Below are positions 1 to 64,000 of a stretch of 64,000 nucleotides of DNA, one piece after another. The stretch is from Acholeplasmatales bacterium (lineage in GTDB: Bacteria; Bacillota_I; Bacilli_A; Acholeplasmatales; Anaeroplasmataceae), in the NCBI GenBank assembly GCA_016288855.1, contig JAEELJ010000028.1, positions 379 to 64,378 on the forward strand, read 5' to 3'. The notes beneath the pieces are model-generated. The model searched no databases. It was not told where the DNA came from and worked only from the letters and a program-made list of their open reading frames with translations. Positions within the stretch are counted from its first letter, which is position 1. Every line of letters begins with the position of its first letter. Both the position numbers and the translations under genes were made by a program.

Positions 1-237
1 ACAATAATGTGAATCAGTTCCTCCTATAGCATATCTAATAATACCATTATTATTTTCTAATACATATAAATTATAGAAGTAATCTTCTTCTGTTTTTGAA
101 TTATATATATTATTTAATTCTTTAATATTAGAATTCTCACCATTAATTAAGACTGTATCATTATTAGTGCTATTATTTGAGCATGAACACAATAAAAACA
201 CAGGGAATAATAAAATTAAAAGCAACATTTTTTTCAT
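1..237 (-). CDS. lipoprotein, N-terminal part (gene runs off the window start)
   Basis: ATG at 237 is preceded by GGGAGG. The translation MKKMLLLILLFPVFLLCSCSNNSTNN... has a lipobox (LLCSC). The frame stays open to position 1. Confidence 0.55.
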   Translation of the reverse strand, partial: MKKMLLLILLFPVFLLCSCSNNSTNNDTVLINGENSNIKELNNIYNSKTEEDYFYNLYVLENNNGIIRYAIGGTDSHYC

Positions 238-307
238 TATTCTAGCCTCCCTTTCGTTTATTAAAATTAATATTATTAACGCTACCTTTAGTTTAATTTT
301 AACACTA

Positions 308-340
308 AAAACAAAAAATACAACCAAATTGAATTGGTTG
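308..340 (-). terminator. intrinsic terminator
   Basis: CAACCAA/TTGGTTG hairpin at 321-340, followed on the minus strand by a U-rich run (plus-strand acaaaaaata). Confidence 0.5.
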
Positions 341-473
341 CTTTTATGATTATTCTTCTATTTCTTCTATGATAGTTGGGATAGCATAATTTAAAAAATG
401 ATCTATAAAAACATATTTTGTATCATTATCGTATTCTTCATATTCTAATCTTATAATTTACTATCCCTATAAA

Positions 474-1175
474 TTATTCTCTAAAGCTTTTATAATATAA
501 ATTTAACAATATACAAGCTAATATGTATGTTGGCCAAATTAAAAGACCTAATGTATTTGACAAATATACATCAACACTTAATAATGCTGATATTCCAATT
601 GATAAATCACTTATAAATATTAATATTGATGCAATCATCATTATTAGACTAATATTATCCCTTTTCTTTATAAATTTAATAATACTAAATATCATATTAA
701 TTATTATTAATGATGCTAAAAATGAATCAATTGCCATTATTAAAGACAATCTTTTTAATATTAATAATGTGACTAAAATAATACTACCTAATACAAATGC
801 ACCTATATATTCATATATTCTTGCTTGCCTAATAAACATTAATAATAAGTAAGCTAAAATAAATAATATATGGCCAATAAAATCAATTTTAACAAAAGAA
901 AAGAATATATCCGCTACAAATATAAATATAAAATAAATTACAAATAAATCTTCTCTTATTCCTTCTTTATCTTTATTTTTGAAAAATAAATATGAAGAAT
1001 ATATTAAAGATACTAATGTAATTAAAACATGTAATATTGCAATATATATAAATATATCCCTACTCTTATCAAGCAAATTATATCCAAAGGATAAATATAT
1101 TATTTGAAATATAAGCAATATAAAATAAAGTATTAATTCAATAAACGAATATACCTTAAATTTAGTTGTTTTCAC
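474..1175 (-). CDS. polytopic membrane protein of unknown function (possibly YhhN-like)
   Basis: 233-aa ORF that is almost entirely hydrophobic, with about 7-8 predicted TM segments. The family assignment is a guess. Confidence 0.5.
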   Translation of the reverse strand: MKTTKFKVYSFIELILYFILLIFQIIYLSFGYNLLDKSRDIFIYIAILHVLITLVSLIYSSYLFFKNKDKEGIREDLFVIYFIFIFVADIFFSFVKIDFIGHILFILAYLLLMFIRQARIYEYIGAFVLGSIILVTLLILKRLSLIMAIDSFLASLIIINMIFSIIKFIKKRDNISLIMMIASILIFISDLSIGISALLSVDVYLSNTLGLLIWPTYILACILLNLYYKSFRE

Positions 1176-1384
1176 TTTCCCATCTTCTTTACAATAATTT
1201 ATTAAAATCTCTTAAAATACTTCATATGCCATAAAAAATAAATAGATTTATTCTCCACCCTAAATATCTAATTATATGTATAAATCCTCCCCGGTTTTAT
1301 ACATTTTTATGACATTTTCTACAATTATAACATTTATATTTTATATTTCAATAAAATATTAAATATATTGACATTGTTTTATGT

Positions 1385-1410
1385 TAAAAAAGGAAGCATT
1401 CAAGCTTCCT
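1385..1410 (-). terminator. intrinsic terminator after the ABC/GST operon
   Basis: GGAAGC-ATTCA-AGCTTCC hairpin at 1392-1410, followed by U6 on the minus strand, 8 nt after the stop at 1418. Confidence 0.65.
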
Positions 1411-1417
1411 CAATTAA

Positions 1418-2668
1418 TTATTCATTTTTTAATAATCCCTTTAAAGGATTAATTGATGCATCAACTGATAAAATAAAGTTCTTATCGGCTCTAACCTCTT
1501 GGCTCTTATCATTCCACTTAGTTTGAGATATTTCAGTTTGATATTCTTCTACTGTTTCCCCCTTCTTATGGTATAAGAAAATATGTTCTGGATCACTTGA
1601 TAATTCTTTTCTCTTGTGATCTGTTTTAAGTTCTATATCCCAATTGATTTTAGCTGCAATTCTTGGTAGGTATGTACCAAATGATTTTGTAAATCCTTCT
1701 TTATTATCCTTTGGAATGTTTGTATATCTTTTGAATTCTTCAACACTATATAATTCTTTAATATATTCCCATACATTATGATATTCAGATACTCTCTTCT
1801 TTTGTGGTCCTACATTAACATAGAAATCTGTTTCCCACTTTATTAATGAAACATAGGCTCTAATATCAGAATCTGTAATATAGTCACCAAATAAGAATCT
1901 ATTTGTTTCAAGTCTCTTATCAAGCTTTTCTAAAGCTAGGTGGAATGCCTTTTGGCCATCCTTATATCCTTCTGGTGATTGAGCAAATGCTTGACGATAA
2001 TGTCCATCATTAATATTTGGGAATAACCAATCATTAAATTCATCAATTTCTTTTCTATATTTTACTGGATATAAATCTGGTGCATCTTTTGGTTGGAATT
2101 TTCTAAATTGAACCTCTAGATAATTAGTTAATCTATGGTAATCATTATTAATTGCCTTCTTTTCCTTATAATCAGCAAGTGTTGGTGTTGTTGCACGACC
2201 AGTAAAGTTTTTATCAGTATTTAAGTATAAATCTGATAAGAAATATACTCCAGTATATTTATCCTTAAATAATGGTTCTTCTGGGAAACCCCAACCATAT
2301 TTATTAGTCTCACCAGTATGTGAAACCTTATAATCTTTAATTACATCATTTAATCCTAATAAATCTCTTGCGATAACTGGTCTATTACTCCAGTTGCAGC
2401 CAGGTGACCAATAAATAATATATCTATCCTTATCAGCCTTTAAATCCCCTTCTTTATCTCCAAACGGTGTTATAAGATAGTTAGCCTGTCTAACCCAAAA
2501 TCCCTTTTCATCGATTTCGCCATTTTGAATTGTTGGACGTTCCTTTGTACCACTTAGTTTAGCAAAATATAAAGCTAAATTATCAGTATATTCAACTTTA
2601 TTGCTATCTTCCTTTAAAACCTTTTCCTTATGTTGCTTAATTCCGCATTCTAATCTAATTTCTCCCAT
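1418..2668 (-). CDS. Xi-class glutathione transferase-like protein (glutathionyl-hydroquinone reductase, YqjG/ECM4 family)
   Basis: RYIIYWSPGCNWSNRPVIARDLLGL aligns to the YqjG active-site region (..SLACPWAHRTLI..). DIRAYVSLIKWETDFYVNVGPQKKRVSEYHNVWEYIKELY aligns to the YqjG D(I)RLFxTLxRFDxVYxxHFKCN...YPNLxxYLxxLY block. Confidence 0.7.
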   Translation of the reverse strand: MGEIRLECGIKQHKEKVLKEDSNKVEYTDNLALYFAKLSGTKERPTIQNGEIDEKGFWVRQANYLITPFGDKEGDLKADKDRYIIYWSPGCNWSNRPVIARDLLGLNDVIKDYKVSHTGETNKYGWGFPEEPLFKDKYTGVYFLSDLYLNTDKNFTGRATTPTLADYKEKKAINNDYHRLTNYLEVQFRKFQPKDAPDLYPVKYRKEIDEFNDWLFPNINDGHYRQAFAQSPEGYKDGQKAFHLALEKLDKRLETNRFLFGDYITDSDIRAYVSLIKWETDFYVNVGPQKKRVSEYHNVWEYIKELYSVEEFKRYTNIPKDNKEGFTKSFGTYLPRIAAKINWDIELKTDHKRKELSSDPEHIFLYHKKGETVEEYQTEISQTKWNDKSQEVRADKNFILSVDASINPLKGLLKNE

Positions 2669-2695
2669 TTTTATTTACCTCTTTTATCTTAAAAT

Positions 2696-3469
2696 TTAAA
2701 TTACATATTCTGGATTCCTTAAGACATGCATTTTCTCAAAGAATTTCTTTGTTCTTTCATTTTTAGGGTTTTCAAACACCTCTTCTGGTGTTCCATCCTC
2801 TATAATCTTACCCTTATCTAAGAATATAACTCTATTAGAAACCTTTCTTATAAAGTCCATTTCATGTGATACTAATATCATTGTATATCCTTGATTTTTC
2901 ACCTTTTTTATTATATCTAAAACTTCACCAATCAATTCTGGATCTAGTGCAGATGTTGGTTCATCTAACAATATAATATCTGGTCTCATTGCAAGTGTTC
3001 TTGCGATAGCAATTCTTTGCTTCTGTCCTCCACTTAAATGCTTTGGATAATGGTCTTTATGGTCCTTTAATCCAACATTTTCAAGCTCATTAAGTGCAAT
3101 CTCTAAAGCTTCATCTTTTTTTATATGCTTAACTATTCTTAAACCAGATATAACATTTTTTAATGCAGTTTTGTGTTCAAATAAATTAAAATTTTGAAAC
3201 ACCATTCCTGTTTTCTTTCTTATCTTTATAATATTTTTCTTATCTTTTCCTTTTAGTGGGAATGAAACCATTATATCTTCATCCCCTTTAAATACGATTG
3301 TTCCTTCTTCAGGATGCTCTAAATAATTAATGCATCTTAACAAAGTAGATTTGCCGGTTCCTGATGGTCCAATGATTCCAATTACATCACCCTTATTAAT
3401 ATCAAGATCAATTCCATCTAAGACTTGATTATCTTGATATTTTTTCTTAAGTCCTCTAATCTCAATCAT
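2696..3469 (-). CDS. polar amino-acid ABC transporter, ATP-binding protein
   Basis: Walker A GPSGTGKST, signature LSGGQKQR, Walker B IILLDEPTSALD. GlnQ/TcyC-like length (257 aa). Confidence 0.9.
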   Translation of the reverse strand: MIEIRGLKKKYQDNQVLDGIDLDINKGDVIGIIGPSGTGKSTLLRCINYLEHPEEGTIVFKGDEDIMVSFPLKGKDKKNIIKIRKKTGMVFQNFNLFEHKTALKNVISGLRIVKHIKKDEALEIALNELENVGLKDHKDHYPKHLSGGQKQRIAIARTLAMRPDIILLDEPTSALDPELIGEVLDIIKKVKNQGYTMILVSHEMDFIRKVSNRVIFLDKGKIIEDGTPEEVFENPKNERTKKFFEKMHVLRNPEYVI

Positions 3470-4292
3470 TTAAAACCACCTCTTTTTCTATAGATACTTC
3501 CTCTTCCTTTTCTTCTAGGATTTCCTTTTCAATTTCTTTTTTTCTTAATACCTTCAAGAAAAATTGCTTAAATTTAGAAGGCTTTTCTCCTACCTGATCA
3601 GGAATTGAAATCTTCTTTTCTAATATCTTTAATAACTGCTCAATTATTATAGTAATAATCCAGTAAATAATAGCTAAGGCAACATATCCTTCTAAGTATC
3701 TATAGCTTCTACCTGATATAATTTGAGCTTGTGCAGTTATTTCAACAATTCCACATGCGAATGCAAGTGATGTTCCCTTTATTAATCCAATTAATGAATT
3801 TACAAGTCCTGGTACTGCAATTTCTAATGCCTCAGGGATGATTACTTTAAATAGAATTTGTGGGTACGTCATGCCCATTGCTTGGGCCGCTTCAATCTCT
3901 CCCTTACTTACAGACATAAATGCCGCTCTAATTGTTTCTGAGGTATATGCTGATTGATATATACCTAATGCTAAGAATGCATATATTATTTTAGGTATTT
4001 GTCTTACAACCTCATTACCAAAGCCTAATGCATTGATAATCATAGGAACACCATAATATGCTACATATAATTGTATAATCATTGGTGTTCCTCTTATTAA
4101 GGATAAGAATACCTTAGCTAACTGTTCTAAAACTGGTATTTTCTTAATTCTTATTACAGCAAGTAATAAACCTAATACTAAAGATATTACCATAGCAACA
4201 AATGCGAGTTCTAATGTGATTGGTATTTTTGCAAGAAGCTCAGGCATTTGTCCCCAAACTCTATTCCAATCAAATAATGCCTGTAATATCAT
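3462..4292 (-). CDS. amino-acid ABC transporter permease (His/Glu/Gln/Arg/opine family)
   Basis: Multi-TM protein with an EAA-like loop (SVSKGEIEAAQAMGMT). It overlaps the ATPase gene by 8 nt. The C-terminal tail is Lys/Glu-rich. Confidence 0.85.
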   Translation of the reverse strand: MILQALFDWNRVWGQMPELLAKIPITLELAFVAMVISLVLGLLLAVIRIKKIPVLEQLAKVFLSLIRGTPMIIQLYVAYYGVPMIINALGFGNEVVRQIPKIIYAFLALGIYQSAYTSETIRAAFMSVSKGEIEAAQAMGMTYPQILFKVIIPEALEIAVPGLVNSLIGLIKGTSLAFACGIVEITAQAQIISGRSYRYLEGYVALAIIYWIITIIIEQLLKILEKKISIPDQVGEKPSKFKQFFLKVLRKKEIEKEILEEKEEEVSIEKEVVLND

Positions 4293-4321
4293 TTCTTTAC
4301 TCCTTTTTATCTAATATTTAA

Positions 4322-5176
4322 TTAGTTTAAATAAACATAATCACTATCGTTAGGTGTGATATCAATACCAACCCACTGTAATGCCAATTGCTTTAAAGTA
4401 CCATCATCATGTAATTCCTTTATTTTTTCTGATACTTCCTTTCTTAAAGAATCAGCATTATCATTTACTCTATTAAATAATAAATGTGATGTTGCACTTG
4501 TTGTTATATTTTGTGTTACATAATCATCAGAAAGTTGAGTTAATTCTAACTGTGCGAATTCATCTGGATATGATTGTGCCCAACTGTTTAATACTGGTAG
4601 GTCACCTACTTCAGCATATTCACCACTAATGTAATATGGTAATTTAGCAGTAATATCTGCACTAGAATACTCAATCGTAACTTGCTTATCTGGATGCTTT
4701 TCATTGTAATTTTCAATTGCATTTGTTGTATTATTTCCTGCTGAACCAAATACCTTTACACCAGCCTCAGCTAATGCTTCAAATGAATCATATGAAGTTC
4801 CCTTTGCTGAATAAATACCATACTTTGCTCTAGTATATGGATAAGAGAAATAATAGCTCTTTGCACGATCGCTATTATAGCTCCAGTTATTAATTGAGAA
4901 ATCAATTAAACCTGTTTGTGCATCAGTTAATGCTGAATCTGAAATAGTTAAATCTAGTTTGTATTGTGGTAATCTATTGAATACTTCATTAATTACTGCA
5001 ATATCATAACCTTCAAGTGTTCCATTATCTGACTGATAAATGAATGGTGCAGGTGCACCTTTAGTTTCTGCATAGATAGTTGTAACACCATCATCATTGG
5101 CATTTTTACATGCACTCACTCCTACTACCGCTGTTGCAACGGCTCCTAAACCTAATAATTTTCTAAATAATTTCAT
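4322..5176 (-). CDS. amino-acid ABC transporter substrate-binding lipoprotein
   Basis: Lipobox VGVSAC. Family-3 solute-binding-protein size and position directly upstream of the permease and ATPase genes. RBS GGAGGAG. Confidence 0.8.
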   Translation of the reverse strand: MKLFRKLLGLGAVATAVVGVSACKNANDDGVTTIYAETKGAPAPFIYQSDNGTLEGYDIAVINEVFNRLPQYKLDLTISDSALTDAQTGLIDFSINNWSYNSDRAKSYYFSYPYTRAKYGIYSAKGTSYDSFEALAEAGVKVFGSAGNNTTNAIENYNEKHPDKQVTIEYSSADITAKLPYYISGEYAEVGDLPVLNSWAQSYPDEFAQLELTQLSDDYVTQNITTSATSHLLFNRVNDNADSLRKEVSEKIKELHDDGTLKQLALQWVGIDITPNDSDYVYLN

Positions 5177-5209
5177 ATAATAATCTCCTCCTTATTTTGT
5201 CTTATGAAT

Positions 5210-5240
5210 AAAAAAATGTGGGATTGCAATAATCCCACAT
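5210..5240 (-). terminator. leader (attenuator) terminator upstream of the ABC operon
   Basis: Perfect 10-bp stem AUGUGGGAUU/AAUCCCACAU (5216-5240) followed by U7 on the minus strand. It lies only about 35 nt upstream of the substrate-binding-protein start, which leaves no room for a separate promoter. Confidence 0.7.
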
Positions 5241-5266
5241 GACTAAAAATATATTAAAGGGTTCTA

Positions 5267-5398
5267 TCATCCTTTAAGTAGTCTTTTATTAGGGATAAAG
5301 CAACGACTAAAAACTGCTGTACACATTGGCATACAACATAAACACATCATCATATAAGAATTGTTAATATTTAAAGAATGATTAATGACTGTTCTCAT
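5267..5398 (-). CDS. 43-aa Cys/Met-rich leader peptide (candidate attenuation peptide)
   Basis: My own translation: MRTVINHSLNINNSYMMMCLCCMPMCTAVFSRCFIPNKRLLKG, ending in TGA. GGAGG sits 8 nt upstream of the ATG. The ORF lies between a strong promoter and the leader terminator. It is too short to appear in the supplied ORF track. Confidence 0.55.
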   Translation of the reverse strand: MRTVINHSLNINNSYMMMCLCCMPMCTAVFSRCFIPNKRLLKG

Positions 5399-5456
5399 AT
5401 TTTAGTCCTCCTTTTCCTTTTTCCTACTATTCCTAGTTATTCACTAGACATTTACC

Positions 5457-5485
5457 ATAATAACCCATAATTCTTTTTTTGTCAA
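5457..5485 (-). promoter_or_regulatory. sigma-A type promoter for the leader peptide/ABC operon
   Basis: On the minus strand: TTGACA (5480-5485), 17 nt, TATTAT (5457-5462). Confidence 0.55.
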
Positions 5486-5504
5486 CAACTATTTACTGTT
5501 TTTT

Positions 5505-5535
5505 TAAAGAAAATTAAATGGGCTATATATAGCCC
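5505..5535 (-). terminator. intrinsic terminator
   Basis: Palindrome GGGCTATATATAGCCC (5520-5535) directly after the stop at 5544, followed on the minus strand by a U-rich tract. Confidence 0.55.
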
Positions 5536-5543
5536 AAATAAAA

Positions 5544-6206
5544 TTATCTCTTAAATTTTAATAAATATTCTTTATCATTATCACTTACTCTAAATGATTC
5601 TCTCATTTTCTGAATACCTTTATTAATAGTAAAATCATCCAGGTTAGATGATTTTAAGTATTCTAATAATTTAGTTCTATATTTAATCATTAATTCACAT
5701 AGAAGCCATGCGATAGCCATCTTAGTATAATAATATGAATTATTAACTTCTTCTATAATTTTGAATATATCATCTATATAGTTATCACATACATAATGAG
5801 ATAAAAGCATTATTATAACAAATCTAATTTCAAATTCTTTATTTGATTTTTTATATTTTTCTATTAAATCATAAAAGTATTCTCTATTCTTATCTATTAT
5901 CTTTAATTTATTTAAAGAATCACAAAAAGCCCAGTTATCTATTTTAGGAACAATACGATCTAATTCCTTATGAACAAATTCTTTGTCCTTTATTAAAGAT
6001 AATATATACATATGAATTATATTTTCTTCATGATATTTATGTTTTTCATTAATAAAATCAATATATGAATTATCTTTTATAGCATATTTAGCTATTTCTA
6101 ATAACTTAGGACTTCTTACACCTAGCATATTTGAAACATTAAGTGAGGATTGAAATTTAAGATATTCTTTATCTATATTTTGTTCTAAATATTCTCTTAT
6201 ATTCAT
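5544..6206 (-). CDS. DNA alkylation repair protein (AlkD-like HEAT-repeat family)
   Basis: 220 aa. Helical-repeat sequence with the family-typical ..IDNWAFCDSL.. motif and the N-terminal EYLKFQSSLNVSNMLGVRSPKLLEIAK pattern. Confidence 0.6.
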   Translation of the reverse strand: MNIREYLEQNIDKEYLKFQSSLNVSNMLGVRSPKLLEIAKYAIKDNSYIDFINEKHKYHEENIIHMYILSLIKDKEFVHKELDRIVPKIDNWAFCDSLNKLKIIDKNREYFYDLIEKYKKSNKEFEIRFVIIMLLSHYVCDNYIDDIFKIIEEVNNSYYYTKMAIAWLLCELMIKYRTKLLEYLKSSNLDDFTINKGIQKMRESFRVSDNDKEYLLKFKR

Positions 6207-6215
6207 AGCCTCTCC

Positions 6216-7079
6216 TTATTTAATATATTTATCCTTATATTTTTGATACATGTATACTTCTAGTGCTTCTTTTTCTATAGAAACACTTATTTTTTTAGTT
6301 TTTAAGGCGTTTTCTCCATCAATATTGATATTTACCTCTTCATCAAAAGAAATATCAATGTTTTCTAAATATTGGCTTTTCTTAGAATTAAACCATAAAT
6401 GAAATAAGAATGATAGAAAGCCAAATACTCTAGGCTTATTATTAATTAATCTATAATTAAATGATCCATCATTTAAATATAATTTATTTTTAATTCTATT
6501 TCCAGCAAGGCTTTTTGATTTAGTAATAATACCAATAAAATATCTTTTATTGTTTATTATTGGTCTTTCTAAGTGCCCTACTAATAATCTTAAAGCAAAT
6601 AAATAATATGATAATTTACCAAATATATTTTTAGATTTCTTTTTAGCATCGTAAGATATTCTTGTTGCGGCACCAAAAGCCATTGCGTAAGTCATATAAA
6701 TATTATTTACCTTAGTAATATCTATTTTTGATGTAGTAGTAATATCAAAATTCTTTAAAGCCTTTTTATAATTCTTACCTATTATAGTTCTTGCAAAATC
6801 ATTACATGTACCTAAAGGTATAACTAAAAGCTTAGGTCTTTTATTAAGCTTGATGATTGCATTAACTACTTCATGAGCTGTACCATCTCCACCTAGGGAT
6901 GCGATAGCATCATATTCTTCTCCCCTAGATAATATTTCTTTTGTAATTGAATTCTTTTCATAAGAAGAAAAAAAATCCACAGAAGAAAATTTCTTTGATA
7001 ACTCATTTTTAATATATTCAATTTTTGCTTTTTTATGACGCTTGCCAGAAAAGCTATTAAATATAATTAAGAGTCTCAT
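6216..7079 (-). CDS. diacylglycerol/lipid kinase (YegS/BmrU/DagK family)
   Basis: N-terminal LLIIFNSFSGK and the catalytic-domain motif SLGGDGTAHEVVNAI. Confidence 0.8.
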   Translation of the reverse strand: MRLLIIFNSFSGKRHKKAKIEYIKNELSKKFSSVDFFSSYEKNSITKEILSRGEEYDAIASLGGDGTAHEVVNAIIKLNKRPKLLVIPLGTCNDFARTIIGKNYKKALKNFDITTTSKIDITKVNNIYMTYAMAFGAATRISYDAKKKSKNIFGKLSYYLFALRLLVGHLERPIINNKRYFIGIITKSKSLAGNRIKNKLYLNDGSFNYRLINNKPRVFGFLSFLFHLWFNSKKSQYLENIDISFDEEVNINIDGENALKTKKISVSIEKEALEVYMYQKYKDKYIK

Positions 7080-7107
7080 AGTACCTCCTGTGGATATTTT
7101 ATTAATT

Positions 7108-7782
7108 TTAGCCGTTTACGAACGATGCAAACTTATCAATTTTTTCTTTAATACCTACCGCAACAACTGTATCACCAGGTGTTAGAAGGTCAGAACCTCT
7201 TGGAATAAAGAATTCTCCATTTTCCTTTATAATACCAACAATGTTAATATCAAATGCATTACGTAGGTTTAAGTCAATTAGAGATTTTGCTTTAAACTTT
7301 TCTCCAACCTCAAGCTTATACATACCATAATCACCTGATACATTATAATAGTCTACAATTGTATCTGATATTATTTGGTTTGCCAAAGAAATTGCAGATG
7401 ATTCTTCTGGAATAATAACATCTGTAGCACCAACCATTTCAAATAATTCCTTATGGTCAAATGAGTCAGCACGTACTGCAATCTTTTTAACACCTAAGTT
7501 CTTTAAATTAACAATTGATAAAATAGATGCCTGTAGATTATTACCGATTGCTACAACCGCAACATCTACACCATTCTTACCAATAAATTCCTGTAAAACA
7601 TTTCTTTTTGTAGCATCTGCTATAACGCAGTGTGGAATTTTTCTTGATACACCTTGTACAGATTCTTCATTAATATCAATTGCTAAAACATCACAGCCCA
7701 TATCAGCTAGAGTTGTTGCAACCTTTGATCCGAATCTACCTAAACCTATGACAAGATAGTTTTTGTTCTTTTTCTTTCTCAT
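7108..7782 (-). CDS. ktrA: potassium uptake protein, NAD-binding peripheral subunit (TrkA/KtrA)
   Basis: Rossmann motif IGLGRFGSKVA. TrkA-N plus TrkA-C length (224 aa). Overlaps the upstream TrkH/KtrB gene by 4 nt. Confidence 0.85.
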   Translation of the reverse strand: MRKKKNKNYLVIGLGRFGSKVATTLADMGCDVLAIDINEESVQGVSRKIPHCVIADATKRNVLQEFIGKNGVDVAVVAIGNNLQASILSIVNLKNLGVKKIAVRADSFDHKELFEMVGATDVIIPEESSAISLANQIISDTIVDYYNVSGDYGMYKLEVGEKFKAKSLIDLNLRNAFDINIVGIIKENGEFFIPRGSDLLTPGDTVVAVGIKEKIDKFASFVNG

Positions 7783-9212
7783 CCTATCATCACATTCTCC
7801 TTTACATACTGAATATCTTCAAATGCATTTGACATCCAGTTTTTATTTAAAACACCCATAATTGTTAATGGACCTAGACGTCCAAAGAACATAATAACAA
7901 CAATTATGATTCTATTAATAACATTTAAGCTTGAAGTAATACCCATTGATAATCCTGTTGTTGAGAATGCAGATACAACCTCAAACAATACCTTTTCAAA
8001 TCCTAAATATGGTTGAATTGCTAAAACAATAATTGTACCAATAAATACAATAATAATCGCAACTACAAGCAATACGAATGCCTTAGCTGATTGAGTATCA
8101 TCTATTCTTCTCTTAAACGCAGTTGCCTTCTTACCTCTTACATAATAATATATAGCGATAGCTGTAACTGCAAGTGTTGTTGTTTTAACACCACCACCTG
8201 TTGAACATGGGGATGCACCAATAAGCATTAAGAATATACAAATAATATAAGTAATTGGTAGCATTGACATTTGCGACATATCATATGTTGCAAATCCTGC
8301 AGTACGACATGTAATAGATGTAAACAATGCTTCCATGAAATTCATTTGTTCTGCATCTCCTGCTTTTGCAAAATTAGCAGATAACCATATAAATAGAGTA
8401 CCAAATATAATTAATATTAATGTAGTAATTAAAACAAACTTAGTATGTAGTGAGAAATAACTCCAACGGAATTTCTTTCTTACTACATCATCATAAACAA
8501 CAAATCCTAAGCTTCCTAATACAATCATTGCCATTGTTGAAGAATTTAACAAAACAATTGATGAGAAAGGAATAACATTTGATGTTGATGATAAAATAGT
8601 CATTGATGAATCACTAATAATATCAAATCCAGCATTATTAAATGATGCTGAAGCATGAAATAATGATAAAAAGAATGAATAAGAAAGCTTAAAGCTATTA
8701 TCACATTCTAATCTCATAATACCAATAGATTCTAATCCAGTCTCCCCATTACCAATTTGATATTCCAAATATTGATAAAATGGAAACCAATTGATAAATA
8801 CAAACACTAACTGAATTGAAAATGAAATTAAAACAATCTTTCTTACAAGACTTACTAAGCCTTCAACAGAAGATTGGTTAAGTGCTTCTCTTAATAGAAA
8901 TCTGTTAGAAATACCAATTCTTGCACCACCTATTGTGAAGAAGAATACAGTTATAGTTATAAATGAAAGTCCACCGACCTCCATTAATAATATCATAACT
9001 ATTTTGCCAAACAAAGTGAATTCTGATGCTATATTTCTTACTGTAAGACCTGTAACACATGTTGCACTTGTTGCAGTAAACAACGCATCAATAAATCCAA
9101 TAGATTGATTATTTGTTGAAGCAAAAGGCATTGATAACAAAAGCGTTCCAATTAGGATTACACCAACGAATGTTAATATGATATAAACATACGGATGTAT
9201 TTTTTTTGCCAT
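7779..9212 (-). CDS. ktrB: potassium transporter membrane subunit (TrkH/KtrB family)
   Basis: 477-aa polytopic protein with repeated selectivity-filter-like segments (TATCVTGL, NAGFD, RTAGF, STTGLS). Coupled to ktrA. Confidence 0.8.
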   Translation of the reverse strand: MAKKIHPYVYIILTFVGVILIGTLLLSMPFASTNNQSIGFIDALFTATSATCVTGLTVRNIASEFTLFGKIVMILLMEVGGLSFITITVFFFTIGGARIGISNRFLLREALNQSSVEGLVSLVRKIVLISFSIQLVFVFINWFPFYQYLEYQIGNGETGLESIGIMRLECDNSFKLSYSFFLSLFHASASFNNAGFDIISDSSMTILSSTSNVIPFSSIVLLNSSTMAMIVLGSLGFVVYDDVVRKKFRWSYFSLHTKFVLITTLILIIFGTLFIWLSANFAKAGDAEQMNFMEALFTSITCRTAGFATYDMSQMSMLPITYIICIFLMLIGASPCSTGGGVKTTTLAVTAIAIYYYVRGKKATAFKRRIDDTQSAKAFVLLVVAIIIVFIGTIIVLAIQPYLGFEKVLFEVVSAFSTTGLSMGITSSLNVINRIIIVVIMFFGRLGPLTIMGVLNKNWMSNAFEDIQYVKENVMIG

Positions 9213-9278
9213 ATAAACAACTCCTTAGCATATATTCATTATACTATAAGAAAATACAATTTTCCATAAAAATCCAAA

Positions 9279-9298
9279 AAAGACCCTTAAGGGTCTTT
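9279..9298 (-). terminator. intrinsic terminator after degV-like gene
   Basis: AAAGACCCTT/AAGGGTCTTT perfect palindrome followed by a U-run on the minus strand. Confidence 0.7.
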
Positions 9299-9312
9299 AA
9301 TTGATTATTTTT

Positions 9313-10209
9313 CTACTTGTTAGTATATTTATCAGGTAATTTTTTAGAAACAGCTAATGCTACTGCACCTGGTCCAATATGACATGATACTGATAATGAT
9401 AATGGGTTAACTACAATATCTGTTACACCAAAGTGTTCTTTAACCATTGCCTTAAATCCCATTGCATCAGTTGTATCTGTACCAGCATATGCAATTTCAT
9501 AGTTAACATTATCAGTTCTACCATCTAAATCCTTTAAGAATCCATTAACATCCTTTTCAATTGCATCAATCATAATTTTTTCAGCATTATCTAATGATCT
9601 ATTTCTCATTCTATACTTATCAAGCTTTTCACCTTCAATAATCAATACAGGCTTAAGTTTTAGCATTCCACCTAATGCTGCTGCAGTTGGAGTAATTCTT
9701 CCACCCTTCTTTAAGTAAGTTAGAGTATCAACCATAATATAGATTACACTTTGGAATTTTACTTCAATTAAAATATCATGAATTTCTTTTCCAGTATATC
9801 CTTTAGATGCTAATTCTATTGCATCTAAAACACTTTGACGCTGTGTAACAGAAATTCTTTGGTTATTAACAACAAATACCTTACCATTATAATTTGCTTC
9901 TGCGTATTGTGTTGCTGTCTCACAAGATTTTGATAATCCAGAAGACATAGGTATATAAACTACTGAATCATATTCTTCTAATAATTCATCCCAAATTGTT
10001 GCAACATATGCAATTGAAGGCTGTGATGTTGAAACTTGTGCATCCCCTTCAAGTTTCTTATAAAACTCTTCTTGAGTTAAATTAATATCTTCAAGATATT
10101 CTTCACCATCAATTGTAAAAGGCATTGGTACTACCCTAATACCAAGCTTTTTTCCTTCTTCTTGAGTTATACCAGAATTTGAATCAGTTAAAATTGCTAC
10201 TCTTTCCAT
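9313..10209 (-). CDS. DegV family fatty-acid-binding protein
   Basis: The N-terminus VAILTDSNSGITQEEGKKLGIRVVPMPFTIDGEEYLED and the 298-aa length are typical of DegV. Confidence 0.85.
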   Translation of the reverse strand: MERVAILTDSNSGITQEEGKKLGIRVVPMPFTIDGEEYLEDINLTQEEFYKKLEGDAQVSTSQPSIAYVATIWDELLEEYDSVVYIPMSSGLSKSCETATQYAEANYNGKVFVVNNQRISVTQRQSVLDAIELASKGYTGKEIHDILIEVKFQSVIYIMVDTLTYLKKGGRITPTAAALGGMLKLKPVLIIEGEKLDKYRMRNRSLDNAEKIMIDAIEKDVNGFLKDLDGRTDNVNYEIAYAGTDTTDAMGFKAMVKEHFGVTDIVVNPLSLSVSCHIGPGAVALAVSKKLPDKYTNK

Positions 10210-10226
10210 AAGTTCTCCTTCTAATT

Positions 10227-10243
10227 ATGTCAACAGTTGACAT
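10227..10243. promoter_or_regulatory. perfect palindrome ATGTCAAC-A-GTTGACAT, candidate operator
   Basis: 17-bp inverted repeat lying 6 nt upstream of the degV RBS. Confidence 0.3.
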
Positions 10244-10544
10244 ATCTAAACACGTACATAGATATTATATCAATCACCATATAAAATGTCAAACTAGTTT
10301 TACATAATAGATATTTTCATTAGAAAAAATAAAAGTATAAATTCCTAAAATTAGTAATTTATACTTTGGGGATGCGGACATTTTTTTAGACTAATTATAT
10401 AATATATTAACTTATTTTAGTATATATATTTTCCTATTAATTTAGCCATTTATTTAGTAGATTAATTCATTTAATTATCTTTTTACTAAAAAATGTAACG
10501 TGCAAAACATCTATATAGTGTAATTTACTTTAGTCAAATAAATA

Positions 10545-11129
10545 TTATAAATCTTTTACATCCGCATCAATAGAATCATTTCTTTTTGATGATTGAAATT
10601 CTTGATTATTGTTATTATCAATTTGCTTCATATATTTTATAGATATAATTATATCTAATATACCATAGAACACAATAATTGCACCTATAATTATAGTTAC
10701 AACCTTTAATATATCATCTAATGCAAAACTAAATAATAGTAATAAGATACCTACTATTAATAATGGTAATTCATTTTTAAATCTTTCTTTTTTATTTAAA
10801 GAAATTATTATTCTTAATATTGGGAATAATATTAAGTATATAGCAACAATAATTATTACTGCTTGATTATCATTATTTAAGAAAATAATACCTAATATGA
10901 TACCCATTATTTCAAATAATAAATTAAACCATAAGTATTTTAAATTCTTTTCTAATAATGTTTCAATTAAAAATAATGAATTAATTAATATTAATAATAC
11001 ACCAATAATAACAAATACTATATTCTTTAATGTATCAAACGCAAATATACTTAATAAAATTAATGCTGCACCAAATAATATAGATATAATACCTGATAAT
11101 ATACCACTACTTTTATTTATTACTGTCAT
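10545..11129 (-). CDS. small multi-TM membrane protein (HdeD/DUF308-like?)
   Basis: 194 aa with about 6 hydrophobic segments and an acidic/Asn-rich tail. Overlaps the upstream gene by 4 nt. Confidence 0.5.
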   Translation of the reverse strand: MTVINKSSGILSGIISILFGAALILLSIFAFDTLKNIVFVIIGVLLILINSLFLIETLLEKNLKYLWFNLLFEIMGIILGIIFLNNDNQAVIIIVAIYLILFPILRIIISLNKKERFKNELPLLIVGILLLLFSFALDDILKVVTIIIGAIIVFYGILDIIISIKYMKQIDNNNNQEFQSSKRNDSIDADVKDL

Positions 11130-12124
11130 AATATCTCCTTATCTAGCATTTTTAATGCTTCCTTTAATCTAATAGATTTTGATTTAACAAAATCATTAGA
11201 TTTAAATATATTAATAAAGTTAGTTTTATTAAGCCACATATATTCTATTGTCTCCCCATCTTGTAGCTTTAAAGAGTCTTCATCAATATCTGTTTTAGCT
11301 AAATATACATAGTATAATACCATATATCCTAATCTATCTTTAGTATTATTATGGATTTTATATAAGAACTTAATTGATTTAGCATCAATTGAAGTTTCTT
11401 CTTTTAATTCCCTCCTTGCACAATCCTCTTCATCTTCACCATAAGATATTGCACCACCAGTAACCTCTAGCATATTAGGGTTTGTTTTTTTATCTTTAGC
11501 TCTTCTTGTTACTAAGAATCTATTAGTTTTAGTATTATATGTGATAATATCACATACACCTCTATATATATTAGGATATTTTGCTTCTTCACCTCTTAAG
11601 ATATATTCATTTTTTATTTCTCTTAATGATGAATCATATATTTTTAGTTTTTCTACATTAGATATATAATCACTTTTTAATATTTGATAAATATTATCTA
11701 ATTTATTAAATTTATTATTTATTAATGCATCAATAAATAAATTATCATTTGTATCAAATGTAATAATATCTAAGCTTATATCTAAAAATAAGAATCTTAC
11801 TATCTCTCTTATTATATTAGATATTATTAATAATTCTCTATTAGTATTTGATATAACTAAAGATAAGCTAGATTTATTATCTAATATTTTAATACCTAAT
11901 ATACCAACTATCTTATTTCCTCTAACTATTTTAAGATATTCGTTAGAGGAAATATAGTAATCTAATTTTTGCTTCGCATCAATTTTAGATTTAAAATGAT
12001 CAAATGAATTACTATCTAAGTAAGATAACTTGCCAAATTGAAATAATAGATCTAAATCTAATTTATCAAAAGGTTTTATTTCTACTTCATTAGTTAATAA
12101 ATTATGTATTGAATAATTTATCAT
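11126..12124 (-). CDS. NUDIX hydrolase with a degenerate GNAT-like N-terminal domain
   Basis: Nudix box GGAISYGEDEEDCARRELKEETSI in the C-terminal half. The N-terminal half has a GNAT-like beta-alpha pattern without a clear acetyl-CoA P-loop. Confidence 0.75.
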   Translation of the reverse strand: MINYSIHNLLTNEVEIKPFDKLDLDLLFQFGKLSYLDSNSFDHFKSKIDAKQKLDYYISSNEYLKIVRGNKIVGILGIKILDNKSSLSLVISNTNRELLIISNIIREIVRFLFLDISLDIITFDTNDNLFIDALINNKFNKLDNIYQILKSDYISNVEKLKIYDSSLREIKNEYILRGEEAKYPNIYRGVCDIITYNTKTNRFLVTRRAKDKKTNPNMLEVTGGAISYGEDEEDCARRELKEETSIDAKSIKFLYKIHNNTKDRLGYMVLYYVYLAKTDIDEDSLKLQDGETIEYMWLNKTNFINIFKSNDFVKSKSIRLKEALKMLDKEIL

Positions 12125-13881
12125 AGCATTCCCTCTTTCATTTCAAGTAATTCTAAATATCTTGTAGATTTTATATCTATTTCATTAGATAGCGTATCTA
12201 TTTCTTCTTGATGCTTAATCAAAGCTTCAAAGTCTATTGGTGAGATAGAATTATCTTCTTTTAGATTTTTTAGTTTTTCTTCTAGGTTGGGGATTTCACG
12301 TTCTAAATCCTTAAGCTCATTTTCTAATTTAGAAGGGAATTTGTTTTTCTTTTTTAATTCCTTTTGTTCCTTATATGATAAATTCTTAGTATTATCATTT
12401 AACTTAGTCTCTTGATTATCTTCTTCTAAATATTCACTAAAGCTTTTTAATGATTCATCTATATGTGAATTATTAAATATGAATAATCTATTACATATTT
12501 TATCTAAGAAATATCTATCATGAGATACTACTAATATAGGTCCATTAAATGATAATAAATAATCCTCTAATATTTCTAATGTATAAATATCTAAATCATT
12601 TGTTGGTTCATCAAATAATAATATATTTGGATTAGATGATAATACTCTTACAAGTTGTAATCTTCTTTTTTCTCCACCTGATAGAGTTTTAACCTTAGAA
12701 TATTGTAGGTTAGAATCAAATAAAAAGCGTTCTAATAAGGTTTTTGCATCAATTGTTCCTTCTAGTGTTTCAATTAAGCTTCTTTCTTCTTTAATGTAGT
12801 CAATTACTCTTATTTCAGGATCAATTAATTCCATATGTTGGGAAAAATATCCTATTTTTAATGTTTCACCAACAACAAGTTCACCACTTGAAAGCTTTTC
12901 TTCACCCATTAATATTTTAAATAATGTTGTCTTACCCGCACCATTATCACCAACAACACCAATAATATCATCTTTATTTAAATCAAAAGTAAAATCATTA
13001 AATAATACCTTATCACCAAATGATTTAGAACCATTTTTCATTGAAATAAGCTTTTTACCAATTCTAACATCAAGGCTTGATAAAGACATTTCTTGTCTTT
13101 CGTTAAATTTGATTTCACTCATTTCTTCAAATTTTTTAATTCTATATTTTTGTTTAGTTCTTCTAGCCTCAACGCTTCTTCCCATCCATTCTTTTTCTTT
13201 TTTTAGAATGGCTTTTAATTTCTTTTGCGCTGTTGCTTCTCTTTCTAATCTTTCTGCCTTAAGATCTAAGAAATTAGTATAATTTGCTTGATATGTATAT
13301 GTTTTACCAAAGTCAAGTTCTAGCATTTTAGTGCATATTCTTTCTAAGAAATATCTATCATGTGTAACCATGATTAATGCTTTCTTAAATTTAATTAAGT
13401 ACTTTTCTAACCAGCATATTAGCTCATTATCTAGATGGTTTGTTGGTTCATCTAATATTAATACATCACATTTAGTTACTAAAACCTTAGCTAAGGCAAC
13501 TCTTTTAAGTTGTCCTCCTGAAAAGTTAATGGTAGTAATATTAGGATCATTAAATCCCATCTTTGATAGCATTGATACTGCCTCATATTCTAATATAGGA
13601 TAATCCTTAGTTGACTCTTCCATTACTATTTCTAATAATGTTTTATCTTTATCAAATATAGGTGTTTGACATAAATAATTAATTCTAGTACCACCAGATA
13701 TAGTTATTGTACCTGAAAGTGGTGTAAGCTCACCTATAATAAGCTTTAAAAGAGTTGATTTACCTGTACCATTAACTCCAACAACACCAATTTTATCTCC
13801 ATCCTCTATAGAAAATGATGCACCATCTAGGATAAAACGTTCAATATATTTAAATTTAACATTATCAAATGTAATATTCAT
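12121..13881 (-). CDS. ABC-F family ATPase (Uup/EttA-like translation factor)
   Basis: Two ABC cassettes (GVNGTGKST / FSGGQLKR, GDNGAGKTT / LSGGEKRR), no TM domain and a C-terminal coiled-coil tail. Confidence 0.85.
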   Translation of the reverse strand: MNITFDNVKFKYIERFILDGASFSIEDGDKIGVVGVNGTGKSTLLKLIIGELTPLSGTITISGGTRINYLCQTPIFDKDKTLLEIVMEESTKDYPILEYEAVSMLSKMGFNDPNITTINFSGGQLKRVALAKVLVTKCDVLILDEPTNHLDNELICWLEKYLIKFKKALIMVTHDRYFLERICTKMLELDFGKTYTYQANYTNFLDLKAERLEREATAQKKLKAILKKEKEWMGRSVEARRTKQKYRIKKFEEMSEIKFNERQEMSLSSLDVRIGKKLISMKNGSKSFGDKVLFNDFTFDLNKDDIIGVVGDNGAGKTTLFKILMGEEKLSSGELVVGETLKIGYFSQHMELIDPEIRVIDYIKEERSLIETLEGTIDAKTLLERFLFDSNLQYSKVKTLSGGEKRRLQLVRVLSSNPNILLFDEPTNDLDIYTLEILEDYLLSFNGPILVVSHDRYFLDKICNRLFIFNNSHIDESLKSFSEYLEEDNQETKLNDNTKNLSYKEQKELKKKNKFPSKLENELKDLEREIPNLEEKLKNLKEDNSISPIDFEALIKHQEEIDTLSNEIDIKSTRYLELLEMKEGML

Positions 13882-13936
13882 AATTAAAAACCTCGAAGTA
13901 ATTATATCACATATAACAATTATCTTTAAGAAAAAA

Positions 13937-13958
13937 ATTACGGGATCATTCCCGTAAT
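13937..13958 (-). terminator. intrinsic terminator
   Basis: ATTACGGGA-TCAT-TCCCGTAAT hairpin followed by U7 on the minus strand. Confidence 0.65.
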
Positions 13959-13964
13959 TATAGT

Positions 13965-14006
13965 TTACTTCAAAGTTACTTCAAAGTCTTTTTGAAGTAA
14001 CTTCAA
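13965..14006. repeat. array of the palindromic 10-mer ACTTCAAAGT (downstream flank of the regulator gene)
   Basis: TTACTTCAAAGTTACTTCAAAGTCTTTTTGAAGTAACTTCAA. This is near-identical to part of the array at 15469-15537. Confidence 0.8.
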
Positions 14007-14009
14007 TAT

Positions 14010-15449
14010 CTAATTCTTTTTTATTAACTCATTATTTGTTATATATACATTTTTATTAGAAATAGAATTTTCAATTATAAAACCTTGACTAATCAAATTA
14101 CCTAATATTTCTTTTCTAAAAAATGTTGAATTTGAAATGCCTAAATGTGTAGTAATTTCTTTAACACTTCTCTTTTGATTATAGCAATAAGTTAATATTT
14201 TTATATCATATTTACTTTGATTTTCTATTTTTTTAATTAAAGAAATTGCATCATCATCTAGGCTTACACCTAAATCACAAGTTAGGTCAGGTAATACAAT
14301 TGAAAATTGATTATTCTTAGAAAATATAAATGGTTTATGTAATTCATCCGCCTCAATATAATCTTCTTCAATCTTTTCAAAACCTGTTCCCTTAGCTTCC
14401 ATAACATTGCATAATACGAACACATTACAAATAAGTTCGTTCCTTCTTCTTGAAATAATAGAACTTAGATTATATGTTTTTGCTACTTCGCCATAATTAT
14501 AAAAAGATCCTGGGGATGTTATTACAATTCTATTATAAAAAATATCAACATTAATTTGAGTTCCCTCAAGCAAATAATCTCTATGCGCTAAAGCATTTAC
14601 TAATGCCTCAAATAAACTTCTTCTTGGGTAAGCAACTATATTTTTTCTTCCTGTATCTTCTTTAATAAATCCTTGATTAGTTCTTGAAATAATATAGTCT
14701 AATGCAAAATTTAAAGAATCAATTAAATTGCCATTAAATTCATTACTAGATATAATCTTGTCATCACCTCTAGTAATACCTTGATATAAAGAGCATACTA
14801 TTTTAGTTTTATTACCAGAATAATTATCTAAGAATAATTCCGAACCCTTAAATAATTTTTTTTCTTTACTAAAAAAGGAAATATTCCCAAGCATTTTCTC
14901 AGTTAAAACTTTATTTGTTTTTTCATTATAAAAAGATTTTAATTTTGAAAATTCATTAAAATCAAAGTCTATATTAGTTTTATCTGTATCAAATTTTGGA
15001 ACAGAATAATTCTTTGACATATAAATGATTTCTTCAGTTGTAGCTGAGCTTGTAAAACCATCTCTTCTAACAAATATCAAAGGCATACCATCAAATTTCA
15101 AAATAATAGGTTTTATCTTACTTTCAAATATTGTCACCTTTAAAATATACCTTTTACTTTCTTTTATAATATAAGGAATTATTTCAGTTGAAATCTCTAA
15201 CATTGTATCAAAATGCTCATTCACCTCATGAAACAAAAAATTCTTTTCATTATCTATTTCTTTTTTTTCAAATCCAATAAGTTTTGTCGTCTTATCCTCT
15301 ACACCAATGAAAAAATTACCACCACTGCTATTTGCGAAACCTGCAATGCTTTTTAACCAACTTAGTTTGTTACTTCTATCTAATCTAGCTTTAAACTCAG
15401 CATTACCATTTTCAAAGATATCATCATTAATTATCTCATTTAATAACAT
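14010..15449 (-). CDS. Schlafen/AlbA_2-domain ATP-binding protein with a C-terminal wHTH (putative transcriptional regulator)
   Basis: N-terminal ENGNAEFKARL...WLKSIAGFANSSGGNFFIGVED (AlbA_2 / divergent AAA). Central ALVNALAHRDY (HATPase_c_4-like). C-terminal SVKEITTHLGISNSTFFRKEILGNLISQGFI (wHTH). Confidence 0.7.
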   Translation of the reverse strand: MLLNEIINDDIFENGNAEFKARLDRSNKLSWLKSIAGFANSSGGNFFIGVEDKTTKLIGFEKKEIDNEKNFLFHEVNEHFDTMLEISTEIIPYIIKESKRYILKVTIFESKIKPIILKFDGMPLIFVRRDGFTSSATTEEIIYMSKNYSVPKFDTDKTNIDFDFNEFSKLKSFYNEKTNKVLTEKMLGNISFFSKEKKLFKGSELFLDNYSGNKTKIVCSLYQGITRGDDKIISSNEFNGNLIDSLNFALDYIISRTNQGFIKEDTGRKNIVAYPRRSLFEALVNALAHRDYLLEGTQINVDIFYNRIVITSPGSFYNYGEVAKTYNLSSIISRRRNELICNVFVLCNVMEAKGTGFEKIEEDYIEADELHKPFIFSKNNQFSIVLPDLTCDLGVSLDDDAISLIKKIENQSKYDIKILTYCYNQKRSVKEITTHLGISNSTFFRKEILGNLISQGFIIENSISNKNVYITNNELIKKN

Positions 15450-15468
15450 TGTATCACCTCAAAATCAT

Positions 15469-15537
15469 TTTACTTCAAAGTTACTTCAAAGTCAACTTCA
15501 AAGTCACTTCAAAGTCTTTTTGAAGCAACTTCAAAGT
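15469..15537. repeat. array of five or six copies of the palindromic 10-mer ACTTCAAAGT at 11-12 bp spacing (upstream flank of the regulator gene)
   Basis: TTTACTTCAAAGTTACTTCAAAGTCAACTTCAAAGTCACTTCAAAGTCTTTTTGAAGCAACTTCAAAGTC. Confidence 0.8.
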
Positions 15538-15540
15538 CCC

Positions 15541-15572
15541 AAAACAAAAGAAAGTGACTCGATTGAGTCACT
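15541..15572 (-). terminator. intrinsic terminator ending surface-protein operon 2
   Basis: AGTGACTC-GATT-GAGTCACT hairpin overlapping the stop codon, followed on the minus strand by UUCUUUUGUUUU. Confidence 0.6.
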
Positions 15573-16350
15573 AATCTTGTTGCTCAGGCATATCACATGA
15601 TAATGAGATTCTATACTGAGGCAATATAAAATTTGTATAAGTTTGTGTAGCTTCTGGTGTTTCTCTTATTTGTAGCCATAAGTCTAGTCTACCTACAGAT
15701 AAACTACCAGTTGTTGCTTCTATAACCATATCTTCTTCTAATGGATTTAAATTAAAATCTTGATATGTATATACTCCATTATTTTCCTGACAGAAATTTG
15801 TCCATGATGTAAATGTTACATTGTTTGAAGTATCAACAATACCTATTCTTGCATCAAAATCCTTTAATGAATTTGGAACTGGGGTATAATCACTATCAGC
15901 ATCAAATCCAAATGTTAATGTATTATCTAAGCCAACATAATTTGTTACTTCAAATTTAAATGTATAAACCTTACTTGGACAAACATTCTCTAATGTAACT
16001 GTATTTAGTAGGTTTGCAGATGAGTCGTATGATAAAGCGTAACGTTGATCTACATAATTAAATGAATAATCTTCACTATGATACTTTTGCTGATAAGCTA
16101 CATAAGCTTCAGCCTCAGGATTATAATATTTATCTACATTAGCTAGGCTTTGCTTATCAGGTACACCATTAAAGTTAGTATCATTAGCTTTATATAATGT
16201 TACCATTGAGTCAATTTGTAAGATATCAAAGCTCATATCCTTAACTCTATCTTGGTTTATATACCATGCAGTAACTAAGCTTATCAAAGTAGTAAGGGTA
16301 ATAGCTAATGCTGAAAATTCCAATACTATTTTAATTATTCTCTTTTTCAT
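15571..16350 (-). CDS. TasA/camelysin-sized exported protein with a SipW-type-like leader (operon 2, gene 4)
   Basis: 259 aa. Leader MKKRIIKIVLEFSALAITLTTLISLVTA|WYINQDRV. Tightly packed behind 16382..17173. The fold assignment is inference only. Confidence 0.6.
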   Translation of the reverse strand: MKKRIIKIVLEFSALAITLTTLISLVTAWYINQDRVKDMSFDILQIDSMVTLYKANDTNFNGVPDKQSLANVDKYYNPEAEAYVAYQQKYHSEDYSFNYVDQRYALSYDSSANLLNTVTLENVCPSKVYTFKFEVTNYVGLDNTLTFGFDADSDYTPVPNSLKDFDARIGIVDTSNNVTFTSWTNFCQENNGVYTYQDFNLNPLEEDMVIEATTGSLSVGRLDLWLQIRETPEATQTYTNFILPQYRISLSCDMPEQQD

Positions 16351-16381
16351 ATTAAATTCCCCTTTCTACAATAAATTTTAA

Positions 16382-17173
16382 TTAGAACATTAAGTATACA
16401 CTACCAATTCTAAATCTCTTTCTAGATAATAGGTTACCATATGAAACAGTTGATTGACCTATTAATTGGTAATATTGAGTGAAGTCTTCACTTATTCTAA
16501 AAGTGTAATATAAAGCTTCGTAGCTATTTAGCCAAGTATGATGTAATAAATCAACTTCTACAGTTTCTGGATCATTTTGGCTAATATTATAAGAACTAAA
16601 CCAAGTAAAATCAGATGCAGGAGTGAAATTAGCTGGAGTTTCTCCTTCTCCATCTTTTAAAGACATACTCTTATATTTAAATGCACCTGTTACATAGTGA
16701 GTATAATCTACTCCATTGTAATCAACCTTAAATGAGTCAGCAATGATATTTTTTAATTTTAAATTATAATTATATCCATCACATTGACTATCCATATAAT
16801 ATCCTAGTGTAATATCTACATATTCACCTGGTAATAATTCTGTAATTGAGAAGTAAGTATCTTCTTCAAATGTAGTAATAGTTGTAATAGTACCTGTAGA
16901 TGCATCATAAATAACTTGCTTTGTAAGTAATAATGAACCATCACTTTGCTTAGTATAAGTATTTTCTTCTGTACTTCCACTTAAGCCATATCTTTTTGCT
17001 GTAACTGTATCCTTAAAATGTATACAATCCTCAGATGCAGTCATACCAGTTATTCCTGTTGCTTTTACAGTGTCATTTGCTGTATACCATGCAAAGATTA
17101 CGAAAACTAGTAAGAATAAGCATATTAACATAGATATTATACTTGATATTAAATTAAAACGTGTATTCTTCAT
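16382..17173 (-). CDS. TasA/camelysin-sized exported protein with a SipW-type-like leader (operon 2, gene 3)
   Basis: 263 aa. Leader ...LLVFVIFA|WYTANDTVKATGITG, nearly identical in motif to 42007..42735. Internal ITELLPGEYVDITLGYY resembles the TasA-family xxPGDxxxxxF strand. Confidence 0.6.
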   Translation of the reverse strand: MKNTRFNLISSIISMLICLFLLVFVIFAWYTANDTVKATGITGMTASEDCIHFKDTVTAKRYGLSGSTEENTYTKQSDGSLLLTKQVIYDASTGTITTITTFEEDTYFSITELLPGEYVDITLGYYMDSQCDGYNYNLKLKNIIADSFKVDYNGVDYTHYVTGAFKYKSMSLKDGEGETPANFTPASDFTWFSSYNISQNDPETVEVDLLHHTWLNSYEALYYTFRISEDFTQYYQLIGQSTVSYGNLLSRKRFRIGSVYLMF

Positions 17174-17196
17174 AGTTTTCTCCTTTCTTCACATTT

Positions 17197-20100
17197 TTAG
17201 TATCTATCGACATAGAATTTAACAGTTAATGTATATCCACTAAATGTATAAGTACAATAGAAATATGTTGCAGTATATTCTGTATATGTATTACCATACT
17301 TATCAGTTGTTTGGTAACCCCAAGTTAAAGTACCAGGTGTATTAATTAAACCAAAGTCTGAATAAGTCATATTTCTATAATTATAGTAAAGCTGTGTAAT
17401 AGAAACCTTCTTTGATAGCTTATTTTGATATACTATAGATTTTAATTTAGCATAATCATCATAGTTATCAGAATCCTCAAACATTACAGGAACTCCACTT
17501 GAAATCTTATTATATACAGTAATACCATCTTTAATTAAGTCATTATAAGTTTGGAAATTTGTAATACCATAAGAACCAACAATTGGATTATTTATAGTTT
17601 CTAAGTTTCCATATAAATATACTTCTTCTAGATTATCTAAATCTACTAAATCACTAAATGTTTGAATACTATTATTAGATATATCTAATGTCTTAATAGA
17701 ATCTATATCACAAATTGATGAAATATCTGTAATTCCACAGCCACTTAATTTTAAGTAAGTAACTGATGTTAACTGTGAAATACTTGTTAGTGTTGCACTT
17801 GATAATGTAACACCACTTAGGTTAACCTTAGTAATACTTGTTAAGTTACCGATTCCATAGAAATCTGAAACGTTAGATAATGTACTATCTGATGTAACAT
17901 CTAATGCAATATCAATTGATAACCATTTCTTTGGAATAAATGAAGATGATGTTACACTTGATGCAGCTAGTGTATCTCCATTTGGATTAAAATTATTATA
18001 AATCCAACTAAAGAAATATCTATCCTTAACTGCATTTGTTTGTGATGACGAAGTATTATAGAATAATCCACCACAAATATTAAATGTAGAACTTGTTAAT
18101 TCTGTTACATAAGTATGTCCATCTACTGAATAAGAATATAGATTCCAGTTAGCTGCAGGGCTAAACTTGTAGTTATATAATAACAACATTGGGATATCTA
18201 CTGTTGATGCGTTTTGAGCATTAATTCTAAATATGTATTTAGCATCTCCATATTCAGCAATTGTTTTAACAGTTAATCCATTATTAGTTAAATATGTGTC
18301 TAATAATGTAGTTAAAGAAGTTGTTGTATTACTAAATGTTACTCTTTCAGCACCATTGTAATATAAAATTACATTTAAGCATGAAGGAACACCTAATGCA
18401 TAAGTATAATAATTAAATTCTTCAGAGTTTGTATTTTTATGAGTTTCAAATACATTTGCAAAATCATAACAAATATAAGGGGCTCCTGTACCAAATGAGA
18501 ATGGCATTTCGAATTCATATTCTAAGTCTTCTTGTACCATTGGGTCATATCTATTATAGTATGGTAAGAATCCAGCTACAGTGTCTCCACTTTCTGCTAA
18601 ATAATCAACATACATATCAACATCAACTGATACTGCATCATTACCACTACCAAACGTGAATGTTGCAGTTAAATATGATGTTTTTGCAGGAGGTACTGAA
18701 CTATCTGATGCAGTTAATACATAATCTGAATATGTATAATAATCAGTAGCTTTAGAACCTTCTATAGGACCTTCCTTCAATGAATATGTTAAATTAGTAA
18801 TATTATATCTTGTAACATAGCTATAAGTAGTTGCATCTAAGTTACTACCTAGATCACTTAGCTTATATAGAGTCTTTGAACTACCGGTTGATGAATCATA
18901 GATAATTGCCCCACCATATAATTTGTTTAAAATTAATCTCGCAATTGTTTCATAATCTGAAACATATTGTGAATACATATTTAATACTAAATTAGTTGAA
19001 TTATTAATATTTACAACTAAATGGAAGCAATTATCATTTGGTTGTAGAATATATACATTACTACTTGGATGAGATGTAGTATTAACAGCTGTATTATTTA
19101 TATCTGTTAATTGATATGTAAATGAAATATTATCATCAAATGCGTATAATGGCAATTCTACACTATTAACAAATTCATAATAATTTGAAATAGAAATTTC
19201 TTCATTAACATTTAATGTAACATCTCTATAATATTCTTCTAGATAATCTAGAATTAATTGCTTAGCAACATTATTCTTAACTGTAGAATTACTTAAATTA
19301 ACAACATGTAATTTAAATTGACATGAATATGATGTATCCCAAGATTCATGTGATACTGTTGCAGTTAATGTTACATCTTCTGTAGTAGTAGGTAATGTAA
19401 CCTTACCATAATTCGAAATAATATTTTCATTACTTGATGTATAAGTAATATTTACATCAGTTGATAAATAATGCATTGGTAAATCTAAATCCTTATATAC
19501 AAATGAGCATAACTCATCTGTATTAGAATTAAAGATACAATTTGTTTTTGTTGTAATAAACTTTGATTGATTAATTACATATGATGAAACACTAACTTCT
19601 TCATAATTAGCTTTATTAACCTTTCTAGTTAAGTCAGAGCCAATTGAATCACTAACATAATATAATGCATTATATGCAGTATATTTAGGATCAATATTTA
19701 ATACTGTAACTGTGTTAGCTTCTATTGTTACTGTAGTGTTATTGTAATATGTAACATTAGATGTAACAAAACTTGCATTAGCTAAATCTACAACAATCTT
19801 ACCTAAGCTATTTGATCCTGTATTAATTATTCCACCATATATGCTGAAGCAACCAGCATATCCATGTCTAAAAGTTAATGTATTATCATTAAGATTTAAT
19901 GTTTTACCATTTAAATCTAAATGTACATCTGATGTTACCTCGATACTAGATTCTAATTCAATATTACTAGTCAATCTTAAAATCTTTCTTGCTTGTGCAT
20001 CAGAAACAATATTACTATCGTTATAAGCACTAGCTTTTGAATTCATAAATAAATCTTCAAAAGAGGCTATTTCAATGACATTTTCATCACTTATATCTGT

Positions 20101-20223
20101 TTGTGCTGTAGCAGTCTTATTAGATGTAGCATTTAAATATGCAAAAACAGATACACATGCTAAACATATTAACATGAATGATAAAGATATAAATATTATT
20201 ATTTTACTTCTTTTACTATTCAT
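17197..20223 (-). CDS. large surface protein with beta-helix-like N-region, Ig-like module and C-terminal leucine-rich repeats (operon 2, gene 2)
   Basis: 1008 aa. Leader ...CLACVSVFA|YLNATSNK. LRR block LTSITKVNLSGVTLSSATLTSISQLTSVTYLKLSGCGITDISSICDIDSIKTLDISNNSIQTFSDLVDLDNLEEVYLYGN. Module NITYTSSNENIISNYGKVTLPTTTEDVTLTATV. No LPXTG. Confidence 0.75.
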   Translation of the reverse strand: MNSKRSKIIIFISLSFMLICLACVSVFAYLNATSNKTATAQTDISDENVIEIASFEDLFMNSKASAYNDSNIVSDAQARKILRLTSNIELESSIEVTSDVHLDLNGKTLNLNDNTLTFRHGYAGCFSIYGGIINTGSNSLGKIVVDLANASFVTSNVTYYNNTTVTIEANTVTVLNIDPKYTAYNALYYVSDSIGSDLTRKVNKANYEEVSVSSYVINQSKFITTKTNCIFNSNTDELCSFVYKDLDLPMHYLSTDVNITYTSSNENIISNYGKVTLPTTTEDVTLTATVSHESWDTSYSCQFKLHVVNLSNSTVKNNVAKQLILDYLEEYYRDVTLNVNEEISISNYYEFVNSVELPLYAFDDNISFTYQLTDINNTAVNTTSHPSSNVYILQPNDNCFHLVVNINNSTNLVLNMYSQYVSDYETIARLILNKLYGGAIIYDSSTGSSKTLYKLSDLGSNLDATTYSYVTRYNITNLTYSLKEGPIEGSKATDYYTYSDYVLTASDSSVPPAKTSYLTATFTFGSGNDAVSVDVDMYVDYLAESGDTVAGFLPYYNRYDPMVQEDLEYEFEMPFSFGTGAPYICYDFANVFETHKNTNSEEFNYYTYALGVPSCLNVILYYNGAERVTFSNTTTSLTTLLDTYLTNNGLTVKTIAEYGDAKYIFRINAQNASTVDIPMLLLYNYKFSPAANWNLYSYSVDGHTYVTELTSSTFNICGGLFYNTSSSQTNAVKDRYFFSWIYNNFNPNGDTLAASSVTSSSFIPKKWLSIDIALDVTSDSTLSNVSDFYGIGNLTSITKVNLSGVTLSSATLTSISQLTSVTYLKLSGCGITDISSICDIDSIKTLDISNNSIQTFSDLVDLDNLEEVYLYGNLETINNPIVGSYGITNFQTYNDLIKDGITVYNKISSGVPVMFEDSDNYDDYAKLKSIVYQNKLSKKVSITQLYYNYRNMTYSDFGLINTPGTLTWGYQTTDKYGNTYTEYTATYFYCTYTFSGYTLTVKFYVDRY

Positions 20224-20249
20224 ATAAATAGCCTCCTTTCATTTTAATA

Positions 20250-23200
20250 TTATTCGTATAATGAACCTACGAACTTCATCTTATAAATCTTCTTGTACTC
20301 TAATACTGTACCATCAGTTTGAACAGTACGTATTAATGCGGTAATTTGTACAGTAAATGTACCAGAATAACCTAAATAATCACCGGTTCTTTGAACTAAC
20401 TTATCGTTTGTTAAACTTGTATAAGTACTTTCACCATTAATTGTAATTCCCATATCGTTATATTTAACTAAGTTAACGATATTAGTCTTTTCATCTAATG
20501 TTACTTTATACCAGCCTGCATTAAAGAAACCGAAACCAGCTTGTGCGGTTGAACGTACTATATCTCCTACACTTAATTGACCAGTACCTAAAGCAATTAA
20601 GATATTATCTGATGTATCTTCAGTATATGCTTTTACTTCAACCCATTCAAATGCAGTATTTTTAGCATTCGGCATTATTCTATAAATGTAGCCAGGTCTT
20701 ACATAAATACCACTTGATATATATCTTGCTGTGCCTGAATATGCATAATATCTACCATAATATGAGCCATATAAATAATCTTTAAAATGGCTGTTTGCTT
20801 CAGTTAATATAGAATCCATGTTTGTTCCACCACTATCGGCCACAGATTCTGCATAATGTTCCCATTCAAGAACACCATCATTAACAGTCAAATTATAAGC
20901 ATGGTTTTTAGAATAAATTGTTTGAATATATAAAGGTGACCAAGAATATATATTATCTGTCACAGTTTCTCCTGTATACCTAAATATATATTCATATCCA
21001 CTAGATAAGCCATAATAGAATTCAACTTGTTTATTTAATAAATCAGTATTTGCTGAAGTTAAATCAGTCGTATATGTTGCATATGGTATTACAACTGTTG
21101 AAGATAATTCCCAATTAGATGTTAAATGTTCATATAAATAAGCCATATCAGAATAGCCTTCATCATTTATTGTATATTCAACATCATTATAAACATATGT
21201 GTATTCAGAATTAGTTCCTTCAGTATCAGCTGGAAATCTACTTCTTATATCACTTATCAAATAAGTTTGCGTTGAGTTAAGTGTATTTATAGTTATAGAT
21301 TTAATATTCAGTGGGTTAGAAAGATATACTTTATCACTACTTGATGTTTCATTATACCAAATATTTATTACGTAAATAATAGAATTAGATGAAGTATATT
21401 TTCTTTCAATACTATTATCAACATAATCATAACTAGAAAATACAGCAATGATCGTATTAGTCTTTAGAGTCACATTATTAATTATGGTATTTTCACCTGT
21501 ATAGAAATAATATTTGTAACTAGTCGTTCTTGTTTCTGAGACTATTGATTTAAGATCAGTATATTCTAAAATAGCACCTTCGATTTTATCTACTTCATAT
21601 CCTACCTTATAAGCTTCAATAGTATCAGTTGAATTATCCTTATAAGTTACTACAAAATTAGGATTAATTGTATAGTTAATAGTAGTACTTACGCCAGTAG
21701 ATACAGTCCATCTTCCTTTAGCATCTTTATTGCTATGATATTTCACATAAAAATCATCAGTGCATCGCAATCTAAATGTAGTGTTTTCATATAGTTGTAT
21801 ATAATAATAACCACTTGTATACTGCACAAGAGTATAAGAAAGTGCACTATTAATATTAGTTGTTACAGAAGGAATAATATCGTTTGCAATAGTATCTGAT
21901 TTGTTACCGATTAAATATAACTGATTGTTATAAACAAAACATAAATAATATCTTTCATTAAGATAAACATCCTCAGTTATAGTAGTATTAGCTTTATATG
22001 ATTTATTCAAAATATTTTTAACATTCTCTTCTGATAAAAAATACACTCTATTATATTGACCAGCCGTTCCTGTTGAAGTATCCTGAGTCAATCCTGGAAT
22101 ACCACTAAAACTTCTATATGATAAATATCTTTTTTTCGAACTATTATAATAATAATATTGTGCAGAAATTGTAATAGTTACACTAGTACTATTTTCAGTA
22201 TACCAAGTTACAGTTTCAAGATTAGTAGTTGTTCCGGCTTCCACTTCTTCATAAGAAGTCTCAGTTGTAGTTTTTACTTCGAAATCAGATACATCAACAT
22301 TTTCAAAACCTACTGATGGAAGACTTGTTGTAGTTGTTTTACTTGATAAGCCTAAATCATTAAAGACAATAGTTGAACCAGAGGCCCCAATTTTATATAT
22401 ATGTCCCTCTATAAAACTATATGTACCATTTTTATAACTATAGGTAAATGATTCTGAACAATAATAGAAAGGAGATACCATTTGATTCATTTCACTTATT
22501 GATGTAATTTCAGGATACTTACCAGGATTTGTTATTCTACCATATAATTCATTACCTTCATCAATTCTCCAATTGATTGTAGTAGTTGAACCATCTTCAT
22601 TATATATAACATTAGTCATATACATATATTTAGATATGAACTTATTGAAATCAGATAGATCTGCTAAATCAGATGCTCTACTTGAATCATTACTATATGT
22701 ATTTACACCATTTGCATTCTTATAATAAATAGTACATGTAGATGTTGCTATATTATCGATTGCAAATTCTTGGTATTCATATTCAACACCAATATTAGTA
22801 ATATTAACATAAGTATAATTACCTCTATTAACATTTACTAATTCATTTACACTATGAATACCTAAATTGTTAGATAAATCAAGATATGTTAATTTATCAT
22901 AATTCTTTATGTTAGTTAAATCAAAATTTGTATTAGTATGTGCAACATTTTGCATTACTAATCTAGAAATTTCTTTATTAACTAATGATGTTCTTGCAAC
23001 TAATGTTGATAAACCATTTTCACTTAAGAATGCAGCTAAGTTATCATTTCCATATATTTCTAAAGTACTTAAATTAGTAAAATATGATAATGCTGACTTT
23101 AAGCTATCAACATTTGTTACATATGGAATACCACTATTTAAAGATGTCTTAAATGTTGTAGTATTTTCACCATACTTATTTAATTCATATTTTTTACTTC

Positions 23201-26200
23201 CATAATTATAGTTATTATAAAATTCCTTAATTAATAAAGATACACCATCAGCTGTGAAATATGTAGGAATTTCTAAACATGCATCAAACGCATTTAATAA
23301 AGCTTTACCAGCAGTATTAAAGTTTGATAATGAGAATCCATAATAATATATTCCACCATCATCTTGTAATACTTTATTAATATTTGAATAATTACTTGTT
23401 AATGAAGTATTTAGACCGGTTGTGCTGCCACTACTTGCAGATATACCGTTAAGCCAGAACACTCTTAATATAGTAAGTTCATCTTCTGTAATATATGATG
23501 TTCTATCTGATGCAAGTAATGAGTAGTTTTTGGCTGATCCATTACCATCTCCACCTGATGAACCACCAGCAAATGTATATCTACACCACCATTTGCCATT
23601 ATTCAACTGAACTGAATAATTAATGTTATAAGATGTTCCATTGTAAGTATAAGATGATAGATTTGAAGTACTTTCAACCCATCTATATCTAGTATTGTAA
23701 ATTTCCTGACATGGGGCAGCATCATCTTTATTAACTGTAGTTGTTGAAACCGCATAACGTTGAATAACTTCCATATACTTACCAAATATAGTAGCGAAGT
23801 TTGTTGCAGTACCACCATTATAATATGTACTTAGAGATTTACTTACAGAAACAATTACTTGATTTAACAATTCTGGATTTGTATAGATATATCCAGGAGC
23901 TTCATTAAATGATTCTAAATATACATTATTCCAGTCAGAATCAGATGCACCAGTATAATATTTATATACTTGCTTAATTACAGCTAATTCATCTTCATTT
24001 AAATAATCTTCTGCATTAGACTTAGTAGATGTTAAGCTTCCTAATGCTTGAGTATTTGATACAACAGTTGATGCAGCAACTCTAGTATCACTTGTTGCCC
24101 ATTCAATTAATCTAGCTAAATCATAGGCAGCTGTATCAGATGTTTGCTGTTCATTTGTACTTCTTGTCATAAACTTTAATATAGATACACCTTGTGCATA
24201 TTGAGATGCTTGAGTATAACCACATACTTCTAAGTAATATCCATCATTTGTATCATATTCAGTTAAATAATTAACATCACCAACTATATCTCTTAATAAT
24301 ACATAGTTAATATTAGAATCAGATAATATAGTATCTGATGTAGAATAGCCTGTATTACCAGTCTTTTCATTAGATGGTAGTTGACTAAATACTTGATATT
24401 TAGCTGATTCATATAATGAAATAGTACCAAAATTATCAACATGTAATGCAGCAGGTACAACTACATAGAAAGTTCTTGATTTAGAAGTTTCTGCAATAGT
24501 CCCCTTCTTATAATATACTGTTGCTTTAAAGGCAACTGTAGTTTCATATTCATTAAAGTATTCAGGATTGATTGTAAAATCATATTTATCGTTTACTGAA
24601 TCATATGTTATTGAATCAATAATTGTATTAGCACCTGAGAATACAATTGTATATTCAGGATCTTCTTTATATGTTGCTGATAATGAGAAATCACCTTTTT
24701 CTTCTCCCATACCATCACTTATTCTTGTTGCAATGATATTACCTAAAACACTTATTTCTTGTAATTCATTTGATACTTGAATAAATGCTTTTTCTAGTAA
24801 CTGAGTATTTGAACCAACTGAAATACTAATATTAATATGTGTTGAATATGTTTCATCATTACCGAAATCACCAGTAATAGTAATTCTTGCAAAGCTGTTT
24901 AATGTTTCTGTATTCAAATATAATGTATTTCCTGATTGAGTAATATAATCATATGCAGCAATTTGTTCTTCTGTCATTGAATATGTAATAGATTCAATTC
25001 CAATATCTTTAAATGCAGACCAGTTAAATAATTGAGTATTCACTGGAGAATCATATGATGTTCTATAATCATATTCATTAAATGTACCATTGCTATTTTG
25101 ACTTACAATTGGTAAATGATATAATGCATCATCTGCATCAGATGCATCATTATATACATTTGCAATAACAATTGGTGAAATTTCTTGTACTAACTTATAG
25201 AAATTAATTTCATTGTTATGTACAGAAACCTTAAAATCAAATGTTCTAGTTACAACTGTATCATTAATCTTAATTTCAGCTAGTAATGATACTTCTGCAT
25301 TTTCTAATCTTGTTGCAGCAATCTTACCTTGTGAAGAAATAATATCTTCATCACTTGACTTCCAAGTGATTGTTGCATTTTGATCTTTAATATATGTAGG
25401 TAAGAATAAATCAGTTGATACAATATCACCATCATTAGGTAGGTGAGCTAATGTAGCATCGATTAATTCTGATTTAGAACCTAAAACCTTAAATTCAATA
25501 GTTTCATCTTCTACTACTATTGATGCAACCTTTGAATAATATTCATTAGATGTATTAGTAATAATAATATTAGGAGATGTATATTGACAATTAGAGCCTA
25601 CAGTTATATTTAATCCATAGAATGAATATGGGCCTAAAATATTTGTAGTTGAGCCACAAGATAAGGCTTCACCTATTACATCTTTAATATGATTAAAAAC
25701 TAAAGATTTTGCTCCATCTTCATCATAATAGCTTCCTAATGTAATAGTTCCATTAATACTACTATTACCTAAAATTTCTAATAATGCATCAGGTGATGTA
25801 GTATTATCATCATTAATAGTTAAAGAACCATTTAATGTACCATTTAGGTAAATAGTTGTTGGATTTTTAATTGTATAAGAGTTTGTTAATGTAACATTAT
25901 TACAAATAACAATTGTTGGATTAACACTAAATAAGCCTGAATTAACGTCATCAATTGCACGACTAAATGTTTCTTCATTAGTTACGTAGATATAATCTAA
26001 GTAATCAGCATTTTGAGTAATTGTTGTTATAGAGATTGTAACAGTCTTACCATCAAATAAAGAATTTTCAGCTGCTTGATGTAACTCAAACTTTAATGTA
26101 TCAGTTCCACTTTCTGCTAGTGGAATGAAAGAATATTTATTTTCTATATCTAAAGGTACAGTAGTTAATTCTGCTAATGTACCAATGTATTCATCATTAA

Positions 26201-26522
26201 AATAAACTAAAATTGCTTTCTTTAGATTATCATCACCTGATGTTGCTTCTACATTATATATATTATGTAATACTACACCAGATTGATTTGTAGTTGAAAT
26301 TGTGATAGTTTTTGCGTCACCAGCTGCTTCATATGTAAAGCTATAGCTTCCAGTTGAAGATGAGTACTGTGTAGTTGCAGTAACTTCAGTTGTAGAGATA
26401 TCAATATTACCTCTTGATGATGTTGAAGTAATTAATGCATATACACCAACTGATATTGCTGTTGCAATGATCATTGCTGATAATATAATAAGCATTACAA
26501 GTCTTCTACTTATCTTCTTCAT
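20250..26522 (-). CDS. giant surface protein (2090 aa) with Ig-like and LRR modules (operon 2, gene 1)
   Basis: I place the start at the internal ATG at 26522 (MKKISRRLVMLIILS...), which has GGAGG 9 nt upstream. The tracked 26666 start would run through the riboswitch terminator. Contains ATITWKSSDEDIISSQGKIAATRLENAEVSLLAEI and an LRR-like segment YDKLTYLDLSNNLGIHSVNELV. No LPXTG. Confidence 0.8.
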   Translation of the reverse strand: MKKISRRLVMLIILSAMIIATAISVGVYALITSTSSRGNIDISTTEVTATTQYSSSTGSYSFTYEAAGDAKTITISTTNQSGVVLHNIYNVEATSGDDNLKKAILVYFNDEYIGTLAELTTVPLDIENKYSFIPLAESGTDTLKFELHQAAENSLFDGKTVTISITTITQNADYLDYIYVTNEETFSRAIDDVNSGLFSVNPTIVICNNVTLTNSYTIKNPTTIYLNGTLNGSLTINDDNTTSPDALLEILGNSSINGTITLGSYYDEDGAKSLVFNHIKDVIGEALSCGSTTNILGPYSFYGLNITVGSNCQYTSPNIIITNTSNEYYSKVASIVVEDETIEFKVLGSKSELIDATLAHLPNDGDIVSTDLFLPTYIKDQNATITWKSSDEDIISSQGKIAATRLENAEVSLLAEIKINDTVVTRTFDFKVSVHNNEINFYKLVQEISPIVIANVYNDASDADDALYHLPIVSQNSNGTFNEYDYRTSYDSPVNTQLFNWSAFKDIGIESITYSMTEEQIAAYDYITQSGNTLYLNTETLNSFARITITGDFGNDETYSTHINISISVGSNTQLLEKAFIQVSNELQEISVLGNIIATRISDGMGEEKGDFSLSATYKEDPEYTIVFSGANTIIDSITYDSVNDKYDFTINPEYFNEYETTVAFKATVYYKKGTIAETSKSRTFYVVVPAALHVDNFGTISLYESAKYQVFSQLPSNEKTGNTGYSTSDTILSDSNINYVLLRDIVGDVNYLTEYDTNDGYYLEVCGYTQASQYAQGVSILKFMTRSTNEQQTSDTAAYDLARLIEWATSDTRVAASTVVSNTQALGSLTSTKSNAEDYLNEDELAVIKQVYKYYTGASDSDWNNVYLESFNEAPGYIYTNPELLNQVIVSVSKSLSTYYNGGTATNFATIFGKYMEVIQRYAVSTTTVNKDDAAPCQEIYNTRYRWVESTSNLSSYTYNGTSYNINYSVQLNNGKWWCRYTFAGGSSGGDGNGSAKNYSLLASDRTSYITEDELTILRVFWLNGISASSGSTTGLNTSLTSNYSNINKVLQDDGGIYYYGFSLSNFNTAGKALLNAFDACLEIPTYFTADGVSLLIKEFYNNYNYGSKKYELNKYGENTTTFKTSLNSGIPYVTNVDSLKSALSYFTNLSTLEIYGNDNLAAFLSENGLSTLVARTSLVNKEISRLVMQNVAHTNTNFDLTNIKNYDKLTYLDLSNNLGIHSVNELVNVNRGNYTYVNITNIGVEYEYQEFAIDNIATSTCTIYYKNANGVNTYSNDSSRASDLADLSDFNKFISKYMYMTNVIYNEDGSTTTINWRIDEGNELYGRITNPGKYPEITSISEMNQMVSPFYYCSESFTYSYKNGTYSFIEGHIYKIGASGSTIVFNDLGLSSKTTTTSLPSVGFENVDVSDFEVKTTTETSYEEVEAGTTTNLETVTWYTENSTSVTITISAQYYYYNSSKKRYLSYRSFSGIPGLTQDTSTGTAGQYNRVYFLSEENVKNILNKSYKANTTITEDVYLNERYYLCFVYNNQLYLIGNKSDTIANDIIPSVTTNINSALSYTLVQYTSGYYYIQLYENTTFRLRCTDDFYVKYHSNKDAKGRWTVSTGVSTTINYTINPNFVVTYKDNSTDTIEAYKVGYEVDKIEGAILEYTDLKSIVSETRTTSYKYYFYTGENTIINNVTLKTNTIIAVFSSYDYVDNSIERKYTSSNSIIYVINIWYNETSSSDKVYLSNPLNIKSITINTLNSTQTYLISDIRSRFPADTEGTNSEYTYVYNDVEYTINDEGYSDMAYLYEHLTSNWELSSTVVIPYATYTTDLTSANTDLLNKQVEFYYGLSSGYEYIFRYTGETVTDNIYSWSPLYIQTIYSKNHAYNLTVNDGVLEWEHYAESVADSGGTNMDSILTEANSHFKDYLYGSYYGRYYAYSGTARYISSGIYVRPGYIYRIMPNAKNTAFEWVEVKAYTEDTSDNILIALGTGQLSVGDIVRSTAQAGFGFFNAGWYKVTLDEKTNIVNLVKYNDMGITINGESTYTSLTNDKLVQRTGDYLGYSGTFTVQITALIRTVQTDGTVLEYKKIYKMKFVGSLYE

Positions 26523-26589
26523 ATGAAAGCACCTCCTTCTGATATTAATTTCAAAAATCGGATTAGTTAAAGCAACCTTATATTTCCAT

Positions 26590-26695
26590 AAAAAAAGCCA
26601 GTTGTCCTTTTGCAACTGGCTGTCTTTTTTGGAAATCCACCTAAAGACCCTATAGCTTTGCGTCATAAGATTGCTCTTACTTTGCCCATAAATAA
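26590..26695 (-). promoter_or_regulatory. c-di-GMP-I (GEMM-I) riboswitch with intrinsic terminator, leader of operon 2
   Basis: Minus-strand RNA: GGGCAAAG[GUAAGA-GCAA-UCUUAU]GACGCAAAGCUAUAGGGUCUUUAGGUGGAUUUCCAAAAAAGACAGCC. This is followed by AGCCAGUUG-N8-CAACUGGCU plus U7 (26590-26621). The GCAAA / GNRA-capped hairpin / GACGCAAAGC core is the GEMM-I signature. Confidence 0.8.
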
Positions 26696-26913
26696 AAGTA
26701 GTTTAATTGCAAAACAACTAATCCTAGAACGAAAAACTAAATTAACTTTAACCTTTACTAAGTTCAGTATAAACGAAAAACATTTAAAAGTCTAGTATTT
26801 TTTAATTAATTTTTAACTTTTTATGCATGTAAGTGTTAAAATTATCTATTTTATTCAAATTGTAAATATCTTTCTGATTTGAAGTATAATTCTTATTTTA
26901 TATTATTTTCAAA

Positions 26914-27891
26914 TTAAAATTTATTAACATCAATAATACTCTTCCAACCAAACTGTGGCCCATTAGGAAGTGGAAAACCTAATGAATCATATATTTGTTT
27001 CATAGAAACAACATTCAAATGTCTCCTTAGCACCCTTAATATATTATTAATACCTATATAAAAATCTTTGAAATCACTTTGAGTTAACATGTATTTAAAG
27101 ACTAAAACCATTGAAAACAAATCATTTTTTCCAAAAATATAATGTCCAAGACCGTCTTTTTGAATATTCATTTTTTTATGTATAGGCATATCTGATATTT
27201 TCTTATCCATATCATATATTCTATAAAACATTATTCTATAATCATGTGCACATACATTTCGAAACATATTTATCGTTTCCAAAAAAGATTTTAACTGTGT
27301 AAATGTTAAAGAGTAATATTTATTTGCAATATAATCTCTAATCGATTGTTTCATATTAATCAAAAAGATTTTTAATGTACCAAATTCAAATGTATTTACT
27401 AAAGCCCAAATAGGTACAATCTCTGCAGCAGATGAGAAATGATTTATCATATCATCATGACTATCATTTTTCACTCTACTTGCGTTATTAGTAATTTTAT
27501 TAATCATACTAGAAACATATGTAGGCTGATTTATTGTAGTTATAAGATCGAATGAAGATGGAATTGTCCATTTATCAGACCCTTCCGTTCTGGCGAATTC
27601 ATGTGCAACATGACGACGTAAAGTATCTTCTATTATTAATATATAACGCAAAATTAAGTTTTTTAATTTCTTATCGAAGTTATTGATAGCAATAACCTCT
27701 TCGAAATATAAATTTGAAACATAATGCTCTGGTTTTATTGTTGTATCTACAAAAAGAGATTTAAAACCATTAATTATATTGTAGTAATTCGTATTTTCTA
27801 GAACACTTTTAGCTTTAGGAATGCTTTTAAAATTCATTCCTTTATTTTGTAATTGATTAATTTGTTGATTTACTGAATAGTATGGTCTCAT
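26914..27891 (-). CDS. Abi_2 (AbiD/AbiF-like) abortive-infection family protein
   Basis: Start at 27891 (MRPYYSVNQQINQLQNKGMNF...ENTNYYNIINGFKSLF) with GGGAG 6 nt upstream. This N-terminal pattern and the later CAHDYR motif are typical of the Abi_2 family. Confidence 0.7.
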   Translation of the reverse strand: MRPYYSVNQQINQLQNKGMNFKSIPKAKSVLENTNYYNIINGFKSLFVDTTIKPEHYVSNLYFEEVIAINNFDKKLKNLILRYILIIEDTLRRHVAHEFARTEGSDKWTIPSSFDLITTINQPTYVSSMINKITNNASRVKNDSHDDMINHFSSAAEIVPIWALVNTFEFGTLKIFLINMKQSIRDYIANKYYSLTFTQLKSFLETINMFRNVCAHDYRIMFYRIYDMDKKISDMPIHKKMNIQKDGLGHYIFGKNDLFSMVLVFKYMLTQSDFKDFYIGINNILRVLRRHLNVVSMKQIYDSLGFPLPNGPQFGWKSIIDVNKF

Positions 27892-27989
27892 ATGTTTCTC
27901 CCAATAAAAAAATGAGCAGCCCTTCTTGCCACAATTGTGCATCGGTTACCCTTTTTCTAAGAAGTTCACACTCATTACTGTTCAATACT

Positions 27990-28017
27990 ATTATATCCGA
28001 CTTACTACGAAATTCAA
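27990..28017 (-). promoter_or_regulatory. sigma-A type promoter of the Abi_2 gene
   Basis: On the minus strand: TTGAAT (28012-28017), 16 nt, TATAAT (27990-27995). Confidence 0.5.
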
Positions 28018-28081
28018 GTATAATTTTTTTCGAATAATTTCCTTTATTCTTGTGTTTTATTATAATTTAACTATTCATTTT

Positions 28082-28121
28082 AAAAAAAAATAATAGGCCT
28101 ATAGTTACCTATAGACCTATT
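28082..28121 (-). terminator. strong intrinsic terminator ending surface-protein operon 1
   Basis: 13-bp stem AAUAGGUCUAUAG-GUAA-CUAUAGGCCUAUU followed by AU9 on the minus strand, 8 nt after the stop at 28129. Confidence 0.8.
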
Positions 28122-28128
28122 TCATTAA

Positions 28129-31100
28129 TTATTCTCCTGATGTTTCTTCATCATTTGGTGTAACACCAACATATTCAGCTTGTCTTGTATAAATATCAGA
28201 TGTTGTAACTGCCCATGCAGTTGCATTATCACCAGTTCCTTCTTTTACTATGAACTCTAAGGCAATAGTCTTAGTGATGATAGATGTGAATGGTAAGAAT
28301 GCTCCTTCTTCTATAGATGATCCAATCTTATCATATGATTTATCTAATTGGTTCTCCATATCAGTAGTTACAGTTACTATATATCCATCAGGTAAATCTA
28401 TATAGAAATAGAAATAACCCTTTGGTAATGTTTGAAGTTTAATCTTTAATTTATATAAAGCTAAGCCATATGTATGTGAATTAGTATCAGTGTCAGTGAT
28501 GATATTATCTTCATCATCTTTTTGTACAACTAAATAACCTGATATTTGTCTTGTTGCAGTCTTTACTGTATCAGAATATATATTTTCAGAAATTGTCATA
28601 TATAATTCCTGGTTAGAAATTACTTCTGCAAAATCTACTGGTGCATATAATTCTACTTCGAAGTAAATTGTGTTTGTAGCATCAACAATTGAGATATGGT
28701 AATATCTTTGATTACCTAAATCATCTTCTCCATGTAATGCTGCTTCACTAAATACTACATAAGATACATACCAGAAATGGTTATTAACAGGACTACCTAC
28801 ATAATCCATATATAATGCCTGGTTAGAAATTGAACCAGTTTCACTAGCTACATGATAACCATTAATTGTTATAGATGTATAATTATTATTTTCAGCTAAG
28901 TTTTGTGCAGTATAAGCTGTAATACCTGTACCAAATTGTCCAACCTTAGTTGTTGCACCATTTGTACCATCGAATGCTGTTGTATATACATTAGTCCAGT
29001 TACCTGTAGAAGATACTTCAACCATATATACTATAGTTGTTGTACCATTTGTAAATGGAACATATAAATACATTGTATCATGATTAGATAATACTTCTGC
29101 ATCACTTTCAGTTTGAACATCAGCACCATAAGCAGTTAACTTAGCTAATGTTGTATACTGATAAATTTGTGCATGCTCTTCTATACCGAATGTAGGCGCA
29201 TAATATGATAAATCAGAATCAGAAACTGTACCTAATGCAAAGTAATCAGTAATGCTTGTCGACTTTGCAGCTGTAGAATACTTAATAGTCTTATTCTTAA
29301 TTTCAATATCACGGCTTGTTAATGAGAAAATGTCACTATAAGTAGTTTCATGTCCATCAACAGCCTCGCTACTTGCTTCAGCAAGAATAGATGTACTTGT
29401 TGCAGTATTAGTCTTCATAACTGATGCTGTATTACCAATTACAATAGACTGATCTAAGAATGTTAAACGATTTAATAACGCGTCAGTTGAATAACCCTTA
29501 ATTATGAATAATGTTGGGAATAGATATTGTCTTACGTATTCAGTATCGCCACTCCATGTACCAGTACTCTTATAAATGTAATCAAATTTATAAACACCTG
29601 GTTCATTAGATTCAGTAACTGAAACAGTTAAACCTGCGTAAGTTAATGAAACAGCTGCACCATTATTTAATGTATCATCAGTTGTTTCATATGTTACATC
29701 ACCTAATGTATAGAAATTACTTAAGATATATTTAATACGATATTGAGGTTCTTCACCACGATTAAACTTAACAGCAACGAATGTATCTACTGATGAATAA
29801 GTTAATGATGAGTATTGACCTAAATATGAATCACTATCATAAGTGAAATCTTCAGTATATAAATCAGATTCTTGTAATGCAACACCTTCTTCAAATACAT
29901 TCGCAATTGTACTATCGAAGTATTCCATTTCATCTAAGTAATGATAATAAGTCTCAGATGAACCTGATTCTGATGTTACAACAAACTTAACAGAGTATCT
30001 AATTCTTCCATCTCCGTTAGCAATATTTGCATATGTTGCAGTAATTACAACAGATGCGTTAGGAGAGATTTCAAAATCAGCTAAATAGAAATTCTCTGAT
30101 TTATAATTAGTTAATTCAGTATAATCATAAGCTCTACCGAACTTGATTGAACTTGTCTTACCTGATACATAAGCACCACTTGTTGTTAAATCATTATCTT
30201 CAAATGTTAGCTTAGTAATCTTAGCTTCTGTATTTAAAGCTTTTTCAACTTCAACTGTTCTTGTTTGTGAGAATACAGATATTGTTAATTCCTCAGTACC
30301 ACCAGGTAAGTTTGCATTAATATCAATAACTAATGTAGCACTACCATTTGTAACAATACCATTATTTCTTGTTGAAGCATTGTAAGTCCAACCTTTACCT
30401 TCTTTATATGATGTAGAATCATTTGTAATAGTGAAGAAAGACTTAAAGTCGAAATTATCTGGGATGTTTGGACAAGTAATAGTTAATGTTACTGTACCGC
30501 CATTATAAGTTAATGAGCTTGTATCACTTGTAACGGTGAAACTTACTGGTATACCAACTAAGATAATATCATATGCAGTATAAACAGATGTATCTTCAGC
30601 TGTAACTGTAATTGCATCCTTAACTTGATAATTACCCTTTGAATTAGTAAATCCACCAGTTAAATTAATTGTTGATGTATTAGATTTATTAGTTACATAT
30701 GTTGCAGTTTCAGCATAATCAATATTTTTAATTGAAATATTGTTATTTGCCATAATAGTAGCAAGATCTGTTTCTAATACATAATATGTAATTGTACCAT
30801 TATCAACATCAATAGTTGATGATGAAGCATAAATTGTACCTGCAGTTGAATCAGTTAAATCTAATTCAAATATTGTAGTTGAAATAGATAGCTTTAACTG
30901 CTTCATTTCAATTCTAAATGCGTAATTTACTGAACTAGAATCTGATGTATCATAGCTTTGAGTAGTATCTGTTGCAACAGATGAATTACCAGTGTTATCT
31001 CTCCAAGATGTAGAGATTGAACCTGTAGTTGTAACATCACTAGAGTTAATTGAAGCATCTAATAATTTAATAATTGATGCATTATTAGAATCTGTTGCAG

Positions 31101-34100
31101 TTGTATCATATGCTGCATCCATTGAAGTTAATGTTAGGTTATCAGGAATGAATGTACCATTCTTAATACCATGACTTGAAGCTAAGGCAAAAATACCATA
31201 ACCTTCAAGGTTAGCTGATACACCTAAATGCTCTAAGAATTGTGTAAACTTAGTTGCATTAATTGTTGTATCGCCAGCTATAAATTGATAGAAACCTGCA
31301 GTTGTATCACCAGTTGTAGTTGATTTAGCAGCTGATGATGCATATGTAGATAATACAGTATATAGGATAGATGATGTTAATTGGTTATTGTCTGAACATT
31401 CAATTAAATCGTCTCCTAAGTATGCTGCAATAATTAAATCTTCTGACTCAGAATAATCATTATCATCACATATTTCAATTATCTTCTTAATCATATTAGC
31501 AATAACTTCATCATCAGTAATACTTAATAATAAATTATCGTAATACTTAGTTGGTAGGTTAGTTATTAATCTACCTAATACTGAGGTTGTAGATGAGTAA
31601 TCAGCTTTTGCTAATGCTTTGATAATTTCTTTTAATTGTGTTGAAGTAAATTCTTCTATTGTTGAATCATCAAAGAAATAATAATTATCATTTGAATCAA
31701 TCATTGTAGGATAAACAACTAATAATGTTTCTAAAATCTTATTAGCATTATCCAAATCAAGATTAAATGAAGATAAATTTGTATAATTTGTACCCTTGAA
31801 TATTAGTGTACCACTAGAAGCATCTGTTGTATCACTATCATAATAAATCGACGTAGCACCCGTATTATAAGTAATTGCACCATTTGCATTTACTTGTAAT
31901 ATTTCAGATATAACAGCATCAGATGCAGTTATAGTATAAGTACCACCGCTTAAATAGAATGCACGATAATTTCCATTAGTATTCTTCTTTACACTACTAA
32001 TTGATGTAGAAACACCATCAACATCATAAGTTGTTGTACCACCTACAGTTACAGTGTATCCATCATCTGCCTTAACTAATATAATAGTTGGAGTTGAAAC
32101 TGTAATTGATGTAGTTGTAATCTTTGGTGAATATGTTGTAGCATCAATTAAATTTGAAGCTAAATACGAAGCATATTCACTTAAGTTAGAATAATAAGAA
32201 TTATAATTATCTTCAATTGGCTTTAAGTTAGGGTATTTAACCTTTGTATTGTCAGTACCTGAAGCTCCAATATCAATATATGTGATATATGGCATATATC
32301 CATCACCTGAAGAAATTGCATATTCATAACCAGCTTCAATATCTTCATCTGTAATATCAATTTCATAATAATAAGATTTACCAGGTTGTAACTGCATATT
32401 ACATTCAAGAGCTTGTGAATAATTAGTGAAATATGTACTGTAGTCACCTGGAGTACTTCTCGTTAATTTATATAATCTAAATCCCATCTTATCTGTATTT
32501 TCGATATTAGATAATACAAATTTAAATGTACCTGATTTGATAGGTGCTACCCAAATACATCTATTTGGAACTAGTAAAGTACCGCTCCATGTACCTACAC
32601 ATGCATTTTCAACCGCAACTAATCCACCTTCATTATTAGCATCGAACTGCGAATCACCAGTTAAACGGATTAAATAATCACCATTTCTATAAGTTGTGTC
32701 ACCATCTGTTTGAGTATCAGATAAATAACTTACTATATCTTCTGATGGTGCGGCATGATCGGCAGTTGGTAATGTATATGGAGTACCATCTCCATTAGGA
32801 TAATAGAATGTATCAAAGTTAGCCTTATTGGCCTTATTGTAAACCTTAACATCTGAACCAATATAATAACCAATATTATTACCAGTTGATGAGGCTTCAT
32901 ATGTATAACAAGCAGTAACTTGCTTAGTACCAGCACTTAAAGTCATATTAATTTTACTAGCTGATGGAGAAAGCAATGTATCATCAGCAATCTTAAATGG
33001 ATATGCATAGCCCTTTGCAATAGTTGCTCCATCTGTAGAACCTAAAGCTTCGTATAAAGCTTTAATATCTGTATATGAGCCTACTCCATCTTCTTGACTT
33101 GCATCAGCATCTCCACCTATTGTTGTAATGAAATCATCCCAATCTAGGTCAGATAATGCCGCAAATGCAGTTAAATCTGTAGATGTTACTCCTGCAAATT
33201 TTTCTGCTATCTCTTCATCCGTTATGTCAGGATCATGCTCTCGCAGATATGTTGCATACTTATATATAAAGTACGTTATATCGGTACTTGTTACAGTATT
33301 CGTTCCATCATCGTCATCATATTTATCGTTCGCGAGCGTCAACAATAAAATCTTCTTAAACAATTCTACGTCCGTCGCACCAAGCATACTTAGATTTTCT
33401 AAATCAGTATATTCTACATCTTCAATTAGGCTATCTAAGTATTCTTTTAATGTAGTATTGTAATAAGCACTATAATAGTAATAATATTCATTACTTAATG
33501 CAATATTATCCTGCTTTGTATAAACATTAATTACAGCATTTGATGCAAATGTTGTACCTCTTAATGCTGATGATAAGAATCTTAATGAAGCACCTTGAGA
33601 TGATGTAAATCCTGTTGTAGATGCATAAACACCTAATGCTTCTAATACAGCTTTTTGACCATCTGTTGTAGATAATACTTTTGTCATAATAGATGAAATA
33701 ATACCTATTTCATCACTATCCTGTGGCTTAGTTGATGCTGATAAACCTTTTGTTCTAACACCATCTAAGGCAACTAAATCATCCATTTGATAATAAGTAT
33801 ATTGTGTAGTTTGTACACCACCATAACCATCTTGTTTTGCAGAATCATCAGTTTTTGAAATTAAGTAACATCCAACAACAGTATTACCATTTTTCCAAAC
33901 TGATAAAACATACCAAATACCGCTAATTATAGATGAAGTTGCATAACCTCTAAAATAATAATCTTTTAATGGGTGTGTGTATGAACCATTACTAGATAAT
34001 CCAGCTCTACATTGATTATTTGTCGTAACAAGACCAAGTTCTGTACCACCTGTCGTTACTCTTTGATAAGTAGATGAACTAACTCTTAAATTATTATTAG

Positions 34101-37100
34101 AAGTTAATAAATCGTTATTAGTATTAACAGTATATGAAGGATCAAAATTATAATAATCTGTTACATATGTACCAGTTTTATAATTCTTTAATAAGTATCT
34201 TGTACCATCTTGTTGAGCATTATTAATAATATAATCAGAAACCCATTGATATCTCGAGTCGCCTTTACTTGATTGTGTTGTACCAACGTCATTCCATAAG
34301 AATGCATAAGATTCTTTATTTGTTGCAGTTGTGTTAGATTTTGCAATTACATCATCAGTAAATGTCTTATTTGCAGAAATAAATACAGGAACATAAGCTC
34401 TTGTTGTGTTTGATATATTAGATGCACTATATATTTCTTTTCCCAAATAATCATCATAATTAGTTAGTAATGATGCAAACACCTTACCATTAGCCATATA
34501 TGGACCATAATAATATGTATTTGAATCATTTACACTATCTGGTGTATATAAGAATCTATTGTTTACTACTTCTGTATTAGAATATGTTATATTATCAGTA
34601 CCAGCACGGTATATACCATTTGGATTATTTTTACCATCAGTTGTACCTGATGGTGCATCAATTGACTGATATGTATTATTCCATTCAGTTGCTTTTGCAA
34701 TTAAAGATATATAAGAAATTGATGAAGTTGGGTCTTCATGACTACTAAATAGTCCACTACTATTCTTTAAATAGTTTTGGAAATTTGTATTATTCTTAAT
34801 GATATTCCATAATTCAGTATAATCATGAGTATATGATACTAATTCACCATTAATATATTGAGAGTCTGATGTTGAAGTATATTCATCAACAAGATTAGAT
34901 GAACTATATTCATTTTCAATTGATGCATCAATATCATATTTCTTAAATGCATTATTAATTGCATTTAAATAATAGCTATTGCTGCTGCTATTATATGCAA
35001 ATAAGTTAGCATATATAGTTAACGCAACATCAGTATGATTTGATAAATAGTTAATATACTTTAATGTGTTTTCAGCATCAGTTGTATCACTTAATAATTC
35101 TTGCGCAATTAATGCTAATGTTTCAGATGAATAATCAGCTAATAAAGTTTGGATTAATTCCATCTTCTTAACTAGATAATAATCACCAGTTTCATCATTA
35201 AATAATGGATCTAAGATGTCATTATTTGTATCATCAATTAAAGCTTCTAAATATGTAGTTAATACTTCTTCTAATTCTTCTGATGATGCAGATGCTAATA
35301 CTGTTCTAATCTTAGTTTGTACAGCAGCATAATCAGATGTATCACCAGATACAACCTTAGCTAATAATTCATCATATAATAATTTTTGTAATAATGTATA
35401 AGCATCAGTTTGTTCTGTCTCATAATAAGACATTATTGTATCAATGATAGTTGATCTAATTGATGATGTAATATCGCTAATACATTCATCATCAAATAAA
35501 ATATATTCTAAGATTTCTTTTAAATCTGATGAAGTATATTCAGTTGTATTTCCATCATCAGCACTTAAAATTTCAGTTAAGAAATTAACTAATAATGTAT
35601 CATCAATGCTTTCATACCATGTTGAAGATGTAAATGAAGCTTCAACAAGTGTTGTTGACTTAGTAAGTCCTGAATATCCATCACTTACGAAAACAGACAT
35701 TGTTGCAACATCTCTTGCAAGTTGTTCTGCAGCATTAACATATGCTATATTCTTCCAACCAATCTTTTCTAGTAATAATTCATTTACCTTATCGAATCTT
35801 ACGAATTGGAAGAAGTCAGCAATATATGCATCTGTTACATATGTATCATAATCAACAACTGTTAAATCACCATTGATTGCTCTTCTGAATATAAACTTTT
35901 CACTAAATACACCAATATTACCAGCTTGTGTATCTGTAATAGTTGATAAAGGAGCATATTTTACAGATGAACCACCAAATGTATCAAGTGATCCATTTAC
36001 TGTAATAAATGTTGATGCATCAATACCATCTGCAGGTGTATTAAGTTGGTTTAAAGCTTGACAAATGAATGCACCATTAAAGAAGTTAATAACATATCTA
36101 ATTGAGATATTAGAACTATCTCTACTTGCAAAATTTATAAATCCAAACATTGAGCCTAGATAATAATAATTTTGTAATGCTGCATCATATGAACCTGTTG
36201 ATAAATATGTTAAATTAACAACTTCATTATAGTTAACATGATATAGTGTAGCACCAGTATAAGAATATTTTACTAATACATAAACTGTACCATAATTAAT
36301 AGTATTTGCTAAATAGAAAGTTGTATCACTAAAGTCACCTAAATTAAATGAGCCAATAAGTGAACCAACTACTTCTGAGCCATATATATTACCATAATTT
36401 AATACGTTAACAATGTTACAAATACCATATGCCATAATACCACCTGTTTGGCAATGACATGCAGCAACGCTTGATCTTGTAACATTTGCAGAACCATTAA
36501 ATCCAATTAATGTACCATAGTTAATTGTGAATGCAATTACATTATTAATGTTTCCTGCTGCACCATAATTTGTTGCAACAATACCACCTACATTAACTTC
36601 AACAGCATATGAATTTGATGTATTGATAACCTGTATTGTACCATTGTTAGCAGAGTCTCTAATTTGAGCATAATTACCAGTCATTTTGCAAGCAATACCT
36701 GCTGCAAAATATTCATCATTTGCAGCTTTTGCAAATATATCTAATTGAATATCACCTAAGTTAAATGCGTTAGATATAATACCTGAATTTGAATATGCAA
36801 TACCTGATGCATAAACACTTCCAACTAAATTAGTAGTTGTAGTTTGTGAAACAGCTTGTGGAGCATTATTAGTATTTGTATAGTAAAGATATTGATCTTT
36901 ATTATAATCACTAGATGTTACAGTAATTTTACCATTATTAATAACATCATTTAATGAACCAACAAGTGAGCTATCAAATGTTGCATTTAAAGGATTTTGT
37001 TCAGTTGCATTTATTACTGCTAAATTATTACGACAAATACCTGAAACATAAATATTGATATTCATATCACTTGATGAAGAATCAGTTAATGTAATATCTC

Positions 37101-39921
37101 CACCATTATAAATAGCTTGTGCATATGAACCTAATGATAATTCATCAAATACACCATTTACATATAAATTATGTTCAGTAGATGAAGTTTTATTTAATGT
37201 GAATGATAAAGTCCCTTCATTTCTTACATCATTATAATTGATATAAGAACCATTAACAGTACCTGAATAAATACCATCAAATGTTAATGCAGTACTCATT
37301 GTGAAATTAATGCTTCTTAAGTTATATACTGCAGCTAAAGTAACAATATTATTACCTGATGTATCAGAACCATTATTTACATTAATAACACCAGCATAAT
37401 GTCCAATAACACTAATATCTTGCTCTTGAGCATTAATTGATAATAATTTTCTTGCTGTACCACTATAGATATAGTTGTTATCTAGGTTATAAACACTAGA
37501 AAGCTTTGAATCGAAGCCATTACCTGAACAAATATTAATACCACTTGTTAAGTAACCATTTAATCCTAAAATATTAGATGCACTAGCATATTTAACAGAA
37601 ACATTTGCTCTATTAGTCATTGCTGATGCATAGAATAAAATGTTATTTGCCTTATCTACGAATTGAGATGGTGTAACATTACCAGATGCAGTATCTGATG
37701 TTTGAATATCAGCATTTTCAATACCAGCAACCATTGTTAATGTTGCAGTACTATTACCATAAACAGAAATTTCACCTTGGTTTGTAAAATTATTTACTTC
37801 TGCTGTTTCTGATGTTTCACCAGCTTCACCTAAATGTCTACCTAAAATACCAGCAACATAAAGCTTAGTATATGTAGGAACTACAGTTGATGAACCAATT
37901 GAAATTGAGCCTAAATTTTCAAGTTTTGTTGCAAGTCTTGTATAACCAGCACCAATAACACCACCTACTGCGTAAGTAGCACTTGAACCTAAATTTAAAG
38001 AAATATTTACTGCATTTAAGACAGTATCAATATCTCCTAAAGAATCTTCAATGTAACCAACTAAACCACCTACTGCAACACCAGCCATGTAGCCTGATGA
38101 AGTAGAATATGAAGAATCAGCAACAAGATTAATTGAACCTGTTGATACACAGTTTGTAATCTTACCTTCACCGCCAAATACACCACAAATACCACCTAAA
38201 TAGTATTCACCTAGTGTAGATGAAGTTGTATTAGTTGCTTCAATATATGTATTAACATTAGTGATTGTTGAACCTTCAATGTAACCTGCAAGAACACCTA
38301 TTGCTTTTGCATTTGTTGCTTCTTCTATATCATCTAAATTAATTGTAGATACAACATTTAAATTAGTAACATCACCAGTCAAATAACTGAATAAGCCATA
38401 TGCATTAAGACCAGTTGTTACAACCTTCTTACTATCATTTAAGATATCAGCATTATAAATAGTTGGATATTTAGTAATACCATTATCAACCATTGTAACT
38501 GAACCTGATGATATTTGTTGTCCTTCAAATGAAGAACCAATACCATAATTATATGCATATGCAGTACCAGGAATTCCTTCAAGGTTAATATCGTTTGTGA
38601 TTTCATAGTTTACTTTTGCAGATGCGAAGAATGCATTGTTATTCATTAATTCATACATGAATAAGAAATCTTTAACATTTGTAATTTCAATAGTTGCACT
38701 TGCAATATTTGTATTACCTTCTGCGTCTATACCTGTAACAATTGTTGCTTCATTAACAAACTTTCTTCTTACAGGAGTTTCATAAGTAAAATAATAATTA
38801 AGAACTGTTCTAGTATTAGATTGAACACTCCAATTTGAATTTAACGCGAAAGCTTCATTTAATTCATCTAAAGACTTAACCATAATACCTGGATAAGATG
38901 TACCATTCTTTGTCTTAGCACCTAAGTCATCAGAATAAACAATTGTATATGCTCCACCAGCAACAAAGCTAGAGAACACAAAATCTATAGAAGTATTATA
39001 GAAATAAGTTGTTGTAATAGAACCTGAGTTCTTTAATGTAATATCTGCAAATTCGGCATAATCTGTAACAGTATAGTTAAATACTGAATTTGTTGCATAA
39101 TATGAATCTGAAATTGAACCAGTTGAAGCATTTTCAACCACAAAGCCAGAAATACGATATCCACCTGCCGCAGTAATACCACATTCATCAATTAGCTTTG
39201 TTCCTAATTGATTAACGTATACACCTGAAATTGTGCCCTTATTAAGACCACAAATATTTGCAACACCATAATCAGCCATACCAGAAATCATGTAAGCTAA
39301 TGTAATAGTTGGATTAACTAAACCAAAATTCTTAATTTCACCATTATTTTCAGCAAACATAGCGAAATATTTCATTGCACTATATTGAGAGGCAACAGTT
39401 GATGAACTAATAACTACGAATTCAAGATTATAAATATCATATCCATTACCATCAAAAGAACCTGTAAATGAACTTTCAGAAGTTGATGACCAACCAATTG
39501 GAATAAAATCATGAGCTGTATAATCATCAAAATCAATATTGCATAATAATAAATAATCATAAGCTAAGAATTTAGAATATGAATAACATGCTGCAGAAAA
39601 TTTATATAATTCTTCTGCTGATGCAATAGTAATAGTCATATCGCTATAATTAGCTGTTGATGCATTACTAAAAGCAGTTGTCATTGATACTCTATTAGTT
39701 TCTTTTGACTGTGTCTCATCAGTTGTTTTTATTGGTGTCTGACTACCAGCGTAAAATGACTTATAATCAATAAATGAAGTCTTAATATCACTTACATTTC
39801 CAGATAATTTATAGTTAATAAATAAAGCCAAAAATACAGCCATAAAAGCTGTAGTTAAGGCAAGACATATTGAAGTTATAATTGCTCTTTTATTAGAGCG
39901 ATTCTTAATATTATTTTTCAT
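28129..39921 (-). CDS. giant surface protein (about 3930 aa) with GLUG-motif/beta-helix modules (operon 1, gene 4)
   Basis: The probable start is ATG at 39921 (MKNNIKNRSNKR...), with GGAG 9 nt upstream; the track starts at 39930. Leader ...AFMAVFLALFINYKLSGN. Two GLUG-type modules (IASAEELYKF..DIDF..PIGW..FTGSFDGNGYDIYNL..FAENNGEIKNFGL; GLFSYLTGDVTNLNV, GVLAGYIEGSTITNV, GGICGVFGGEGKITNC, GGLVGYIEDSLGDI). No LPXTG or other wall anchor. Confidence 0.8.
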   Translation of the reverse strand: MKNNIKNRSNKRAIITSICLALTTAFMAVFLALFINYKLSGNVSDIKTSFIDYKSFYAGSQTPIKTTDETQSKETNRVSMTTAFSNASTANYSDMTITIASAEELYKFSAACYSYSKFLAYDYLLLCNIDFDDYTAHDFIPIGWSSTSESSFTGSFDGNGYDIYNLEFVVISSSTVASQYSAMKYFAMFAENNGEIKNFGLVNPTITLAYMISGMADYGVANICGLNKGTISGVYVNQLGTKLIDECGITAAGGYRISGFVVENASTGSISDSYYATNSVFNYTVTDYAEFADITLKNSGSITTTYFYNTSIDFVFSSFVAGGAYTIVYSDDLGAKTKNGTSYPGIMVKSLDELNEAFALNSNWSVQSNTRTVLNYYFTYETPVRRKFVNEATIVTGIDAEGNTNIASATIEITNVKDFLFMYELMNNNAFFASAKVNYEITNDINLEGIPGTAYAYNYGIGSSFEGQQISSGSVTMVDNGITKYPTIYNADILNDSKKVVTTGLNAYGLFSYLTGDVTNLNVVSTINLDDIEEATNAKAIGVLAGYIEGSTITNVNTYIEATNTTSSTLGEYYLGGICGVFGGEGKITNCVSTGSINLVADSSYSTSSGYMAGVAVGGLVGYIEDSLGDIDTVLNAVNISLNLGSSATYAVGGVIGAGYTRLATKLENLGSISIGSSTVVPTYTKLYVAGILGRHLGEAGETSETAEVNNFTNQGEISVYGNSTATLTMVAGIENADIQTSDTASGNVTPSQFVDKANNILFYASAMTNRANVSVKYASASNILGLNGYLTSGINICSGNGFDSKLSSVYNLDNNYIYSGTARKLLSINAQEQDISVIGHYAGVINVNNGSDTSGNNIVTLAAVYNLRSINFTMSTALTFDGIYSGTVNGSYINYNDVRNEGTLSFTLNKTSSTEHNLYVNGVFDELSLGSYAQAIYNGGDITLTDSSSSDMNINIYVSGICRNNLAVINATEQNPLNATFDSSLVGSLNDVINNGKITVTSSDYNKDQYLYYTNTNNAPQAVSQTTTTNLVGSVYASGIAYSNSGIISNAFNLGDIQLDIFAKAANDEYFAAGIACKMTGNYAQIRDSANNGTIQVINTSNSYAVEVNVGGIVATNYGAAGNINNVIAFTINYGTLIGFNGSANVTRSSVAACHCQTGGIMAYGICNIVNVLNYGNIYGSEVVGSLIGSFNLGDFSDTTFYLANTINYGTVYVLVKYSYTGATLYHVNYNEVVNLTYLSTGSYDAALQNYYYLGSMFGFINFASRDSSNISIRYVINFFNGAFICQALNQLNTPADGIDASTFITVNGSLDTFGGSSVKYAPLSTITDTQAGNIGVFSEKFIFRRAINGDLTVVDYDTYVTDAYIADFFQFVRFDKVNELLLEKIGWKNIAYVNAAEQLARDVATMSVFVSDGYSGLTKSTTLVEASFTSSTWYESIDDTLLVNFLTEILSADDGNTTEYTSSDLKEILEYILFDDECISDITSSIRSTIIDTIMSYYETEQTDAYTLLQKLLYDELLAKVVSGDTSDYAAVQTKIRTVLASASSEELEEVLTTYLEALIDDTNNDILDPLFNDETGDYYLVKKMELIQTLLADYSSETLALIAQELLSDTTDAENTLKYINYLSNHTDVALTIYANLFAYNSSSNSYYLNAINNAFKKYDIDASIENEYSSSNLVDEYTSTSDSQYINGELVSYTHDYTELWNIIKNNTNFQNYLKNSSGLFSSHEDPTSSISYISLIAKATEWNNTYQSIDAPSGTTDGKNNPNGIYRAGTDNITYSNTEVVNNRFLYTPDSVNDSNTYYYGPYMANGKVFASLLTNYDDYLGKEIYSASNISNTTRAYVPVFISANKTFTDDVIAKSNTTATNKESYAFLWNDVGTTQSSKGDSRYQWVSDYIINNAQQDGTRYLLKNYKTGTYVTDYYNFDPSYTVNTNNDLLTSNNNLRVSSSTYQRVTTGGTELGLVTTNNQCRAGLSSNGSYTHPLKDYYFRGYATSSIISGIWYVLSVWKNGNTVVGCYLISKTDDSAKQDGYGGVQTTQYTYYQMDDLVALDGVRTKGLSASTKPQDSDEIGIISSIMTKVLSTTDGQKAVLEALGVYASTTGFTSSQGASLRFLSSALRGTTFASNAVINVYTKQDNIALSNEYYYYYSAYYNTTLKEYLDSLIEDVEYTDLENLSMLGATDVELFKKILLLTLANDKYDDDDGTNTVTSTDITYFIYKYATYLREHDPDITDEEIAEKFAGVTSTDLTAFAALSDLDWDDFITTIGGDADASQEDGVGSYTDIKALYEALGSTDGATIAKGYAYPFKIADDTLLSPSASKINMTLSAGTKQVTACYTYEASSTGNNIGYYIGSDVKVYNKANKANFDTFYYPNGDGTPYTLPTADHAAPSEDIVSYLSDTQTDGDTTYRNGDYLIRLTGDSQFDANNEGGLVAVENACVGTWSGTLLVPNRCIWVAPIKSGTFKFVLSNIENTDKMGFRLYKLTRSTPGDYSTYFTNYSQALECNMQLQPGKSYYYEIDITDEDIEAGYEYAISSGDGYMPYITYIDIGASGTDNTKVKYPNLKPIEDNYNSYYSNLSEYASYLASNLIDATTYSPKITTTSITVSTPTIILVKADDGYTVTVGGTTTYDVDGVSTSISSVKKNTNGNYRAFYLSGGTYTITASDAVISEILQVNANGAITYNTGATSIYYDSDTTDASSGTLIFKGTNYTNLSSFNLDLDNANKILETLLVVYPTMIDSNDNYYFFDDSTIEEFTSTQLKEIIKALAKADYSSTTSVLGRLITNLPTKYYDNLLLSITDDEVIANMIKKIIEICDDNDYSESEDLIIAAYLGDDLIECSDNNQLTSSILYTVLSTYASSAAKSTTTGDTTAGFYQFIAGDTTINATKFTQFLEHLGVSANLEGYGIFALASSHGIKNGTFIPDNLTLTSMDAAYDTTATDSNNASIIKLLDASINSSDVTTTGSISTSWRDNTGNSSVATDTTQSYDTSDSSSVNYAFRIEMKQLKLSISTTIFELDLTDSTAGTIYASSSTIDVDNGTITYYVLETDLATIMANNNISIKNIDYAETATYVTNKSNTSTINLTGGFTNSKGNYQVKDAITVTAEDTSVYTAYDIILVGIPVSFTVTSDTSSLTYNGGTVTLTITCPNIPDNFDFKSFFTITNDSTSYKEGKGWTYNASTRNNGIVTNGSATLVIDINANLPGGTEELTISVFSQTRTVEVEKALNTEAKITKLTFEDNDLTTSGAYVSGKTSSIKFGRAYDYTELTNYKSENFYLADFEISPNASVVITATYANIANGDGRIRYSVKFVVTSESGSSETYYHYLDEMEYFDSTIANVFEEGVALQESDLYTEDFTYDSDSYLGQYSSLTYSSVDTFVAVKFNRGEEPQYRIKYILSNFYTLGDVTYETTDDTLNNGAAVSLTYAGLTVSVTESNEPGVYKFDYIYKSTGTWSGDTEYVRQYLFPTLFIIKGYSTDALLNRLTFLDQSIVIGNTASVMKTNTATSTSILAEASSEAVDGHETTYSDIFSLTSRDIEIKNKTIKYSTAAKSTSITDYFALGTVSDSDLSYYAPTFGIEEHAQIYQYTTLAKLTAYGADVQTESDAEVLSNHDTMYLYVPFTNGTTTIVYMVEVSSTGNWTNVYTTAFDGTNGATTKVGQFGTGITAYTAQNLAENNNYTSITINGYHVASETGSISNQALYMDYVGSPVNNHFWYVSYVVFSEAALHGEDDLGNQRYYHISIVDATNTIYFEVELYAPVDFAEVISNQELYMTISENIYSDTVKTATRQISGYLVVQKDDEDNIITDTDTNSHTYGLALYKLKIKLQTLPKGYFYFYIDLPDGYIVTVTTDMENQLDKSYDKIGSSIEEGAFLPFTSIITKTIALEFIVKEGTGDNATAWAVTTSDIYTRQAEYVGVTPNDEETSGE

Positions 39922-39938
39922 AATGGTCATCTCCAGTC

Positions 39939-41201
39939 TTAAATACTACCCAATGTGCTAGGATCGACTCCCCATAATTCTAACGCACGGTTTGCTTGCA
40001 CAAGCTCAACTGTGAATGATACTTCTACATCAACATATTCAGTATATACTGATGTTTTTGAATTTGAGTAGAAATAAGCTTGATTTACATTAAATGAATA
40101 ACTTTGTGATGCAAAGTCACCATTTGAATCCCTTGTAGGTAAAATCATTGTTTTAAGATATGCTGTATTCTCATTAGTATTGTAATACCAACCAGTATCA
40201 GAAATTGCAAATGGCGAATTACCAGCAATTTGATCCTTAATAGTATATGTTTCCTTTTGTGCAGAAGCATACTTTCTTGTTAAAATCCACGCATCCTTGA
40301 TATGGATTCTAACATATACTGCAATCTCATTAGTAAATGTAAACGCAAAGCCTAGTTGATTTAAGTAAATGTTACTATCATCTTGCTTCTTTTCTGTTGC
40401 GCTACATGTTATTGTTTCACTTGAATCAGTTGTACCAGCACTCAAAGTTTTATCAATTACAACAAAACCTAAGCCATCTGTATCAACAACAACAAAGCAA
40501 TCATCGTTATCTGTTGATGCTTCATCAATTCCATCTTCACTAAATGAAGTAATTGTTACAGTAATAAGTTCAGCTGAATTCTTGCTAAAAGTAACAATCT
40601 TAGAATTAGTAGATGAAATTTCATATGTAATTTCATCACCAGCTGGATTTGCAATTGTACCAATTGATATAACACCTGAGTGTGTTGATGTTGCAACATA
40701 ATATGTGCTTGCTGGAATAGTGCTTCCTACTGAAACAGTAGATGTTGCTGTATATCCAGAATTTGAATCTTTAGTATAATAAGATGTACTACTATCAAAT
40801 GATGTATCTGATGTTAAATAATAACCACCATTCTTATCTTCATAATAAGTATTAGATGGAATTGTACCACCTACTGTAACAATAGCCTTAGAATAAGTAC
40901 CTGCTACATAATATGTTTTACTTGCTTGGAAAACTGTATCTGTTGCAAGTGAATAAGTTGTAGTTGTATTTAAAATTACATCTTCTACATCAATTAATGT
41001 ATCAATTCTCATCTTTGAATTAGATGAGCTACTATAGTCAATAAAGTGCTTACTATCAACCTTAACTTGACCTACTTCAATATCATTTGTAACCTTTTTT
41101 GTAAATGTATAAGCTGCAAATACTATTGATATCATTGAGATAAGAACCATCAATGATGTAGTTAATATTAAAATTTTAGAAATTCTTTTATTACTCTTCA
41201 T
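39939..41201 (-). CDS. exported protein (420 aa) with a SipW-type-like leader and short TDTxF..KTYY repeats (operon 1, gene 3)
   Basis: Start at 41201 (MKSNKRISKILILTTSLMVLISMISIVFA|AYTFTKKV) with GAGGG upstream; the tracked TTG start at 41219 is less likely. The C-terminal VSFTVELVQANRA resembles the TasA-family ..ATQ.N.. end motif. Confidence 0.65.
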   Translation of the reverse strand: MKSNKRISKILILTTSLMVLISMISIVFAAYTFTKKVTNDIEVGQVKVDSKHFIDYSSSSNSKMRIDTLIDVEDVILNTTTTYSLATDTVFQASKTYYVAGTYSKAIVTVGGTIPSNTYYEDKNGGYYLTSDTSFDSSTSYYTKDSNSGYTATSTVSVGSTIPASTYYVATSTHSGVISIGTIANPAGDEITYEISSTNSKIVTFSKNSAELITVTITSFSEDGIDEASTDNDDCFVVVDTDGLGFVVIDKTLSAGTTDSSETITCSATEKKQDDSNIYLNQLGFAFTFTNEIAVYVRIHIKDAWILTRKYASAQKETYTIKDQIAGNSPFAISDTGWYYNTNENTAYLKTMILPTRDSNGDFASQSYSFNVNQAYFYSNSKTSVYTEYVDVEVSFTVELVQANRALELWGVDPSTLGSI

Positions 41202-41228
41202 GGTTCCCTCACAAAACAAAATTTAGTC

Positions 41229-41996
41229 TTATTCTGTAGTTGTAGTTACTTCTTCTGATGAAGTTGCTATTGCAGATAAGATTAATGAAAAAGTATAACT
41301 TGCTTTATCATCATATGATCCTAAGAATTCATTTGATGATGCATCATATGGTTGAATACCATATATATAAACATAGAATGTGGCCTTGCCACCTTCATTA
41401 GTTGCTTCATTTAATGCACTAACATTTTCTACTGTTGATGTTGTCATTAAATCATTGCCTAAGAAATCTGCAACTGAACCTTCTTCGTCACTACTATCTA
41501 GTTCTTCTTGTGATACTGCTGTTGCAACATAAGGATCTCTTAAATAATAAGTCTTAGTTGCACTAAATTTTGTATCAGTTGTTAAAGAATATTCTGTACC
41601 AGATAATTCATAATATTGTCCTTCTGGAACAGTTTCATTTGCTGCAACAGAAGCTTCACTATAAGTAAATGTTGTCCCCTGCTTAACAGTTATATCAACA
41701 TTAGCCTTACTTCTATTTTCAATAGAAATTTCCATCATTACAGCCATAGTTGAAAAATATTTACCTTCACCTACATTATCAAGGTCAAAGAAAACTAAAT
41801 TATCAACATCATATGTTTCAGGGTTAACTGTTGTATCATCATCAAAGGTATATGTTAATACAATACCATTTGTAACAACATCAACAGGCTCTTCCTGATC
41901 AGTTCTAACATACCAACCAAAAATAAATCCACTTAATACTACAAGTAGTACTAAACTTAGTGCTAGGTTAGCAATAATAAATATCTTATTCTTCAT
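41229..41996 (-). CDS. TasA/camelysin-sized exported protein with a SipW-type-like leader (operon 1, gene 2)
   Basis: 255 aa. Leader MKNKIFIIANLALSLVLLVVLSGFIFG|WYVRTDQEEPV. Lies 10 nt downstream of gene 1. Confidence 0.6.
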   Translation of the reverse strand: MKNKIFIIANLALSLVLLVVLSGFIFGWYVRTDQEEPVDVVTNGIVLTYTFDDDTTVNPETYDVDNLVFFDLDNVGEGKYFSTMAVMMEISIENRSKANVDITVKQGTTFTYSEASVAANETVPEGQYYELSGTEYSLTTDTKFSATKTYYLRDPYVATAVSQEELDSSDEEGSVADFLGNDLMTTSTVENVSALNEATNEGGKATFYVYIYGIQPYDASSNEFLGSYDDKASYTFSLILSAIATSSEEVTTTTE

Positions 41997-42006
41997 AATT
42001 GCCCTC

Positions 42007-42735
42007 CTAGTTACTAATGAATAATGACTTAATGCTTAAGCCTTGGAATTGATAATAACTATCTATAATATCATCACCTGTAGATACAAATGATAACGCA
42101 AAATAATCAATTGATGTAGTAGTTAAAACTGTGTAATCAAATATTGCAGTTTCAAGTGATTGAGCAACATCACTACCAATACCCTTAGGTACATCATTTG
42201 TAATTATAGGAGATGTATATAATTTAAATACATCTTCAATTTTATAATCATCTAATTCAACTGAATATTCACCAGAATCTTCAGTAATTGTATATAAAGT
42301 TTTTTCCTCGTTATCTTCTGTAACAGTAATATCAGAAGTTTGAGACTGATACATAACTACATTGTTATATAATACAGAATAATTTGTACTATAAGTTGCA
42401 GTAACAATTTCTTGATTTAATACAGATGAAATACCTGTAAAATGAGCACTATATTCACTATTAGCAGTTAATCCGTCTGCAACAAGCTTAAAATATATTA
42501 CATCATCAGGCCAAGCTTCAACAGAAAGCTCTCCATCAGATCTAATCCATTGCTTAGATACCTTATCCCAGTAGTATAATTTAAATTCAGCTGTATTGTC
42601 TTCTGTTTTACCAATAATTCCAGTTGCCTTTACAGAATCATTTGATATATACCATGCCATCAATACAGTTACAAGAAGGAATCCAGTAACAAATAAAGAT
42701 GCTAATGATAATATTAAATTTAAATGCTTCTTCAT
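42007..42735 (-). CDS. TasA/camelysin-sized exported protein with a SipW-type-like leader (operon 1, gene 1)
   Basis: Start at 42735 (MKKHLNLILSLASLFVTGFLLVTVLMA|WYISNDSVKATGIIG) with AGGAGG upstream. The tracked 42786 start would overlap the leader terminator. Confidence 0.6.
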   Translation of the reverse strand: MKKHLNLILSLASLFVTGFLLVTVLMAWYISNDSVKATGIIGKTEDNTAEFKLYYWDKVSKQWIRSDGELSVEAWPDDVIYFKLVADGLTANSEYSAHFTGISSVLNQEIVTATYSTNYSVLYNNVVMYQSQTSDITVTEDNEEKTLYTITEDSGEYSVELDDYKIEDVFKLYTSPIITNDVPKGIGSDVAQSLETAIFDYTVLTTTSIDYFALSFVSTGDDIIDSYYQFQGLSIKSLFISN

Positions 42736-42784
42736 AATTCCTCCTAAAATAAATGTAATACCTAAAGGAAGTTTTTTGGGCAAC

Positions 42785-42875
42785 AAAAAAACCAGTCCTT
42801 CATAATAGCAACTGGCTGTCTCATTAAGACCCTATAGCTTTGCGTCACAGGATCACTCCTGCTTTGCCTAAAACA
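42785..42875 (-). promoter_or_regulatory. c-di-GMP-I (GEMM-I) riboswitch with terminator-like hairpin, leader of operon 1
   Basis: Minus-strand RNA: AGGCAAAG[CAGGA-GUGA-UCCUG]UGACGCAAAGCUAUAGGGUCUUAAUGAGACAGCCAGUUGCUAUUAUGAAGGACUGG plus U7. It shares GACGCAAAGCUAUAGGGUCUU and GACAGCCAGUUGC exactly with the copy at 26590-26695. Confidence 0.75.
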
Positions 42876-43125
42876 CAATGTACACAAGACTAAATGCACA
42901 TTCTAAAATCATATTACAATAATACATTTTTCATTTTATACTCATTTGACATATTTGTCTATAAAAAAATGAATATTATTTTTAATTCATAACAAAAACT
43001 AACAAATGTAAACTTTTTTACGATTTTTATTATATCATAATTATCTCATATATTATAAATAATATATGAATTATTTTTATGGAATAAACTTTAAAATAAT
43101 GATATACTCTTTTTGGGTGATTTTA

Positions 43126-44784
43126 ATGTTTGATGGAATTTACTTATCTAAAATAAAAAACGAATTATTAATTCTTGAGACAGGAAGAATTTCTAAGGTC
43201 AATGAAATATCTGATACAGATTTTATTTTTACCATTAGAGCTCAAAGAAAAAATTATAATTTATTAATATCATTATCAAGTGAATACTCAAGAATCCATC
43301 TTGCAACAAGAATTTATGACAATGTGTTATCACCACATGCATTTACAATGCTTTTAAGAAAGCATATTGAAGGTTATTTTATTGAAAATATCAAAACTTA
43401 TAAATCTGATAGAATTATGTCTTTTACTTTAAAAGGATATAATGAAATGCAGGACCTAACTACTAAATATTTATATATAGAGGTTATGGGTAGATATTCT
43501 AATTTAATATTAACTGATAAGGATAATTATATCATCGATGCCCTAAAGCATGATGGTGTATCAGAATTCCAAAGAACAATTCTACCTAACGCATTATACC
43601 AGGTTTTAGAATCAGGTAAGCTAGATCCATTAGAATATAGCCAAGATGAATTAGAAAATATATTTAATGAAAGAAATATTAAAACACCAAAGGATGTTAT
43701 TAATAATTTTAATGGTGTTTCACAAAATATATTATTTGAAACATTTAAATCTGATTTTTATGCTAATAAATTCTATTCGTTACTTCATCTAGATAATAAT
43801 CCTTCAATAATTATTAATCCTAAGGGTAGGGAGGATTTTAATTATAATCCATATTCATATGAGGTAGTTAAATCATATGATACATTATCTCAAGTATGTG
43901 AGGAGTTCTTCTATTTATCTGACCAAAAGGCCAAGGTTAAGCAAAAAACAGGAAATCTATTACAGTTTATAGAAAAGAAAATAGTAAAGCTTAATGATAA
44001 GCTTGCAAGACTAAACCAAGAGCTTATTGAAACACAAGAAATGGATTCTATAAGAATTAAGGGTGAGCTTTTACAAACAGTTTTAGGAATACATGAAAGA
44101 AAGAATTCAGTTAATGTATTTAATTACTATGATAATACATATATTGATATAAAGCTTGACCCAGAATTAACTGTAATTGAAAATTCTAAAAAGCTATTTA
44201 AAAAATATGAAAAAATAAAAACATCAGTTAAGTTCATTCAGGAACAAATTGAAATCACTAAAAGTGAAATAGATTACTTCAATGAATTAAAATATGAAGT
44301 AGATGTTGCATCATTAAATGAGGCATTACAAATTAAAGATGAATTAATTGAAGGTAAATACTTATTTGAACAAAAATCAAATAATAAAAAGAGAAAAGAA
44401 AAGCCTCATCTTCTAACATATATCCTTCCATCTTCTTCTTTAGTATCTGTTGGTAAAAACAACATTCAAAACAATTATTTAACATGGACATATGCAAAAT
44501 CCAATGAATTATGGTTTCATGTTAAAGACCAAACAGGAAGCCATGTTGTATTACATAAGACAGATGATATAACTGATGATGATATAAGATATGCTTCTAT
44601 GATTGCGGCATTTTATTCTTCTTCAAGGGACTCTTCTAGTGTCGCAGTTGACTACACCCTAATAAGAAACATTAAGAAGGTTCCAGGAAGAAAAGGCTCA
44701 TTTGTAACATATAAGAATCAAAAAACAATTTATATTGATCCTGATAAATCAATAATTGATAAATTGGAGGTAAAGCGTATATGA
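43126..44784 (+). CDS. rqcH: ribosome quality-control protein RqcH (NFACT / FbpA family)
   Basis: Start at 43126 (MFDGIYLSKIKNELLILETGRISKVNEISDTDFIFTIRAQRKNYNLLISLSSEYSRIHLA) matches the RqcH/YloA N-terminus. Central coiled coil and C-terminal NFACT-R-like ..WFHVKDQTGSHVVL... Confidence 0.85.
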   Translation: MFDGIYLSKIKNELLILETGRISKVNEISDTDFIFTIRAQRKNYNLLISLSSEYSRIHLATRIYDNVLSPHAFTMLLRKHIEGYFIENIKTYKSDRIMSFTLKGYNEMQDLTTKYLYIEVMGRYSNLILTDKDNYIIDALKHDGVSEFQRTILPNALYQVLESGKLDPLEYSQDELENIFNERNIKTPKDVINNFNGVSQNILFETFKSDFYANKFYSLLHLDNNPSIIINPKGREDFNYNPYSYEVVKSYDTLSQVCEEFFYLSDQKAKVKQKTGNLLQFIEKKIVKLNDKLARLNQELIETQEMDSIRIKGELLQTVLGIHERKNSVNVFNYYDNTYIDIKLDPELTVIENSKKLFKKYEKIKTSVKFIQEQIEITKSEIDYFNELKYEVDVASLNEALQIKDELIEGKYLFEQKSNNKKRKEKPHLLTYILPSSSLVSVGKNNIQNNYLTWTYAKSNELWFHVKDQTGSHVVLHKTDDITDDDIRYASMIAAFYSSSRDSSSVAVDYTLIRNIKKVPGRKGSFVTYKNQKTIYIDPDKSIIDKLEVKRI

Positions 44785-45482
44785 ACGCCTATAAAAAATT
44801 TGGATACTTTTATGATGAAGTAATGGCTCAAATGGAATACGGACTTTGGAGCGAATTTTTAGAGGATTACTTAAAAAAGGATGATAAAATTCTAGATTTA
44901 GCTTGTGGTACAGGAACACTTTTATCAATGCTATATGTAGATGGGTATGAAAATCTATATGGACTTGATCTATCAGAAACAATAATTGAAATTGCAAACG
45001 AAAAAAGAAAGGTTAATAGATTTCAAATAGACTTTTCTGTACAAGATATGACTTCTTTTAAATATAATACTAAATTCAATGTTATAAGCTGCTTCTTCGA
45101 TTCAATTAATTTCTTACCAACCCTATCTCAGGTAAAGAAAATGTTTGATACAGTATATAGACATTTAGAAAAGGATGGATATTTCGTTTTCGATATATTT
45201 TCTAAAACTATGCTAGATGAATACAACAACAACGAAATAGTTGATGATTATGAATCATTTAAGCTTAAATGGACTACAGAAAAAGTAAATCCAACAAAGC
45301 TTAAGCATGTAATATCTATCACTGAAGATGATGAAGAAATAAAAGAAATCTATTATGAATATTATTATGAATTAAAGGATTTATTAGATAAAAGATTTGA
45401 TATCATAAAGATATCAGGAGATTTCAATGATGAATTAATGGATGAAGATGAAAGAATCCTTGTAGTATTAAAAAAGAAATAA
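44781..45482 (+). CDS. class I SAM-dependent methyltransferase
   Basis: Motif I ILDLACGTGTL. 233 aa. 4-nt overlap with rqcH. Confidence 0.8.
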   Translation: MNAYKKFGYFYDEVMAQMEYGLWSEFLEDYLKKDDKILDLACGTGTLLSMLYVDGYENLYGLDLSETIIEIANEKRKVNRFQIDFSVQDMTSFKYNTKFNVISCFFDSINFLPTLSQVKKMFDTVYRHLEKDGYFVFDIFSKTMLDEYNNNEIVDDYESFKLKWTTEKVNPTKLKHVISITEDDEEIKEIYYEYYYELKDLLDKRFDIIKISGDFNDELMDEDERILVVLKKK

Positions 45483-45490
45483 TATATATA

Positions 45491-45535
45491 ACTCTAAAGA
45501 ATGGAAACAATACCAAACTTTAGAGTTTTTTTATT
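45491..45535 (+). terminator. intrinsic terminator
   Basis: ACTCTAAAG...CTTTAGAGT 9-bp stem followed by T7 on the plus strand. Confidence 0.65.
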
Positions 45536-45593
45536 TTTTAGTAACTATTCTTCATATTTTGACTCTTATTTAATATAGAGGAGACAAATTAAT

Positions 45594-46574
45594 ATGGGAA
45601 TAGAAAATGAAGAAATACAAATAAAAGAACTAAATAATGAAACAATTGAATCTATGATTTATATTATTAGGGGTCAAAAAGTAATGTTAGATTTTGAATT
45701 AGCAAAAATATATGGGTATGAAACAAAGAATTTTAATAGGCAAGTAAAGAATAACATAGATAAATTTCCCGATGATTTTAGATTTATTCTTACAAAAGAA
45801 GAGATTGAAATCGTGGTGAGGTGTAAAAATTTCACCTCACGAAGTTGGGAACATTCTAATGAAGGAGGAAGAAGATATCTTCCTTATGCCTTTACTGAAC
45901 AAGGAATATATATGTTAATGACTGTATTAAAAGGAGAATTAGCCACTAAACAAAGTATTGCATTAGTACGTGCTTTTAAACAAATGAAAGATTATATTAT
46001 AGAAAATAATAATCTAATGTTAAATACTAATTCTTATATTGAATCTAGGTTTTCAACATATGATAAAAGATTTGAAGTAATTGAAAATAAGCTTGAGGTA
46101 GTAATGGATAATTTTATTGATCCTTCAAAATATAAGCACTATCTAATTAAAGATGGTGAAAGGATTGAAGCTGATATTGCATATCAAGAAATATATATAA
46201 AAGCTAAATATTCAATTTATATAATAGACGATTATATAGATATTAAAACATTACAATTATTAAAATGTATTAATAGTACTATTACTATAATTGTAATTAC
46301 TGATAACAAAGGTAAAAACAATCTAAATCCTAATTTTATTAATGACTTTATAAAAGATACAGGATTTAATATAATATTTAAATATAACAATAGTAAATTT
46401 CATGATAGATATATAGTAATAGATTTTAACACTAACGATTATTCTTTATACCATTGTGGCACATCATCTAAAGATTCAGGTAATAGAATAAATACAATAA
46501 TGAGAATAGATGATAAGAATCCATATATATCATCTATAAATAAAGTACTTAATAACAAAAATATAAATATATAA
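45594..46574 (+). CDS. ORF6N (KilA-N-related) DNA-binding domain protein with a degenerate PLD-like C-terminal domain
   Basis: The N-terminus IRGQKVMLDFELAKIYGYETKNFNRQVKNNIDKFPDDFRFILTKEE is the ORF6N signature. The C-terminal KFHDRYIVID...YHCGTSSKD resembles an HxK(x)4D...GSxN PLD motif with K replaced by R. Confidence 0.65.
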   Translation: MGIENEEIQIKELNNETIESMIYIIRGQKVMLDFELAKIYGYETKNFNRQVKNNIDKFPDDFRFILTKEEIEIVVRCKNFTSRSWEHSNEGGRRYLPYAFTEQGIYMLMTVLKGELATKQSIALVRAFKQMKDYIIENNNLMLNTNSYIESRFSTYDKRFEVIENKLEVVMDNFIDPSKYKHYLIKDGERIEADIAYQEIYIKAKYSIYIIDDYIDIKTLQLLKCINSTITIIVITDNKGKNNLNPNFINDFIKDTGFNIIFKYNNSKFHDRYIVIDFNTNDYSLYHCGTSSKDSGNRINTIMRIDDKNPYISSINKVLNNKNINI

Positions 46575-46579
46575 GAAAA

Positions 46580-46601
46580 GGAAGAACTATTTTGTTCTTC
46601 C
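46580..46601. terminator. bidirectional terminator hairpin between convergent genes
   Basis: GGAAGAAC-TATTTT-GTTCTTCC with T-rich flanks on both strands. Confidence 0.55.
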
Positions 46602-46614
46602 CTTTTACCTTCTT

Positions 46615-47502
46615 TTAATAGAATTCTTCTTCATTTGAAATAAAATATAATCTATTATTTTCAAAATAATTTCTTAATCTCTTTTTATTAGATAAATAAG
46701 CAATATATGATCTCATAGTAGATGATATTAATAAATACTTATTATAAGAAATATGTAGCATATAATGAGAAAATACCTCATCTATAATATCTTCTACAGT
46801 TTTAGGAGTTTTACATATTTCTAATATTAAATGCATTATTTCATAAATCTTAGCACGGTTAAATTCAACTAAATCCTTAATATCCGTTGTGACCTCACTA
46901 TGTGATGGTACAATTATATTTCCATCTAGTGATTCTACATAATCAAGTGACTTTAAATATCCATTAACATCATATATTAATAAAATATGCTGTTTTTCTA
47001 TTAAAGTCTTACCTCCTAATGTGTCCGCAACAAAATATACTCCATCACTAGTTTTAACACCAATCATGCCATAATGGTGTCCAGGTAATTTAAATGTTCT
47101 TAAGCCTTCTGGTATTTCTTCTAATGAATAGATTTCTTTATTGTCATCTATATGCATTACTTTAGTATCAAATTCATCAAGTGGATATCCACCATATAAG
47201 AATCCAATATCAAGCTTTGAATCACGCAAGAAGGCACGTTCTATTTTAGATGCAATAATCTTGCATCCTGTAGTTTTCATTAAATAAAGGTTTGCGCCAC
47301 TATGATCTGGATGTGAATGTGTATCGATAATATACTTTAAATTAAATCCATTTCTTCTTAATAGTGTTTCTAAAACAGGTCCTTCTTCTTTAATACCACA
47401 ATCTATTAATATTACATCTTTATCATTTAATTTATATAATCCTACATTAGTTTGACCATCAATGTAATAGGTCCTACCTTTTAGGTGGTGTAATTCATAC
47501 AT
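46615..47502 (-). CDS. MBL-fold metallo-hydrolase
   Basis: HxHxDH motif (DTHSHPDHSGAN). Start at 47502 (MYELHHLKG...) with GGAGG 7 nt upstream. The tracked start at 47556 would overlap the preceding terminator. Confidence 0.8.
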   Translation of the reverse strand: MYELHHLKGRTYYIDGQTNVGLYKLNDKDVILIDCGIKEEGPVLETLLRRNGFNLKYIIDTHSHPDHSGANLYLMKTTGCKIIASKIERAFLRDSKLDIGFLYGGYPLDEFDTKVMHIDDNKEIYSLEEIPEGLRTFKLPGHHYGMIGVKTSDGVYFVADTLGGKTLIEKQHILLIYDVNGYLKSLDYVESLDGNIIVPSHSEVTTDIKDLVEFNRAKIYEIMHLILEICKTPKTVEDIIDEVFSHYMLHISYNKYLLISSTMRSYIAYLSNKKRLRNYFENNRLYFISNEEEFY

Positions 47503-47550
47503 ATTACCGCCTCCAAAAACATTTTTTATTATAACATTATATAAAGAAAA

Positions 47551-47569
47551 ATGCACGGATTACGTGCAT
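47551..47569 (-). terminator. intrinsic terminator after the LtaS-like gene
   Basis: ATGCACG-GATTA-CGTGCAT hairpin followed by a U-run on the minus strand. Confidence 0.6.
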
Positions 47570-49633
47570 TTATTCTTCAAAATAAGAATATGTAGCTAAT
47601 GTTTCTTCAACTACCTTATTATCATTATAATGTCCATATAGGTAATAGCTATCAAATTTAGCTATTCTACTTAATGTTTTATATATATAAGAATAGAATT
47701 CATTATCATATTCAGAATCTATAGTATCATCGCGCCAGAATGTTGATTCACCATCTGATGTTAATTTATTAGTAAATAATAAACCTAATTCAGATGAATA
47801 GAATGCATTATCTATTAAAGATTTTGTTTCCATTTGACCAAATATACTTCTTCCTACGTAATTACCTTTAATATATTTAATACCTAATAAATCTAGGATT
47901 GTTGGTACTATTACATAAGGAGATGTAAATGCACTATAGATTAATTCATTATTAGAATTTAAACTAAATCCATCAAATTCACTATAGCATTCCTTAAGCT
48001 TTTCTATAACATTTGGATTATATATTGTCATAAATGTCTCATATTCAGGTGCATAATATTCTGAATTTGAATCATAAATAAAATATTTTAAATCCCTAGG
48101 TAAACCAATTTTATAATAAGCCTCATGGTCACCATATAAAACAATTAATGTATTATCAAGCTTACCCTTTTCTATAAGATCATCAAGTAAAATACCTAAT
48201 GCATCATCAAAAATCATAAGCTTACATTCATATTCTATGAATTGATCTTGAACAGTTTCAGCATCATCATAACAAGGATTAGTCCATAATCTATTACCAA
48301 TAGCCTCATTAATAATATCATATTTTTCTTTATAATAGTCCTCAAGTGACTTTTTAAAATTATATGGACCATGTGTTGTAAGAGATGTATAGAATGAATA
48401 GAATGGTCTATCTCCTTCTGGAATCATTTTATCCTTCATTACATCTACATAATTACTATCATATGGATATCTACCATTAAAGTTATTATTCCATTCCATG
48501 TCTGTTGCCATATATTCTACTGATTCATCATATTTTAAAACCTTATATTTGTCACTTCCAACAAAATAAGAATGATTAAATCCAATTTGAGGCATTGTAG
48601 TACCACGATTATAGAATGATGCATAATTACAATGGAAATATGATGTATCATATCCAAATACGTTTCCTAAAACACTAGGAAGTGATTGAGGAGCATTTGT
48701 CTTAATATTTTTTATTGTTGATGTAACAGAACCAGAAATACCTATAAATTCACTAATATTAGTTTTGTTCTTTGAATGATTGTTAGTAAAATTAATACCA
48801 TTTTTTCTTAAGTTATATAAATTTGGAGTTAATGTTTCATTAACGCCTATAGACATACCTGTTTCAATCATTATTTCTAAAACATTATATCCTTTTGCTG
48901 CACCAGTCATTGAAGTTTTTTCTGTTTCAGCATGTTCTTCTTCTGAAACATCACCAAATGTTGTAATATCAACAAGCTGAGCCTGAAGGTCTGCATAAGT
49001 GTAATTCAATAAACCAAAGTTCTTTAAAGAAGCTCTTTTTATTACTGTTGCAGACTTAATAACTATTTCTTGTCCTGATTCATTATAGTATAGGTAATTA
49101 TTTGAATAATCATGTTCAATTACCTCATATGTAATCATTCTTGTTGGGATTAATATTAATAATGCAAGTATTGAAATTGTAATACCACGTCTTGGATTAT
49201 ATTCTCCACCCTTAAATATAATATTTATTAGAATTAATCCACCAATAAAAGTAATTATAAATAATAAAAGTATCGCAATATACCAGAAATTAATAAAATC
49301 TATAGACATTACAGCCGCAGCTTCGCCTGTCAATGTTAAATATTTAAATGTAAATATGTCTGATGAAGCATAATACATTTCTAGATTAACAATAAAGAAT
49401 GTTGATACTAAAGCAAATATAATAAATGCATAAATATTTGCGGCAATATTATGCTTCATTATAAGCATTGGTATTGCAAGTATAACAATTAATGTTGCTT
49501 CTAACAAGAAATATGATATAAAGCTATGAAAAATTATTAAATTAAATACTAGTTCCATAAAGAAGACTATTGTGATTAATAATACAAACTCACATACCCT
49601 CTTCTTTATACCTATTAAATATTCTTCTTTCAT
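47570..49633 (-). CDS. LTA synthase family protein (membrane-anchored sulfatase/phosphoglycerol transferase)
   Basis: About five N-terminal TM helices followed by an extracytoplasmic alkaline-phosphatase-superfamily domain with LtaS-like IVLYGDHEAYYKIG. Confidence 0.7.
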   Translation of the reverse strand: MKEEYLIGIKKRVCEFVLLITIVFFMELVFNLIIFHSFISYFLLEATLIVILAIPMLIMKHNIAANIYAFIIFALVSTFFIVNLEMYYASSDIFTFKYLTLTGEAAAVMSIDFINFWYIAILLLFIITFIGGLILINIIFKGGEYNPRRGITISILALLILIPTRMITYEVIEHDYSNNYLYYNESGQEIVIKSATVIKRASLKNFGLLNYTYADLQAQLVDITTFGDVSEEEHAETEKTSMTGAAKGYNVLEIMIETGMSIGVNETLTPNLYNLRKNGINFTNNHSKNKTNISEFIGISGSVTSTIKNIKTNAPQSLPSVLGNVFGYDTSYFHCNYASFYNRGTTMPQIGFNHSYFVGSDKYKVLKYDESVEYMATDMEWNNNFNGRYPYDSNYVDVMKDKMIPEGDRPFYSFYTSLTTHGPYNFKKSLEDYYKEKYDIINEAIGNRLWTNPCYDDAETVQDQFIEYECKLMIFDDALGILLDDLIEKGKLDNTLIVLYGDHEAYYKIGLPRDLKYFIYDSNSEYYAPEYETFMTIYNPNVIEKLKECYSEFDGFSLNSNNELIYSAFTSPYVIVPTILDLLGIKYIKGNYVGRSIFGQMETKSLIDNAFYSSELGLLFTNKLTSDGESTFWRDDTIDSEYDNEFYSYIYKTLSRIAKFDSYYLYGHYNDNKVVEETLATYSYFEE

Positions 49634-49704
49634 TTCATTAACCTCTATTTAAATACTCATATATTTTAATATAAGTATAAAAATAAATCAAATAAATTAT
49701 ATAC

Positions 49705-50643
49705 CTAGCTTAATCTAGATATATTTATTAATAATTGTGTTTTGAATCTTTCTTTGAAGTCAGCATCTAACATAGAATCATCGATTATAGAGACATATTC
49801 ATTTTTTAGTCCAATGAATCTATTGATGATTCTATTAATTACTTTTTCATCTAAACCAATAGAAATTCCATACTTAACGAAATCACCTTTTCTTAAATTT
49901 CTCTTTTTTCCATTAATAGTTAATGCAAGATCTTCATTATCATCTTTAACTAAAAGCTTAGCTGGTAAAAGATCATATGCAGGAGATAATTCAATATCTC
50001 CATTTTTCTTTTCAATTAAAGAAAAATTTTTTAAATGCATATCAGAATTACATGTGATGAAAGAAAAGACTATTCTTTCAAACAAGCTTACAGTATCTAA
50101 TTTCTTTATTGAACTATATTTTTCAATTATTTTAGCACATCTTTCATATGAGCTTTTATATTTATCTTCTGTTAGTCTTTCACTTAACTGACAAAAATCT
50201 TCCATATGTATTTTAGAGTTTTCTTTTCTGTCGACTCTTTTAGATATGTAAGCATACTCATTATCCTTCATCTTTAGTAACCCAAATGGACAAACAGATA
50301 TTTTACTTATTCTAGCCATATGCATTACAATAAATTCTGAAATGGGAGCCATTGGGTATTCTTGAGGTTTTGGCTTTAAAATATAGCCTAATGGTTCCCC
50401 AATTAAAGTAAGTCTACTTGTCGTTTCGCATTTCTCATAATGTAGTGACATTTTGCTTTGTACACCAGTGACTGATTTTTTACTTTCAAGCATGCCACTA
50501 GCATATAAAGCTACATTTGACTCTTTCAAATCAAATTCAGGCATTTCTTGATATCCAAAGAAATTCTTTAGACATTTTTTATGCCAATAGTAAGGTTCAT
50601 CGTTAGAAAGCTCCTTAAAGCAGCATAAGCATCTATTTTTCAT
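49705..50643 (-). CDS. hipT: HipA-family Ser/Thr kinase toxin lacking N-subdomain 1 (HipT-like)
   Basis: Start at 50643 (MKNRCLCCFKEL...) with AGGGGTGA RBS. Catalytic-loop CNSDMHLKNFSL and SPAYDLLPA match HipA D-x-H-x-KN and the Mg-binding D. Confidence 0.75.
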   Translation of the reverse strand: MKNRCLCCFKELSNDEPYYWHKKCLKNFFGYQEMPEFDLKESNVALYASGMLESKKSVTGVQSKMSLHYEKCETTSRLTLIGEPLGYILKPKPQEYPMAPISEFIVMHMARISKISVCPFGLLKMKDNEYAYISKRVDRKENSKIHMEDFCQLSERLTEDKYKSSYERCAKIIEKYSSIKKLDTVSLFERIVFSFITCNSDMHLKNFSLIEKKNGDIELSPAYDLLPAKLLVKDDNEDLALTINGKKRNLRKGDFVKYGISIGLDEKVINRIINRFIGLKNEYVSIIDDSMLDADFKERFKTQLLINISRLS

Positions 50644-50962
50644 TATCTTCACCCCTAACGCTAACAGCACCAATTGTATCTCTACATACCTTTAGTAATA
50701 TTCCCATTCTATCCTTCCTATCAAGACTCCACTTTGATATCGCAAGATCTAACAGATATCCTTCAGGTATTAATCCATCAAAAAAAGGGAATAAAACCTT
50801 TGAGAAATAACTTTTTTGCTTTTTACTCATAGTCAATGAAATAGCAGGATTATCACTTATTAAATATTCTTCATCGTAATTGAAAACAAAGCCATCATCT
50901 GTCTCAATTATATCTCCTGCATATATATCTTCATAATAAACATGCCCAACTCTACTCATCAT
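50633..50962 (-). CDS. hipS: HipA N-terminal subdomain protein (HipS-like)
   Basis: VGHVYYEDIYAGDI...FNYDEEYL...AISLTMS...LFPFFDGLIPEGYLL...CRDTIGAVSV matches the HipA N-terminal (Couple_hipA) domain. ATG at 50962 with AAGGA upstream. Overlaps hipB and hipT by 11 nt each. Confidence 0.75.
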   Translation of the reverse strand: MMSRVGHVYYEDIYAGDIIETDDGFVFNYDEEYLISDNPAISLTMSKKQKSYFSKVLFPFFDGLIPEGYLLDLAISKWSLDRKDRMGILLKVCRDTIGAVSVRGEDNEK

Positions 50963-51170
50963 TATCACTATCCTTCATTTTTATTGGCGCAGCAAAATAG
51001 CCAAACATTTCTAATGCTTGATTTAGCTTATCTAATCTTATTGTTTCTTTGCCTTGTTCTAATTCTCTTACAAATCGCAAACCTAGACCACTTTTCAATG
51101 CAAAATCCTCTTGAGTCATATTATATTTTTTTCTTTGTTCTTTAATAAATTTTTCAAAACCATTTCCCAT
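50952..51170 (-). CDS. hipB: XRE-family HTH protein (HipB-like)
   Basis: MTQEDFALKSGLGLRFVRELEQGKETIRLDKLNQALEMFG is a Cro/C1 HTH. AGGAG lies 8 nt upstream. It is the first gene of the three-gene module. Confidence 0.8.
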   Translation of the reverse strand: MGNGFEKFIKEQRKKYNMTQEDFALKSGLGLRFVRELEQGKETIRLDKLNQALEMFGYFAAPIKMKDSDNDE

Positions 51171-51205
51171 AATAGCAACTCCTTTTTATAATTAGATAGT
51201 TATTT

Positions 51206-51346
51206 TATAACCTTTCAGGTATATTTTAACACTTTCTAGTTTAAATTACAACCTTTCGGGTATAAATGATATTAAAATCAAATAATTAATACCCGAGAGG
51301 GTATAAAATATATATATAGTATAAGTATTATACCCAATAAGGTATA
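51206..51346. promoter_or_regulatory. four TATACC-N4-6-GGTATA inverted repeats (candidate HipB operators)
   Basis: TATAACCTTTCAGGTATA (51206-51223), ACAACCTTTCGGGTATA (51248-51264), ATACCCGAGAGGGTAT (51289-51304), TATACCCAATAAGGTATA (51329-51346). All lie in the region upstream of hipB. Confidence 0.6.
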
Positions 51347-51349
51347 AAA

Positions 51350-51376
51350 AGACTGCAATCATAAGATTACAGTCTT
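51350..51376 (-). terminator. intrinsic terminator after the MscS gene
   Basis: GACTGTAATC-TTAT-GATTGCAGTC hairpin (one mismatch) followed by U5 on the minus strand. Confidence 0.55.
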
Positions 51377-51384
51377 TTCATATA

Positions 51385-52437
51385 CTATTCTATTTTTTCA
51401 CCACCATCTAAATTCTTAGATAGTTCCTTTTGTTCAGAAATGAAGTCTTCAGCTTCTTGCTTAATCTTCTTGTTAGTCTTGTAATGAGTATGCTCAAACT
51501 GAGAAATAACAACCTGATTGAATGATAAGTCAATTCCAGCTTCAGTAAATACCATACGATATTCTCTTAATAAGTCACGTTGAACCTGGTATCTATCTTC
51601 TTCTTTACACTTTGCAACAATCTTAACTGCAACGTTAGAATCACCATATCCAGAAACACCCTTATAATAAGGACCTTCTACTATTGCAGGAATCTTTGCT
51701 TTAAAGTTATCAAAATTATCCTTTAATAATCCTTCAATAATTTCAATGGGTACATCATATGGGAATTCACAATCTACAACAGCTAAAGATAATTCTCTAG
51801 ACATGTTAATGACATTAGAAACATCTGAATTATTAATTATTTTAATATTTCCTGCTGCATCTAAAATCTTAGTTGCACGAATACCAATTTCAATAACAGT
51901 TCCTCTGAAATCACCAATTGTAATAATTTCACCAACATTATATTCATTTTCGAAAATAATGAACATTCCTGCAACAACATCGGCAATCAAGCTTTGGCAT
52001 CCTAAGCCTATAACTAAAGTTAGGATACCTACTGATGCGAAAATTGCTGTAGAATTTACGCCTAATGCTTGTAATAAGAAAATAATGATTGCGATAGCGC
52101 ATGCATATTTAACAATACCATCAAGTAATGTTACAACTGTCTTTGCTCTATCAGACTTTTCCATAGTCTTCTTAAAAATAAATCTAATTAATTTACATGC
52201 TGCATAAATAATAACAACATAGATTAAGCTTTCAATTAGCTTAGGAACATGTGTGTTAAATGTTGCTTGTAAATTTTCTGTATCGCAAACATATTCCTTA
52301 ATCCATTTTGCCGCTTCTGAATCTGGCATTGAAATTTCTAAAATTATTGCTGTAATGAATGCAATTAATGCTACCGCAATAATAGTTAATTCAATTATCA
52401 AAAATACTTTTTTGCTCTTTTTCTTTTCCTCTTTCAT
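51385..52437 (-). CDS. small-conductance mechanosensitive channel (MscS family)
   Basis: Start at 52437 with GGAGGGG 7 nt upstream. TM3-like GILTLVIGLGCQSLIADVVAGMFIIFEN followed by the beta-domain GDFRGTVIEIGIRATKILDAAGNIKIINNSDV. Confidence 0.85.
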   Translation of the reverse strand: MKEEKKKSKKVFLIIELTIIAVALIAFITAIILEISMPDSEAAKWIKEYVCDTENLQATFNTHVPKLIESLIYVVIIYAACKLIRFIFKKTMEKSDRAKTVVTLLDGIVKYACAIAIIIFLLQALGVNSTAIFASVGILTLVIGLGCQSLIADVVAGMFIIFENEYNVGEIITIGDFRGTVIEIGIRATKILDAAGNIKIINNSDVSNVINMSRELSLAVVDCEFPYDVPIEIIEGLLKDNFDNFKAKIPAIVEGPYYKGVSGYGDSNVAVKIVAKCKEEDRYQVQRDLLREYRMVFTEAGIDLSFNQVVISQFEHTHYKTNKKIKQEAEDFISEQKELSKNLDGGEKIE

Positions 52438-52453
52438 TGTATTTCCCCTCCTA

Positions 52454-55400
52454 TTATTCTTCAACTGTTATTGTATATGTCTTTTCTTGGTAGTTACCAG
52501 TTGTATTACCAGTAGTTATTGTTAATGTTATTACATCACCAACTGTTACATTCTTAAAATCTAATAAGAATGCATCATTATATTGCTTACTTAATTCATA
52601 GGTTACACCATCTTCACCAATTGAACCACTTAAGTCAGTATCAACGTATGTAAGGTTCAATTCCTCACCATTATATGTCACCTTAAAATCAGTACTTTCT
52701 ATAAAATCACCTTTTATAGTATAGTAAGCTTCATAAACATTACTACTATTCTTATATGATGTAGCTGTTGTGACTGCAACATTTAATTGATTATATTCGT
52801 TCTTAGCTAATAAGAATTCATTAGTACCATCGTTATACATCATGTAAACATAACAAGAGTATTCAACATCCTCTAGATTTTCAATAGTTAATGATGGAGT
52901 TGATGTAGTATATCTTAATAAGCCGCCACCTTCAGCTCTTAATTCAACAATATAATATTCATTAGGATCTAAATCAATAGAACTATCCTCTCTAAATTCA
53001 CTAAATTCTAAATTAACAGTTCCATCTTGATTTCTTGTAACATGATATTCATTTGATGCACTAGTAACCAATCCTACAGATTTTTGATGTGTTGAAATAT
53101 CATTTTCTTGAATGCTAATCTTAAATTCCTTACCATTATCATCATAAATATCACCATTAGGTAATACATAATGATATTCAACCTCATAAATATTATTGCT
53201 TGAATCATCCTGTTCTAAATACATTACTACAGTAGTGTAATATAACGACTTACTAACTGTCTTTTCAGATAATGTATTTGGATTACCATCATTACCACAT
53301 TTACTAAATACAATTTCCCAGCCATCAAGATAAACCTCTTGACCTAGGATTGTTGTCTTAGGTAATATCTTTAAAACCTCAGTATTATCACTAAAGCCTA
53401 CACCTGAAACATATTCTGTTGCGAAATAGTAATCACTTACCATTTCAACCTCAAATACCTTCTTAGCAATATAAGATAGGCTTGCAGTATTACCATATGA
53501 ATCAGTATATTCTCTTGTTATAATGAATTGAATTTCATTAGAATCAATAGCATCTATTGTAATAGAACCACTATCTACAGGTACTATTTCATTCTCATTA
53601 TAAGAAATTAATGTAACATCATTTGTATTATTAGTATAATCTAGGGTAATTACACCTTCATCATTAATACTATAATCGCCAAATGTTATTGCGTTAGTAT
53701 CATCCTTAGTGTATGTATATTTACCTGCAAGATAATCAATACCATTATTATTAAAATAAATTTCAAATTGAAGCTTTTCTATATTAGTATATGCCTCAAG
53801 TCCATTGACATTAGAACCCTCAGAGGTAAGCTCTGTAACTGTTCCATCACTAGTTGTTATAAAATATTTAATTTGTGAAATTTCAACACCATCTACTCCA
53901 ATTGCGCTAAAACTATATGCTTCCTCTTCAAATGATAAAGAAACATTATCAATATATGTTTTCTTTTCTAATTCAATTTCACCACAATCAACTGTGTAAT
54001 AGTCTAATGTGTATCCATCATACATTTTATAATATATTAATTTAACTTGAAGCTTATCATATATAGGAGATAGATATTGTCCATATCCATCTTCTATTTC
54101 TAATACTAATTCACCATTATAATAATATTCAAATCTATATTTTTCTCTTCTATCATCAGTATTAAAGTTTTCAACCTCTGCCTCTAAATAATATTCATCA
54201 TCATATTTTGTCTGATCAAATTTATAAGTTAGATCGGTAACATCAATACTATATTCACATAAATTTAGAGTTACTTCCTTTGCTTCTACTTCATCTTCAA
54301 TAGAATAATTTGAATAATATTTTGCTAATGAATAATTAACCTTAACCTGAACTGTATCTATAACTATTTCATAATCGAATAGCTTTAATGCTACAGTTAT
54401 TGTTTGATTTAATGAATCAGAGCAATCTACATTAACATTATATTGATATAATGAATTCTCTTCAAAGTATGAATAATAATCTCCATCTGCACCTAAAACA
54501 ACATCAGGTGAAGTTTTAGATTTAATAGGAATTTGGTAAGTCTTACCATCATATGAAATATTGATGTCATCTCCATCAGTAAGCATATTGTAATTTAGAG
54601 TAAATTCAATATATGTGTCATCCCCATCCTGATATAAGACATCTGAATTTTCTTGTAATAAAGTAGATTCATCTATTTCCTTTAATTCATAATAAACCTT
54701 ATCTTCATAATAGTAATTATTATAATAATACATTACTGAATAGCTGAAATTATATTCATATCTATCATCTAATTCTAATTCATATGTTGATGTATTGAAA
54801 TATGGTGTATATCCATATTTAACCTCTCCATCAACAACATATGAATAGAATATTCTTTCATAAATTCCATCTCCATCAGTTGAATTATCCTTAAATCCAG
54901 TATCGAAATAATATAAAGCCTTACCTTCATTAGAAGATTGTCTTTTGAAATAATATATATTAGTATTAGATTCAAAGCTATTTCTATCATGATTACTATT
55001 CTGATATGCATTTAATACATCACTTGCGAATGATGCTGTTACAATAGAATTATCAAATCCATCAGTTCTAACGATATATTTAATTTGGTATTTATTAACA
55101 CTCTCGCTATAATTATCGTCAGGAATTCTAATAGAATAGAAATTACCTACCTTAACATCAGTATTATCTGCTTCTTCAATAGATGATTCTTCTATTACAT
55201 AATCACCATCATTCATTACAGTCCTATCAGTTATAATATCTAGATCCATGTTGATATTTTTACCATTAAGTGTAGTAATGAAATCTAGGTTGTAGAAAAT
55301 CATACTATTGGCGTGCATTACATAAGATACTACCTCAATCTCTGCACCTAAATCGTCATTTCTAACCTCAGAAATAATTAATATTTCATCACCATATATA

Positions 55401-57166
55401 TCCTTATATGTGATTTTAATATTACCAGAAATTAAATTCTTATTTATTTCTTCAATTTCTAATACACCTTCACTTAATAAATCAGATAATGTAATATCAG
55501 TCCCATCAAAGAATTCAACCTCTGCAGAGCTAAATTCATAACCATCTAGGGCTTTTATCTCATATGGTATTAATAATGCACCATCATCAGAAACATCAAC
55601 TGTACCTAATTCTACCTTATTTGGAATTAATGTATTTTGATATAATTTAATGCCATTATGTGATATTACAAATGAAACACTTGAAATCTCATCTGTAACC
55701 TGGAATTCATTTGCATAATCTAGGCTCTCAAATGTATCAGTTTGAGTAATAGAATTACCATCAATAAAGTTCATTGTAATTTCAATATCAAATGATGGAT
55801 CTATAATCTCTCCATCATATGTTGCACTAAAATTAAATCCACCTTCATAGAATTGTGCATATACATCTTTAAATAAAGAATTAAATTTATATTCTATCTC
55901 ATTAGAATCAAACTCAGTAATTAAATTACCATCCTTTTTAATTTCTACCGCAACAATTCTAATTTCTTTATAGATAGGATCAATTACAGTAGATAATAGA
56001 CCATCCTCAGATTCAACTGATTTTATTAATTCTTCACCATTATAAATATCAAATCTTAATGCGTCAGTCTTATCATAGCCCTTTTGGAAATTAGTATCGA
56101 TATTTAAGGTATTTCCTACCTCAATATCATAATCATATGAAATATTTTCTTCCTTTAATTCATATTTAGAAGTAAATCTATTTTTATATGAAATGAAATC
56201 ATCTGGATATTCTGTTTTATATCCATATTCAGAAAGTAATGTTCTTTCTCCATTAACATCACCATATACCCTTGCATTTATTTCCTGCATATCGGATAAA
56301 TCCTCTAATTGACCTCTAAAGAAGTTTTCCTCATCAAGAGTAAAATCCTCAATTATTAATTCATCCTCCATATATATTTCAAGGCTTGGATTAGATGCTA
56401 AATTATAATAATTTGAAAAATAAATATCATAATCAAGACTAAAAACATAATTATCATAATCTACTACAGGATTAAATTCAAATAATGCCTTAGGCATTTG
56501 ATCAGTTACAGTATAACATGTTGTCTCAAAATAAGTATTATCCTTAAATACACCAAAATCACCTATTACTGAAATAGTATAGGTTCTTAATGGAATAAGA
56601 CCTGTAACTAGCTGCTTTTGAATTCCTGCTTCCTCTATAGGGAAATCTATAGAGAAGTTACCACTAGATACTCTAATTATGCAGTTCGCAACACTATTAA
56701 TTTTATCAATATCAATTTCATAAATTAAATAATCAGCACCAACCTCAATATTACAAGATTTAATATCTGGCTTTGGTAAAAATATTCCTCCACCCATTGT
56801 ACCTGCAACAACTGCGGCAGCTGATAAAACTGTAATACCACCAGCAAGTGTTGTTGATGTTGAAACTACATTTGCAGCTGTGCTTTCAGATGCACCTACA
56901 TTTAAATCAACATTATTTAATTCACTACTATTAACATTATTTATTTCATTAACATCTGTTTTAGATAAATTATTTATCTCATCAATTTGCTCTTTTATTG
57001 TTTTAGAAGTCTTAGTATCCTCACTAGAATCTTCCTTATATGCTTGTTGCTCTAAAGGAGAAGATTTTACTTCATTAACATTAAAATATTCAATAGGTTC
57101 AAATGTTTTAAATTCAGAAACATCATCATTATATTCATTTATCCCATTATTATACTCATCAGGCAT
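52454..57166 (-). CDS. 1570-aa single-pass (N-in) membrane protein with a large repeat-containing ectodomain
   Basis: GGGAGGAAG RBS. About 105-aa acidic/Asn-rich N-terminal region, a single TM (GGITVLSAAAVVAGTMGGGIFL), then about 1440 aa with at least one internal module duplication. Confidence 0.75.
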   Translation of the reverse strand: MPDEYNNGINEYNDDVSEFKTFEPIEYFNVNEVKSSPLEQQAYKEDSSEDTKTSKTIKEQIDEINNLSKTDVNEINNVNSSELNNVDLNVGASESTAANVVSTSTTLAGGITVLSAAAVVAGTMGGGIFLPKPDIKSCNIEVGADYLIYEIDIDKINSVANCIIRVSSGNFSIDFPIEEAGIQKQLVTGLIPLRTYTISVIGDFGVFKDNTYFETTCYTVTDQMPKALFEFNPVVDYDNYVFSLDYDIYFSNYYNLASNPSLEIYMEDELIIEDFTLDEENFFRGQLEDLSDMQEINARVYGDVNGERTLLSEYGYKTEYPDDFISYKNRFTSKYELKEENISYDYDIEVGNTLNIDTNFQKGYDKTDALRFDIYNGEELIKSVESEDGLLSTVIDPIYKEIRIVAVEIKKDGNLITEFDSNEIEYKFNSLFKDVYAQFYEGGFNFSATYDGEIIDPSFDIEITMNFIDGNSITQTDTFESLDYANEFQVTDEISSVSFVISHNGIKLYQNTLIPNKVELGTVDVSDDGALLIPYEIKALDGYEFSSAEVEFFDGTDITLSDLLSEGVLEIEEINKNLISGNIKITYKDIYGDEILIISEVRNDDLGAEIEVVSYVMHANSMIFYNLDFITTLNGKNINMDLDIITDRTVMNDGDYVIEESSIEEADNTDVKVGNFYSIRIPDDNYSESVNKYQIKYIVRTDGFDNSIVTASFASDVLNAYQNSNHDRNSFESNTNIYYFKRQSSNEGKALYYFDTGFKDNSTDGDGIYERIFYSYVVDGEVKYGYTPYFNTSTYELELDDRYEYNFSYSVMYYYNNYYYEDKVYYELKEIDESTLLQENSDVLYQDGDDTYIEFTLNYNMLTDGDDINISYDGKTYQIPIKSKTSPDVVLGADGDYYSYFEENSLYQYNVNVDCSDSLNQTITVALKLFDYEIVIDTVQVKVNYSLAKYYSNYSIEDEVEAKEVTLNLCEYSIDVTDLTYKFDQTKYDDEYYLEAEVENFNTDDRREKYRFEYYYNGELVLEIEDGYGQYLSPIYDKLQVKLIYYKMYDGYTLDYYTVDCGEIELEKKTYIDNVSLSFEEEAYSFSAIGVDGVEISQIKYFITTSDGTVTELTSEGSNVNGLEAYTNIEKLQFEIYFNNNGIDYLAGKYTYTKDDTNAITFGDYSINDEGVITLDYTNNTNDVTLISYNENEIVPVDSGSITIDAIDSNEIQFIITREYTDSYGNTASLSYIAKKVFEVEMVSDYYFATEYVSGVGFSDNTEVLKILPKTTILGQEVYLDGWEIVFSKCGNDGNPNTLSEKTVSKSLYYTTVVMYLEQDDSSNNIYEVEYHYVLPNGDIYDDNGKEFKISIQENDISTHQKSVGLVTSASNEYHVTRNQDGTVNLEFSEFREDSSIDLDPNEYYIVELRAEGGGLLRYTTSTPSLTIENLEDVEYSCYVYMMYNDGTNEFLLAKNEYNQLNVAVTTATSYKNSSNVYEAYYTIKGDFIESTDFKVTYNGEELNLTYVDTDLSGSIGEDGVTYELSKQYNDAFLLDFKNVTVGDVITLTITTGNTTGNYQEKTYTITVEE

Positions 57167-57255
57167 AACAATCTTCCTCCCATCTTAAAAATACACAAAA
57201 CACCATAGCTAAAAAAATTTTACCATTATTTTTTAATCTTATCAATTAAAAATGT

Positions 57256-58248
57256 CTATTTTTTGATATATGTATTAAAAAAATCATCTAAATCCTTATA
57301 TATTTCTTTAATACCATTTCTTTCTGCTAAATAATTAGCTTGATTTTCAAATAACCCCTTTAAATCATCATATTTAAATAAAATAAATAAATTCCTTTTC
57401 TTTTTAACATCTATTTCTAATTTATTTAAATAATAATTCTTCTTTTCTTCTAGCTTAGGATTAATAAATAAATCTGAATTTAATACTATATATATCGCAA
57501 ACAATGATGTAACAATATAAGAAAAACGAATCTTACTCTTTTTATTACATAAGAATTCATATGCATAAAAAGGCATATTATAGAATTCATCAAATGTTTT
57601 AACCATATAACTAAATTCTGTTTTTCTTCTTGTTAAGCTGTTTGGATTTAGCTTCCATAAATACGTAGTATAATCAAAAAAGCTTATTTCTTCTTTTTCA
57701 ATCATACCTAATATACATGTTGTGAAATATGAATCCTCTAAATCTCTTACCTTATCACTAAATTTTATATTATTCTCATTTAAAAATGCTCTTTTAAAAA
57801 CCTTACCATGCATCCAAGGGAATGTATCTATATTCTTTTTTATACTTAATACATTCTTACCATCCTTAATAGATTCAACCGCAATATTAGTAACTAAATA
57901 CTTAGGCTCATACTTTTTTATAAAATTAATTATATTTGATAAAGCTAAATGATTATATAGTGAATCATCCGCATCACAAAACATTACATATGGGCTTTGG
58001 GTTGAATTAAATCCATATTGTCTTGCAAGACCAGGACCTGTGTTTATTGGATTAATAATATATGAAATATTTAAATTCTTATAATTCATTAAAAATTCTT
58101 TTGATAATATTACATCACTACAGTCATTAACTATTGTTATATTAAAATCATCAAAAGAAACACCTTCCTGTAAAGAAAAGGAATTAAGTAAATATTTAAT
58201 TACATCCTCATTCTCACTATATTGTGGAATAATAACATCAAGCAACAT
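57256..58248 (-). CDS. family 2 glycosyltransferase
   Basis: N-terminal DVIIPQYSENEDVIKYLLNS and the DxD motif FCDADD. ATG at 58248 with AAGGGTG upstream. Confidence 0.75.
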   Translation of the reverse strand: MLLDVIIPQYSENEDVIKYLLNSFSLQEGVSFDDFNITIVNDCSDVILSKEFLMNYKNLNISYIINPINTGPGLARQYGFNSTQSPYVMFCDADDSLYNHLALSNIINFIKKYEPKYLVTNIAVESIKDGKNVLSIKKNIDTFPWMHGKVFKRAFLNENNIKFSDKVRDLEDSYFTTCILGMIEKEEISFFDYTTYLWKLNPNSLTRRKTEFSYMVKTFDEFYNMPFYAYEFLCNKKSKIRFSYIVTSLFAIYIVLNSDLFINPKLEEKKNYYLNKLEIDVKKKRNLFILFKYDDLKGLFENQANYLAERNGIKEIYKDLDDFFNTYIKK

Positions 58249-58374
58249 AAAAAACACCCTTTGTCTTAAAAGACAAATCCCCTTTTAATAGTTAAAAATC
58301 TTGTAATTATTATAACATATATATAAAGACAATATAAAGAAAAAAGTACATTATTTCTAATGTACTTATTTTCC

Positions 58375-59823
58375 TTAAATAAAATCATATTTATCTAAAA
58401 TATTATTGTTTTTACAATAATTCTTAAAATCTAATAATTTATTATCTATTTCTTCTCTTGTAATATCTATTGGATACATTTCATAGGTATAATTTTTATT
58501 TATTTTATATTTAGCATTCATACCTATTAATTCACTAAATGAATCAGTTATATAGCTATTACTAAATTCTCTATACTTCTTATCCTGCTTCCAAGTGAAG
58601 TTTCTTTCATATTTAAAATTTATTGTCTTTTTGTAATAAGAGAATCCTAAATCATCACGCTTATATGTAGTAATACCATCTGAATAATCATATATATTTA
58701 TATCATTATAATCTATCCATATTTCTTCTTCAGTATAGCTATTTTTAATATTAGTTCTAATTGAAATAATATTTAATAATGATGTTAATTCATCATAATC
58801 TATCAAACCATCTTCATAATCTCTAAAAAGATAGTTAATTGCATCATAATTAGATTTTTGCTTAATAATTAAATAATTTGATGTTAATTCAATACTTCCC
58901 TTAAATACTCCGTATTTTTCATAAATATCATTATAATAATAATTTGGATTAATAAAATTAAATATTAAAAAGTCTCTAGAGTTAAAATTTTCTTCTCCTA
59001 CAGCCAATGTTTGAATTTCTGTTCTATAATGTAAAAACTCAGGTCTATATTTTAAGCCTCCAGAGGTATATTCTTTTTTCATTTTGGAATAAAGATCAAT
59101 ATTATCATTAGAACTAATATTTAAATAAAATGCTTTATTATCATCATCTGGCATTAAATACTTCCATTCATAATCAGATACTTGATCTAAAAATGTTGAA
59201 TAGCCTAATGGATATGTTGTTGCATATTCAAATAAATAATTACCATCATCTATACCATAAAAGTTATAATTACCTCTATCTTTTGCTTCTAAATTTTCTT
59301 CTAGATTAATATCACCTTCATTTGATGTTGCTTTATCTATAGTTTTAGTAATTAAATTACCATTACTAAATGTACCACCACCATTACTTATATATATAGC
59401 TGTATTAGAATCTACTTCATAGCTATAATCTCCTATATAGTCAATTCTATTAGAGGTTGGATAATTTTCTTTATAAGTACTATAATTATATTTCATTTTA
59501 GTATATAAAGGGTTTATTACACTATTAGTTGCATTTGGAACAATAGTATCTTTATAGTGAGTAAAAAACTTATTATATACATCATTAAATGTATCATTTT
59601 TAGTTATTGTAATATTTTCAATTTCACCATTATATACAATATCAAAAGATATCTCATCGACCTTATTTCCTTTAACTAAATTATTAGTATATAAATCTTC
59701 TAATTTATCTTGATCGATACTTGTTGTTTTTTCATTTATATCTCCTTTACCACAAGAGGCTAACAAAGAAATATTTAAAGGGATTAAAATCGATAATAAA
59801 GAGATTTTAAATATTTTTCTCAT
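58375..59823 (-). CDS. lipoprotein of unknown function
   Basis: Signal peptide with lipobox LLASCGK. 482 aa, rich in Asn/Tyr/Asp. Confidence 0.6.
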   Translation of the reverse strand: MRKIFKISLLSILIPLNISLLASCGKGDINEKTTSIDQDKLEDLYTNNLVKGNKVDEISFDIVYNGEIENITITKNDTFNDVYNKFFTHYKDTIVPNATNSVINPLYTKMKYNYSTYKENYPTSNRIDYIGDYSYEVDSNTAIYISNGGGTFSNGNLITKTIDKATSNEGDINLEENLEAKDRGNYNFYGIDDGNYLFEYATTYPLGYSTFLDQVSDYEWKYLMPDDDNKAFYLNISSNDNIDLYSKMKKEYTSGGLKYRPEFLHYRTEIQTLAVGEENFNSRDFLIFNFINPNYYYNDIYEKYGVFKGSIELTSNYLIIKQKSNYDAINYLFRDYEDGLIDYDELTSLLNIISIRTNIKNSYTEEEIWIDYNDINIYDYSDGITTYKRDDLGFSYYKKTINFKYERNFTWKQDKKYREFSNSYITDSFSELIGMNAKYKINKNYTYEMYPIDITREEIDNKLLDFKNYCKNNNILDKYDFI

Positions 59824-59945
59824 AAGTACTTAGTATAACCTAATTAAAATTAAGATTATACATCCTCCTTCTTTAAAATTAGCATACTAAAAATGTGAAC
59901 TTTCCTAATGTTTTATCCTTATTTAAATTAATTATTTCATACACT

Positions 59946-61058
59946 TTATGATAAAGAAATCGGTGGGATAATATTATCAACCATATCTATAACGAATTCA
60001 TATGCGTCAGTATATACTACTGGATCTGGATTAATATATGGAACCTTCTCATATGTATTGTGATATGAATAGCCTGTTGCTTCAAATTTTAATTTTGTAG
60101 AAGAAATGTATAATTCTTCTTCATCATATGTATTATTCACTGTATTGATTTCGTATAGGTATCTTTCAAAAGAACCATCTTCCTTATTGTAATATAATGT
60201 TCCATTAAATGTGCCCGGGAATATATCATTATCAATCATAATTTCTTTAATACCCTCATCATTTAAGTCAAATGATAATTCCAAATACTCTTCTCCTTCG
60301 CTAATAACGATATTATTATTTTTTATAAAATCACTTATTTCTTTATCATTTTTAGTTAATAAGTCTCTACAGATATCATAATATAGACCATCAAGAAATT
60401 CAGTGCATTCTTGTCCATCAAAGGCACATATTCTTTGAATTGTATCTGTTAACCATGAAGTGGATACAACCTCAAGTAATGCTTCTTTATTAACCTTACC
60501 ATTGAATTTTTTTTCTAAATAAGGTTCATTTACATACTCATCATATAATTTAAGGTAATTATATACTTGTAAATCATTATCATCAAAAAGTGAATTTAAG
60601 TTCTGAATAAAATTAAAATCTTGTGTTTGGTTTTTTTCAAGACCATCTACTAGTTCAGAAGAGAAAGTATTGATATGGGCACTTTGAAGCAATGAATAAT
60701 TACCAGGACCTCTAGAAATGAAATCAAAAGGATTTACATTTTCTTTTTCCATAATATCTTCATATTCTTCCTGAGTTACACTATAGTAATATCCATAAGT
60801 GCCAGTTCCTGAATATCTATAGAAATCAATACCTTTATCTTCTTCATCTCCATATGAATTCATATAAGAAACGTAATCCTGTTTGAACATTGCGCTAAAC
60901 ATTCTCTCATAGAATGGTGATAAATCCTGTTTATCGAGTAAAGTTTTAAATTCATCAACTTCTTTTTGATTATCAATTTGTAAATTTTCTTTATTATTAC
61001 AAGAAGCTAATGTAAGTAAGTTTGTTAGGATTAAAAACATAAATATGATTTTTTTCAT
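59946..61058 (-). CDS. lipoprotein of unknown function
   Basis: Signal peptide with lipobox LTLASCNN. 370 aa. Confidence 0.6.
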   Translation of the reverse strand: MKKIIFMFLILTNLLTLASCNNKENLQIDNQKEVDEFKTLLDKQDLSPFYERMFSAMFKQDYVSYMNSYGDEEDKGIDFYRYSGTGTYGYYYSVTQEEYEDIMEKENVNPFDFISRGPGNYSLLQSAHINTFSSELVDGLEKNQTQDFNFIQNLNSLFDDNDLQVYNYLKLYDEYVNEPYLEKKFNGKVNKEALLEVVSTSWLTDTIQRICAFDGQECTEFLDGLYYDICRDLLTKNDKEISDFIKNNNIVISEGEEYLELSFDLNDEGIKEIMIDNDIFPGTFNGTLYYNKEDGSFERYLYEINTVNNTYDEEELYISSTKLKFEATGYSYHNTYEKVPYINPDPVVYTDAYEFVIDMVDNIIPPISLS

Positions 61059-61071
61059 ATGATTTTACCTC

Positions 61072-63087
61072 CTAAAGCTTAATAGTAACGTCACGTTTAT
61101 GACGACTAGAGTTAAAGTATGCTTGTTCTTTCTTATGATCCTTTTCTACACGTAAAACACCTCTATTAGTTAAAGAAATGAATTCATAATATGCCCAATA
61201 CTCACAACGGTGATATGGTTTTTTAGAATAAGATTTCATAGAGATATTATATTTACGATTAACTGGCATAAAGATATCCATCTTTTCTTCTGTTATGTAA
61301 GAATAATATCCTGCAGCATAGCCACTATTACAGCTATCTATTTCACTCTTACCAAAAACACTTCCGTTAATATTGATAACTCTAGTTCCTTTTTTGCTTT
61401 CAAGTCTTAAGCCGATATCATTATAGCCAAAGAAATGCATTCTTCCATAGTCAGCATTATCCATAAATGGGACAAGTGAAAGCTTTTCATTATCAGCTTT
61501 TCCCTGATTATATTCATCAATATAGTAGCTATCTTGACTAGCTACATGTGCAAATACAGATTCAGGATAATGATTTTGTACTATATAGCTTGCATATGCA
61601 GCAATAGACAATAATTCATTTGGCTTTTCCCAATAAGTATCCGCTAATGGTCCATCTAATGCTGTAATTAAATCATATAATTCTGCAGCAAATTCATCAC
61701 CCCAAATAGATTTGATTGCCGATTTTGTAAATTTAGAAGTTATAGAGGACGCATCAAGGAATGCACTAATAGAAATAATCTTAAGCAAAGTAGGCATGAT
61801 GCTTGGAACCGTGCTTTTTTCACTTTGTACCAAAAGCATCATTCTTTCAAGCTTGCTTTGATATTTAGAAACATATTTGTTTCTATTACCAAGATTATCT
61901 ACGAACTCATCTAAGAATATTTCAGCAGCTATATTTGCATCATAATTCTTTTTTGTTTTATCTCTATATGGCGTTAATATTGTTGGCAATTCAGCATCAG
62001 TCGCAATTGCTGAAACTAAAACAGATACAATATCAACACCAAAATTAGTAATATCAAAACCAGCCATTTCAAATCTATCTGGCTTTAGTTCTGTTTCTGG
62101 ATTTTGATGATACATCTTAAGGAATGTATTAGACGTACGTCTATTTTCCTGGTAGTTTTCCGGATCATAGAATTTATTTGTTATGTACTTATCCCTTCCA
62201 AAACGAGTAAAACCATATTGTTTCATTGCTAATTTTGGAACGATATCTAATGGATTAACAATGTTAAAAATATTATCGTATAAAGAATCCTTAGGCTTTT
62301 TAACTGTTTTTGAATTTATATTTGCACCTTGAGGAGCTTCAAATGTATACGCATAAACATCATCTCTTGAAGTATATGCATTATTAGAAAATAAATTTTC
62401 TCCTTTATCTAGCTTATTATCTATTAATGCAGCAGCAATATTTGTTGTTGCACCACCTCTAGAGAAACCTGCCATCCATAGTTTTATTCTACCAGTAATG
62501 TTGTTTTTATTAACGTATTCACTAACAAAGTCAACTAGTTTATTTGCAGCAATATACCATCCTTCATGCATATAGTCTGACTTACTTCCGTCACCTAAAT
62601 GAACATTACCTGCCCATTCACTATAATATCCCCCTGATCTTGGAGCAACACCTACAACTGTATAGTCACCATATTCCTTTTTTGCAGCACATAATCCAAT
62701 CGAATTTGTTTGTGCAGATTTAGTATAATCTTCATTAACTTCAAATGTGTCATAATCAATCTTTTCAAAGAATTCTTTTGCATACTTTGATTGATTTAAA
62801 TACCATTCTTCGTCATATACAACTGTATAAGGCGTAAATGTTGATGATGCTAATGCCAATGATGCAGTTGCTAAATGCGAATCAAACTCATATGAAGGAT
62901 GCTCGAAATAATTACGTGAGTAATACACATCCAAATTATAATAATCAAGTCCACCACCATCGGCAGGAGCATAATGGAAATCAATCTTCTTCACTTCATA
63001 ATCTGTTGCATTATTAGATGAGGCAACATTTATTGAAGAGAATGCTACACCAGAAATCAATAAAAAAACAACTCCAATATGTTTCAT
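61072..63087 (-). CDS. secreted alpha/beta-hydrolase (lipase/phospholipase-like)
   Basis: Signal peptide MKHIGVVFLLISGVAFSSINVASS. Nucleophile elbow MAGFSRGGATT (GxSxG; the GFSRG form recalls DUF2235/Tle1-type phospholipases). GGTGGTG RBS. Confidence 0.55.
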   Translation of the reverse strand: MKHIGVVFLLISGVAFSSINVASSNNATDYEVKKIDFHYAPADGGGLDYYNLDVYYSRNYFEHPSYEFDSHLATASLALASSTFTPYTVVYDEEWYLNQSKYAKEFFEKIDYDTFEVNEDYTKSAQTNSIGLCAAKKEYGDYTVVGVAPRSGGYYSEWAGNVHLGDGSKSDYMHEGWYIAANKLVDFVSEYVNKNNITGRIKLWMAGFSRGGATTNIAAALIDNKLDKGENLFSNNAYTSRDDVYAYTFEAPQGANINSKTVKKPKDSLYDNIFNIVNPLDIVPKLAMKQYGFTRFGRDKYITNKFYDPENYQENRRTSNTFLKMYHQNPETELKPDRFEMAGFDITNFGVDIVSVLVSAIATDAELPTILTPYRDKTKKNYDANIAAEIFLDEFVDNLGNRNKYVSKYQSKLERMMLLVQSEKSTVPSIMPTLLKIISISAFLDASSITSKFTKSAIKSIWGDEFAAELYDLITALDGPLADTYWEKPNELLSIAAYASYIVQNHYPESVFAHVASQDSYYIDEYNQGKADNEKLSLVPFMDNADYGRMHFFGYNDIGLRLESKKGTRVININGSVFGKSEIDSCNSGYAAGYYSYITEEKMDIFMPVNRKYNISMKSYSKKPYHRCEYWAYYEFISLTNRGVLRVEKDHKKEQAYFNSSRHKRDVTIKL

Positions 63088-63134
63088 ATTGTTTCACCAC
63101 CCTGTATAATTTTTAATAGTTTACATCTAAACTT

Positions 63135-63163
63135 ATTTTAACATATTTTATATAAATTGTAAA
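63135..63163 (-). promoter_or_regulatory. sigma-A type promoter of the hydrolase gene
   Basis: On the minus strand: TTTACA (63158-63163), 17 nt, TAAAAT (63135-63140). Confidence 0.45.
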
Positions 63164-63204
63164 ATTATTGAAGTTAAGAAGTATTACTATATGTCCTCAT
63201 TAAT

Positions 63205-63231
63205 TAAAAAAGCCTCAGATTACTCTGAGAC
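63205..63231 (-). terminator. intrinsic terminator
   Basis: GUCUCAGA-GUAA-UCUGAGGC 8-bp stem (one G.U pair) followed by U6 on the minus strand. Confidence 0.7.
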
Positions 63232-63328
63232 TTGAATTATTAAGATAGTGAACCATTCGTAGAAGCACCCGGAACCACTTTACGGTATTAAGCCATTTTC
63301 TTAAATTCGGTTCGGATACATAGCCCAT
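63215..63328 (-). CDS. 37-aa Trp/Arg-rich micro-protein (copy 1 of a duplicated unit)
   Basis: My own translation: MGYVSEPNLRKWLNTVKWFRVLLRMVHYLNNSSLRVI. It differs from the copy at 63837 mainly at third-codon positions. The stop lies inside the terminator hairpin. The SD is weak (AAGG). Confidence 0.4.
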   Translation of the reverse strand: MGYVSEPNLRKWLNTVKWFRVLLRMVHYLNNSSLRVI

Positions 63329-63401
63329 ATGGCTACCTTTTTATTCATATAAATAAATACTAGTTATCGTTATTTTCTTAATTAATTATCCTTAAAATTA
63401 A

Positions 63402-63629
63402 CTATTTATTCGCTTTTTTTCTTAATTTTTCTAATTCGTTATTCTCATAAAAGTCCATTTGATAACCACATTCATAGCAAACATATCTAGTTGCATAAGC
63501 TGTAGCAAATGCACCTAGTTGGATGCAAGAATATGGTTGGGTAGTACTAGAATGAAGACCAGAGCTATCCTTTTTTATCATTTTATTATTACCACATAGT
63601 GGACATTTTTTATCAAATACTATTTCCAT
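63402..63629 (-). CDS. 75-aa zinc-ribbon protein
   Basis: Start at 63629 (MEIVFDKKCPLCGNN...CYECGY) with GGGAGGG RBS. Two CxxC pairs. Confidence 0.5.
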   Translation of the reverse strand: MEIVFDKKCPLCGNNKMIKKDSSGLHSSTTQPYSCIQLGAFATAYATRYVCYECGYQMDFYENNELEKLRKKANK

Positions 63630-63633
63630 ATTT

Positions 63634-63837
63634 TTACCCTCCCAAAAACACTGATATTTTAGCATATTTATATTGTATATAAAAGTGTTTATTGGAATGT
63701 AGCAAGCCTTTCTTATCTTCACTAGATTCTTCTTTGAGACTTGAATTATTAAGATGGTGAACCATTCGTAGGAGTACCCGGAACCACTTTACGGTATTAA
63801 GCCATTTTCTTATATTTGGTTCTGATACATAACCCAT
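63634..63837 (-). CDS. 67-aa ORF; its first 34 aa are copy 2 of the Trp/Arg-rich micro-protein
   Basis: MGYVSEPNIRKWLNTVKWFRVLLRMVHHLNNSSL.... It stops inside the RBS of the zinc-ribbon gene, 5 nt before that gene's ATG. Confidence 0.35.
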   Translation of the reverse strand: MGYVSEPNIRKWLNTVKWFRVLLRMVHHLNNSSLKEESSEDKKGLLHSNKHFYIQYKYAKISVFLGG

Positions 63838-63898
63838 ATGCTTGCCTATATAAAAACCAAATTGTTATAAAATTAAAATATAGTCAAAACAGAAAGGA

Positions 63899-64000
63899 TC
63901 ATTGCTGACTTTCTTCTTTTTCGTTTTCAAAATTATCTTCTTCTATTTCTTTTTTGTCATTCCAATGCCTATATATAGACGCTAGTATTGCTCCTGAAAT
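63899..64000 (-). CDS. C-terminal end of an unidentified protein (gene runs off the window end)
   Basis: Open frame ...ISGAILASIYRHWNDKKEIEEDNFENEKEESQQ ending in TGA at 63899-63901. Confidence 0.35.
   Translation of the reverse strand: MSGAILASIYRHWNDKKEIEEDNFENEKEESQQ

Follow-up and report, generated by a model that had tools for sequence, protein, structure and literature searches.

We interpret two neighboring minus-strand operons, A and B, with moderate confidence as c-di-GMP-controlled surface operons of a wall-less Anaeroplasmataceae/Acholeplasmatales-type bacterium, each encoding a four-protein module whose products would form an adhesive assembly, joined and anchored through a common N-terminal cassette. 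Together the two units span 27.3 kb, 43% of the window, the whole stretch of 64,000 nucleotides that was analyzed. A four-protein module of this kind behind a c-di-GMP riboswitch appears to be undescribed, as the initial annotation had supposed; the combination corresponds to no Pfam or NCBIfam family, and literature searches returned no match.

Two four-gene operons behind c-di-GMP-I riboswitches

Each operon consists of four genes with a riboswitch in front and a strong terminator behind:

42804..42878, minus strand: unit A c-di-GMP-I (GEMM-I) aptamer (Rfam RF01051, 56.5 bits, E = 2.3e-8, full model 1-87)
42785..42817, minus strand: unit A leader terminator, hairpin and T-run, from reading of the sequence; hairpin present in the ligand-free minimum-energy fold
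42007..42735, minus strand: A1, small protein, 242 aa; leader ...VLMAWYISNDSVKATGIIG; AGGAGG ribosome-binding site upstream
41229..41996, minus strand: A2, small protein, 255 aa; leader ...FIFGWYVRTDQEE
39939..41201, minus strand: A3, mid-size protein, 420 aa; leader ...IVFAAYTFTKKVTNDIEVG
28129..39930, minus strand: A4, giant protein, 3933 aa
28083..28121, minus strand: unit A end terminator, 13-bp stem, 4-nt loop (hairpin, 28121-28092), T-run
26914..27942, minus strand: Abi_2 (abortive-infection-like) gene between the units (Pfam PF07751, E = 1.5e-36)
26608..26696, minus strand: unit B c-di-GMP-I aptamer (Rfam RF01051, 61.3 bits, E = 1.5e-9)
26589..26621, minus strand: unit B leader terminator, AGCCAGUUG-CAAAAGGA-CAACUGGCU followed by U7, from the terminator scan (26621-26596) and the ligand-free minimum-energy fold
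20250..26522, minus strand: B1, giant protein, 2090 aa; leader ...VGVYALITSTSSRGNIDIS; atrophied Ig domain
17197..20223, minus strand: B2, 1008 aa; leader ...VSVFAYLNATSNK; aBig_2 and internalin-type LRR
16382..17173, minus strand: B3, small protein, 263 aa; leader ...VIFAWYTANDTVKATGITG, then a β-sandwich
15571..16350, minus strand: B4, small protein, 259 aa; leader ...LVTAWYINQDRVKDMSFDILQIDS, then a jelly-roll-like β-sandwich
15543..15572, minus strand: unit B end terminator, 8-bp stem (hairpin, 15572-15553), T-rich tail

Intergenic gaps are 8 to 31 nt (10, 27, and 8 nt in unit A; 26, 23, and 31 nt in unit B). The mechanical ORF for B1 comprises 2138 aa and extends into the aptamer; the real start lies behind an AGGAGG ribosome-binding site and gives 2090 aa. 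Unit A runs from two proteins of ∼250 aa through one of ∼400 aa to a giant of ∼3900 aa, and unit B from a giant of ∼2000 aa (Ig-like) through a protein of ∼1000 aa (Ig-like plus internalin-type LRR) to two of ∼260 aa. The four-gene plan and the inversion of gene order between units, both proposed in the initial annotation, are thereby confirmed. The tandem minus-strand arrangement also holds, except that the Abi_2 gene stands between the units; this gene has its own signals and is outside the surface-protein system. In the related loci L004-L006, no Abi_2 gene separates the units, and unit A directly follows unit B.

The two aptamers are the only Rfam matches in the window (RF01051 gathering score, 35) and, with their leader terminators, bear out the c-di-GMP-I riboswitch that had been assigned to each unit. 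The ligand-free minimum-energy folds of both leaders contain a terminator made from aptamer nucleotides: its 5' arm in unit A, AGCCAGU(U), doubles as the 3' strand of the second aptamer helix, and in unit B the arm lies inside that helix. The simple terminator scan missed the unit A hairpin because its loop, 12 to 14 nt, is too long for the scan. Since the terminator arm and the aptamer helix share a strand, c-di-GMP reads as an ON signal: without ligand the terminator would form in each leader, and with c-di-GMP the aptamer would keep the shared strand and permit transcription readthrough. Both riboswitches are hence predicted, from sequence alone, to be ON switches, against which it counts that the class I c-di-GMP riboswitches of Clostridioides difficile are all OFF switches and its ON switches are class II (PMC6200980). 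That organism otherwise offers the closest regulatory parallel, with CD2831, CD3246, and pilA1 as c-di-GMP-riboswitch-controlled adhesins and pili (PMC6200980); in both cases, an aptamer and transcription terminator in the 5' leader would control surface adhesion genes of a low-GC bacterium. Its products, however, are sortase/LPXTG proteins or type IV pilins, in contrast to the unannotated families with an N-terminal cassette found here in a wall-less lineage.

Recurrence of the modules and host lineage

A survey for the riboswitch, small protein, and giant protein architecture, as the initial annotation had suggested, located the modules, usually with the riboswitch, on at least 10 other contigs, including Acholeplasmatales and Anaeroplasmataceae MAGs. 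Unit B with its riboswitch is present in L001, L004-L006, L013, and L015, and unit A with its riboswitch in L004-L006, L016, L017, and L020; L019 carries unit A with no detectable riboswitch. The set of four partners and its order are preserved down to ∼28% identity. Recurrence of the operon plan, riboswitches included, across many unrelated contigs puts it far beyond chance. The two units had been expected to be co-conserved, but they proved separable, either one standing alone in several relatives.

Sources of the homologues are named as Acholeplasmatales bacterium (one B4 homologue among them), Anaeroplasmataceae bacterium, and Anaeroplasma bactoclasticum (one of the 79 A3 homologues), and one module-bearing contig encodes a protein identical to an A. 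bactoclasticum protein. Judging from these names, the host is probably a wall-less Anaeroplasma-type bacterium (Anaeroplasmataceae/Acholeplasmatales). Enzymes of c-di-GMP metabolism exist in this lineage: GGDEF genes are found in L011 and L020, and Acholeplasma laidlawii has 14 GGDEF/EAL proteins (PMC2408644).

The N-terminal cassette and the protein families

All eight products open with a K/R-rich start and a hydrophobic helix of 20 to 23 residues, ending in a small residue, then W/Y/A, then Y/F; a segment of 10 to 20 residues follows, conserved according to position in the module. Profile comparison identified this cassette as the only part common to different families, the ectodomains being otherwise unrelated and β-rich. 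Using hhalign, the first 48 residues of the A1 and B3 families align (probability, 98.9; E = 1e-17), as do the first 40 of A2 and B4 (probability, 93.6), and the segment after the helix is position-specific, A1 resembling B3 and A2 resembling B4. The claim of a single leader type in all eight products thus stands. The hydrophobic helix is itself conserved in sequence, with L14, T17, L20, L21, W28, Y29, and N32 invariant throughout the A1 family and W29 and N33 throughout the B3 family. In all families, W/Y is always preceded by A, G, S, or T, and position -3 holds V/I/L; such a pattern is compatible with signal peptidase I cleavage as well, in which case the proposed anchor would be lost.

Other exported proteins of the window have lipoprotein or ordinary signal peptides, unlike the cassette, which in the data examined was seen solely in operons behind c-di-GMP aptamers. 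Acholeplasmatales MAGs contain a different operon whose proteins have the same leader type; it, too, follows a c-di-GMP-I aptamer. The leaders of distant relatives read ...TATYAWFTNGD and ...SSAYAFFTSD, which we take to resemble TasA/CalY signals. Each of the eight proteins contains one and only one hydrophobic segment, which is N-terminal, with no C-terminal or other anchor beyond it, in agreement with the earlier reading that wall anchors are absent; the lineage has no cell wall, and their absence is therefore accounted for.

Neither A1 nor A2 matched any Pfam or NCBIfam family, and none of 190 clusters of B3 relatives carried a Pfam family. The AF2 models of B3 (pLDDT, 84.8; pTM, 0.74) and B4 (pLDDT, 87.2; pTM, 0.76) have a lollipop shape, in which an N-terminal helix of 31 to 37 residues (residues 2-32 and 2-38, respectively) is followed by a β-sandwich, jelly-roll-like in B4. 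The conserved segment behind the B3 helix (residues 33-47) is of low confidence in the monomer model (pLDDT, <50), which would be in keeping with its donation as a strand to a different subunit. A Foldseek search of the PDB with B3 gave nothing under E = 0.018; B4 matched birnavirus VP2 (E = 3e-4) and, at rank 26, AbpA (7ueg), an archaeal TasA homologue (E = 0.012; probability, 0.66). TasA itself was outside the top 50 for both models. Peptidase_M73 and TIGR04088 found no match in the window proteins, 130 relatives, or distant relatives, and family profiles of B3, B4, and A3, run against PDB sequences, did not retrieve TasA, CalY, or AbpA at a cutoff as loose as E = 10. The description of the small proteins as TasA-like is therefore unproven and their membership of that family unsupported; the fold comparison proposed for them yielded a jelly-roll-like B4 but no TasA-like match for B3. 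The sole PDB-sequence match of the B3 profile was an archaeal type IV pilin N terminus (6w8u; ...AVGWY...TGLTA...), which at E = 3.3 is not significant.

Among the larger proteins, A3 combines a middle region rich in T/S/Y, where KTYY motifs occur, with a conserved C-terminal domain; its profile gave no significant PDB-sequence match. A4, which is T/S/N/Y-rich and has a single N-terminal hydrophobic helix and no internal repeats, matched nothing in Pfam at E ≤ 0.1, in NCBIfam, or among PDB sequences; proteins of 3700 to 4600 aa occupy its position in L004, L016, L017, L019, and L020. B1 contains aBig_2, an atrophied Ig domain (35.2 bits; cutoff, 27), has no PDB-sequence match, and has orthologues of 1830 to 2090 aa in L001, L004, L013, and L015. 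B2 combines aBig_2 (34 bits) with LRR_4 (35.2 bits); its PDB-sequence matches included a bacterial Roco ("Rab family") LRR protein (5il7; E = 9.7e-19) and designed LRR proteins, with internalins starting at E = 6e-14. The internalin-type LRR, at residues ∼780 to 880, recalls Listeria InlA/InlB, although it makes up only ∼10% of B2, and anchoring and context differ. Of the GLUG, LRR, and Ig-like domains ascribed to the giants, the LRR (B2) and atrophied Ig domains (B1 and B2) were recovered, but GLUG was not detected.

Alternative explanations and the proposed assembly

One rival, which was the model of the initial annotation and which we consider unlikely, is a TasA/AbpA-like donor-strand fiber: an archaeal/SipW-type peptidase encoded elsewhere would cut the leader after the small residue, and the conserved new N terminus (WY..N..a.atGI.G.T and similar) would enter the next subunit as a β-strand, with the small proteins forming the fiber and the mid-size and giant proteins nucleating, capping, or riding on it through the same strand. 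The residues at -1 and -3, the TasA/CalY-like leaders presumed in distant relatives, the conservation of a post-leader segment, disordered in the B3 model, among otherwise unrelated proteins, and the jelly-roll-like B4 with AbpA among its weak matches all agree with such a fiber. An N-terminal strand is common to TasA and TapA, and a role as tip adhesin has been proposed for AbpB (PMC9674648, PMC9245690). A SipW/archaeal-type signal peptidase I (TIGR02228, 56 bits; cutoff, 51.85) is encoded 5 to 7 kb from leader-type operons in two relatives (L009/L011 and L017), which keeps a cleaved fiber a live rival. No sortase, S26, or SipW-type peptidase was found among the window ORFs, however, as initially reported, nor any signal peptidase within 10 kb in L001, L004, L013, L015, L016, L019, or L020. 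The failure of profile and fold searches to find TasA also weighs against this fiber, as does the sequence conservation of the hydrophobic helix, unusual for a discarded peptide; fully cleaved proteins, moreover, would have no hold on a wall-less cell. The modules resemble the TapA-SipW-TasA system of Bacillus subtilis and the archaeal bundling pili AbpA/AbpB in pairing small, secreted, β-rich (jelly-roll) proteins with a larger partner sharing an N-terminal motif, in a leader ending in a small residue and aromatics, and in the archaeal-type signal peptidase encoded nearby in two relatives (PMC9674648, PMC9245690). They differ in showing no detectable homology to TasA, CalY, or AbpA in sequence and none of significance in fold, in having no peptidase in the operon, in the size of the partners (2000 to 3900 aa), in a wall-less host, and in control by a riboswitch rather than SinR.

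It is also doubtful that the products are independent, co-regulated surface or secreted proteins, separate adhesins or variable surface antigens with no joint structure, whose leader is just the form that a Sec signal or signal-anchor takes in this lineage. The unrelated ectodomains and the units found alone would be expected of such proteins, and C. difficile has well-known examples of single adhesin genes under c-di-GMP riboswitches (PMC6200980); yet the constant set and order of partners, the restriction, in the data examined, of so distinctive a cassette to operons behind c-di-GMP aptamers, and its position-specific conservation speak against this reading. A filament of the type IV or archaeal pilin kind, with a core of packed N-terminal helices decorated by the β-domains, giants included, is very improbable. 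Pilins are typically recognized by a conserved N-terminal helix joined to globular domains that vary, and the lollipop models and the nonsignificant 6w8u match point the same way, but the leaders lack a class III signal, having neither a G/A ahead of the helix nor an E5, and neither the window nor any related locus contains a gene for a prepilin peptidase, an assembly ATPase, or a platform protein. We know of no pilins of 2000 to 3900 aa.

The c-di-GMP-induced adhesive assembly that we favor draws on the adhesin-type LRR and aBig_2 domains, the conserved helix as the single hydrophobic segment of a cassette that alone unites the families, the long helix and β-sandwich of the B3 and B4 models, and the retention of module and riboswitch in a lineage with c-di-GMP enzymes. 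The fit of the leader end to signal peptidase I, the low confidence of the B3 post-helix segment, and the unit A of L019, where no riboswitch was detected, count against it. Gli123, Gli349, and Gli521 of Mycoplasma mobile, tandem-encoded gliding proteins that are giant and membrane anchored, offer a precedent in a wall-less Mollicute for an operon of very large, nonrepetitive, single-transmembrane surface proteins serving one machine; they have no sequence relationship to the present proteins and neither riboswitch nor common N-terminal cassette, and nothing in the present operons points to gliding. In the proposed assembly, the proteins would be inserted through Sec with the N terminus inside, and the cassettes would gather the four subunits at the membrane; contact among the four products is a proposal from their sequences. 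In at least some subunits, the helix would be kept as the anchor, no wall being available, with the giant and LRR proteins as the adhesive parts and the small β-sandwich and jelly-roll proteins as a membrane-proximal base or scaffold. High c-di-GMP would then lead to adhesion or aggregation of the cells.

Riboswitches and gene layout of the two units

An Rfam scan of the 64-kb window returned exactly two RNA elements, both c-di-GMP-I aptamers (RF01051; gathering score, 35), and each heads a minus-strand operon of four genes. The K/R-rich, hydrophobic leader at the start of each product is listed with its gene.

Features of units A and B and of the gene between them
42878-42804, minus: c-di-GMP-I aptamer of unit A (RF01051, 56.5 bits, model positions 1-87)
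~42817-42785, minus: leader terminator of unit A, AGCCAGU(U)-loop-(G)ACUGGUU-U6
42735-42007, minus: A1, 242 aa, leader ...VLMAWYISNDSVKATG
41996-41229, minus: A2, 255 aa, leader ...FIFGWYVRTDQ
41201-39939, minus: A3, 420 aa, leader ...IVFAAYTFTKKVTNDIEVG
39930-28129, minus: A4, 3933 aa, leader ...VFLALFINYKLSG
28121-28092, minus: strong terminator closing unit A
26914-27942, minus: Abi_2 (abortive-infection-like) gene
26696-26608, minus: c-di-GMP-I aptamer of unit B (RF01051, 61.3 bits, model positions 1-87)
26621-26596, minus: leader terminator of unit B, AGCCAGUUG-CAAAAGGA-CAACUGGCU-U7
26522-20250, minus: B1, 2090 aa, leader ...GVYALITSTSSRG
20223-17197, minus: B2, 1008 aa, leader ...SVFAYLNATSNK
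17173-16382, minus: B3, 263 aa, leader ...VIFAWYTANDTVKATG
16350-15571, minus: B4, 259 aa, leader ...LVTAWYINQDRVKDMSF
15572-15553, minus: strong terminator closing unit B

The initial annotation had described each unit as a GEMM-I aptamer with terminator, four closely spaced genes, and a strong end terminator, and this plan is borne out: both aptamers exceed the gathering score, each leader contains a hairpin followed by a U-run, and the intergenic gaps are 8 to 31 nt. The mechanical ORF of B1 (2138 aa) extends into the aptamer; the real start is at 26522, with an AGGAGG site. Also as described there, neither a sortase nor a SipW-type signal peptidase is encoded in the window, whose ORFs include no sortase, S26 signal peptidase, or GGDEF/EAL gene.

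In the Rfam alignment the terminator 5' arms (AGCCAGUUG in unit B, AGCCAGU in unit A) fall within the 3' strand of the second aptamer helix, and aptamer and expression platform compete in both leaders, as expected of a c-di-GMP-I riboswitch. In the ligand-free minimum-energy fold of either leader, the terminator is formed and the aptamer disrupted. The leader of one relative's contig (L001) has the same overlapping design, and RF01051 matches above the gathering score also lie upstream of homologous modules in nine other loci. Because the terminator 5' arm is the 3' strand of the second aptamer helix, an aptamer stabilized by c-di-GMP would keep the terminator from forming, and both riboswitches are predicted to be ON switches for c-di-GMP. 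This direction differs from that in C. difficile, where all of the class I c-di-GMP switches tested were OFF switches (PMC6200980).

The Abi_2 gene, unmentioned in the initial annotation, lies exactly between the two units. It is missing from the same junction in three related contigs (L004-L006), where unit A directly follows unit B, and it therefore looks like an insertion. The remainder of the window (G+C content, 27.9%) consists of housekeeping and defence genes. Flanking the units are genes of defence or toxin type, encoding a Schlafen AlbA_2 plus HATPase_c_4 protein (14010-15449, minus), an ORF6N/Rha-like protein (45594-46574, plus), and a HipA_C kinase (49705-50673, minus). A further ORF of 1570 aa (52454-57166, minus), with neither a Pfam match nor an N-terminal hydrophobic leader, overlaps by 11 nt the start of the next minus-strand gene, a mechanosensitive-channel gene; near it are genes for a Lipase_3 protein and for three lipoproteins (59823, 61058, 5176).

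Domains and shared N termini of the eight proteins

Each of the eight products has one hydrophobic segment, located at the N terminus. No C-terminal hydrophobic segment was found in any of them, and an LPXTG-type tail or other C-terminal anchor is absent from all eight, in keeping with the earlier view that they have no recognizable wall anchor. A sortase-anchored (LPXTG) reading was rejected on this ground, together with the lack of a sortase among the window ORFs. The giant proteins are rich in T, S, N, and Y, and a search for internal repeats in them found none. When the eight proteins were scanned against Pfam and NCBIfam, the only matches were to the atrophied Ig domain aBig_2 (B1 and B2) and to LRR_4 (B2; 35.2 bits against a cut-off of 27). 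The Ig-like and LRR domains first assigned to the giant proteins are thereby retained; GLUG was absent from the scans of all eight, and A4 had no Pfam or NCBIfam match at all, so that assignment was not confirmed. B2 alone is internalin-like: in addition to LRR_4, its residues 782 to 873 match LRR structures, among them those of internalins (from E 6e-14 for 4fmz; InlA/InlB, E 1e-10 to 1e-7). Searches of PDB sequences with profiles of the B3, B4, and A3 families and with the A4 and B1 sequences gave nothing significant. A Y/T-rich motif (Y.LT.DT.F...KTYY, then GTYY) is common to A2 (residues 134 to 156) and A3 (residues 81 to 103); it is repeated inside A3, is present in the A3-family consensus, and occurs also in some LRR_5 (BspA-type) proteins matched by A3 (P0313, P0314).

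The leaders of the eight proteins share, as first described, one plan, in which a K/R-rich start is followed by a hydrophobic helix ending in a small residue-W/Y/A-Y/F and then by a conserved segment. The window's other exported proteins carry either a lipoprotein box or a short signal peptide of the ordinary kind, and the eight leaders therefore form a distinct class. In profile-profile comparisons the families share their N termini only. A1 and B3 align over the first 48 residues (50% identity, probability 98.9, E 1e-17), A2 and B4 over the first 40 residues (probability 93.6), and B3 and B4 over 33 residues (probability 94.7); A3 aligns with B3 or B4 in the leader alone, at a probability of ∼56%. 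These alignments pair A1 with B3 and A2 with B4, as though the two units were permutations of a single plan.

Both the helix and the segment that follows it are conserved within families. Invariant residues are W29 and N33 in the B3 family; L14, T17, L20, L21, W28, Y29, and N32 in the A1 family; and G44 in the A3 family; in the B4 family the conserved run is F41-I43-L44-Q45-I46-D47-S48. The W/A is preceded without exception by A, G, S, or T, and V, I, or L predominates at position -3. The profile also matches dozens of other proteins of 250 to 430 aa, in residues 1 to 50 only. Five or more protein families, otherwise unrelated, carry the cassette, a candidate for a new sorting or assembly signal.

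Recurrence of the modules and host lineage

B3 has 30 close homologues, with 190 clusters at 50% identity reached by profile; B4 has 50 homologues and A3 has 79. Pfam domains are absent from the homologues of B3, B4, and A3, one outlier aside (a scan of 130 remote B3 relatives gave one DUF11 protein, an outlier), and the B3 family is unannotated. The riboswitch-small-giant architecture recurs in relatives: the unit B gene set is found in the same order in L001, L004-L006, L013/L014, and L015, and the unit A set in L004-L006, L016, L017, L019, and L020. Synteny is kept even at ∼28% B3 identity (L013, L015). The module is headed by a c-di-GMP-I aptamer wherever upstream DNA was available, except in L019 (8416-8646; an Anaeroplasmataceae MAG), where unit A comes right after housekeeping genes and no c-di-GMP aptamer was found even at E ≤ 1. 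Co-conservation of the two units holds in part. In L004-L006 they are adjacent, whereas in the 10-kb flanks of the other loci each occurs by itself; the units are thus separable and only sometimes form twins.

The homologues come from Acholeplasmatales bacterium MAGs, an Anaeroplasmataceae bacterium MAG, and Anaeroplasma bactoclasticum (EI71_01514); those giving lineage names are 37 to 56% identical to the window proteins, and their source samples include goat omasum and Hadza gut. Judged by these relatives, the host probably belongs to a wall-less mollicute lineage. Mollicutes have no cell wall, which is the simplest reason for the lack of an LPXTG, SLH, or choline-binding anchor. The order does use c-di-GMP signalling: GGDEF genes are found in L011 and L020, and the GGDEF/EAL proteins of A. 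laidlawii number 14 (PMC2408644).

A third type of c-di-GMP-I-gated operon was seen in Acholeplasmatales MAGs (L009, 3499-9599; L010, 6042-9809; L008). It encodes a 251-aa membrane protein and four proteins (438, 496, 313, and 394 aa) whose leaders read ...TTFAW[YFV]...; the one of 313 aa has a 20-residue FAWYTANDTVKATGITG stretch, and nothing else, in common with B3 and A1. L017 contains a group II intron domain fragment (5717-5818; RF02001, 32.2 bits, just above threshold) amid defence genes upstream of unit A.

Relationship to TasA and assembly of the module

The initial annotation took the small proteins to be TasA-like. AF2 models of two of them, B3 and B4, have a β-sandwich or jelly-roll fold; membership in the TasA family was not supported. 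The TasA/camelysin HMM PF12389 (Peptidase_M73) had no match at E ≤ 0.1 in any of the eight proteins, and Peptidase_M73/TIGR04088 was absent from these, from the 130 B3 relatives, and from distant relatives; in the distant relatives, the leaders of which come closer to those of TasA, TIGR04088 (NCBIfam) gave nothing even at E 10. At the same permissive E value, the B3, B4, and A3 family profiles retrieved no PDB sequence of TasA, CalY, or AbpA. The B3 model (pLDDT 84.8, pTM 0.74) consists of a helix (residues 2 to 32), a segment (33 to 47) that is conserved yet of low confidence, and a β-sandwich; the B4 model (pLDDT 87.2, pTM 0.76) has a helix (2 to 38) followed by a β-sandwich. Foldseek searches of the PDB with these two models gave no convincing relative. 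For B3 the best E value was 0.018 (lectin and adhesin domains), with TasA and AbpA not in the top 50. For B4 the top matches were capsid proteins with a jelly roll (IBDV VP2, E 3e-4, TM no higher than 0.25); AbpA (7ueg), a TasA homologue from archaea, ranked 26th (E 0.012, probability 0.66, TM 0.24 to 0.32), and TasA itself was not in the top 50.

A linked SipW gene would be expected for a TasA protein; a SipW/archaeal-type signal peptidase I gene (TIGR02228 above cut-off) lies near the operon only in L009/L011, 7 kb from a leader operon, and in L017, 5 kb from unit A. An S26 motif search in all loci found only the L009/L011 genes; that of L017 was found by translation. The peptidase gene is directly downstream of one for an ∼870-aa DUF2357 protein (L009, 11133-17540; L011, 1050-8685; L017, 1-3043), and in L009 and L011 genes for an AAA_5 protein and for a membrane protein of 468 aa, faintly similar to signal peptidase I, come ahead of the DUF2357 gene. 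In L011 the peptidase gene is followed by a GGDEF gene. This defence-like cluster may be a defence island or may be secretion related.

We conclude that the two units are very probably operons of a wall-less lineage that are controlled by c-di-GMP riboswitches and encode a conserved module of four exported, adhesin-type proteins. As to how the module is assembled, we tentatively prefer a hetero-complex anchored in the membrane by the cassette, which would also bring the subunits together, because a wall-less cell needs an anchor, the helix sequence is conserved, the four partners are co-inherited, and most loci have no linked dedicated peptidase. That the four are independent proteins, merely co-regulated, we regard as improbable. 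The model first proposed, a cleaved, donor-strand fibre of the TasA/AbpA kind, is also unlikely, despite several features that suit it: the -3/-1 pattern fits signal peptidase I cleavage, the post-leader segment of B3 (33 to 47), the one indirect hint of donor-strand polymerization, is conserved but lacks structure in the model of the monomer, leaders of distant relatives (TATYAWFTNGD, SSAYAFFTSD) resemble TasA/CalY signals, and the SipW/archaeal-type peptidase gene is 5 to 7 kb from an operon in L009/L011 and L017. That peptidase, however, is always beside the DUF2357 gene and may simply be the lineage's general signal peptidase, and it is absent from the window and within 10 kb at seven other loci.

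A pilin-like filament with a helix core is far less probable still. The leader and following segment of the B3-family profile (residues 14 to 55) aligned with the N terminus of the archaeal type IV pilin 6w8u_A (...IAIAVGWYLYTT...QQTGLTATKA...) at E 3.3, which is not significant and serves as a lead only, whereas the n-regions end in N, K, R, or H rather than G/A, E5 is missing, and no prepilin peptidase or assembly ATPase gene was found in the window or related loci. Membership in the type IV/archaeal pilins (class III signal) was accordingly rejected, the defining leader, E5, and machinery genes all being missing. Beyond the anchored hetero-complex that we prefer, we tentatively raise a broader idea, itself rather doubtful: the shared cassette might direct the assembly of a surface filament of a new kind, made by bacteria that lack a wall. 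An archaeal-type peptidase would process the cassette, and the new N terminus or the retained helix would link small scaffold subunits and giant adhesins into a c-di-GMP-induced fibre. If true, this would be a pilus-like system without sortase, usher, type IV machinery, or cell wall.

Riboswitches that turn adhesins on in response to c-di-GMP are known mainly from walled Firmicutes with recognizable proteins, and their position ahead of adhesin or pilus genes is not new. The cargo families, the shared cassette, the giant nonrepetitive partners, and the mollicute host appear to be: the combination is, as first suggested, undescribed in Pfam, NCBIfam, and the searched literature, in which we found no description of the riboswitch together with SipW/TasA, Mollicutes, or Anaeroplasma. 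The regulated cargo, a conserved four-protein module with no annotated family, occupies a large share of the coding capacity of small Anaeroplasma-type genomes from the rumen and human gut. Since Anaeroplasma bactoclasticum is cultured and has a unit A homologue, experiments are feasible, and the module offers a testable handle on surface attachment by wall-less gut bacteria and on their use of c-di-GMP.

Follow-up and report, generated by a model that had tools for sequence, protein, structure and literature searches.

The pbuE (ydhL) adenine riboswitch of Bacillus subtilis works as an ON switch: its terminator takes the 5′ arm from the 3′ part of the aptamer, control is kinetic, and a separate anti-terminator is lacking. 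Among class-I c-di-GMP riboswitches, Bc2 of Bacillus thuringiensis BMB171, located ahead of cap, the gene of a collagen adhesion protein, carries a terminator directly after the aptamer and responds to c-di-GMP with read-through, being ON in vitro as well as in vivo (PMC4933901), and it served as ON control in PMC11218506. Of the riboswitches tested in Clostridioides difficile, those of class I act as OFF switches and those of class II as ON switches, the latter (pilA1, CD2831, CD3246) turning on pilus and adhesin genes with c-di-GMP (PMC6200980). Taken together, the OFF behavior of class I in C. difficile and the ON behavior of Bc2 indicate that polarity depends on the platform, not on the class.

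Here we analysed a 64-kb stretch of Acholeplasmatales DNA, which as a whole we call the window, and a riboswitch within it, rs1, the RNA of which is the reverse complement of window positions 26590-26696 (Table 1). In common with Bc2, rs1 has a class-I aptamer, a short platform, a terminator at the aptamer 3′ end, a predicted default of termination and a gene for a large, adhesin-like surface protein downstream, and on this likeness we read its platform as Bc2-type; the likeness is one of described architecture, between different organism groups with unrelated downstream proteins, and the function that is tested for Bc2 is predicted for rs1. With Cd1 / Cdi-1-x of C. difficile (flgB, zmpI and others), rs1 shares the Rfam family, the low-GC Firmicute setting and transcription termination as output; these are OFF (PMC6200980), whereas the opposite polarity is predicted for rs1, because the terminator arm is part of its aptamer. 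The aptamer fold of the class-II C. difficile riboswitches is unrelated to that of rs1, which matches class I only among the Rfam models, and pbuE differs in aptamer class and ligand. A literature search combining Acholeplasma, c-di-GMP and riboswitch found no paper, indicating only that the lineage is little studied.

Table 1. Positions of the riboswitch, platform and gene features (window coordinates)
Feature	Position	Strand	Basis or remark
c-di-GMP-I (GEMM-I) aptamer rs1	26608..26696	-	RF01051, 61.3 bits, cut-off 35, E 1.5e-9, model 1-87/87
Aptamer hairpin P1, GUAAGA-GCAA-UCUUAU, GNRA (GYRA-type) tetraloop	26665..26680	-	Rfam alignment and pair list
Aptamer hairpin P2	26614..26657	-	Rfam alignment and pair list; 3′ strand common to terminator
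G equivalent to Vc2 G20	26686	-	Rfam alignment position; 27-nt spacing to A26659
Intrinsic terminator hairpin of rs1, AGCCAGUUG-CAAAAGGA-CAACUGGCU	26596..26621	-	pattern scan; 9 pairs, 5 G-C, 8-nt loop
U-tract after terminator stem	26590..26595	-	sequence; U7 if last stem base 26596 is counted
Candidate sigma-70-type promoter, TAGACT-17-TATACT	26766..26794	-	consensus-level match only; weak
GGAGG ribosome-binding site (26536-26532) and true ATG (26522-26520)	26520..26536	-	sequence; orthologues align from this Met
Gene 1, 2090 aa, Thr/Ser/Asn-rich, N-terminal membrane helix, one aBig_2 domain	20250..26522	-	
Gene 2, 1008 aa, aBig_2 and leucine-rich repeats	17197..20223	-	
Gene 3, 263 aa, N-terminal helix, 'AWY..ND' motif, beta-sandwich	16382..17173	-	AF2 model, pLDDT 84
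Gene 4, 259-aa paralogue of gene 3	15571..16350	-	
Operon-closing terminator, 8 pairs	15553..15572	-	2 sites (one hairpin read on both strands) vs 0.0 in shuffles
Abi_2 (abortive-infection-like) gene	26914-27942	-	inserted between the two riboswitch-controlled modules
rs2, c-di-GMP-I	42804..42878	-	RF01051, 56.5 bits; upstream of second operon 42735..28129
rs2 overlap terminator, AGCCAGUU, 12-nt loop, GACUGGUU, U-run	42785..42817	-	-7.7 kcal/mol
AWY-type protein genes	15571-17173, 41229-42735	-	behind c-di-GMP-I overlap riboswitches

The earlier note, made from the bare sequence, had proposed a c-di-GMP-I riboswitch at this position, and the covariance model agrees: Rfam cmscan at gathering threshold over the 64-kb window returned two matches, both to RF01051 and both on the minus strand, of which rs1 is covered at full length and scores far above the cut-off. 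Of the 21 consensus pairs for which rs1 supplies both bases, 19 are canonical; the other two sit in distal P2, which can instead pair as UGG/CCA. The UGGA(UU)UCCA hairpin drawn there earlier had to be abandoned, as its 2-nt loop cannot close; UGG/CCA with an AUUU loop is the likely form. P1, with its GNRA tetraloop, and P2 are joined by the conserved junction sequences GGCAAA / GACGCAAAG / ACAGCC..GC by which the family is recognised, including a two-pair junction helix (G26685-C26660 and C26684-G26661), and the 3′ strand of P2 reads GAC..CC.AGUU (26624-26614). A possible closing helix, also called P1, short and with weak A-U pairing, would join CUUUU (26698-26694) to AAAAG (26611-26607) and thereby use the terminator loop. 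For the equivalents of G20, A47 and C92 we use what we take to be the Vc2 numbering. The spacing from G26686 to A26659, the A47 equivalent, is as in Vc2 and Bc1, and C26612 is probably the C92 equivalent, an assignment made by position alone (directly 3′ of P2); it is also the first base of the terminator loop. Judged by its full-length match, rs1 is in our reading a genuine class-I c-di-GMP riboswitch aptamer.

The terminator platform that had been suggested likewise emerged from the pattern scan, as a hairpin running from 26621 to 26596 with 5′ arm A26621-G26613, loop C26612-A26605 and 3′ arm C26604-U26596. Between 26400 and 27000 the scan scored 2 terminator-like sites, which are this single hairpin read on both strands, against 0.1 +/- 0.4 in shuffled sequence, and the hairpin alone folds with -13.3 kcal/mol in the model. 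It lies on the same strand as the downstream reading frame, between the aptamer and ATG 26522, at 67 nt upstream of this start codon. Considering that it also scores on the plus strand, service to a plus-strand gene was weighed and rejected: all large ORFs from 474 to 42786 are listed on the minus strand, and the plus-strand ORFs in this interval are short and all inside minus-strand genes.

That aptamer and terminator share a strand is correct, however the extent of the overlap is larger than the AGCC nucleotides first noticed, as the entire 9-nt 5′ arm lies inside the aptamer and 14 nt of the hairpin fall within the Rfam match. In the pair list, P2 uses 26614-26619, the 3′ strand of basal P2, together with 26622-26624, while the terminator 5′ arm uses 26613-26621; hence the P2 3′ strand AGCCAGUU, followed by the conserved G and C, doubles as the terminator arm. 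The bound-aptamer fold and the terminator are mutually exclusive, strand 26613-26621 being needed by both.

To follow what this exclusivity does by default, the free and the aptamer-constrained folds of the full leader were compared, a comparison that had been proposed beforehand. The terminator wins, at -29.6 against -16.5 kcal/mol for the aptamer-enforced state (secondary-structure energies only). P2 in isolation reaches only -7.8 kcal/mol, and the pair probability of its basal part is 0.03-0.23 before the 3′ arm is made, with three different 5′ ends modelled. The completed terminator on the other hand pairs with a probability of 0.98-0.99 in the full leader without ligand and, because it dominates the modelled fold, termination is the predicted ligand-free outcome. 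A helix UUUAUGG/CUAUAGG that also appears in the minimum-free-energy terminator state was discarded as folding noise, rs2 being without it. No separate anti-terminator was found in the rs1 leader: AGCCAGUUG is the sole complement of the 3′ arm and occurs once, and no other complement of either terminator arm is present. Since only AGCCAGUUG can pair with the 3′ arm, an OFF design has no anti-terminator to draw on, and since the sequestered strand is the terminator's own 5′ arm, folding of the aptamer can only oppose the hairpin.

These features, together with the conserved overlap described below and the Bc2 precedent, make ON the best reading of the polarity, as the earlier note had also held, and we infer that rs1 is likely a transcriptional ON switch in the leader of an operon with four surface-protein genes (26522..15571). 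In the ligand-free state, the terminator 3′ arm would displace P2, which is only marginally stable, and RNA polymerase would stop at the U-tract 26595-26590, about 70 nt ahead of the start codon. With c-di-GMP bound, P2, the junction and the short A-U P1 would be locked, leaving the shared strand no longer available, so that the hairpin could not form and transcription would run on into the operon. The model, in which tertiary and ligand energy are ignored, prefers the terminator by about 13 kcal/mol; such a gap means that the switch would have to be kinetic, leaning on precisely these tertiary and ligand contributions. Counting against the ON reading besides this gap, only ~3 nt separate the inferred aptamer 3′ end from the terminator 3′ arm, which would leave very little time for ligand capture; the weak A-U pairing of the closing P1 and the OFF polarity of the class-I riboswitches tested in C. 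difficile also speak against it.

The start of gene 1 required correction. The listed ORF 20250..26666 begins at ATG 26666, which lies inside the 3′ strand of P1, and would read through aptamer and terminator; congruent with the earlier suspicion that this start is spurious, orthologous proteins align from ATG 26522, with GGAGG 9 nt upstream. Gene 1 homologues come after the same riboswitch type in other genomes. For the proteins of genes 3 and 4, Pfam and NCBIfam gave no known family at E <= 1.

The second aptamer of the window, rs2, precedes a module encoding proteins of 242, 255, 426 and 3933 aa, none with a family match in Pfam or NCBIfam at E <= 1; a strong terminator (28121-28092) closes this module. 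The rs2 aptamer has a truncated P2, and a promoter-like site of its own is present at 42961-42933. Its overlap terminator, missed by the simple scan since the loop exceeds 8 nt, has 8 pairs including G-U and is weaker than that of rs1; rs2 may be leakier than rs1. At orthologous loci the two modules are seen adjacent, without Abi_2 and in opposite order.

The two leaders had been thought to derive from a joint duplication of aptamer and platform, on the basis of identical strings in both. The strings GACGCAAAGCUAUAGGGUCUU and GACAGCCAGUUGC are indeed identical, however both lie in the aptamer and neither in the expression platform, and they represent the conserved aptamer core, since the core pattern occurs in at least 119 genomes. 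The remainder of the leaders has diverged: the P1 stems differ with two compensated pairs and carry GCAA versus GUGA loops, a 14-nt indel separates the P2 hairpins, the terminator loop and 3′ arm differ and the flanks are unrelated. The widespread core and the divergent remainder leave the joint duplication unsupported.

The exact core pattern, GACGCAAAGCTATAGGGTCT-N(2-32)-GACAGCCAGTTGC, was recovered from at least 119 representative (species) genomes ranging from Lachnospiraceae to Anaeroplasma, spanning Firmicutes and Mollicutes among the matches listed. In 123 same-core aptamers, the P1 stem occurs in 94 distinct versions and its pairing is 93.6% canonical, as opposed to 52.9% when the partners are shuffled. 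A terminator 5′ arm starting at least 6 nt inside the aptamer was present in 22 of the 118 such aptamers outside the window, where 1.2 +/- 1.1 would be expected from dinucleotide-shuffled downstream sequence. As far as sequence comparison can tell, the overlap platform is a real, recurrent class.

The pattern is stronger still among the operons homologous to those of the window. Here the terminator 5′ arm is drawn from the aptamer 3′ strand in 17 of 19 non-window riboswitch leaders (named for this count: L001, L039, L086, L096, L100, L120 twice, L123, L126, L128, L131-L136, L138 and L139), with L087 and, in the L134 tandem, the upstream aptamer as exceptions. The pairing registers number at least three: AGCCAGUUG in the window, L096, L100, L128, L138, L139 and L039; (AAA)GACAGCC or GAUAGCC in L001, L086, L123, L126, L131 and L135; AGUUGUCAU in L133 and L134; and, in L120, UGCAUAU, made up of C92 and the 3′ strand of P1. 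For rs2 and the two L120 leaders the automated picks gave odd long hairpins, and simpler hairpins were used. One compensatory change was found: with GAUAGCC in place of GACAGCC in the aptamer goes GGCUAUC in place of GGCUGUC in the 3′ arm. The overlap being kept in varied registers is, on comparative grounds, the strongest computational support that aptamer and terminator have been selected as a coupled pair.

Homologues of the window proteins are found behind such riboswitches in the Anaeroplasma MAGs L001, L086 and L100 (about 40% identity), in an uncultured "Bacillales" MAG (L096, 76% identity) and in an Acholeplasmatales MAG (L039). The family of gene 3 (C263) has 30 unnamed homologues, the contigs of which carry the same four-gene module, and a protein-pattern scan of metagenomes added ten further loci. 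Every homologous leader with enough upstream DNA has an RF01051 match, and a metagenome scan for close rs1 copies, with the rs1-specific extended P2 as query, gave 0 matches. Two arrangements deserve separate mention: in the metagenomic orthologue L134, two tandem c-di-GMP-I aptamers (1253-1416) precede the giant-protein gene, and L135 has two divergently oriented riboswitches, at 648-727 (-) and 1176-1254 (+).

The surroundings of rs1 bear on a reading in which the hairpin serves chiefly as a plain terminator, constitutive for the most part, be it the missing one of Abi_2 or an attenuator, with the aptamer a relic or acting by another route, namely RNA stability or translation. For the Abi_2 gene, a promoter-like site was seen at 28017-27990 and, ahead of the aptamer, no terminator of its own, so that the rs1 terminator may also end Abi_2 transcripts; indeed, there is no other terminator between the Abi_2 stop (26914) and the aptamer, the hairpin is thermodynamically dominant, and no promoter is proven in this interval, the promoter-like sites near rs1 (6 versus 4.1 +/- 2.0 in shuffles) not exceeding chance. 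The aptamer, scoring far above the cut-off and with all key positions apparently intact, is however hardly what a relic would look like, and orthologous riboswitches with an overlapping terminator have clear TTGACA/TATAAT promoters of their own, roughly 15-45 nt upstream of the aptamer, with no Abi gene upstream. Moreover, many lineages retain the arrangement in changing registers, and this speaks for selection of the coupling. A translational route finds no support either, the ribosome-binding site lying 55 nt beyond the U-tract, unsequestered in the folds and with no anti-RBS pairing. We hence consider a constitutive terminator unlikely, and a ligand-controlled one the preferred reading.

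Further genes in the neighborhood, all on the minus strand, include three of defence or mobile type, namely a Schlafen/AlbA_2 plus HATPase_c_4 protein (14010-15449), a HipA toxin gene divided between an N-terminal and a C-terminal ORF (49705-50968) and a weak Cas12f/TnpB-like fragment (63402-63722), as well as a 1570-aa ORF without Pfam match (52454-57166) that adjoins glycosyltransferase and mechanosensitive-channel genes.

The same architecture could also serve another cyclic dinucleotide, 3′,3′-cGAMP, alone or beside c-di-GMP. At position 20 of Vc2, G marks the c-di-GMP type and A20 the cGAMP or bispecific GEMM-Ib RNAs (PMC6140456), and about a quarter of the same-core aptamers carry A at the equivalent position, including relatives of the riboswitch of the second operon (L096, L120). 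Both copies of the window have G there (G26686 in rs1; AGGCAAA in rs2), c-di-GMP-I is the best-matching Rfam family within its clan, and a GGDEF-EAL gene neighbours one orthologous operon. Such a ligand is thus very improbable for rs1, and c-di-GMP, as predicted from the class and from G26686, is the best reading. Lastly, an OFF switch in which c-di-GMP promotes termination has the uniformly OFF class-I riboswitches tested in C. difficile in its favor (PMC6200980), however it needs an anti-terminator that the folded aptamer destroys, where the rs1 aptamer instead sequesters the terminator's own 5′ arm, and the same overlap is kept in homologous leaders and matches the tested ON switch Bc2, so that we give this polarity scarcely any credence.

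Regarding the position-20 variants themselves, A, rarely C, occupies the Vc2-G20-equivalent position in about 29 of 123 same-core aptamers, including L096 (aptamer 3′ C at 584, -) and L120 (11600-11677), the operons of which are homologous to the second module. Such aptamers may be variants from outside Geobacter that are bispecific or respond to cGAMP. Immediately downstream of the orthologous operon, L128 (12392-14608) and L129 (9710-11926) encode a GGDEF-EAL protein that also has a solute-binding domain, meaning that c-di-GMP turnover enzymes exist in this lineage.

We then turned to the downstream proteins. The small proteins of the operons carry a membrane helix at the N terminus and, after it, the conserved motif [FAG][AG]W[YF]..N..V.A.G ("AWY"), and such proteins stand behind overlap riboswitches in many lineages (loci L009, L016, L021, L028, L039 and L067, and further L074, L090, L096, L100 and L104). 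No family of Pfam, NCBIfam or PHROGs matches them. The AF2 model of the gene 3 protein shows a helix, a linker and a beta-sandwich; Foldseek against the PDB returned no significant hit for it (best E 0.03, TM 0.16), and when PDB sequences were searched with a profile, the sole match was to the N-terminal helix of a pilin, at E 2.8. An identity of the TasA/SipW/camelysin type found no support, with no SipW-cognate signal-peptide/Peptidase_M73 match at E <= 1 and no TasA-like fold, and a putative signal peptidase in L089 was unconfirmed by Pfam.

With its class, its ligand and the ON design with overlapping terminator known already, rs1 is in itself ordinary. As a functional handle, it leads to large unannotated surface proteins of poorly studied Anaeroplasma-like bacteria: with the start of gene 1 moved from 26666 to 26522, it defines an 11-kb operon that is predicted to be c-di-GMP-induced, so that its expression would depend on the second messenger by which attachment is usually governed. 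That high c-di-GMP should induce surface or adhesin-like proteins would fit the usual paradigm. The comparative set adds that, on a fixed aptamer strand, the pairing register of a platform can move with the logic unchanged. More tentatively, and with more doubt than conviction on our part, the two riboswitches might mark an undescribed c-di-GMP-induced cell-surface apparatus of Anaeroplasma-like gut and rumen bacteria, that is of wall-less, Acholeplasmatales-type hosts, with a module of one giant protein of 2000-4000 aa and two or three small proteins, in which the AWY motif following the helix could signal the processing or assembly of a fibre or adhesin of a new kind.

Follow-up and report, generated by a model that had tools for sequence, protein, structure and literature searches.

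A probable SipW-class leader on small proteins of two riboswitch-preceded operons suggests TasA-like surface fibres in a probably wall-less gut bacterium

Donor-strand fibres of the TasA type have been described in walled Firmicutes, and analogous ones in archaea; in Bacillus, cell-wall anchoring is provided by TapA. The donor strand of TasA comprises residues 28-38, which immediately follow the SipW site (PMC9674648). The P3-P4′ context of TasA as a whole blocks LepB, and processing is by SipW; none of 143 verified LepB substrates has an aromatic residue at P2′, and such a residue impairs cutting by LepB (PMC10269814). In the C. perfringens BsaA system, a disordered strand at the N-terminus is predicted by modelling to be the donor (PMC11580942), and archaeal bundling pili are described in outline as being built from a beta-sandwich subunit, AbpA, whose N-terminal donor strand is released by signal-peptide cleavage (PMC9245690).

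The stretch of DNA analysed here (the window; 64,000 nucleotides) contains two operons, A (encoding A1 to A4) and B (encoding B1 to B4). A c-di-GMP-I riboswitch lies ahead of both, as it does in 8 homologous clusters. A sequence-only reading had proposed a single leader, and with it a single export route, for all eight products; the N-termini that it quoted are real and start at the coordinates it gave, on the minus strand. An AGGAGG-type ribosome-binding site is located before both the ATG at 42735 (A1) and the ATG at 26522, which is the true start of B1; the longer starts proposed by the ORF caller (42786 and 26666) overlap riboswitch/terminator sequence. The two largest of the eight proteins are A4 (3930 aa) and B1 (2090 aa), and B2 contains LRR and aBig_2 domains. 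A protein near-identical to B3 (P0114) is encoded on a 1.2-kb contig. A leader HMM was built from 144 homologues, with the window sequences excluded, and searched against all 179 window ORFs; the E values are given with the features below, where an arrow marks the proposed cleavage site.

42804..42878, minus strand: c-di-GMP-I riboswitch aptamer before operon A (Rfam RF01051, 56.5 bits against a gathering threshold of 35)
42655..42735, minus strand: A1 leader, residues 1-27, MKKHLNLILSLASLFVTGFLLVTVLMA, predicted cut before W28 (leader HMM 1e-21)
42601..42654, minus strand: A1 candidate donor strand, first 18 mature residues, WYISNDSVKATGIIGKTE
41916..41996, minus strand: A2 leader, residues 1-27, ..LSGFIFG↓WY (leader HMM 9e-6)
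41115..41201, minus strand: A3 leader, residues 1-29, ..MISIVFA↓AY, probable member (leader HMM marginal)
39817..39921, minus strand: A4 N-terminus, residues 1-35, a generic hydrophobic segment and probable signal-anchor
26608-26696 in 26596..26696, minus strand: c-di-GMP-I riboswitch aptamer before operon B (Rfam, 61.3 bits)
26596-26621, minus strand: terminator hairpin overlapping the operon B aptamer (terminator scan)
26436..26522, minus strand: B1 N-terminal segment, residues 1-29, ..SVGVYA↓LI, generic
20140..20223, minus strand: B2 leader, residues 1-28, ..CVSVFA↓YL, possible member
17090..17173, minus strand: B3 leader, residues 1-28, ..LVFVIFA↓WY (leader HMM 7e-20)
17036..17089, minus strand: B3 first 18 mature residues, WYTANDTVKATGITGMTA
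16267..16350, minus strand: B4 leader, residues 1-28, ..LISLVTA↓WY (leader HMM 1e-7)

The leader is common to part of the set only. Judged by sequence comparison, A1, A2, B3 and B4 have a homologous N-terminal module in common; A3 probably belongs to the same family, with a marginal match at the right place (domain E 0.056), and B2 possibly does. B1, B2 and A4 were not matched by the leader HMM among the 179 ORFs. In profile-profile comparisons (hhalign) against the A1 family, B3 scored 98.9%, the A2 family 94.8%, B4 89% and A3 79.9%. Against a family of canonical SipW-class leaders (A5), the A2 family scored 84.4% over about 100 residues, the B3 family 86.5% over the leader alone and B2 54.8% over residues 1-31. 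The N-termini of A4 and B1 are generic, scoring 1% to at most about 5% against the A1 family and A5. The orthologues follow the same division: the A3 motif AAY(T/S)F is kept in those from L001, L003, L006 and L010 (L012 has diverged to GAF), and VFA↓Y of B2 is kept in the L021 orthologue (38% identity). Those of A4 keep no motif after the hydrophobic segment, and in two of three the identity there is 6-11% compared with 38-50% for the rest of the protein. The shared leader belongs to the small subunits and not to the largest proteins, and the idea that the same route and strand chemistry serves proteins of ~2000-4000 aa is unsupported for A4 and B1, which have neither the motif nor detectable homology.

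The long hydrophobic core claimed for all eight proteins was confirmed, with runs of 20-29 aa lacking charged or strongly polar residues, whereas such runs span 8-17 aa in four other window proteins, three lipoproteins and a Sec-type protein; in TasA the run is 23 aa long, and in a TasA-like protein encoded next to SipW it is 25. The proposed end-of-core pattern generalised to 153 homologues in its small -1 residue and its aromatic +2 residue, but the D of the ‘N-D’ element occurs in only 13%. Position -3 in these homologues is V/I/L/S/T, position -2 is F/Y/L/M, position -1 is A (72%), G (13%) or S (12%), position +2 is Y/F in 94% and position +5 is N in 84%; W at +1 in 153/153 is by construction, as a small residue followed by W was the motif used for anchoring. 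The small -1 and aromatic P2′ residues of TasA (A↓AF) and CalY (A↓YF) recur in A1, A2, B3 and B4 (A/G↓WY) and in A3 (A↓AY). The aromatic P2′ is absent from B2 (A↓YL) and B1 (A↓LI), and A4 is without any such site.

The same region could also be read as a retained signal-anchor, in which a SipW-type descendant that is no longer cut would form a permanent N-in/C-out helix by which both the small subunits and the giants are held at the membrane of a cell that has no wall; the conserved stretch would then be a juxtamembrane linker or an interaction motif. We consider this unlikely, though several properties fit it. The cores are more hydrophobic than that of TasA (best 19-residue Kyte-Doolittle mean 2.1-3.0 versus 1.6), the AlphaFold helix is continuous over residues 2-32 and passes through the proposed cleavage site, none of the large proteins has a C-terminal anchor, and the nearest named relatives are Anaeroplasmataceae MAGs (Mollicutes). 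The G-x-T/GGGT helix breaker before the site is missing in the A1 family, where -5 to -3 are F/V, V/T and V/I/L/S/T; in the A5 family G at -5 and T at -3 are invariant. Set against these, a small -1 residue in 97% and an aromatic +2 residue in 94% of homologues are requirements of a peptidase site and not of an anchor, and orthologues of A2, B4 and B2 differ more in the leader than in the body, a pattern typical of signals that are cut off. Polar residues recur at heptad intervals in the hydrophobic core (N-22, S-18, S/T-15, T-11); this stripe was considered as proof of a retained membrane helix and dropped as decisive, both because of this orthologue comparison and because L-21 and S-18 (invariant in A5) and L-14 and LL-8/-7 (A5 consensus) are also conserved in the canonical SipW-adjacent leaders.

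Membership of the SipW-dependent TasA/CalY class, as first proposed, is largely supported for the small proteins by remote homology and is unsupported for the giants. The curated models do not detect it. At E ≤ 1 the SipW signal-peptide model TIGR04088 (curated cut-off 19 bits), with which comparison had been suggested, left A1, A2, A3, B2, B3 and B4 unmatched, though positive controls passed (P0182, 22.6 bits; the LRR protein of L015, 19.4 bits), and no window protein matched Pfam PF12389 Peptidase_M73 (gathering 22.5 bits), even at E ≤ 1. Within the wider family, weak matches were found to TIGR04088 in 2/150 members (best E 0.024), to PF12389 in 1/70 members (E 0.054) and to TIGR04090 (BsaA family) in one member (E 0.0011); a guess that an ‘AWFS.RP’ subgroup was the source of the weak TIGR04088/04090 matches proved wrong. 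The 70-sequence family alignment was too diverse for pattern design. Scans of genome contigs led to only three loci and those of metagenome contigs to two.

Profile-profile comparison, by contrast with the curated models, aligned the A1 family with A5 at 97.2% (E 3e-11), columns 4-92 on 6-93, with FAWY placed on FAWF. The match runs about 60 residues into the mature protein and is limited to the N-terminal ~90 residues; with the leader removed the mature parts alone still reach 55% (E 1.2e-4), and the C-terminal halves show no similarity by hhalign. As a control, A5 compared with TasA itself gave just 91% over the same N-terminal ~90 residues, and the generic N-termini of A4 and B1 gave 1-3%. 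The canonical status of A5 is given by P0175, a genuine Peptidase_M73 (33.4 bits on PF12389) found as a bridging protein with a 150-sequence profile, and by P0182, which adjoins a TIGR02228 SipW-type peptidase (74 bits). The A1 family and A5 are connected by P0156, which scores 97.8% against the former and 92.7%, over 171 columns, against the latter. B3 was the sole significant match to the A5 HMM among the 179 window ORFs (1.2e-6). By transitive alignment the proposed cleavage site matches the TasA site. At the level of sequence profiles these alignments establish that the leader and the first ~90 residues are homologous to SipW-class proteins. A resemblance seen by eye between YYQFQGLSIK of A1 and NKYQGNSIKL of TasA was rejected (hhalign 0.07%). 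The family profile found no relative among PDB sequences (best match CEACAM1, E 0.04), and in a literature search no paper was found linking SipW to Acholeplasma, Anaeroplasma or Tenericutes.

The failure of the curated SipW-class and TasA models would be expected if a bacterial P-type signal peptidase I cut the leaders as it does any ordinary Sec signal peptide, their likeness to SipW substrates being a matter of compositional chance; V/I/L-x-A also fits the general -3/-1 rule, and a total of 27-29 aa is normal for Gram-positive bacteria. Chance is disfavoured by the exact register of the 97% alignment and by its continuation past the leader, and the generic N-termini of the same window reach just 1-5%. 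An aromatic P2′, present in 94% of homologues, is moreover disfavoured by the P-type peptidase (PMC10269814), and SipW genes are found in a homologous operon. We regard this explanation as quite improbable.

Neither the 64-kb window nor loci L001-L014, L016 and L017 yielded a SipW-like ORF, and the absence of sipW from the window and from the closest orthologous loci is a further point in favour of an uncut anchor. SipW-type peptidases are present in the canonical locus L015 and in the homologous operon L018, the contig of P0156, where leader proteins are interleaved with three SipW-type peptidase genes, two of them above the TIGR02228 cut-off of 51.85 (56.8 and 55.7 bits). The same contig encodes an A3-like protein (98.2%) and a homologue of A4 that is 27% identical over 1683 aa (E 2e-92). 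The L018 leaders have equally long, glycine-free cores and are located beside the SipW genes, which argues against reading such cores as anchors. The SipW genes of L018 support the assignment of the shared leader to the SipW-dependent class.

The residues that would follow the cut are conserved. In A1 the first 18 mature residues carry 2.12 bits per column compared with a body median of 1.57; those of B3 are 72% identical to the L021 orthologue (46% for the rest) and those of B4 61% identical to the orthologue (48% for the rest). The AlphaFold models of A1 made with and without the leader (pLDDT 92 and 88) are all-beta, and in both the same 18 residues are undocked, with pLDDT <50. To be conserved yet unstructured in monomer models is as expected of a donor strand, and these predictions are consistent with, rather than proof of, insertion of this stretch into a neighbouring subunit. 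Foldseek searches of the PDB with both models returned nothing at E ≤ 1e-3 and no TasA-like fold; the TasA fibre 8aur_A appeared at E 0.55 and TM 0.24 and was outside the top 50 of the second search.

The non-significant Foldseek matches were mostly pilins of the RrgB, CfaB and FimA types, and the model has a lollipop shape, with the N-terminal helix joined to the beta domain by an unstructured linker. A type IV pilin-like (class III) leader, in which a short prepilin leader is removed and the helix kept as the filament core, would account for the helix with its beta domain, and it agrees with the fact that the paralogues A1 and B3 are most alike at the N-terminus and with a weak TfpZ match (E 0.17). 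The linker itself speaks against it, the G↓F/M...E5 prepilin motif is absent, and genes for a prepilin peptidase, an assembly ATPase or a platform protein were found neither in the window nor in the related loci that were searched. The pilin reading, which we hold to be extremely improbable, was rejected on the missing motif and assembly genes.

The SipW-class reading, which we think reasonably probable as a whole, is this: the leader is a divergent form of the signal peptides served by SipW, an ER/archaeal-type signal peptidase I, and such signal peptides are the mark of the TasA/camelysin superfamily; the small proteins are cut by SipW, assembled by donor-strand exchange and induced by c-di-GMP; and the N-termini of the giants are generic. 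In the proposed mechanism, c-di-GMP would turn both operons on via the riboswitches, and A1, A2, B3 and B4 (probably A3, possibly B2) would be inserted via Sec. A SipW-type peptidase whose gene lies in another part of the genome would cut after the small residue (A/G) that precedes W-Y (A-Y in A3), releasing a conserved N-terminal stretch of ~18 residues, WY..N..V.A.GI.G.T. in the A1 family, which most likely inserts as donor strand in a neighbour subunit to form a fibre or hetero-oligomer. The giants A4 and B1 are more likely to be membrane-anchored or ordinarily exported partners, serving as adhesin or base. The host lineage is probably wall-less, so that released fibres would need some other tether. 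Taken together, the data suggest a gut bacterium, probably wall-less, that builds TasA-like surface fibres under c-di-GMP control. A more specific picture, which we put forward as fairly unlikely, is that this probably wall-less, Anaeroplasmataceae-like gut/rumen lineage makes c-di-GMP-induced appendages of an undescribed kind, in which TasA-like subunits (A1-A3, B3, B4), either cut by an unlinked SipW or keeping the former signal peptide as an anchor, are strand-exchanged onto giant membrane-anchored proteins of 2000-4000 aa that replace the wall anchoring of TapA.

Some 160 protein clusters missed by Pfam and NCBIfam emerge as remote relatives whose leader is a recognisable variant of the SipW class. 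The MAGs that contain them are labelled Anaeroplasmataceae or ‘Bacilli’; they invariably accompany giant surface proteins and lie downstream of c-di-GMP riboswitches. Confirmation of processing and of strand exchange would bring wall-less bacteria within the range of SipW/TasA-type matrix biology and explain in concrete terms how such cells anchor fibres, and the motif [VIL]-[FYLM]-[AGS]↓W-[YF]-x-x-N could be used for annotating gut and rumen metagenomes.

Among known systems, AbpA and other donor-strand filaments have no significant sequence or fold match to the window proteins. The tapA-sipW-tasA system of B. subtilis resembles the window in having several paralogous subunits in one operon, with a K-rich n-region, a hydrophobic stretch of ~21-25 aa, a small -1 residue, an aromatic P2′ and a conserved mature N-terminus right after the site, and in an N-terminal ‘PGD’ beta-hairpin region that can be aligned profile to profile. 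The window differs in that sipW is absent from its operons and from the rest of it, the curated models are unmatched, aliphatic residues stand where the TasA class has GGGT, W-Y-x-x-N replaces A-F-N-D and the beta body gives no match to the TasA jellyroll by Foldseek; its operons add proteins of 1000-3930 aa and riboswitch control, and its host is probably wall-less. The sipW-bsaA-bsaB-bsaC system of C. perfringens likewise combines small TasA-like subunits with a larger non-TasA protein, all thought to be SipW-routed, but there sipW is the first gene of the operon, the larger partner is a 70-kDa VWA protein compared with 2000-4000 aa in the window, and isopeptide bonds have been proposed. The metagenomic locus L018 (uncharacterised, 28% GC) differs from the window in having its three SipW-type peptidase genes inside the clusters and in leaders that retain T at -3 (TFA↓WF, TYA↓WF), yet it is of the same operon type, in which a c-di-GMP-I riboswitch goes together with genes for several small proteins bearing leaders, for an A3-like protein and for a giant homologous to A4.

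Eight genes make up two operons, A and B, both on the minus strand of the window (G+C content ~28%), with a c-di-GMP-I riboswitch ahead of each:

42785-42878, minus strand, c-di-GMP-I riboswitch region upstream of operon A
42007-42735, minus strand, A1, 242 aa, operon A
41229-41996, minus strand, A2, 255 aa, operon A
39939-41201, minus strand, A3, 420 aa, operon A
28129-39921, minus strand, A4, 3930 aa, operon A
26596-26696, minus strand, c-di-GMP-I riboswitch region upstream of operon B
20250-26522, minus strand, B1, 2090 aa, operon B
17197-20223, minus strand, B2, 1008 aa, operon B
16382-17173, minus strand, B3, 263 aa, operon B
15571-16350, minus strand, B4, 259 aa, operon B

The riboswitches of operons A and B scored 56.5 and 61.3 bits, respectively (Rfam). 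The 3' strand of the aptamer doubles as the 5' arm of the terminator (a scanner call in operon B; a 5-bp stem and T7 read by eye in operon A), such that ligand binding should prevent termination, and we infer an ON switch. The same riboswitch class heads the homologous clusters at loci L003, L006, L007, L010, L012, L013 and L018 (twice). The longer starts of the ORF-caller, TTG 42786 for A1 and ATG 26666 for B1, reach into riboswitch/terminator sequence, and AGGAGG ribosome-binding sites precede ATG 42735 and ATG 26522, which are the real starts, as in the sequence-only reading. The operons are flanked and separated by genes of defence or toxin type: Abi_2 lies between the two (26914-27942, minus strand), Schlafen/AlbA_2 + HATPase_c_4 a short way downstream of operon B (14010-15449, minus strand) and, more distant, a HipA_C kinase gene (49705-50673, minus strand). 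A 1570-aa ORF (52454-57166, minus strand) with neither a Pfam match nor a signal-like N-terminus adjoins a mechanosensitive-channel gene and a GT2 glycosyltransferase gene.

The sequence-only reading had proposed one leader common to all eight products. Its quoted N-termini were correct in every case, and the long hydrophobic core was confirmed, with stretches of 20-29 aa free of polar or charged residues compared with 8-17 aa in three lipoproteins and one Sec-type protein of the same window. In BLASTP among the eight, the only similar pairs were A1 and B3 (50% identity over the first 50 aa, 2.5e-10) and A1 and B4 (confined to the first 37 aa). An exhaustive search with an HMM of the A1 family, the homologues of A1, gave 158 representative proteins, many of which, including B3 itself (P0114), matched over only the first ~50 residues, which indicates an N-terminal module carried on several different ectodomains. 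A leader HMM built without sequences from the window was searched against all of its 179 ORFs; it matched A1 (1e-21), B3 (7e-20), B4 (1e-7) and A2 (9e-6), was marginal for A3 (domain E 0.056) and did not match B1, B2 or A4. In profile-profile comparisons A3 reached 80% to the A1 family and B2 a weak 55% to canonical leaders, with B1 and A4 at ~5% or less. Orthologues of 38-45% identity retain VFA/Y in B2 and A/WY in B4 (slash, putative cleavage site), and A4 orthologues keep nothing recognisable behind the hydrophobic segment. The common leader thus stands, far above chance, for A1, A2, B3 and B4; judged by sequence comparison, A3 probably and B2 possibly carry it, and the two largest proteins, A4 and B1, do not appear to share it. 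A2 (residues 111-160) and A3 (81-154) have a short internal module in common (61% over 23 aa), which in A2 also matches the C-terminus of a B2 orthologue (L021 6787-9981; 45% over 40 aa, E 3e-5), a hint that small and large subunits share an interaction or fold element.

A logo of 153 homologue N-termini was anchored on tryptophan, which fixes W at +1. The core is patterned (-21 L 73%, -20 I 72%, -18 S 69%, -15 S/T 85%, -14 L 86%, -11 T/S 81%, -8 L 80%, -7 L 75%) and followed by V/I/L/S/T at -3, F/Y/L/M at -2, A 72%, G 13% or S 12% at -1, Y/F 94% at +2 (P2') and N 84% at +5.

Neither the window proteins nor the A1 family as a whole matched Pfam or NCBIfam; weak family matches included the SipW-related TIGR04088 (twice) and TIGR04090 (once), and one Peptidase_M73. 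The protein P0175 (N-terminus GATFA/WFSDSVSTNNNIITAGTLKV), retrieved with a 150-member profile at E 0.021 against 5.8e9 sequences, lies above the Pfam Peptidase_M73 threshold (33.4 versus 22.5 bits), and most of its relatives (P0176-P0194) contain PF12389, one being annotated 'TasA family protein'. The alignment of these relatives, A5, has the consensus ..GTTFAWFSDSVSS.TN.I.AGNLDV.LEYS.D...W...WEPG...VYLKV.N.G. Its member P0182 passes TIGR04088 and neighbours both a 218-aa SipW-type peptidase (TIGR02228, 74 bits; cut-off 51.85) and an LRR protein of 1238 aa that has the same leader. This LRR protein (LRR_5/DUF6273; L015 5569-9285, a canonical SipW locus of 40% G+C) opens with a SipW-class leader and continues into TasA-like N-terminal sequence, showing that large adhesin-like proteins can bear a true leader; B2, also LRR-bearing, may be a faded example.

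The A1 family aligned with A5 by hhalign at 97.2% probability (E 3e-11, columns 4-92 versus 6-93), with FAWY on FAWF, and at 55% (E 1.2e-4) over the first beta-hairpin and PGD region when both leaders were removed. For scale, A5 and TasA itself aligned at 91%, likewise confined to the first ~90 residues, with A/W of A5 on A27/A28 of TasA; the mature TasA chain starts at A28 (PDB 8AUR). B3 was the single significant match of the A5 HMM in the window (1.2e-6). These alignments suggest that the leader is of the SipW class but diverged, and that its bearers form an unannotated branch of the TasA superfamily, found in riboswitch-controlled operons together with giant proteins. The inference of the sequence-only reading, one SipW-type export and processing route, was largely correct where proteins of ~250 aa are concerned and is unsupported for those of ~2000-4000 aa. 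We found no paper tying SipW or TasA to these lineages.

Against cleavage by SipW, no SipW-like ORF is present in the window or in close orthologous loci, aliphatic residues stand where G-x-T precedes the canonical site, the cores are more hydrophobic than that of TasA, and AlphaFold draws a single helix through the proposed site. Foldseek found no TasA-like fold, and no similarity extends to the C-terminal halves. Among named relatives the nearest are Anaeroplasmataceae (Mollicutes) MAGs, and a wall-less cell might well retain the leader as an anchor; we regard this main rival as less likely than cleavage. Against it stand the nearly always small -1 residue, the aromatic P2' and the L018 leaders, which have equally long, glycine-free cores and adjoin SipW genes. 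The L018 contig (28% G+C) holds an A1-family member, P0156 (97.8% to the A1 family; 92.7% to A5 over 171 columns), and two riboswitch-led clusters with leader proteins (TTFAWF, STYAWF, VTFAWF, VTYGWF, ITFAWL, QTYAFL, TLAWIS), three peptidases of SipW type (two of which exceed the TIGR02228 cut-off), a protein resembling A3 (98.2%) and a giant A4 homologue (27% identity over 1683 aa, E 2e-92). Directly upstream of the first cluster is a gene for c-di-GMP turnover, GGDEF+EAL (L018 537-2048). L013 has a shorter version of this operon type, in which a c-di-GMP-I riboswitch precedes the A1-family member P0134 and then a gene (10697-12436) whose product of 579 aa begins with the same leader (STSIYA/WYTNY); a giant gene does not adjoin them.

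An aromatic P2' occurs in none of 143 verified LepB substrates and impairs P-type signal peptidase; TasA has F at this position, and it is the ER-type SipW that processes it (PMC10269814). TasA polymerisation uses residues 28-38, a strand starting at the SipW cleavage site, with the first strand of the fibre possibly from TapA (PMC9674648). The first 18 mature residues are well conserved in A1 (2.12 bits/column; body median 1.57). Between orthologues of B3 and B4 their identity is 72% and 61%, respectively, compared with 46-48% for the remainder of the protein. These residues have pLDDT <50 in both AlphaFold models and are undocked in cis, even without the leader, which fits a strand ordered only in an assembly. 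On these grounds we favour an order in which the small subunits would be inserted by Sec, cleaved by a SipW-type peptidase before W-Y and assembled by putative donor-strand exchange, with the giants presumably held by generic N-terminal anchors. Operon A is of the same type as L018, differing in that the peptidase lies inside the L018 operon and operon A is without one. In C. perfringens, sipW-bsaA-bsaB-bsaC joins TasA-like subunits with a larger protein, all proposed to use the SipW route (PMC11580942).

Follow-up and report, generated by a model that had tools for sequence, protein, structure and literature searches.

The locus and its genes

The window considered here, that is the whole 64-kb stretch of DNA that was analysed, has a G+C content of 27.9% and belongs to an organism of a little-studied low-GC lineage. 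For the regulated genes, the nearest named relatives come from an Anaeroplasmataceae MAG and from an Anaeroplasma sp. MAG. When the whole window was scanned against Rfam 15 (4227 families) at the gathering thresholds, two matches were obtained, both to RF01051 (c-di-GMP-I, GEMM-I) and both on the minus strand, at 42804-42878 and at 26608-26696.

The first match lies ahead of operon 1, which comprises three genes for small proteins and a giant one, all on the minus strand. The first gene (42007-42735) encodes 242 aa, with an N-terminal membrane helix and then a beta-rich domain; the second (41996-41229, 255 aa), the third (from 41201 or 41219 to 39939, about 420 aa) and the giant gene (39930-28129, 3933 aa) also encode proteins with an N-terminal membrane helix, and the 3933-aa protein has a high content of T, S, N and Y. 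Three small genes followed by a giant one (about 3900 aa) are likewise found in the related contigs L001, L002 and L004-L006.

The second, paralogous c-di-GMP-I riboswitch (26608-26696, minus strand; 61.3 bits to RF01051), which has a full-length P3, a GCAA loop and G at the position of G20 of the V. cholerae aptamer Vc2, is followed by a second surface-protein operon (operon 2, 26522-15571, minus strand). The first gene of the latter (26522-20250, minus strand) encodes an aBig_2 protein of 2090 aa, which is accompanied by a 1008-aa protein (aBig_2 and LRR matches being found in this pair) and by two small proteins. A homologue of this first gene, 40% identical, is found in an Anaeroplasma sp. 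MAG (contig L015, 3261-1) right after a short-P3 GEMM-I aptamer with its core at about 3310-3347. The five small proteins of the two operons (242-426 aa) share an N-terminal membrane helix and, after it, a motif of the type [A/G]-W-Y-x-x-(N/T)-D, which in operon 1 reads AWYISND, GWYVRTD and, in the third protein, AAYTFTK; the giant proteins of both operons measure 3933, 2090 and 1008 aa. Operons 1 and 2 are paralogous sets under the same control.

An Abi_2 (abortive-infection-like) gene (26914-27942, minus strand) stands alone between the two riboswitch-controlled operons, and an ORF6N/Rha-like phage regulatory gene (45594-46574, plus strand) and a HipA_C toxin-like kinase gene (49705-50673, minus strand), both near the operon, are hints of nearby insertions of a mobile or defence-related kind. 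Farther along the window, a 1570-aa ORF (52454-57166, minus strand) and ORFs of 482 and 370 aa (58375-61058, minus strand) have no Pfam match; they adjoin a family 2 glycosyltransferase gene and, at the Rfam gathering level, lack a riboswitch upstream. Among the scanned ORFs of at least 150 aa of the 64-kb window, a set that leaves out the ORF at 51746-52207, no GGDEF, EAL or HD-GYP gene was found, and synthesis of c-di-GMP by the host is therefore only assumed.

The leader of operon 1 presents, on one strand and in this order, the aptamer, a predicted intrinsic terminator, a ribosome-binding site (RBS; AGGAGG, 42745-42740) and the ATG of the first gene (42735), i.e. the aptamer occupies a 5' cis-regulatory position, which is kept in the orthologues. 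The U run of the terminator ends 49 nt before the start codon, in agreement with the distance of about 50 nt given in an earlier, sequence-only reading of this DNA. Upstream of the aptamer, a candidate sigma-70-type promoter (TAGACA, 17 nt, TAAAAT; 42933-42961, minus strand) was found in a consensus scan with 10 of 12 matches, for which the evidence is weak, promoter-like sites being no more numerous in the region than in shuffles. Directly 5' of the aptamer there is a hairpin (UGUGCAU...GUGUACA, 42879-42900, minus strand) that is stable in folding and may act as a 5' stabiliser. Hairpins of other sequence are seen at the same place in two orthologous leaders (L010 and L001) and before the second copy in the window (26704-26720).

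Identity of the aptamer

The match of the operon 1 leader to RF01051 at 42804-42878 (minus strand) reaches 56.5 bits (E = 2.3e-8), the gathering score being 35, and spans the full model (positions 1-87 of 87), with all of the conserved model nucleotides intact. The sequence-only reading had proposed a c-di-GMP-I riboswitch on account of a series of sequence elements, all of which are indeed present on the minus strand where it had placed them; the covariance-model search that it had called for gives this score, above the gathering threshold, and compensatory changes in the orthologues, described below, bear the proposal out as well.

On the minus strand, the junction element AGGCAAAG (42869-42862) leads into the P2 hairpin, in which 6 bp (GCAGGA/UCCUGU, 42862-42857 with 42852-42847) are closed by the loop GUGA (42856-42853), a GNRA tetraloop of the GYRA type, as seen both in the sequence and in the Rfam alignment. 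The GACGCAAAGC junction follows (42846-42837) and, then, a short P3 (42810-42839), which sequence, Rfam model and alignment agree in describing as an AGCU/AGUU base, GG/CC pairs, an AG bulge and a GUCU/AGAC top with a UAAUG loop. Its distal part, GGGUCU and AGAC around the UAAUG loop (42832-42818), continues with AG and CC to 42814, and the CU:AG pairs at the top (42828-42827 with 42821-42820) coincide with the place of the canonical receptor in the model. Under the two-hairpin definition of GEMM (PMC1950547), which was used for the structure test, the window RNA has the AAA linker and a first hairpin of 2 bp, a 3-nt internal loop, 6 bp and a GNRA loop. A closing P1 helix, which is outside the Rfam model, is poorly defined: only A-U and U-A pairs, followed by mismatches, can be drawn beside G20/C92.

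The ligand-contacting positions of the window RNA are, in the Rfam alignment, those of the c-di-GMP set of Vc2. G is found at the G20 position (42868; model position 11, before the GC of GGCAAA), A at the A47 position (42841; the first A after GACGC) and C at the C92 position (42808; the first C of the consensus UgCC, after the P3 3' strand). A47 is taken here, from the Vc2 crystal structures, to stack between the two bases of the ligand. G20 recognises one ligand guanine and C92 forms a Watson-Crick pair with the second; G20 is the c-di-GMP determinant, which in Vc2 discriminates against cGAMP, and A at position 20 is found in cGAMP-sensing or bispecific GEMM-I RNAs, a clostridial example included (PMC6140456). 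Membership of the window RNA in the GEMM-Ib cGAMP group, which requires A20, was rejected on the basis of the G at 42868.

Other RNA models were also considered. That of class II (c-di-GMP-II) has no match in the window at the gathering level or at E <= 1. The GGC variant RF03167 scores 49.7 bits on 42803-42877 (minus strand), under its gathering score of 59; its model has G at the A47 position, and this defining G of GACGCGAA is replaced by A in the window RNA, which reads GACGCAAA, so that membership was rejected. The low RF03167 score and the A at the A47 position together identify the RNA as a standard 'GAC' c-di-GMP-I aptamer. In the E-value mode of Rfam, clan competition returns RF03167 instead of RF01051 for the window RNA. 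The RF03167 consensus has a short P3, by which the score is inflated on standard aptamers with a short P3, and this could cause mis-annotation.

When the isolated aptamer was folded alone, the Rfam structure was not reproduced by free energy and the z-score was only -0.45. This is a caveat, although the result was taken to be uninformative because GEMM-I folds depend on the ligand and on tertiary contacts. The RF01051 match is no chance match, and the sequence is that of a genuine but ordinary c-di-GMP class I riboswitch.

Conservation in orthologous leaders

For the 242-aa protein encoded just downstream, 5.8 billion sequences contain no more than eight clusters of homologues. In 11 metagenome contigs, corresponding to six distinct leaders, an RF01051 match of 51-61 bits precedes the gene of this first protein, which is 32-99% identical to that of the window. 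One contig (L006) starts inside the aptamer, and its visible part agrees. Relaxing the cut-off to E <= 1 brings up no riboswitch in the most distant operon (L002/L003; 40% identical, from an Anaeroplasmataceae MAG).

In an alignment of eight leader sequences, the second riboswitch copy of the window included, 18 of 18 aptamer pairs are paired in all of the leaders (100% of 144 pair cells), and six of them show compensatory changes on both sides, four of these being in the 6-bp P2. This level of pairing and covariation is reached by none of 500 shuffles, and slid registers are paired to 23-44%. The compensatory changes in the aligned leaders show selection for the aptamer fold, in orthologues down to 32% protein identity. 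The P2 loop is GUGA, GUAA or GCAA in the relatives, always a GYRA sequence.

Position 20 of the ligand site differs among the leaders. G is present in the window RNA, L014 and L007, and A in four of the six distinct orthologous leaders, namely L010 (102-176), L001 (2640-2714), L011 (609-683) and L004 (1755-1830). The occurrence of G20 in L007 versus A20 in L011 implies a flip between close relatives. A20 in the leaders of sister lineages could reflect rewiring from c-di-GMP to cGAMP, or dual sensing.

The short P3 and its probable tetraloop partner

In the Rfam alignment, the distal P3 of the aptamer at 42804-42878 has 2 nt in place of 14 model positions. The second hairpin is thus truly short, as had been remarked from the sequence, where the RNA was taken for a possible minimal variant lacking a tetraloop receptor. 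To put this truncation in context, aptamers were collected from one genome per species with the pattern ACGCAAAGCTATAGGG-N(6-36)-CAGCCAGTTGC, which yielded at least 120 loci, the window RNA being outside this sample; the matches listed are spread across Bacillota, Anaeroplasma, Acholeplasmatales and Mariniplasma MAGs included. The length of the variable part of P3 (GGG to CAGCC) is bimodal among the 118 matches listed, being 10-14 nt in 54 and mostly 19-26 nt in the rest, and it is 11 nt in the window RNA. With 54 short forms out of 118, the short P3 is a common natural subtype, and of the earlier description the truncation stands but the unusualness does not. Aligned to the consensus, the window RNA places its CU on that of the receptor segment guCUAAg, which means that the truncation takes away only the part of P3 past the receptor position. 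Consistently, the second riboswitch of the window has a long P3 and its orthologue in the Anaeroplasma MAG (L015) a short one.

As to the receptor itself, natural tetraloop-receptor pairs fall mainly into two classes, GYRA/helix and GAAA/11-nt (PMC7913685), and GEMM RNAs with a GYRA loop and without the 11-nt receptor were already noted by Weinberg et al. 2007 (PMC1950547). Features of the GAAA/11-nt type (CCUAAG...UAUGG-like) are absent from the window RNA, which has a GUGA loop and a P3 reading UCU-UAAUG-AGA, with no platform or bulged U. It has instead those of the GYRA/helix class, i.e. the GUGA loop and CU:AG. The same holds for the orthologues, in which GUGA, GUAA or GCAA is found with CU:AG, or, in L004, GUAA with CC:GG. 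The association is also seen in the wider sample, as CU:AG or CC:GG is present at the receptor position in 17 of 18 GYRA aptamers versus 11 of 78 GAAA aptamers among the matches listed (Fisher p = 1e-10, with phylogeny ignored), and 56 of the 78 GAAA loops listed go with xCU...AUGx, which is 11-nt-receptor-like. The window RNA is, therefore, probably not receptor-less, contrary to the remaining part of the earlier description; it would have a weaker, helix-type partner for the GUGA loop in the CU:AG pairs. The link between GYRA loops and CU:AG or CC:GG, and the free loss of P3 past the receptor, are relevant to how receptor-less GEMM-I RNAs fold in three dimensions.

The commonest short P3 form among the 118 cores listed is NCU(G/U)UAAAAUGN, which is found with a GAAA loop and resembles the 11-nt receptor (CCU...AUGG) in miniature, capped by a hairpin.

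The terminator and the direction of switching

The predicted intrinsic terminator (42785-42817, minus strand) has a stem that pairs 42817-42810 with 42797-42790 around a 12-nt loop, and is completed by seven U residues (42791-42785). Its core, CCAGU/ACUGG (42815-42811 with 42796-42792), consists of 5 bp, three of which are G-C. By consensus rules, a terminator with a 5-bp core and a 12-nt loop is weak, and a simple terminator scan of 42000-43600, with a loop limit of 3-8 nt, returned nothing, the 12-nt loop being beyond this limit. Energy minimisation of the leader yields the hairpin AGCCAGUU/GACUGGUU with U7 behind it, and the terminator is 93% paired across the eight aligned leaders.

One and the same stretch (42817-42810) serves as 3' strand of the aptamer helix P3 and as 5' arm of the terminator, so that aptamer and terminator are mutually exclusive. 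This overlap is kept in all of the orthologous leaders, in the Anaeroplasma MAG and in the second riboswitch of the window, the terminator of which (GCCAGUUG/CAACUGGC and U7) overlaps P3 as in the first copy. Enforcing P3 makes the best fold of the leaders 7.4-13.1 kcal/mol less stable than the terminator fold (7.8 kcal/mol for the window leader). The latter would thus be the default state, which ligand binding has to prevent at an energetic cost. From the overlap between P3 and terminator an ON switch is predicted, a direction on which the sequence-only reading had been silent. The same design is documented elsewhere: an overlap of the terminator with a GEMM hairpin was reported in 78 of 322 GEMM RNAs, with the prediction that the ligand raises expression (Weinberg et al. 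2007, PMC1950547), and Bc2 of B. thuringiensis, a class I riboswitch before an adhesin gene, is an ON switch in vitro and in vivo (PMC4933901). Among the matches listed, a terminator overlapping P3 was found in 23 of 120 Bacillota aptamers by a fold-based classification, which was used instead of a strict regular expression that gave 7 of 120.

The following course of events can be proposed. The transcript would begin at an upstream start, perhaps the promoter-like site at 42961-42933, and the aptamer would be made first, with P2 and its GUGA loop, the GACGCAAAGC junction and the short P3. When present, c-di-GMP would be bound via G20 (42868), A47 (42841) and C92 (42808), with the GUGA loop probably docking on the CU:AG pairs at the top of P3; P3 would be locked in this way and its strand AGCCAGUU (42817-42810) kept occupied. 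When the ligand is missing, AGCCAGUU would pair with GACUGGUU (42797-42790) to form, together with U7, the intrinsic terminator, and transcription would stop 49 nt before the start codon. High c-di-GMP would, then, turn on the operon, i.e. production of the three small membrane-anchored, beta-rich proteins and of the 3933-aa protein, presumably a surface or adhesion apparatus. The RNA at 42785-42878 (minus strand) is, in short, very probably a c-di-GMP class I riboswitch that acts on transcription as an ON switch.

Past the terminator, CUUCCU (42771-42766) is able to pair with the RBS AGGAGG (42745-42740) on the minus strand, with 6 bp and a 20-nt loop. An extra layer of translational masking is possible at this point; the pairing is not seen in the L010 or L001 leaders.

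Opposite polarity has to be considered for a real aptamer of this class, with the ligand favouring termination as in Cd1 of C. difficile, which precedes flgB. OFF switches are common among the class I riboswitches of Clostridia, and in 42 of the 120 Bacillota aptamers among the matches listed a terminator-like hairpin is found further downstream, clear of P3, as is compatible with OFF designs. In the window leader, however, P3 and the terminator compete for one strand, and the liganded aptamer and the terminator cannot coexist; no separate anti-terminator that the ligand might break is visible, and the overlap design is identical in all of the orthologues and in the paralogue, which makes an OFF switch improbable. 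Another reading concerns the ligand, which could be 3'3'-cGAMP, or both dinucleotides, rather than c-di-GMP alone, as in GEMM-Ib-like RNAs. The A20 signature (PMC6140456) of L010, L001, L011 and L004, four of the six distinct orthologous leaders, speaks for such a specificity, but both copies in the window carry G20, which discriminates against cGAMP in Vc2 (PMC6140456), and, A20 RNAs outside Geobacter being often bispecific, even the A20 orthologues may still sense c-di-GMP; for the window RNA this reading is slightly less probable still than an OFF switch.

The least probable reading, to be given very little weight, is that the RNA is a decaying or non-functional relic, or that control is mainly translational, through the CUUCCU/AGGAGG hairpin and with no riboswitch involved. 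The truncated P3 and the weakness of both terminator and P1 would fit a relic, as the ability of CUUCCU (42771-42766) to pair with the RBS would fit translational control. Decay is, however, hard to reconcile with conserved model nucleotides that are all intact and with compensatory changes extending down to 32% protein identity, and the short P3 is shared with a common subtype; the anti-RBS pairing, in turn, is unlinked to the aptamer and missing in the L010 and L001 leaders. A c-di-GMP-responsive ON switch is, therefore, the reading retained in the following.

The regulated proteins

The proteins of operon 1 have no match in Pfam, NCBIfam, PHROGs or PDB sequences, the Pfam search of the regulated proteins having been carried out both strictly and at E <= 5, and no collagen-binding or LPXTG-type domains were detected in the regulated proteins. 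The AlphaFold2 model of the 242-aa protein (pLDDT 77.5) predicts a membrane helix and a beta-sandwich, which has no Foldseek match in the PDB at E <= 0.001. A TasA/camelysin-like fold had been suspected from the N-terminal motif and is not supported, the TasA fibre appearing only at rank 32 (E = 0.53) in the Foldseek results.

The operon products presumably have a surface or adhesion role, as this fits the usual logic of c-di-GMP. The broader idea that both riboswitches may switch on a so far undescribed surface-fibre or adhesin system in Anaeroplasmataceae-like bacteria of the gut or rumen, made of small beta-sandwich proteins and giant proteins of 1000-3900 aa, is put forward tentatively and is, on balance, rather doubtful. 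In the literature searched, no paper joins Anaeroplasma, c-di-GMP and riboswitch.

For RNA biology the gain is small, the riboswitch class being well studied, and the subtype and the expression platform having been already described. The more interesting leads are outside the RNA, namely in the uncharacterised operons, and in the G20/A20 flips among the orthologous leaders. What the riboswitches would provide is a functional label, by which two large uncharacterised operons can be marked as putatively c-di-GMP-induced, and so as probably belonging to attachment or to a surface-associated lifestyle.

Comparison with known systems

The window RNA shares with Vc2 of V. cholerae, the prototype of RF01051, the GGCAAA junction, GACGCAAAGC, the AAA linker, CAGCC, UGC and the G20/A47/C92 set, and with Vc2 and RF01051 in general a P2 made of 2 bp, a 3x3 internal loop, 6 bp and a GNRA loop; like other members of the class, it is found in the 5' leader of genes for envelope proteins. 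Unlike in Vc2, P3 ends right past the receptor position, with a 5-nt loop, P1 is weak, and the GAAA loop with its receptor motif is replaced by GUGA and a plain CU:AG helix. In this respect the RNA resembles the type depicted in Fig. 2B of Weinberg et al. 2007, in which a GYRA loop is found without the 11-nt receptor and the terminator overlaps the right-hand hairpin. About half of the receptor-less RNAs of those authors have an extra bulged A, whereas the window RNA has the AG bulge and the CU:AG helix, the latter being the proposed partner of the GYRA loop. A short P3 is also a feature of RF03167, from which the window RNA differs in its score (49.7, below 59) and in the A at the A47 position. 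With the GEMM-Ib (3'3'-cGAMP) RNAs of Geobacter the fold is shared and, in several of the orthologous leaders, A20 as well, but the window RNA has G20.

A functional parallel is offered by Bc2 (B. thuringiensis/cereus), which precedes the collagen adhesin gene cap/cbpA and in which, as in the window, a class I aptamer is followed by an intrinsic terminator. The regulated proteins of the window are unrelated to the collagen adhesin, and the host lineage is a different one, low-GC and Anaeroplasmataceae-like. For Bc2, the promotion of read-through by c-di-GMP ahead of a surface adhesin gene is an experimental result (PMC4933901), whereas for the window RNA the same behaviour is predicted.
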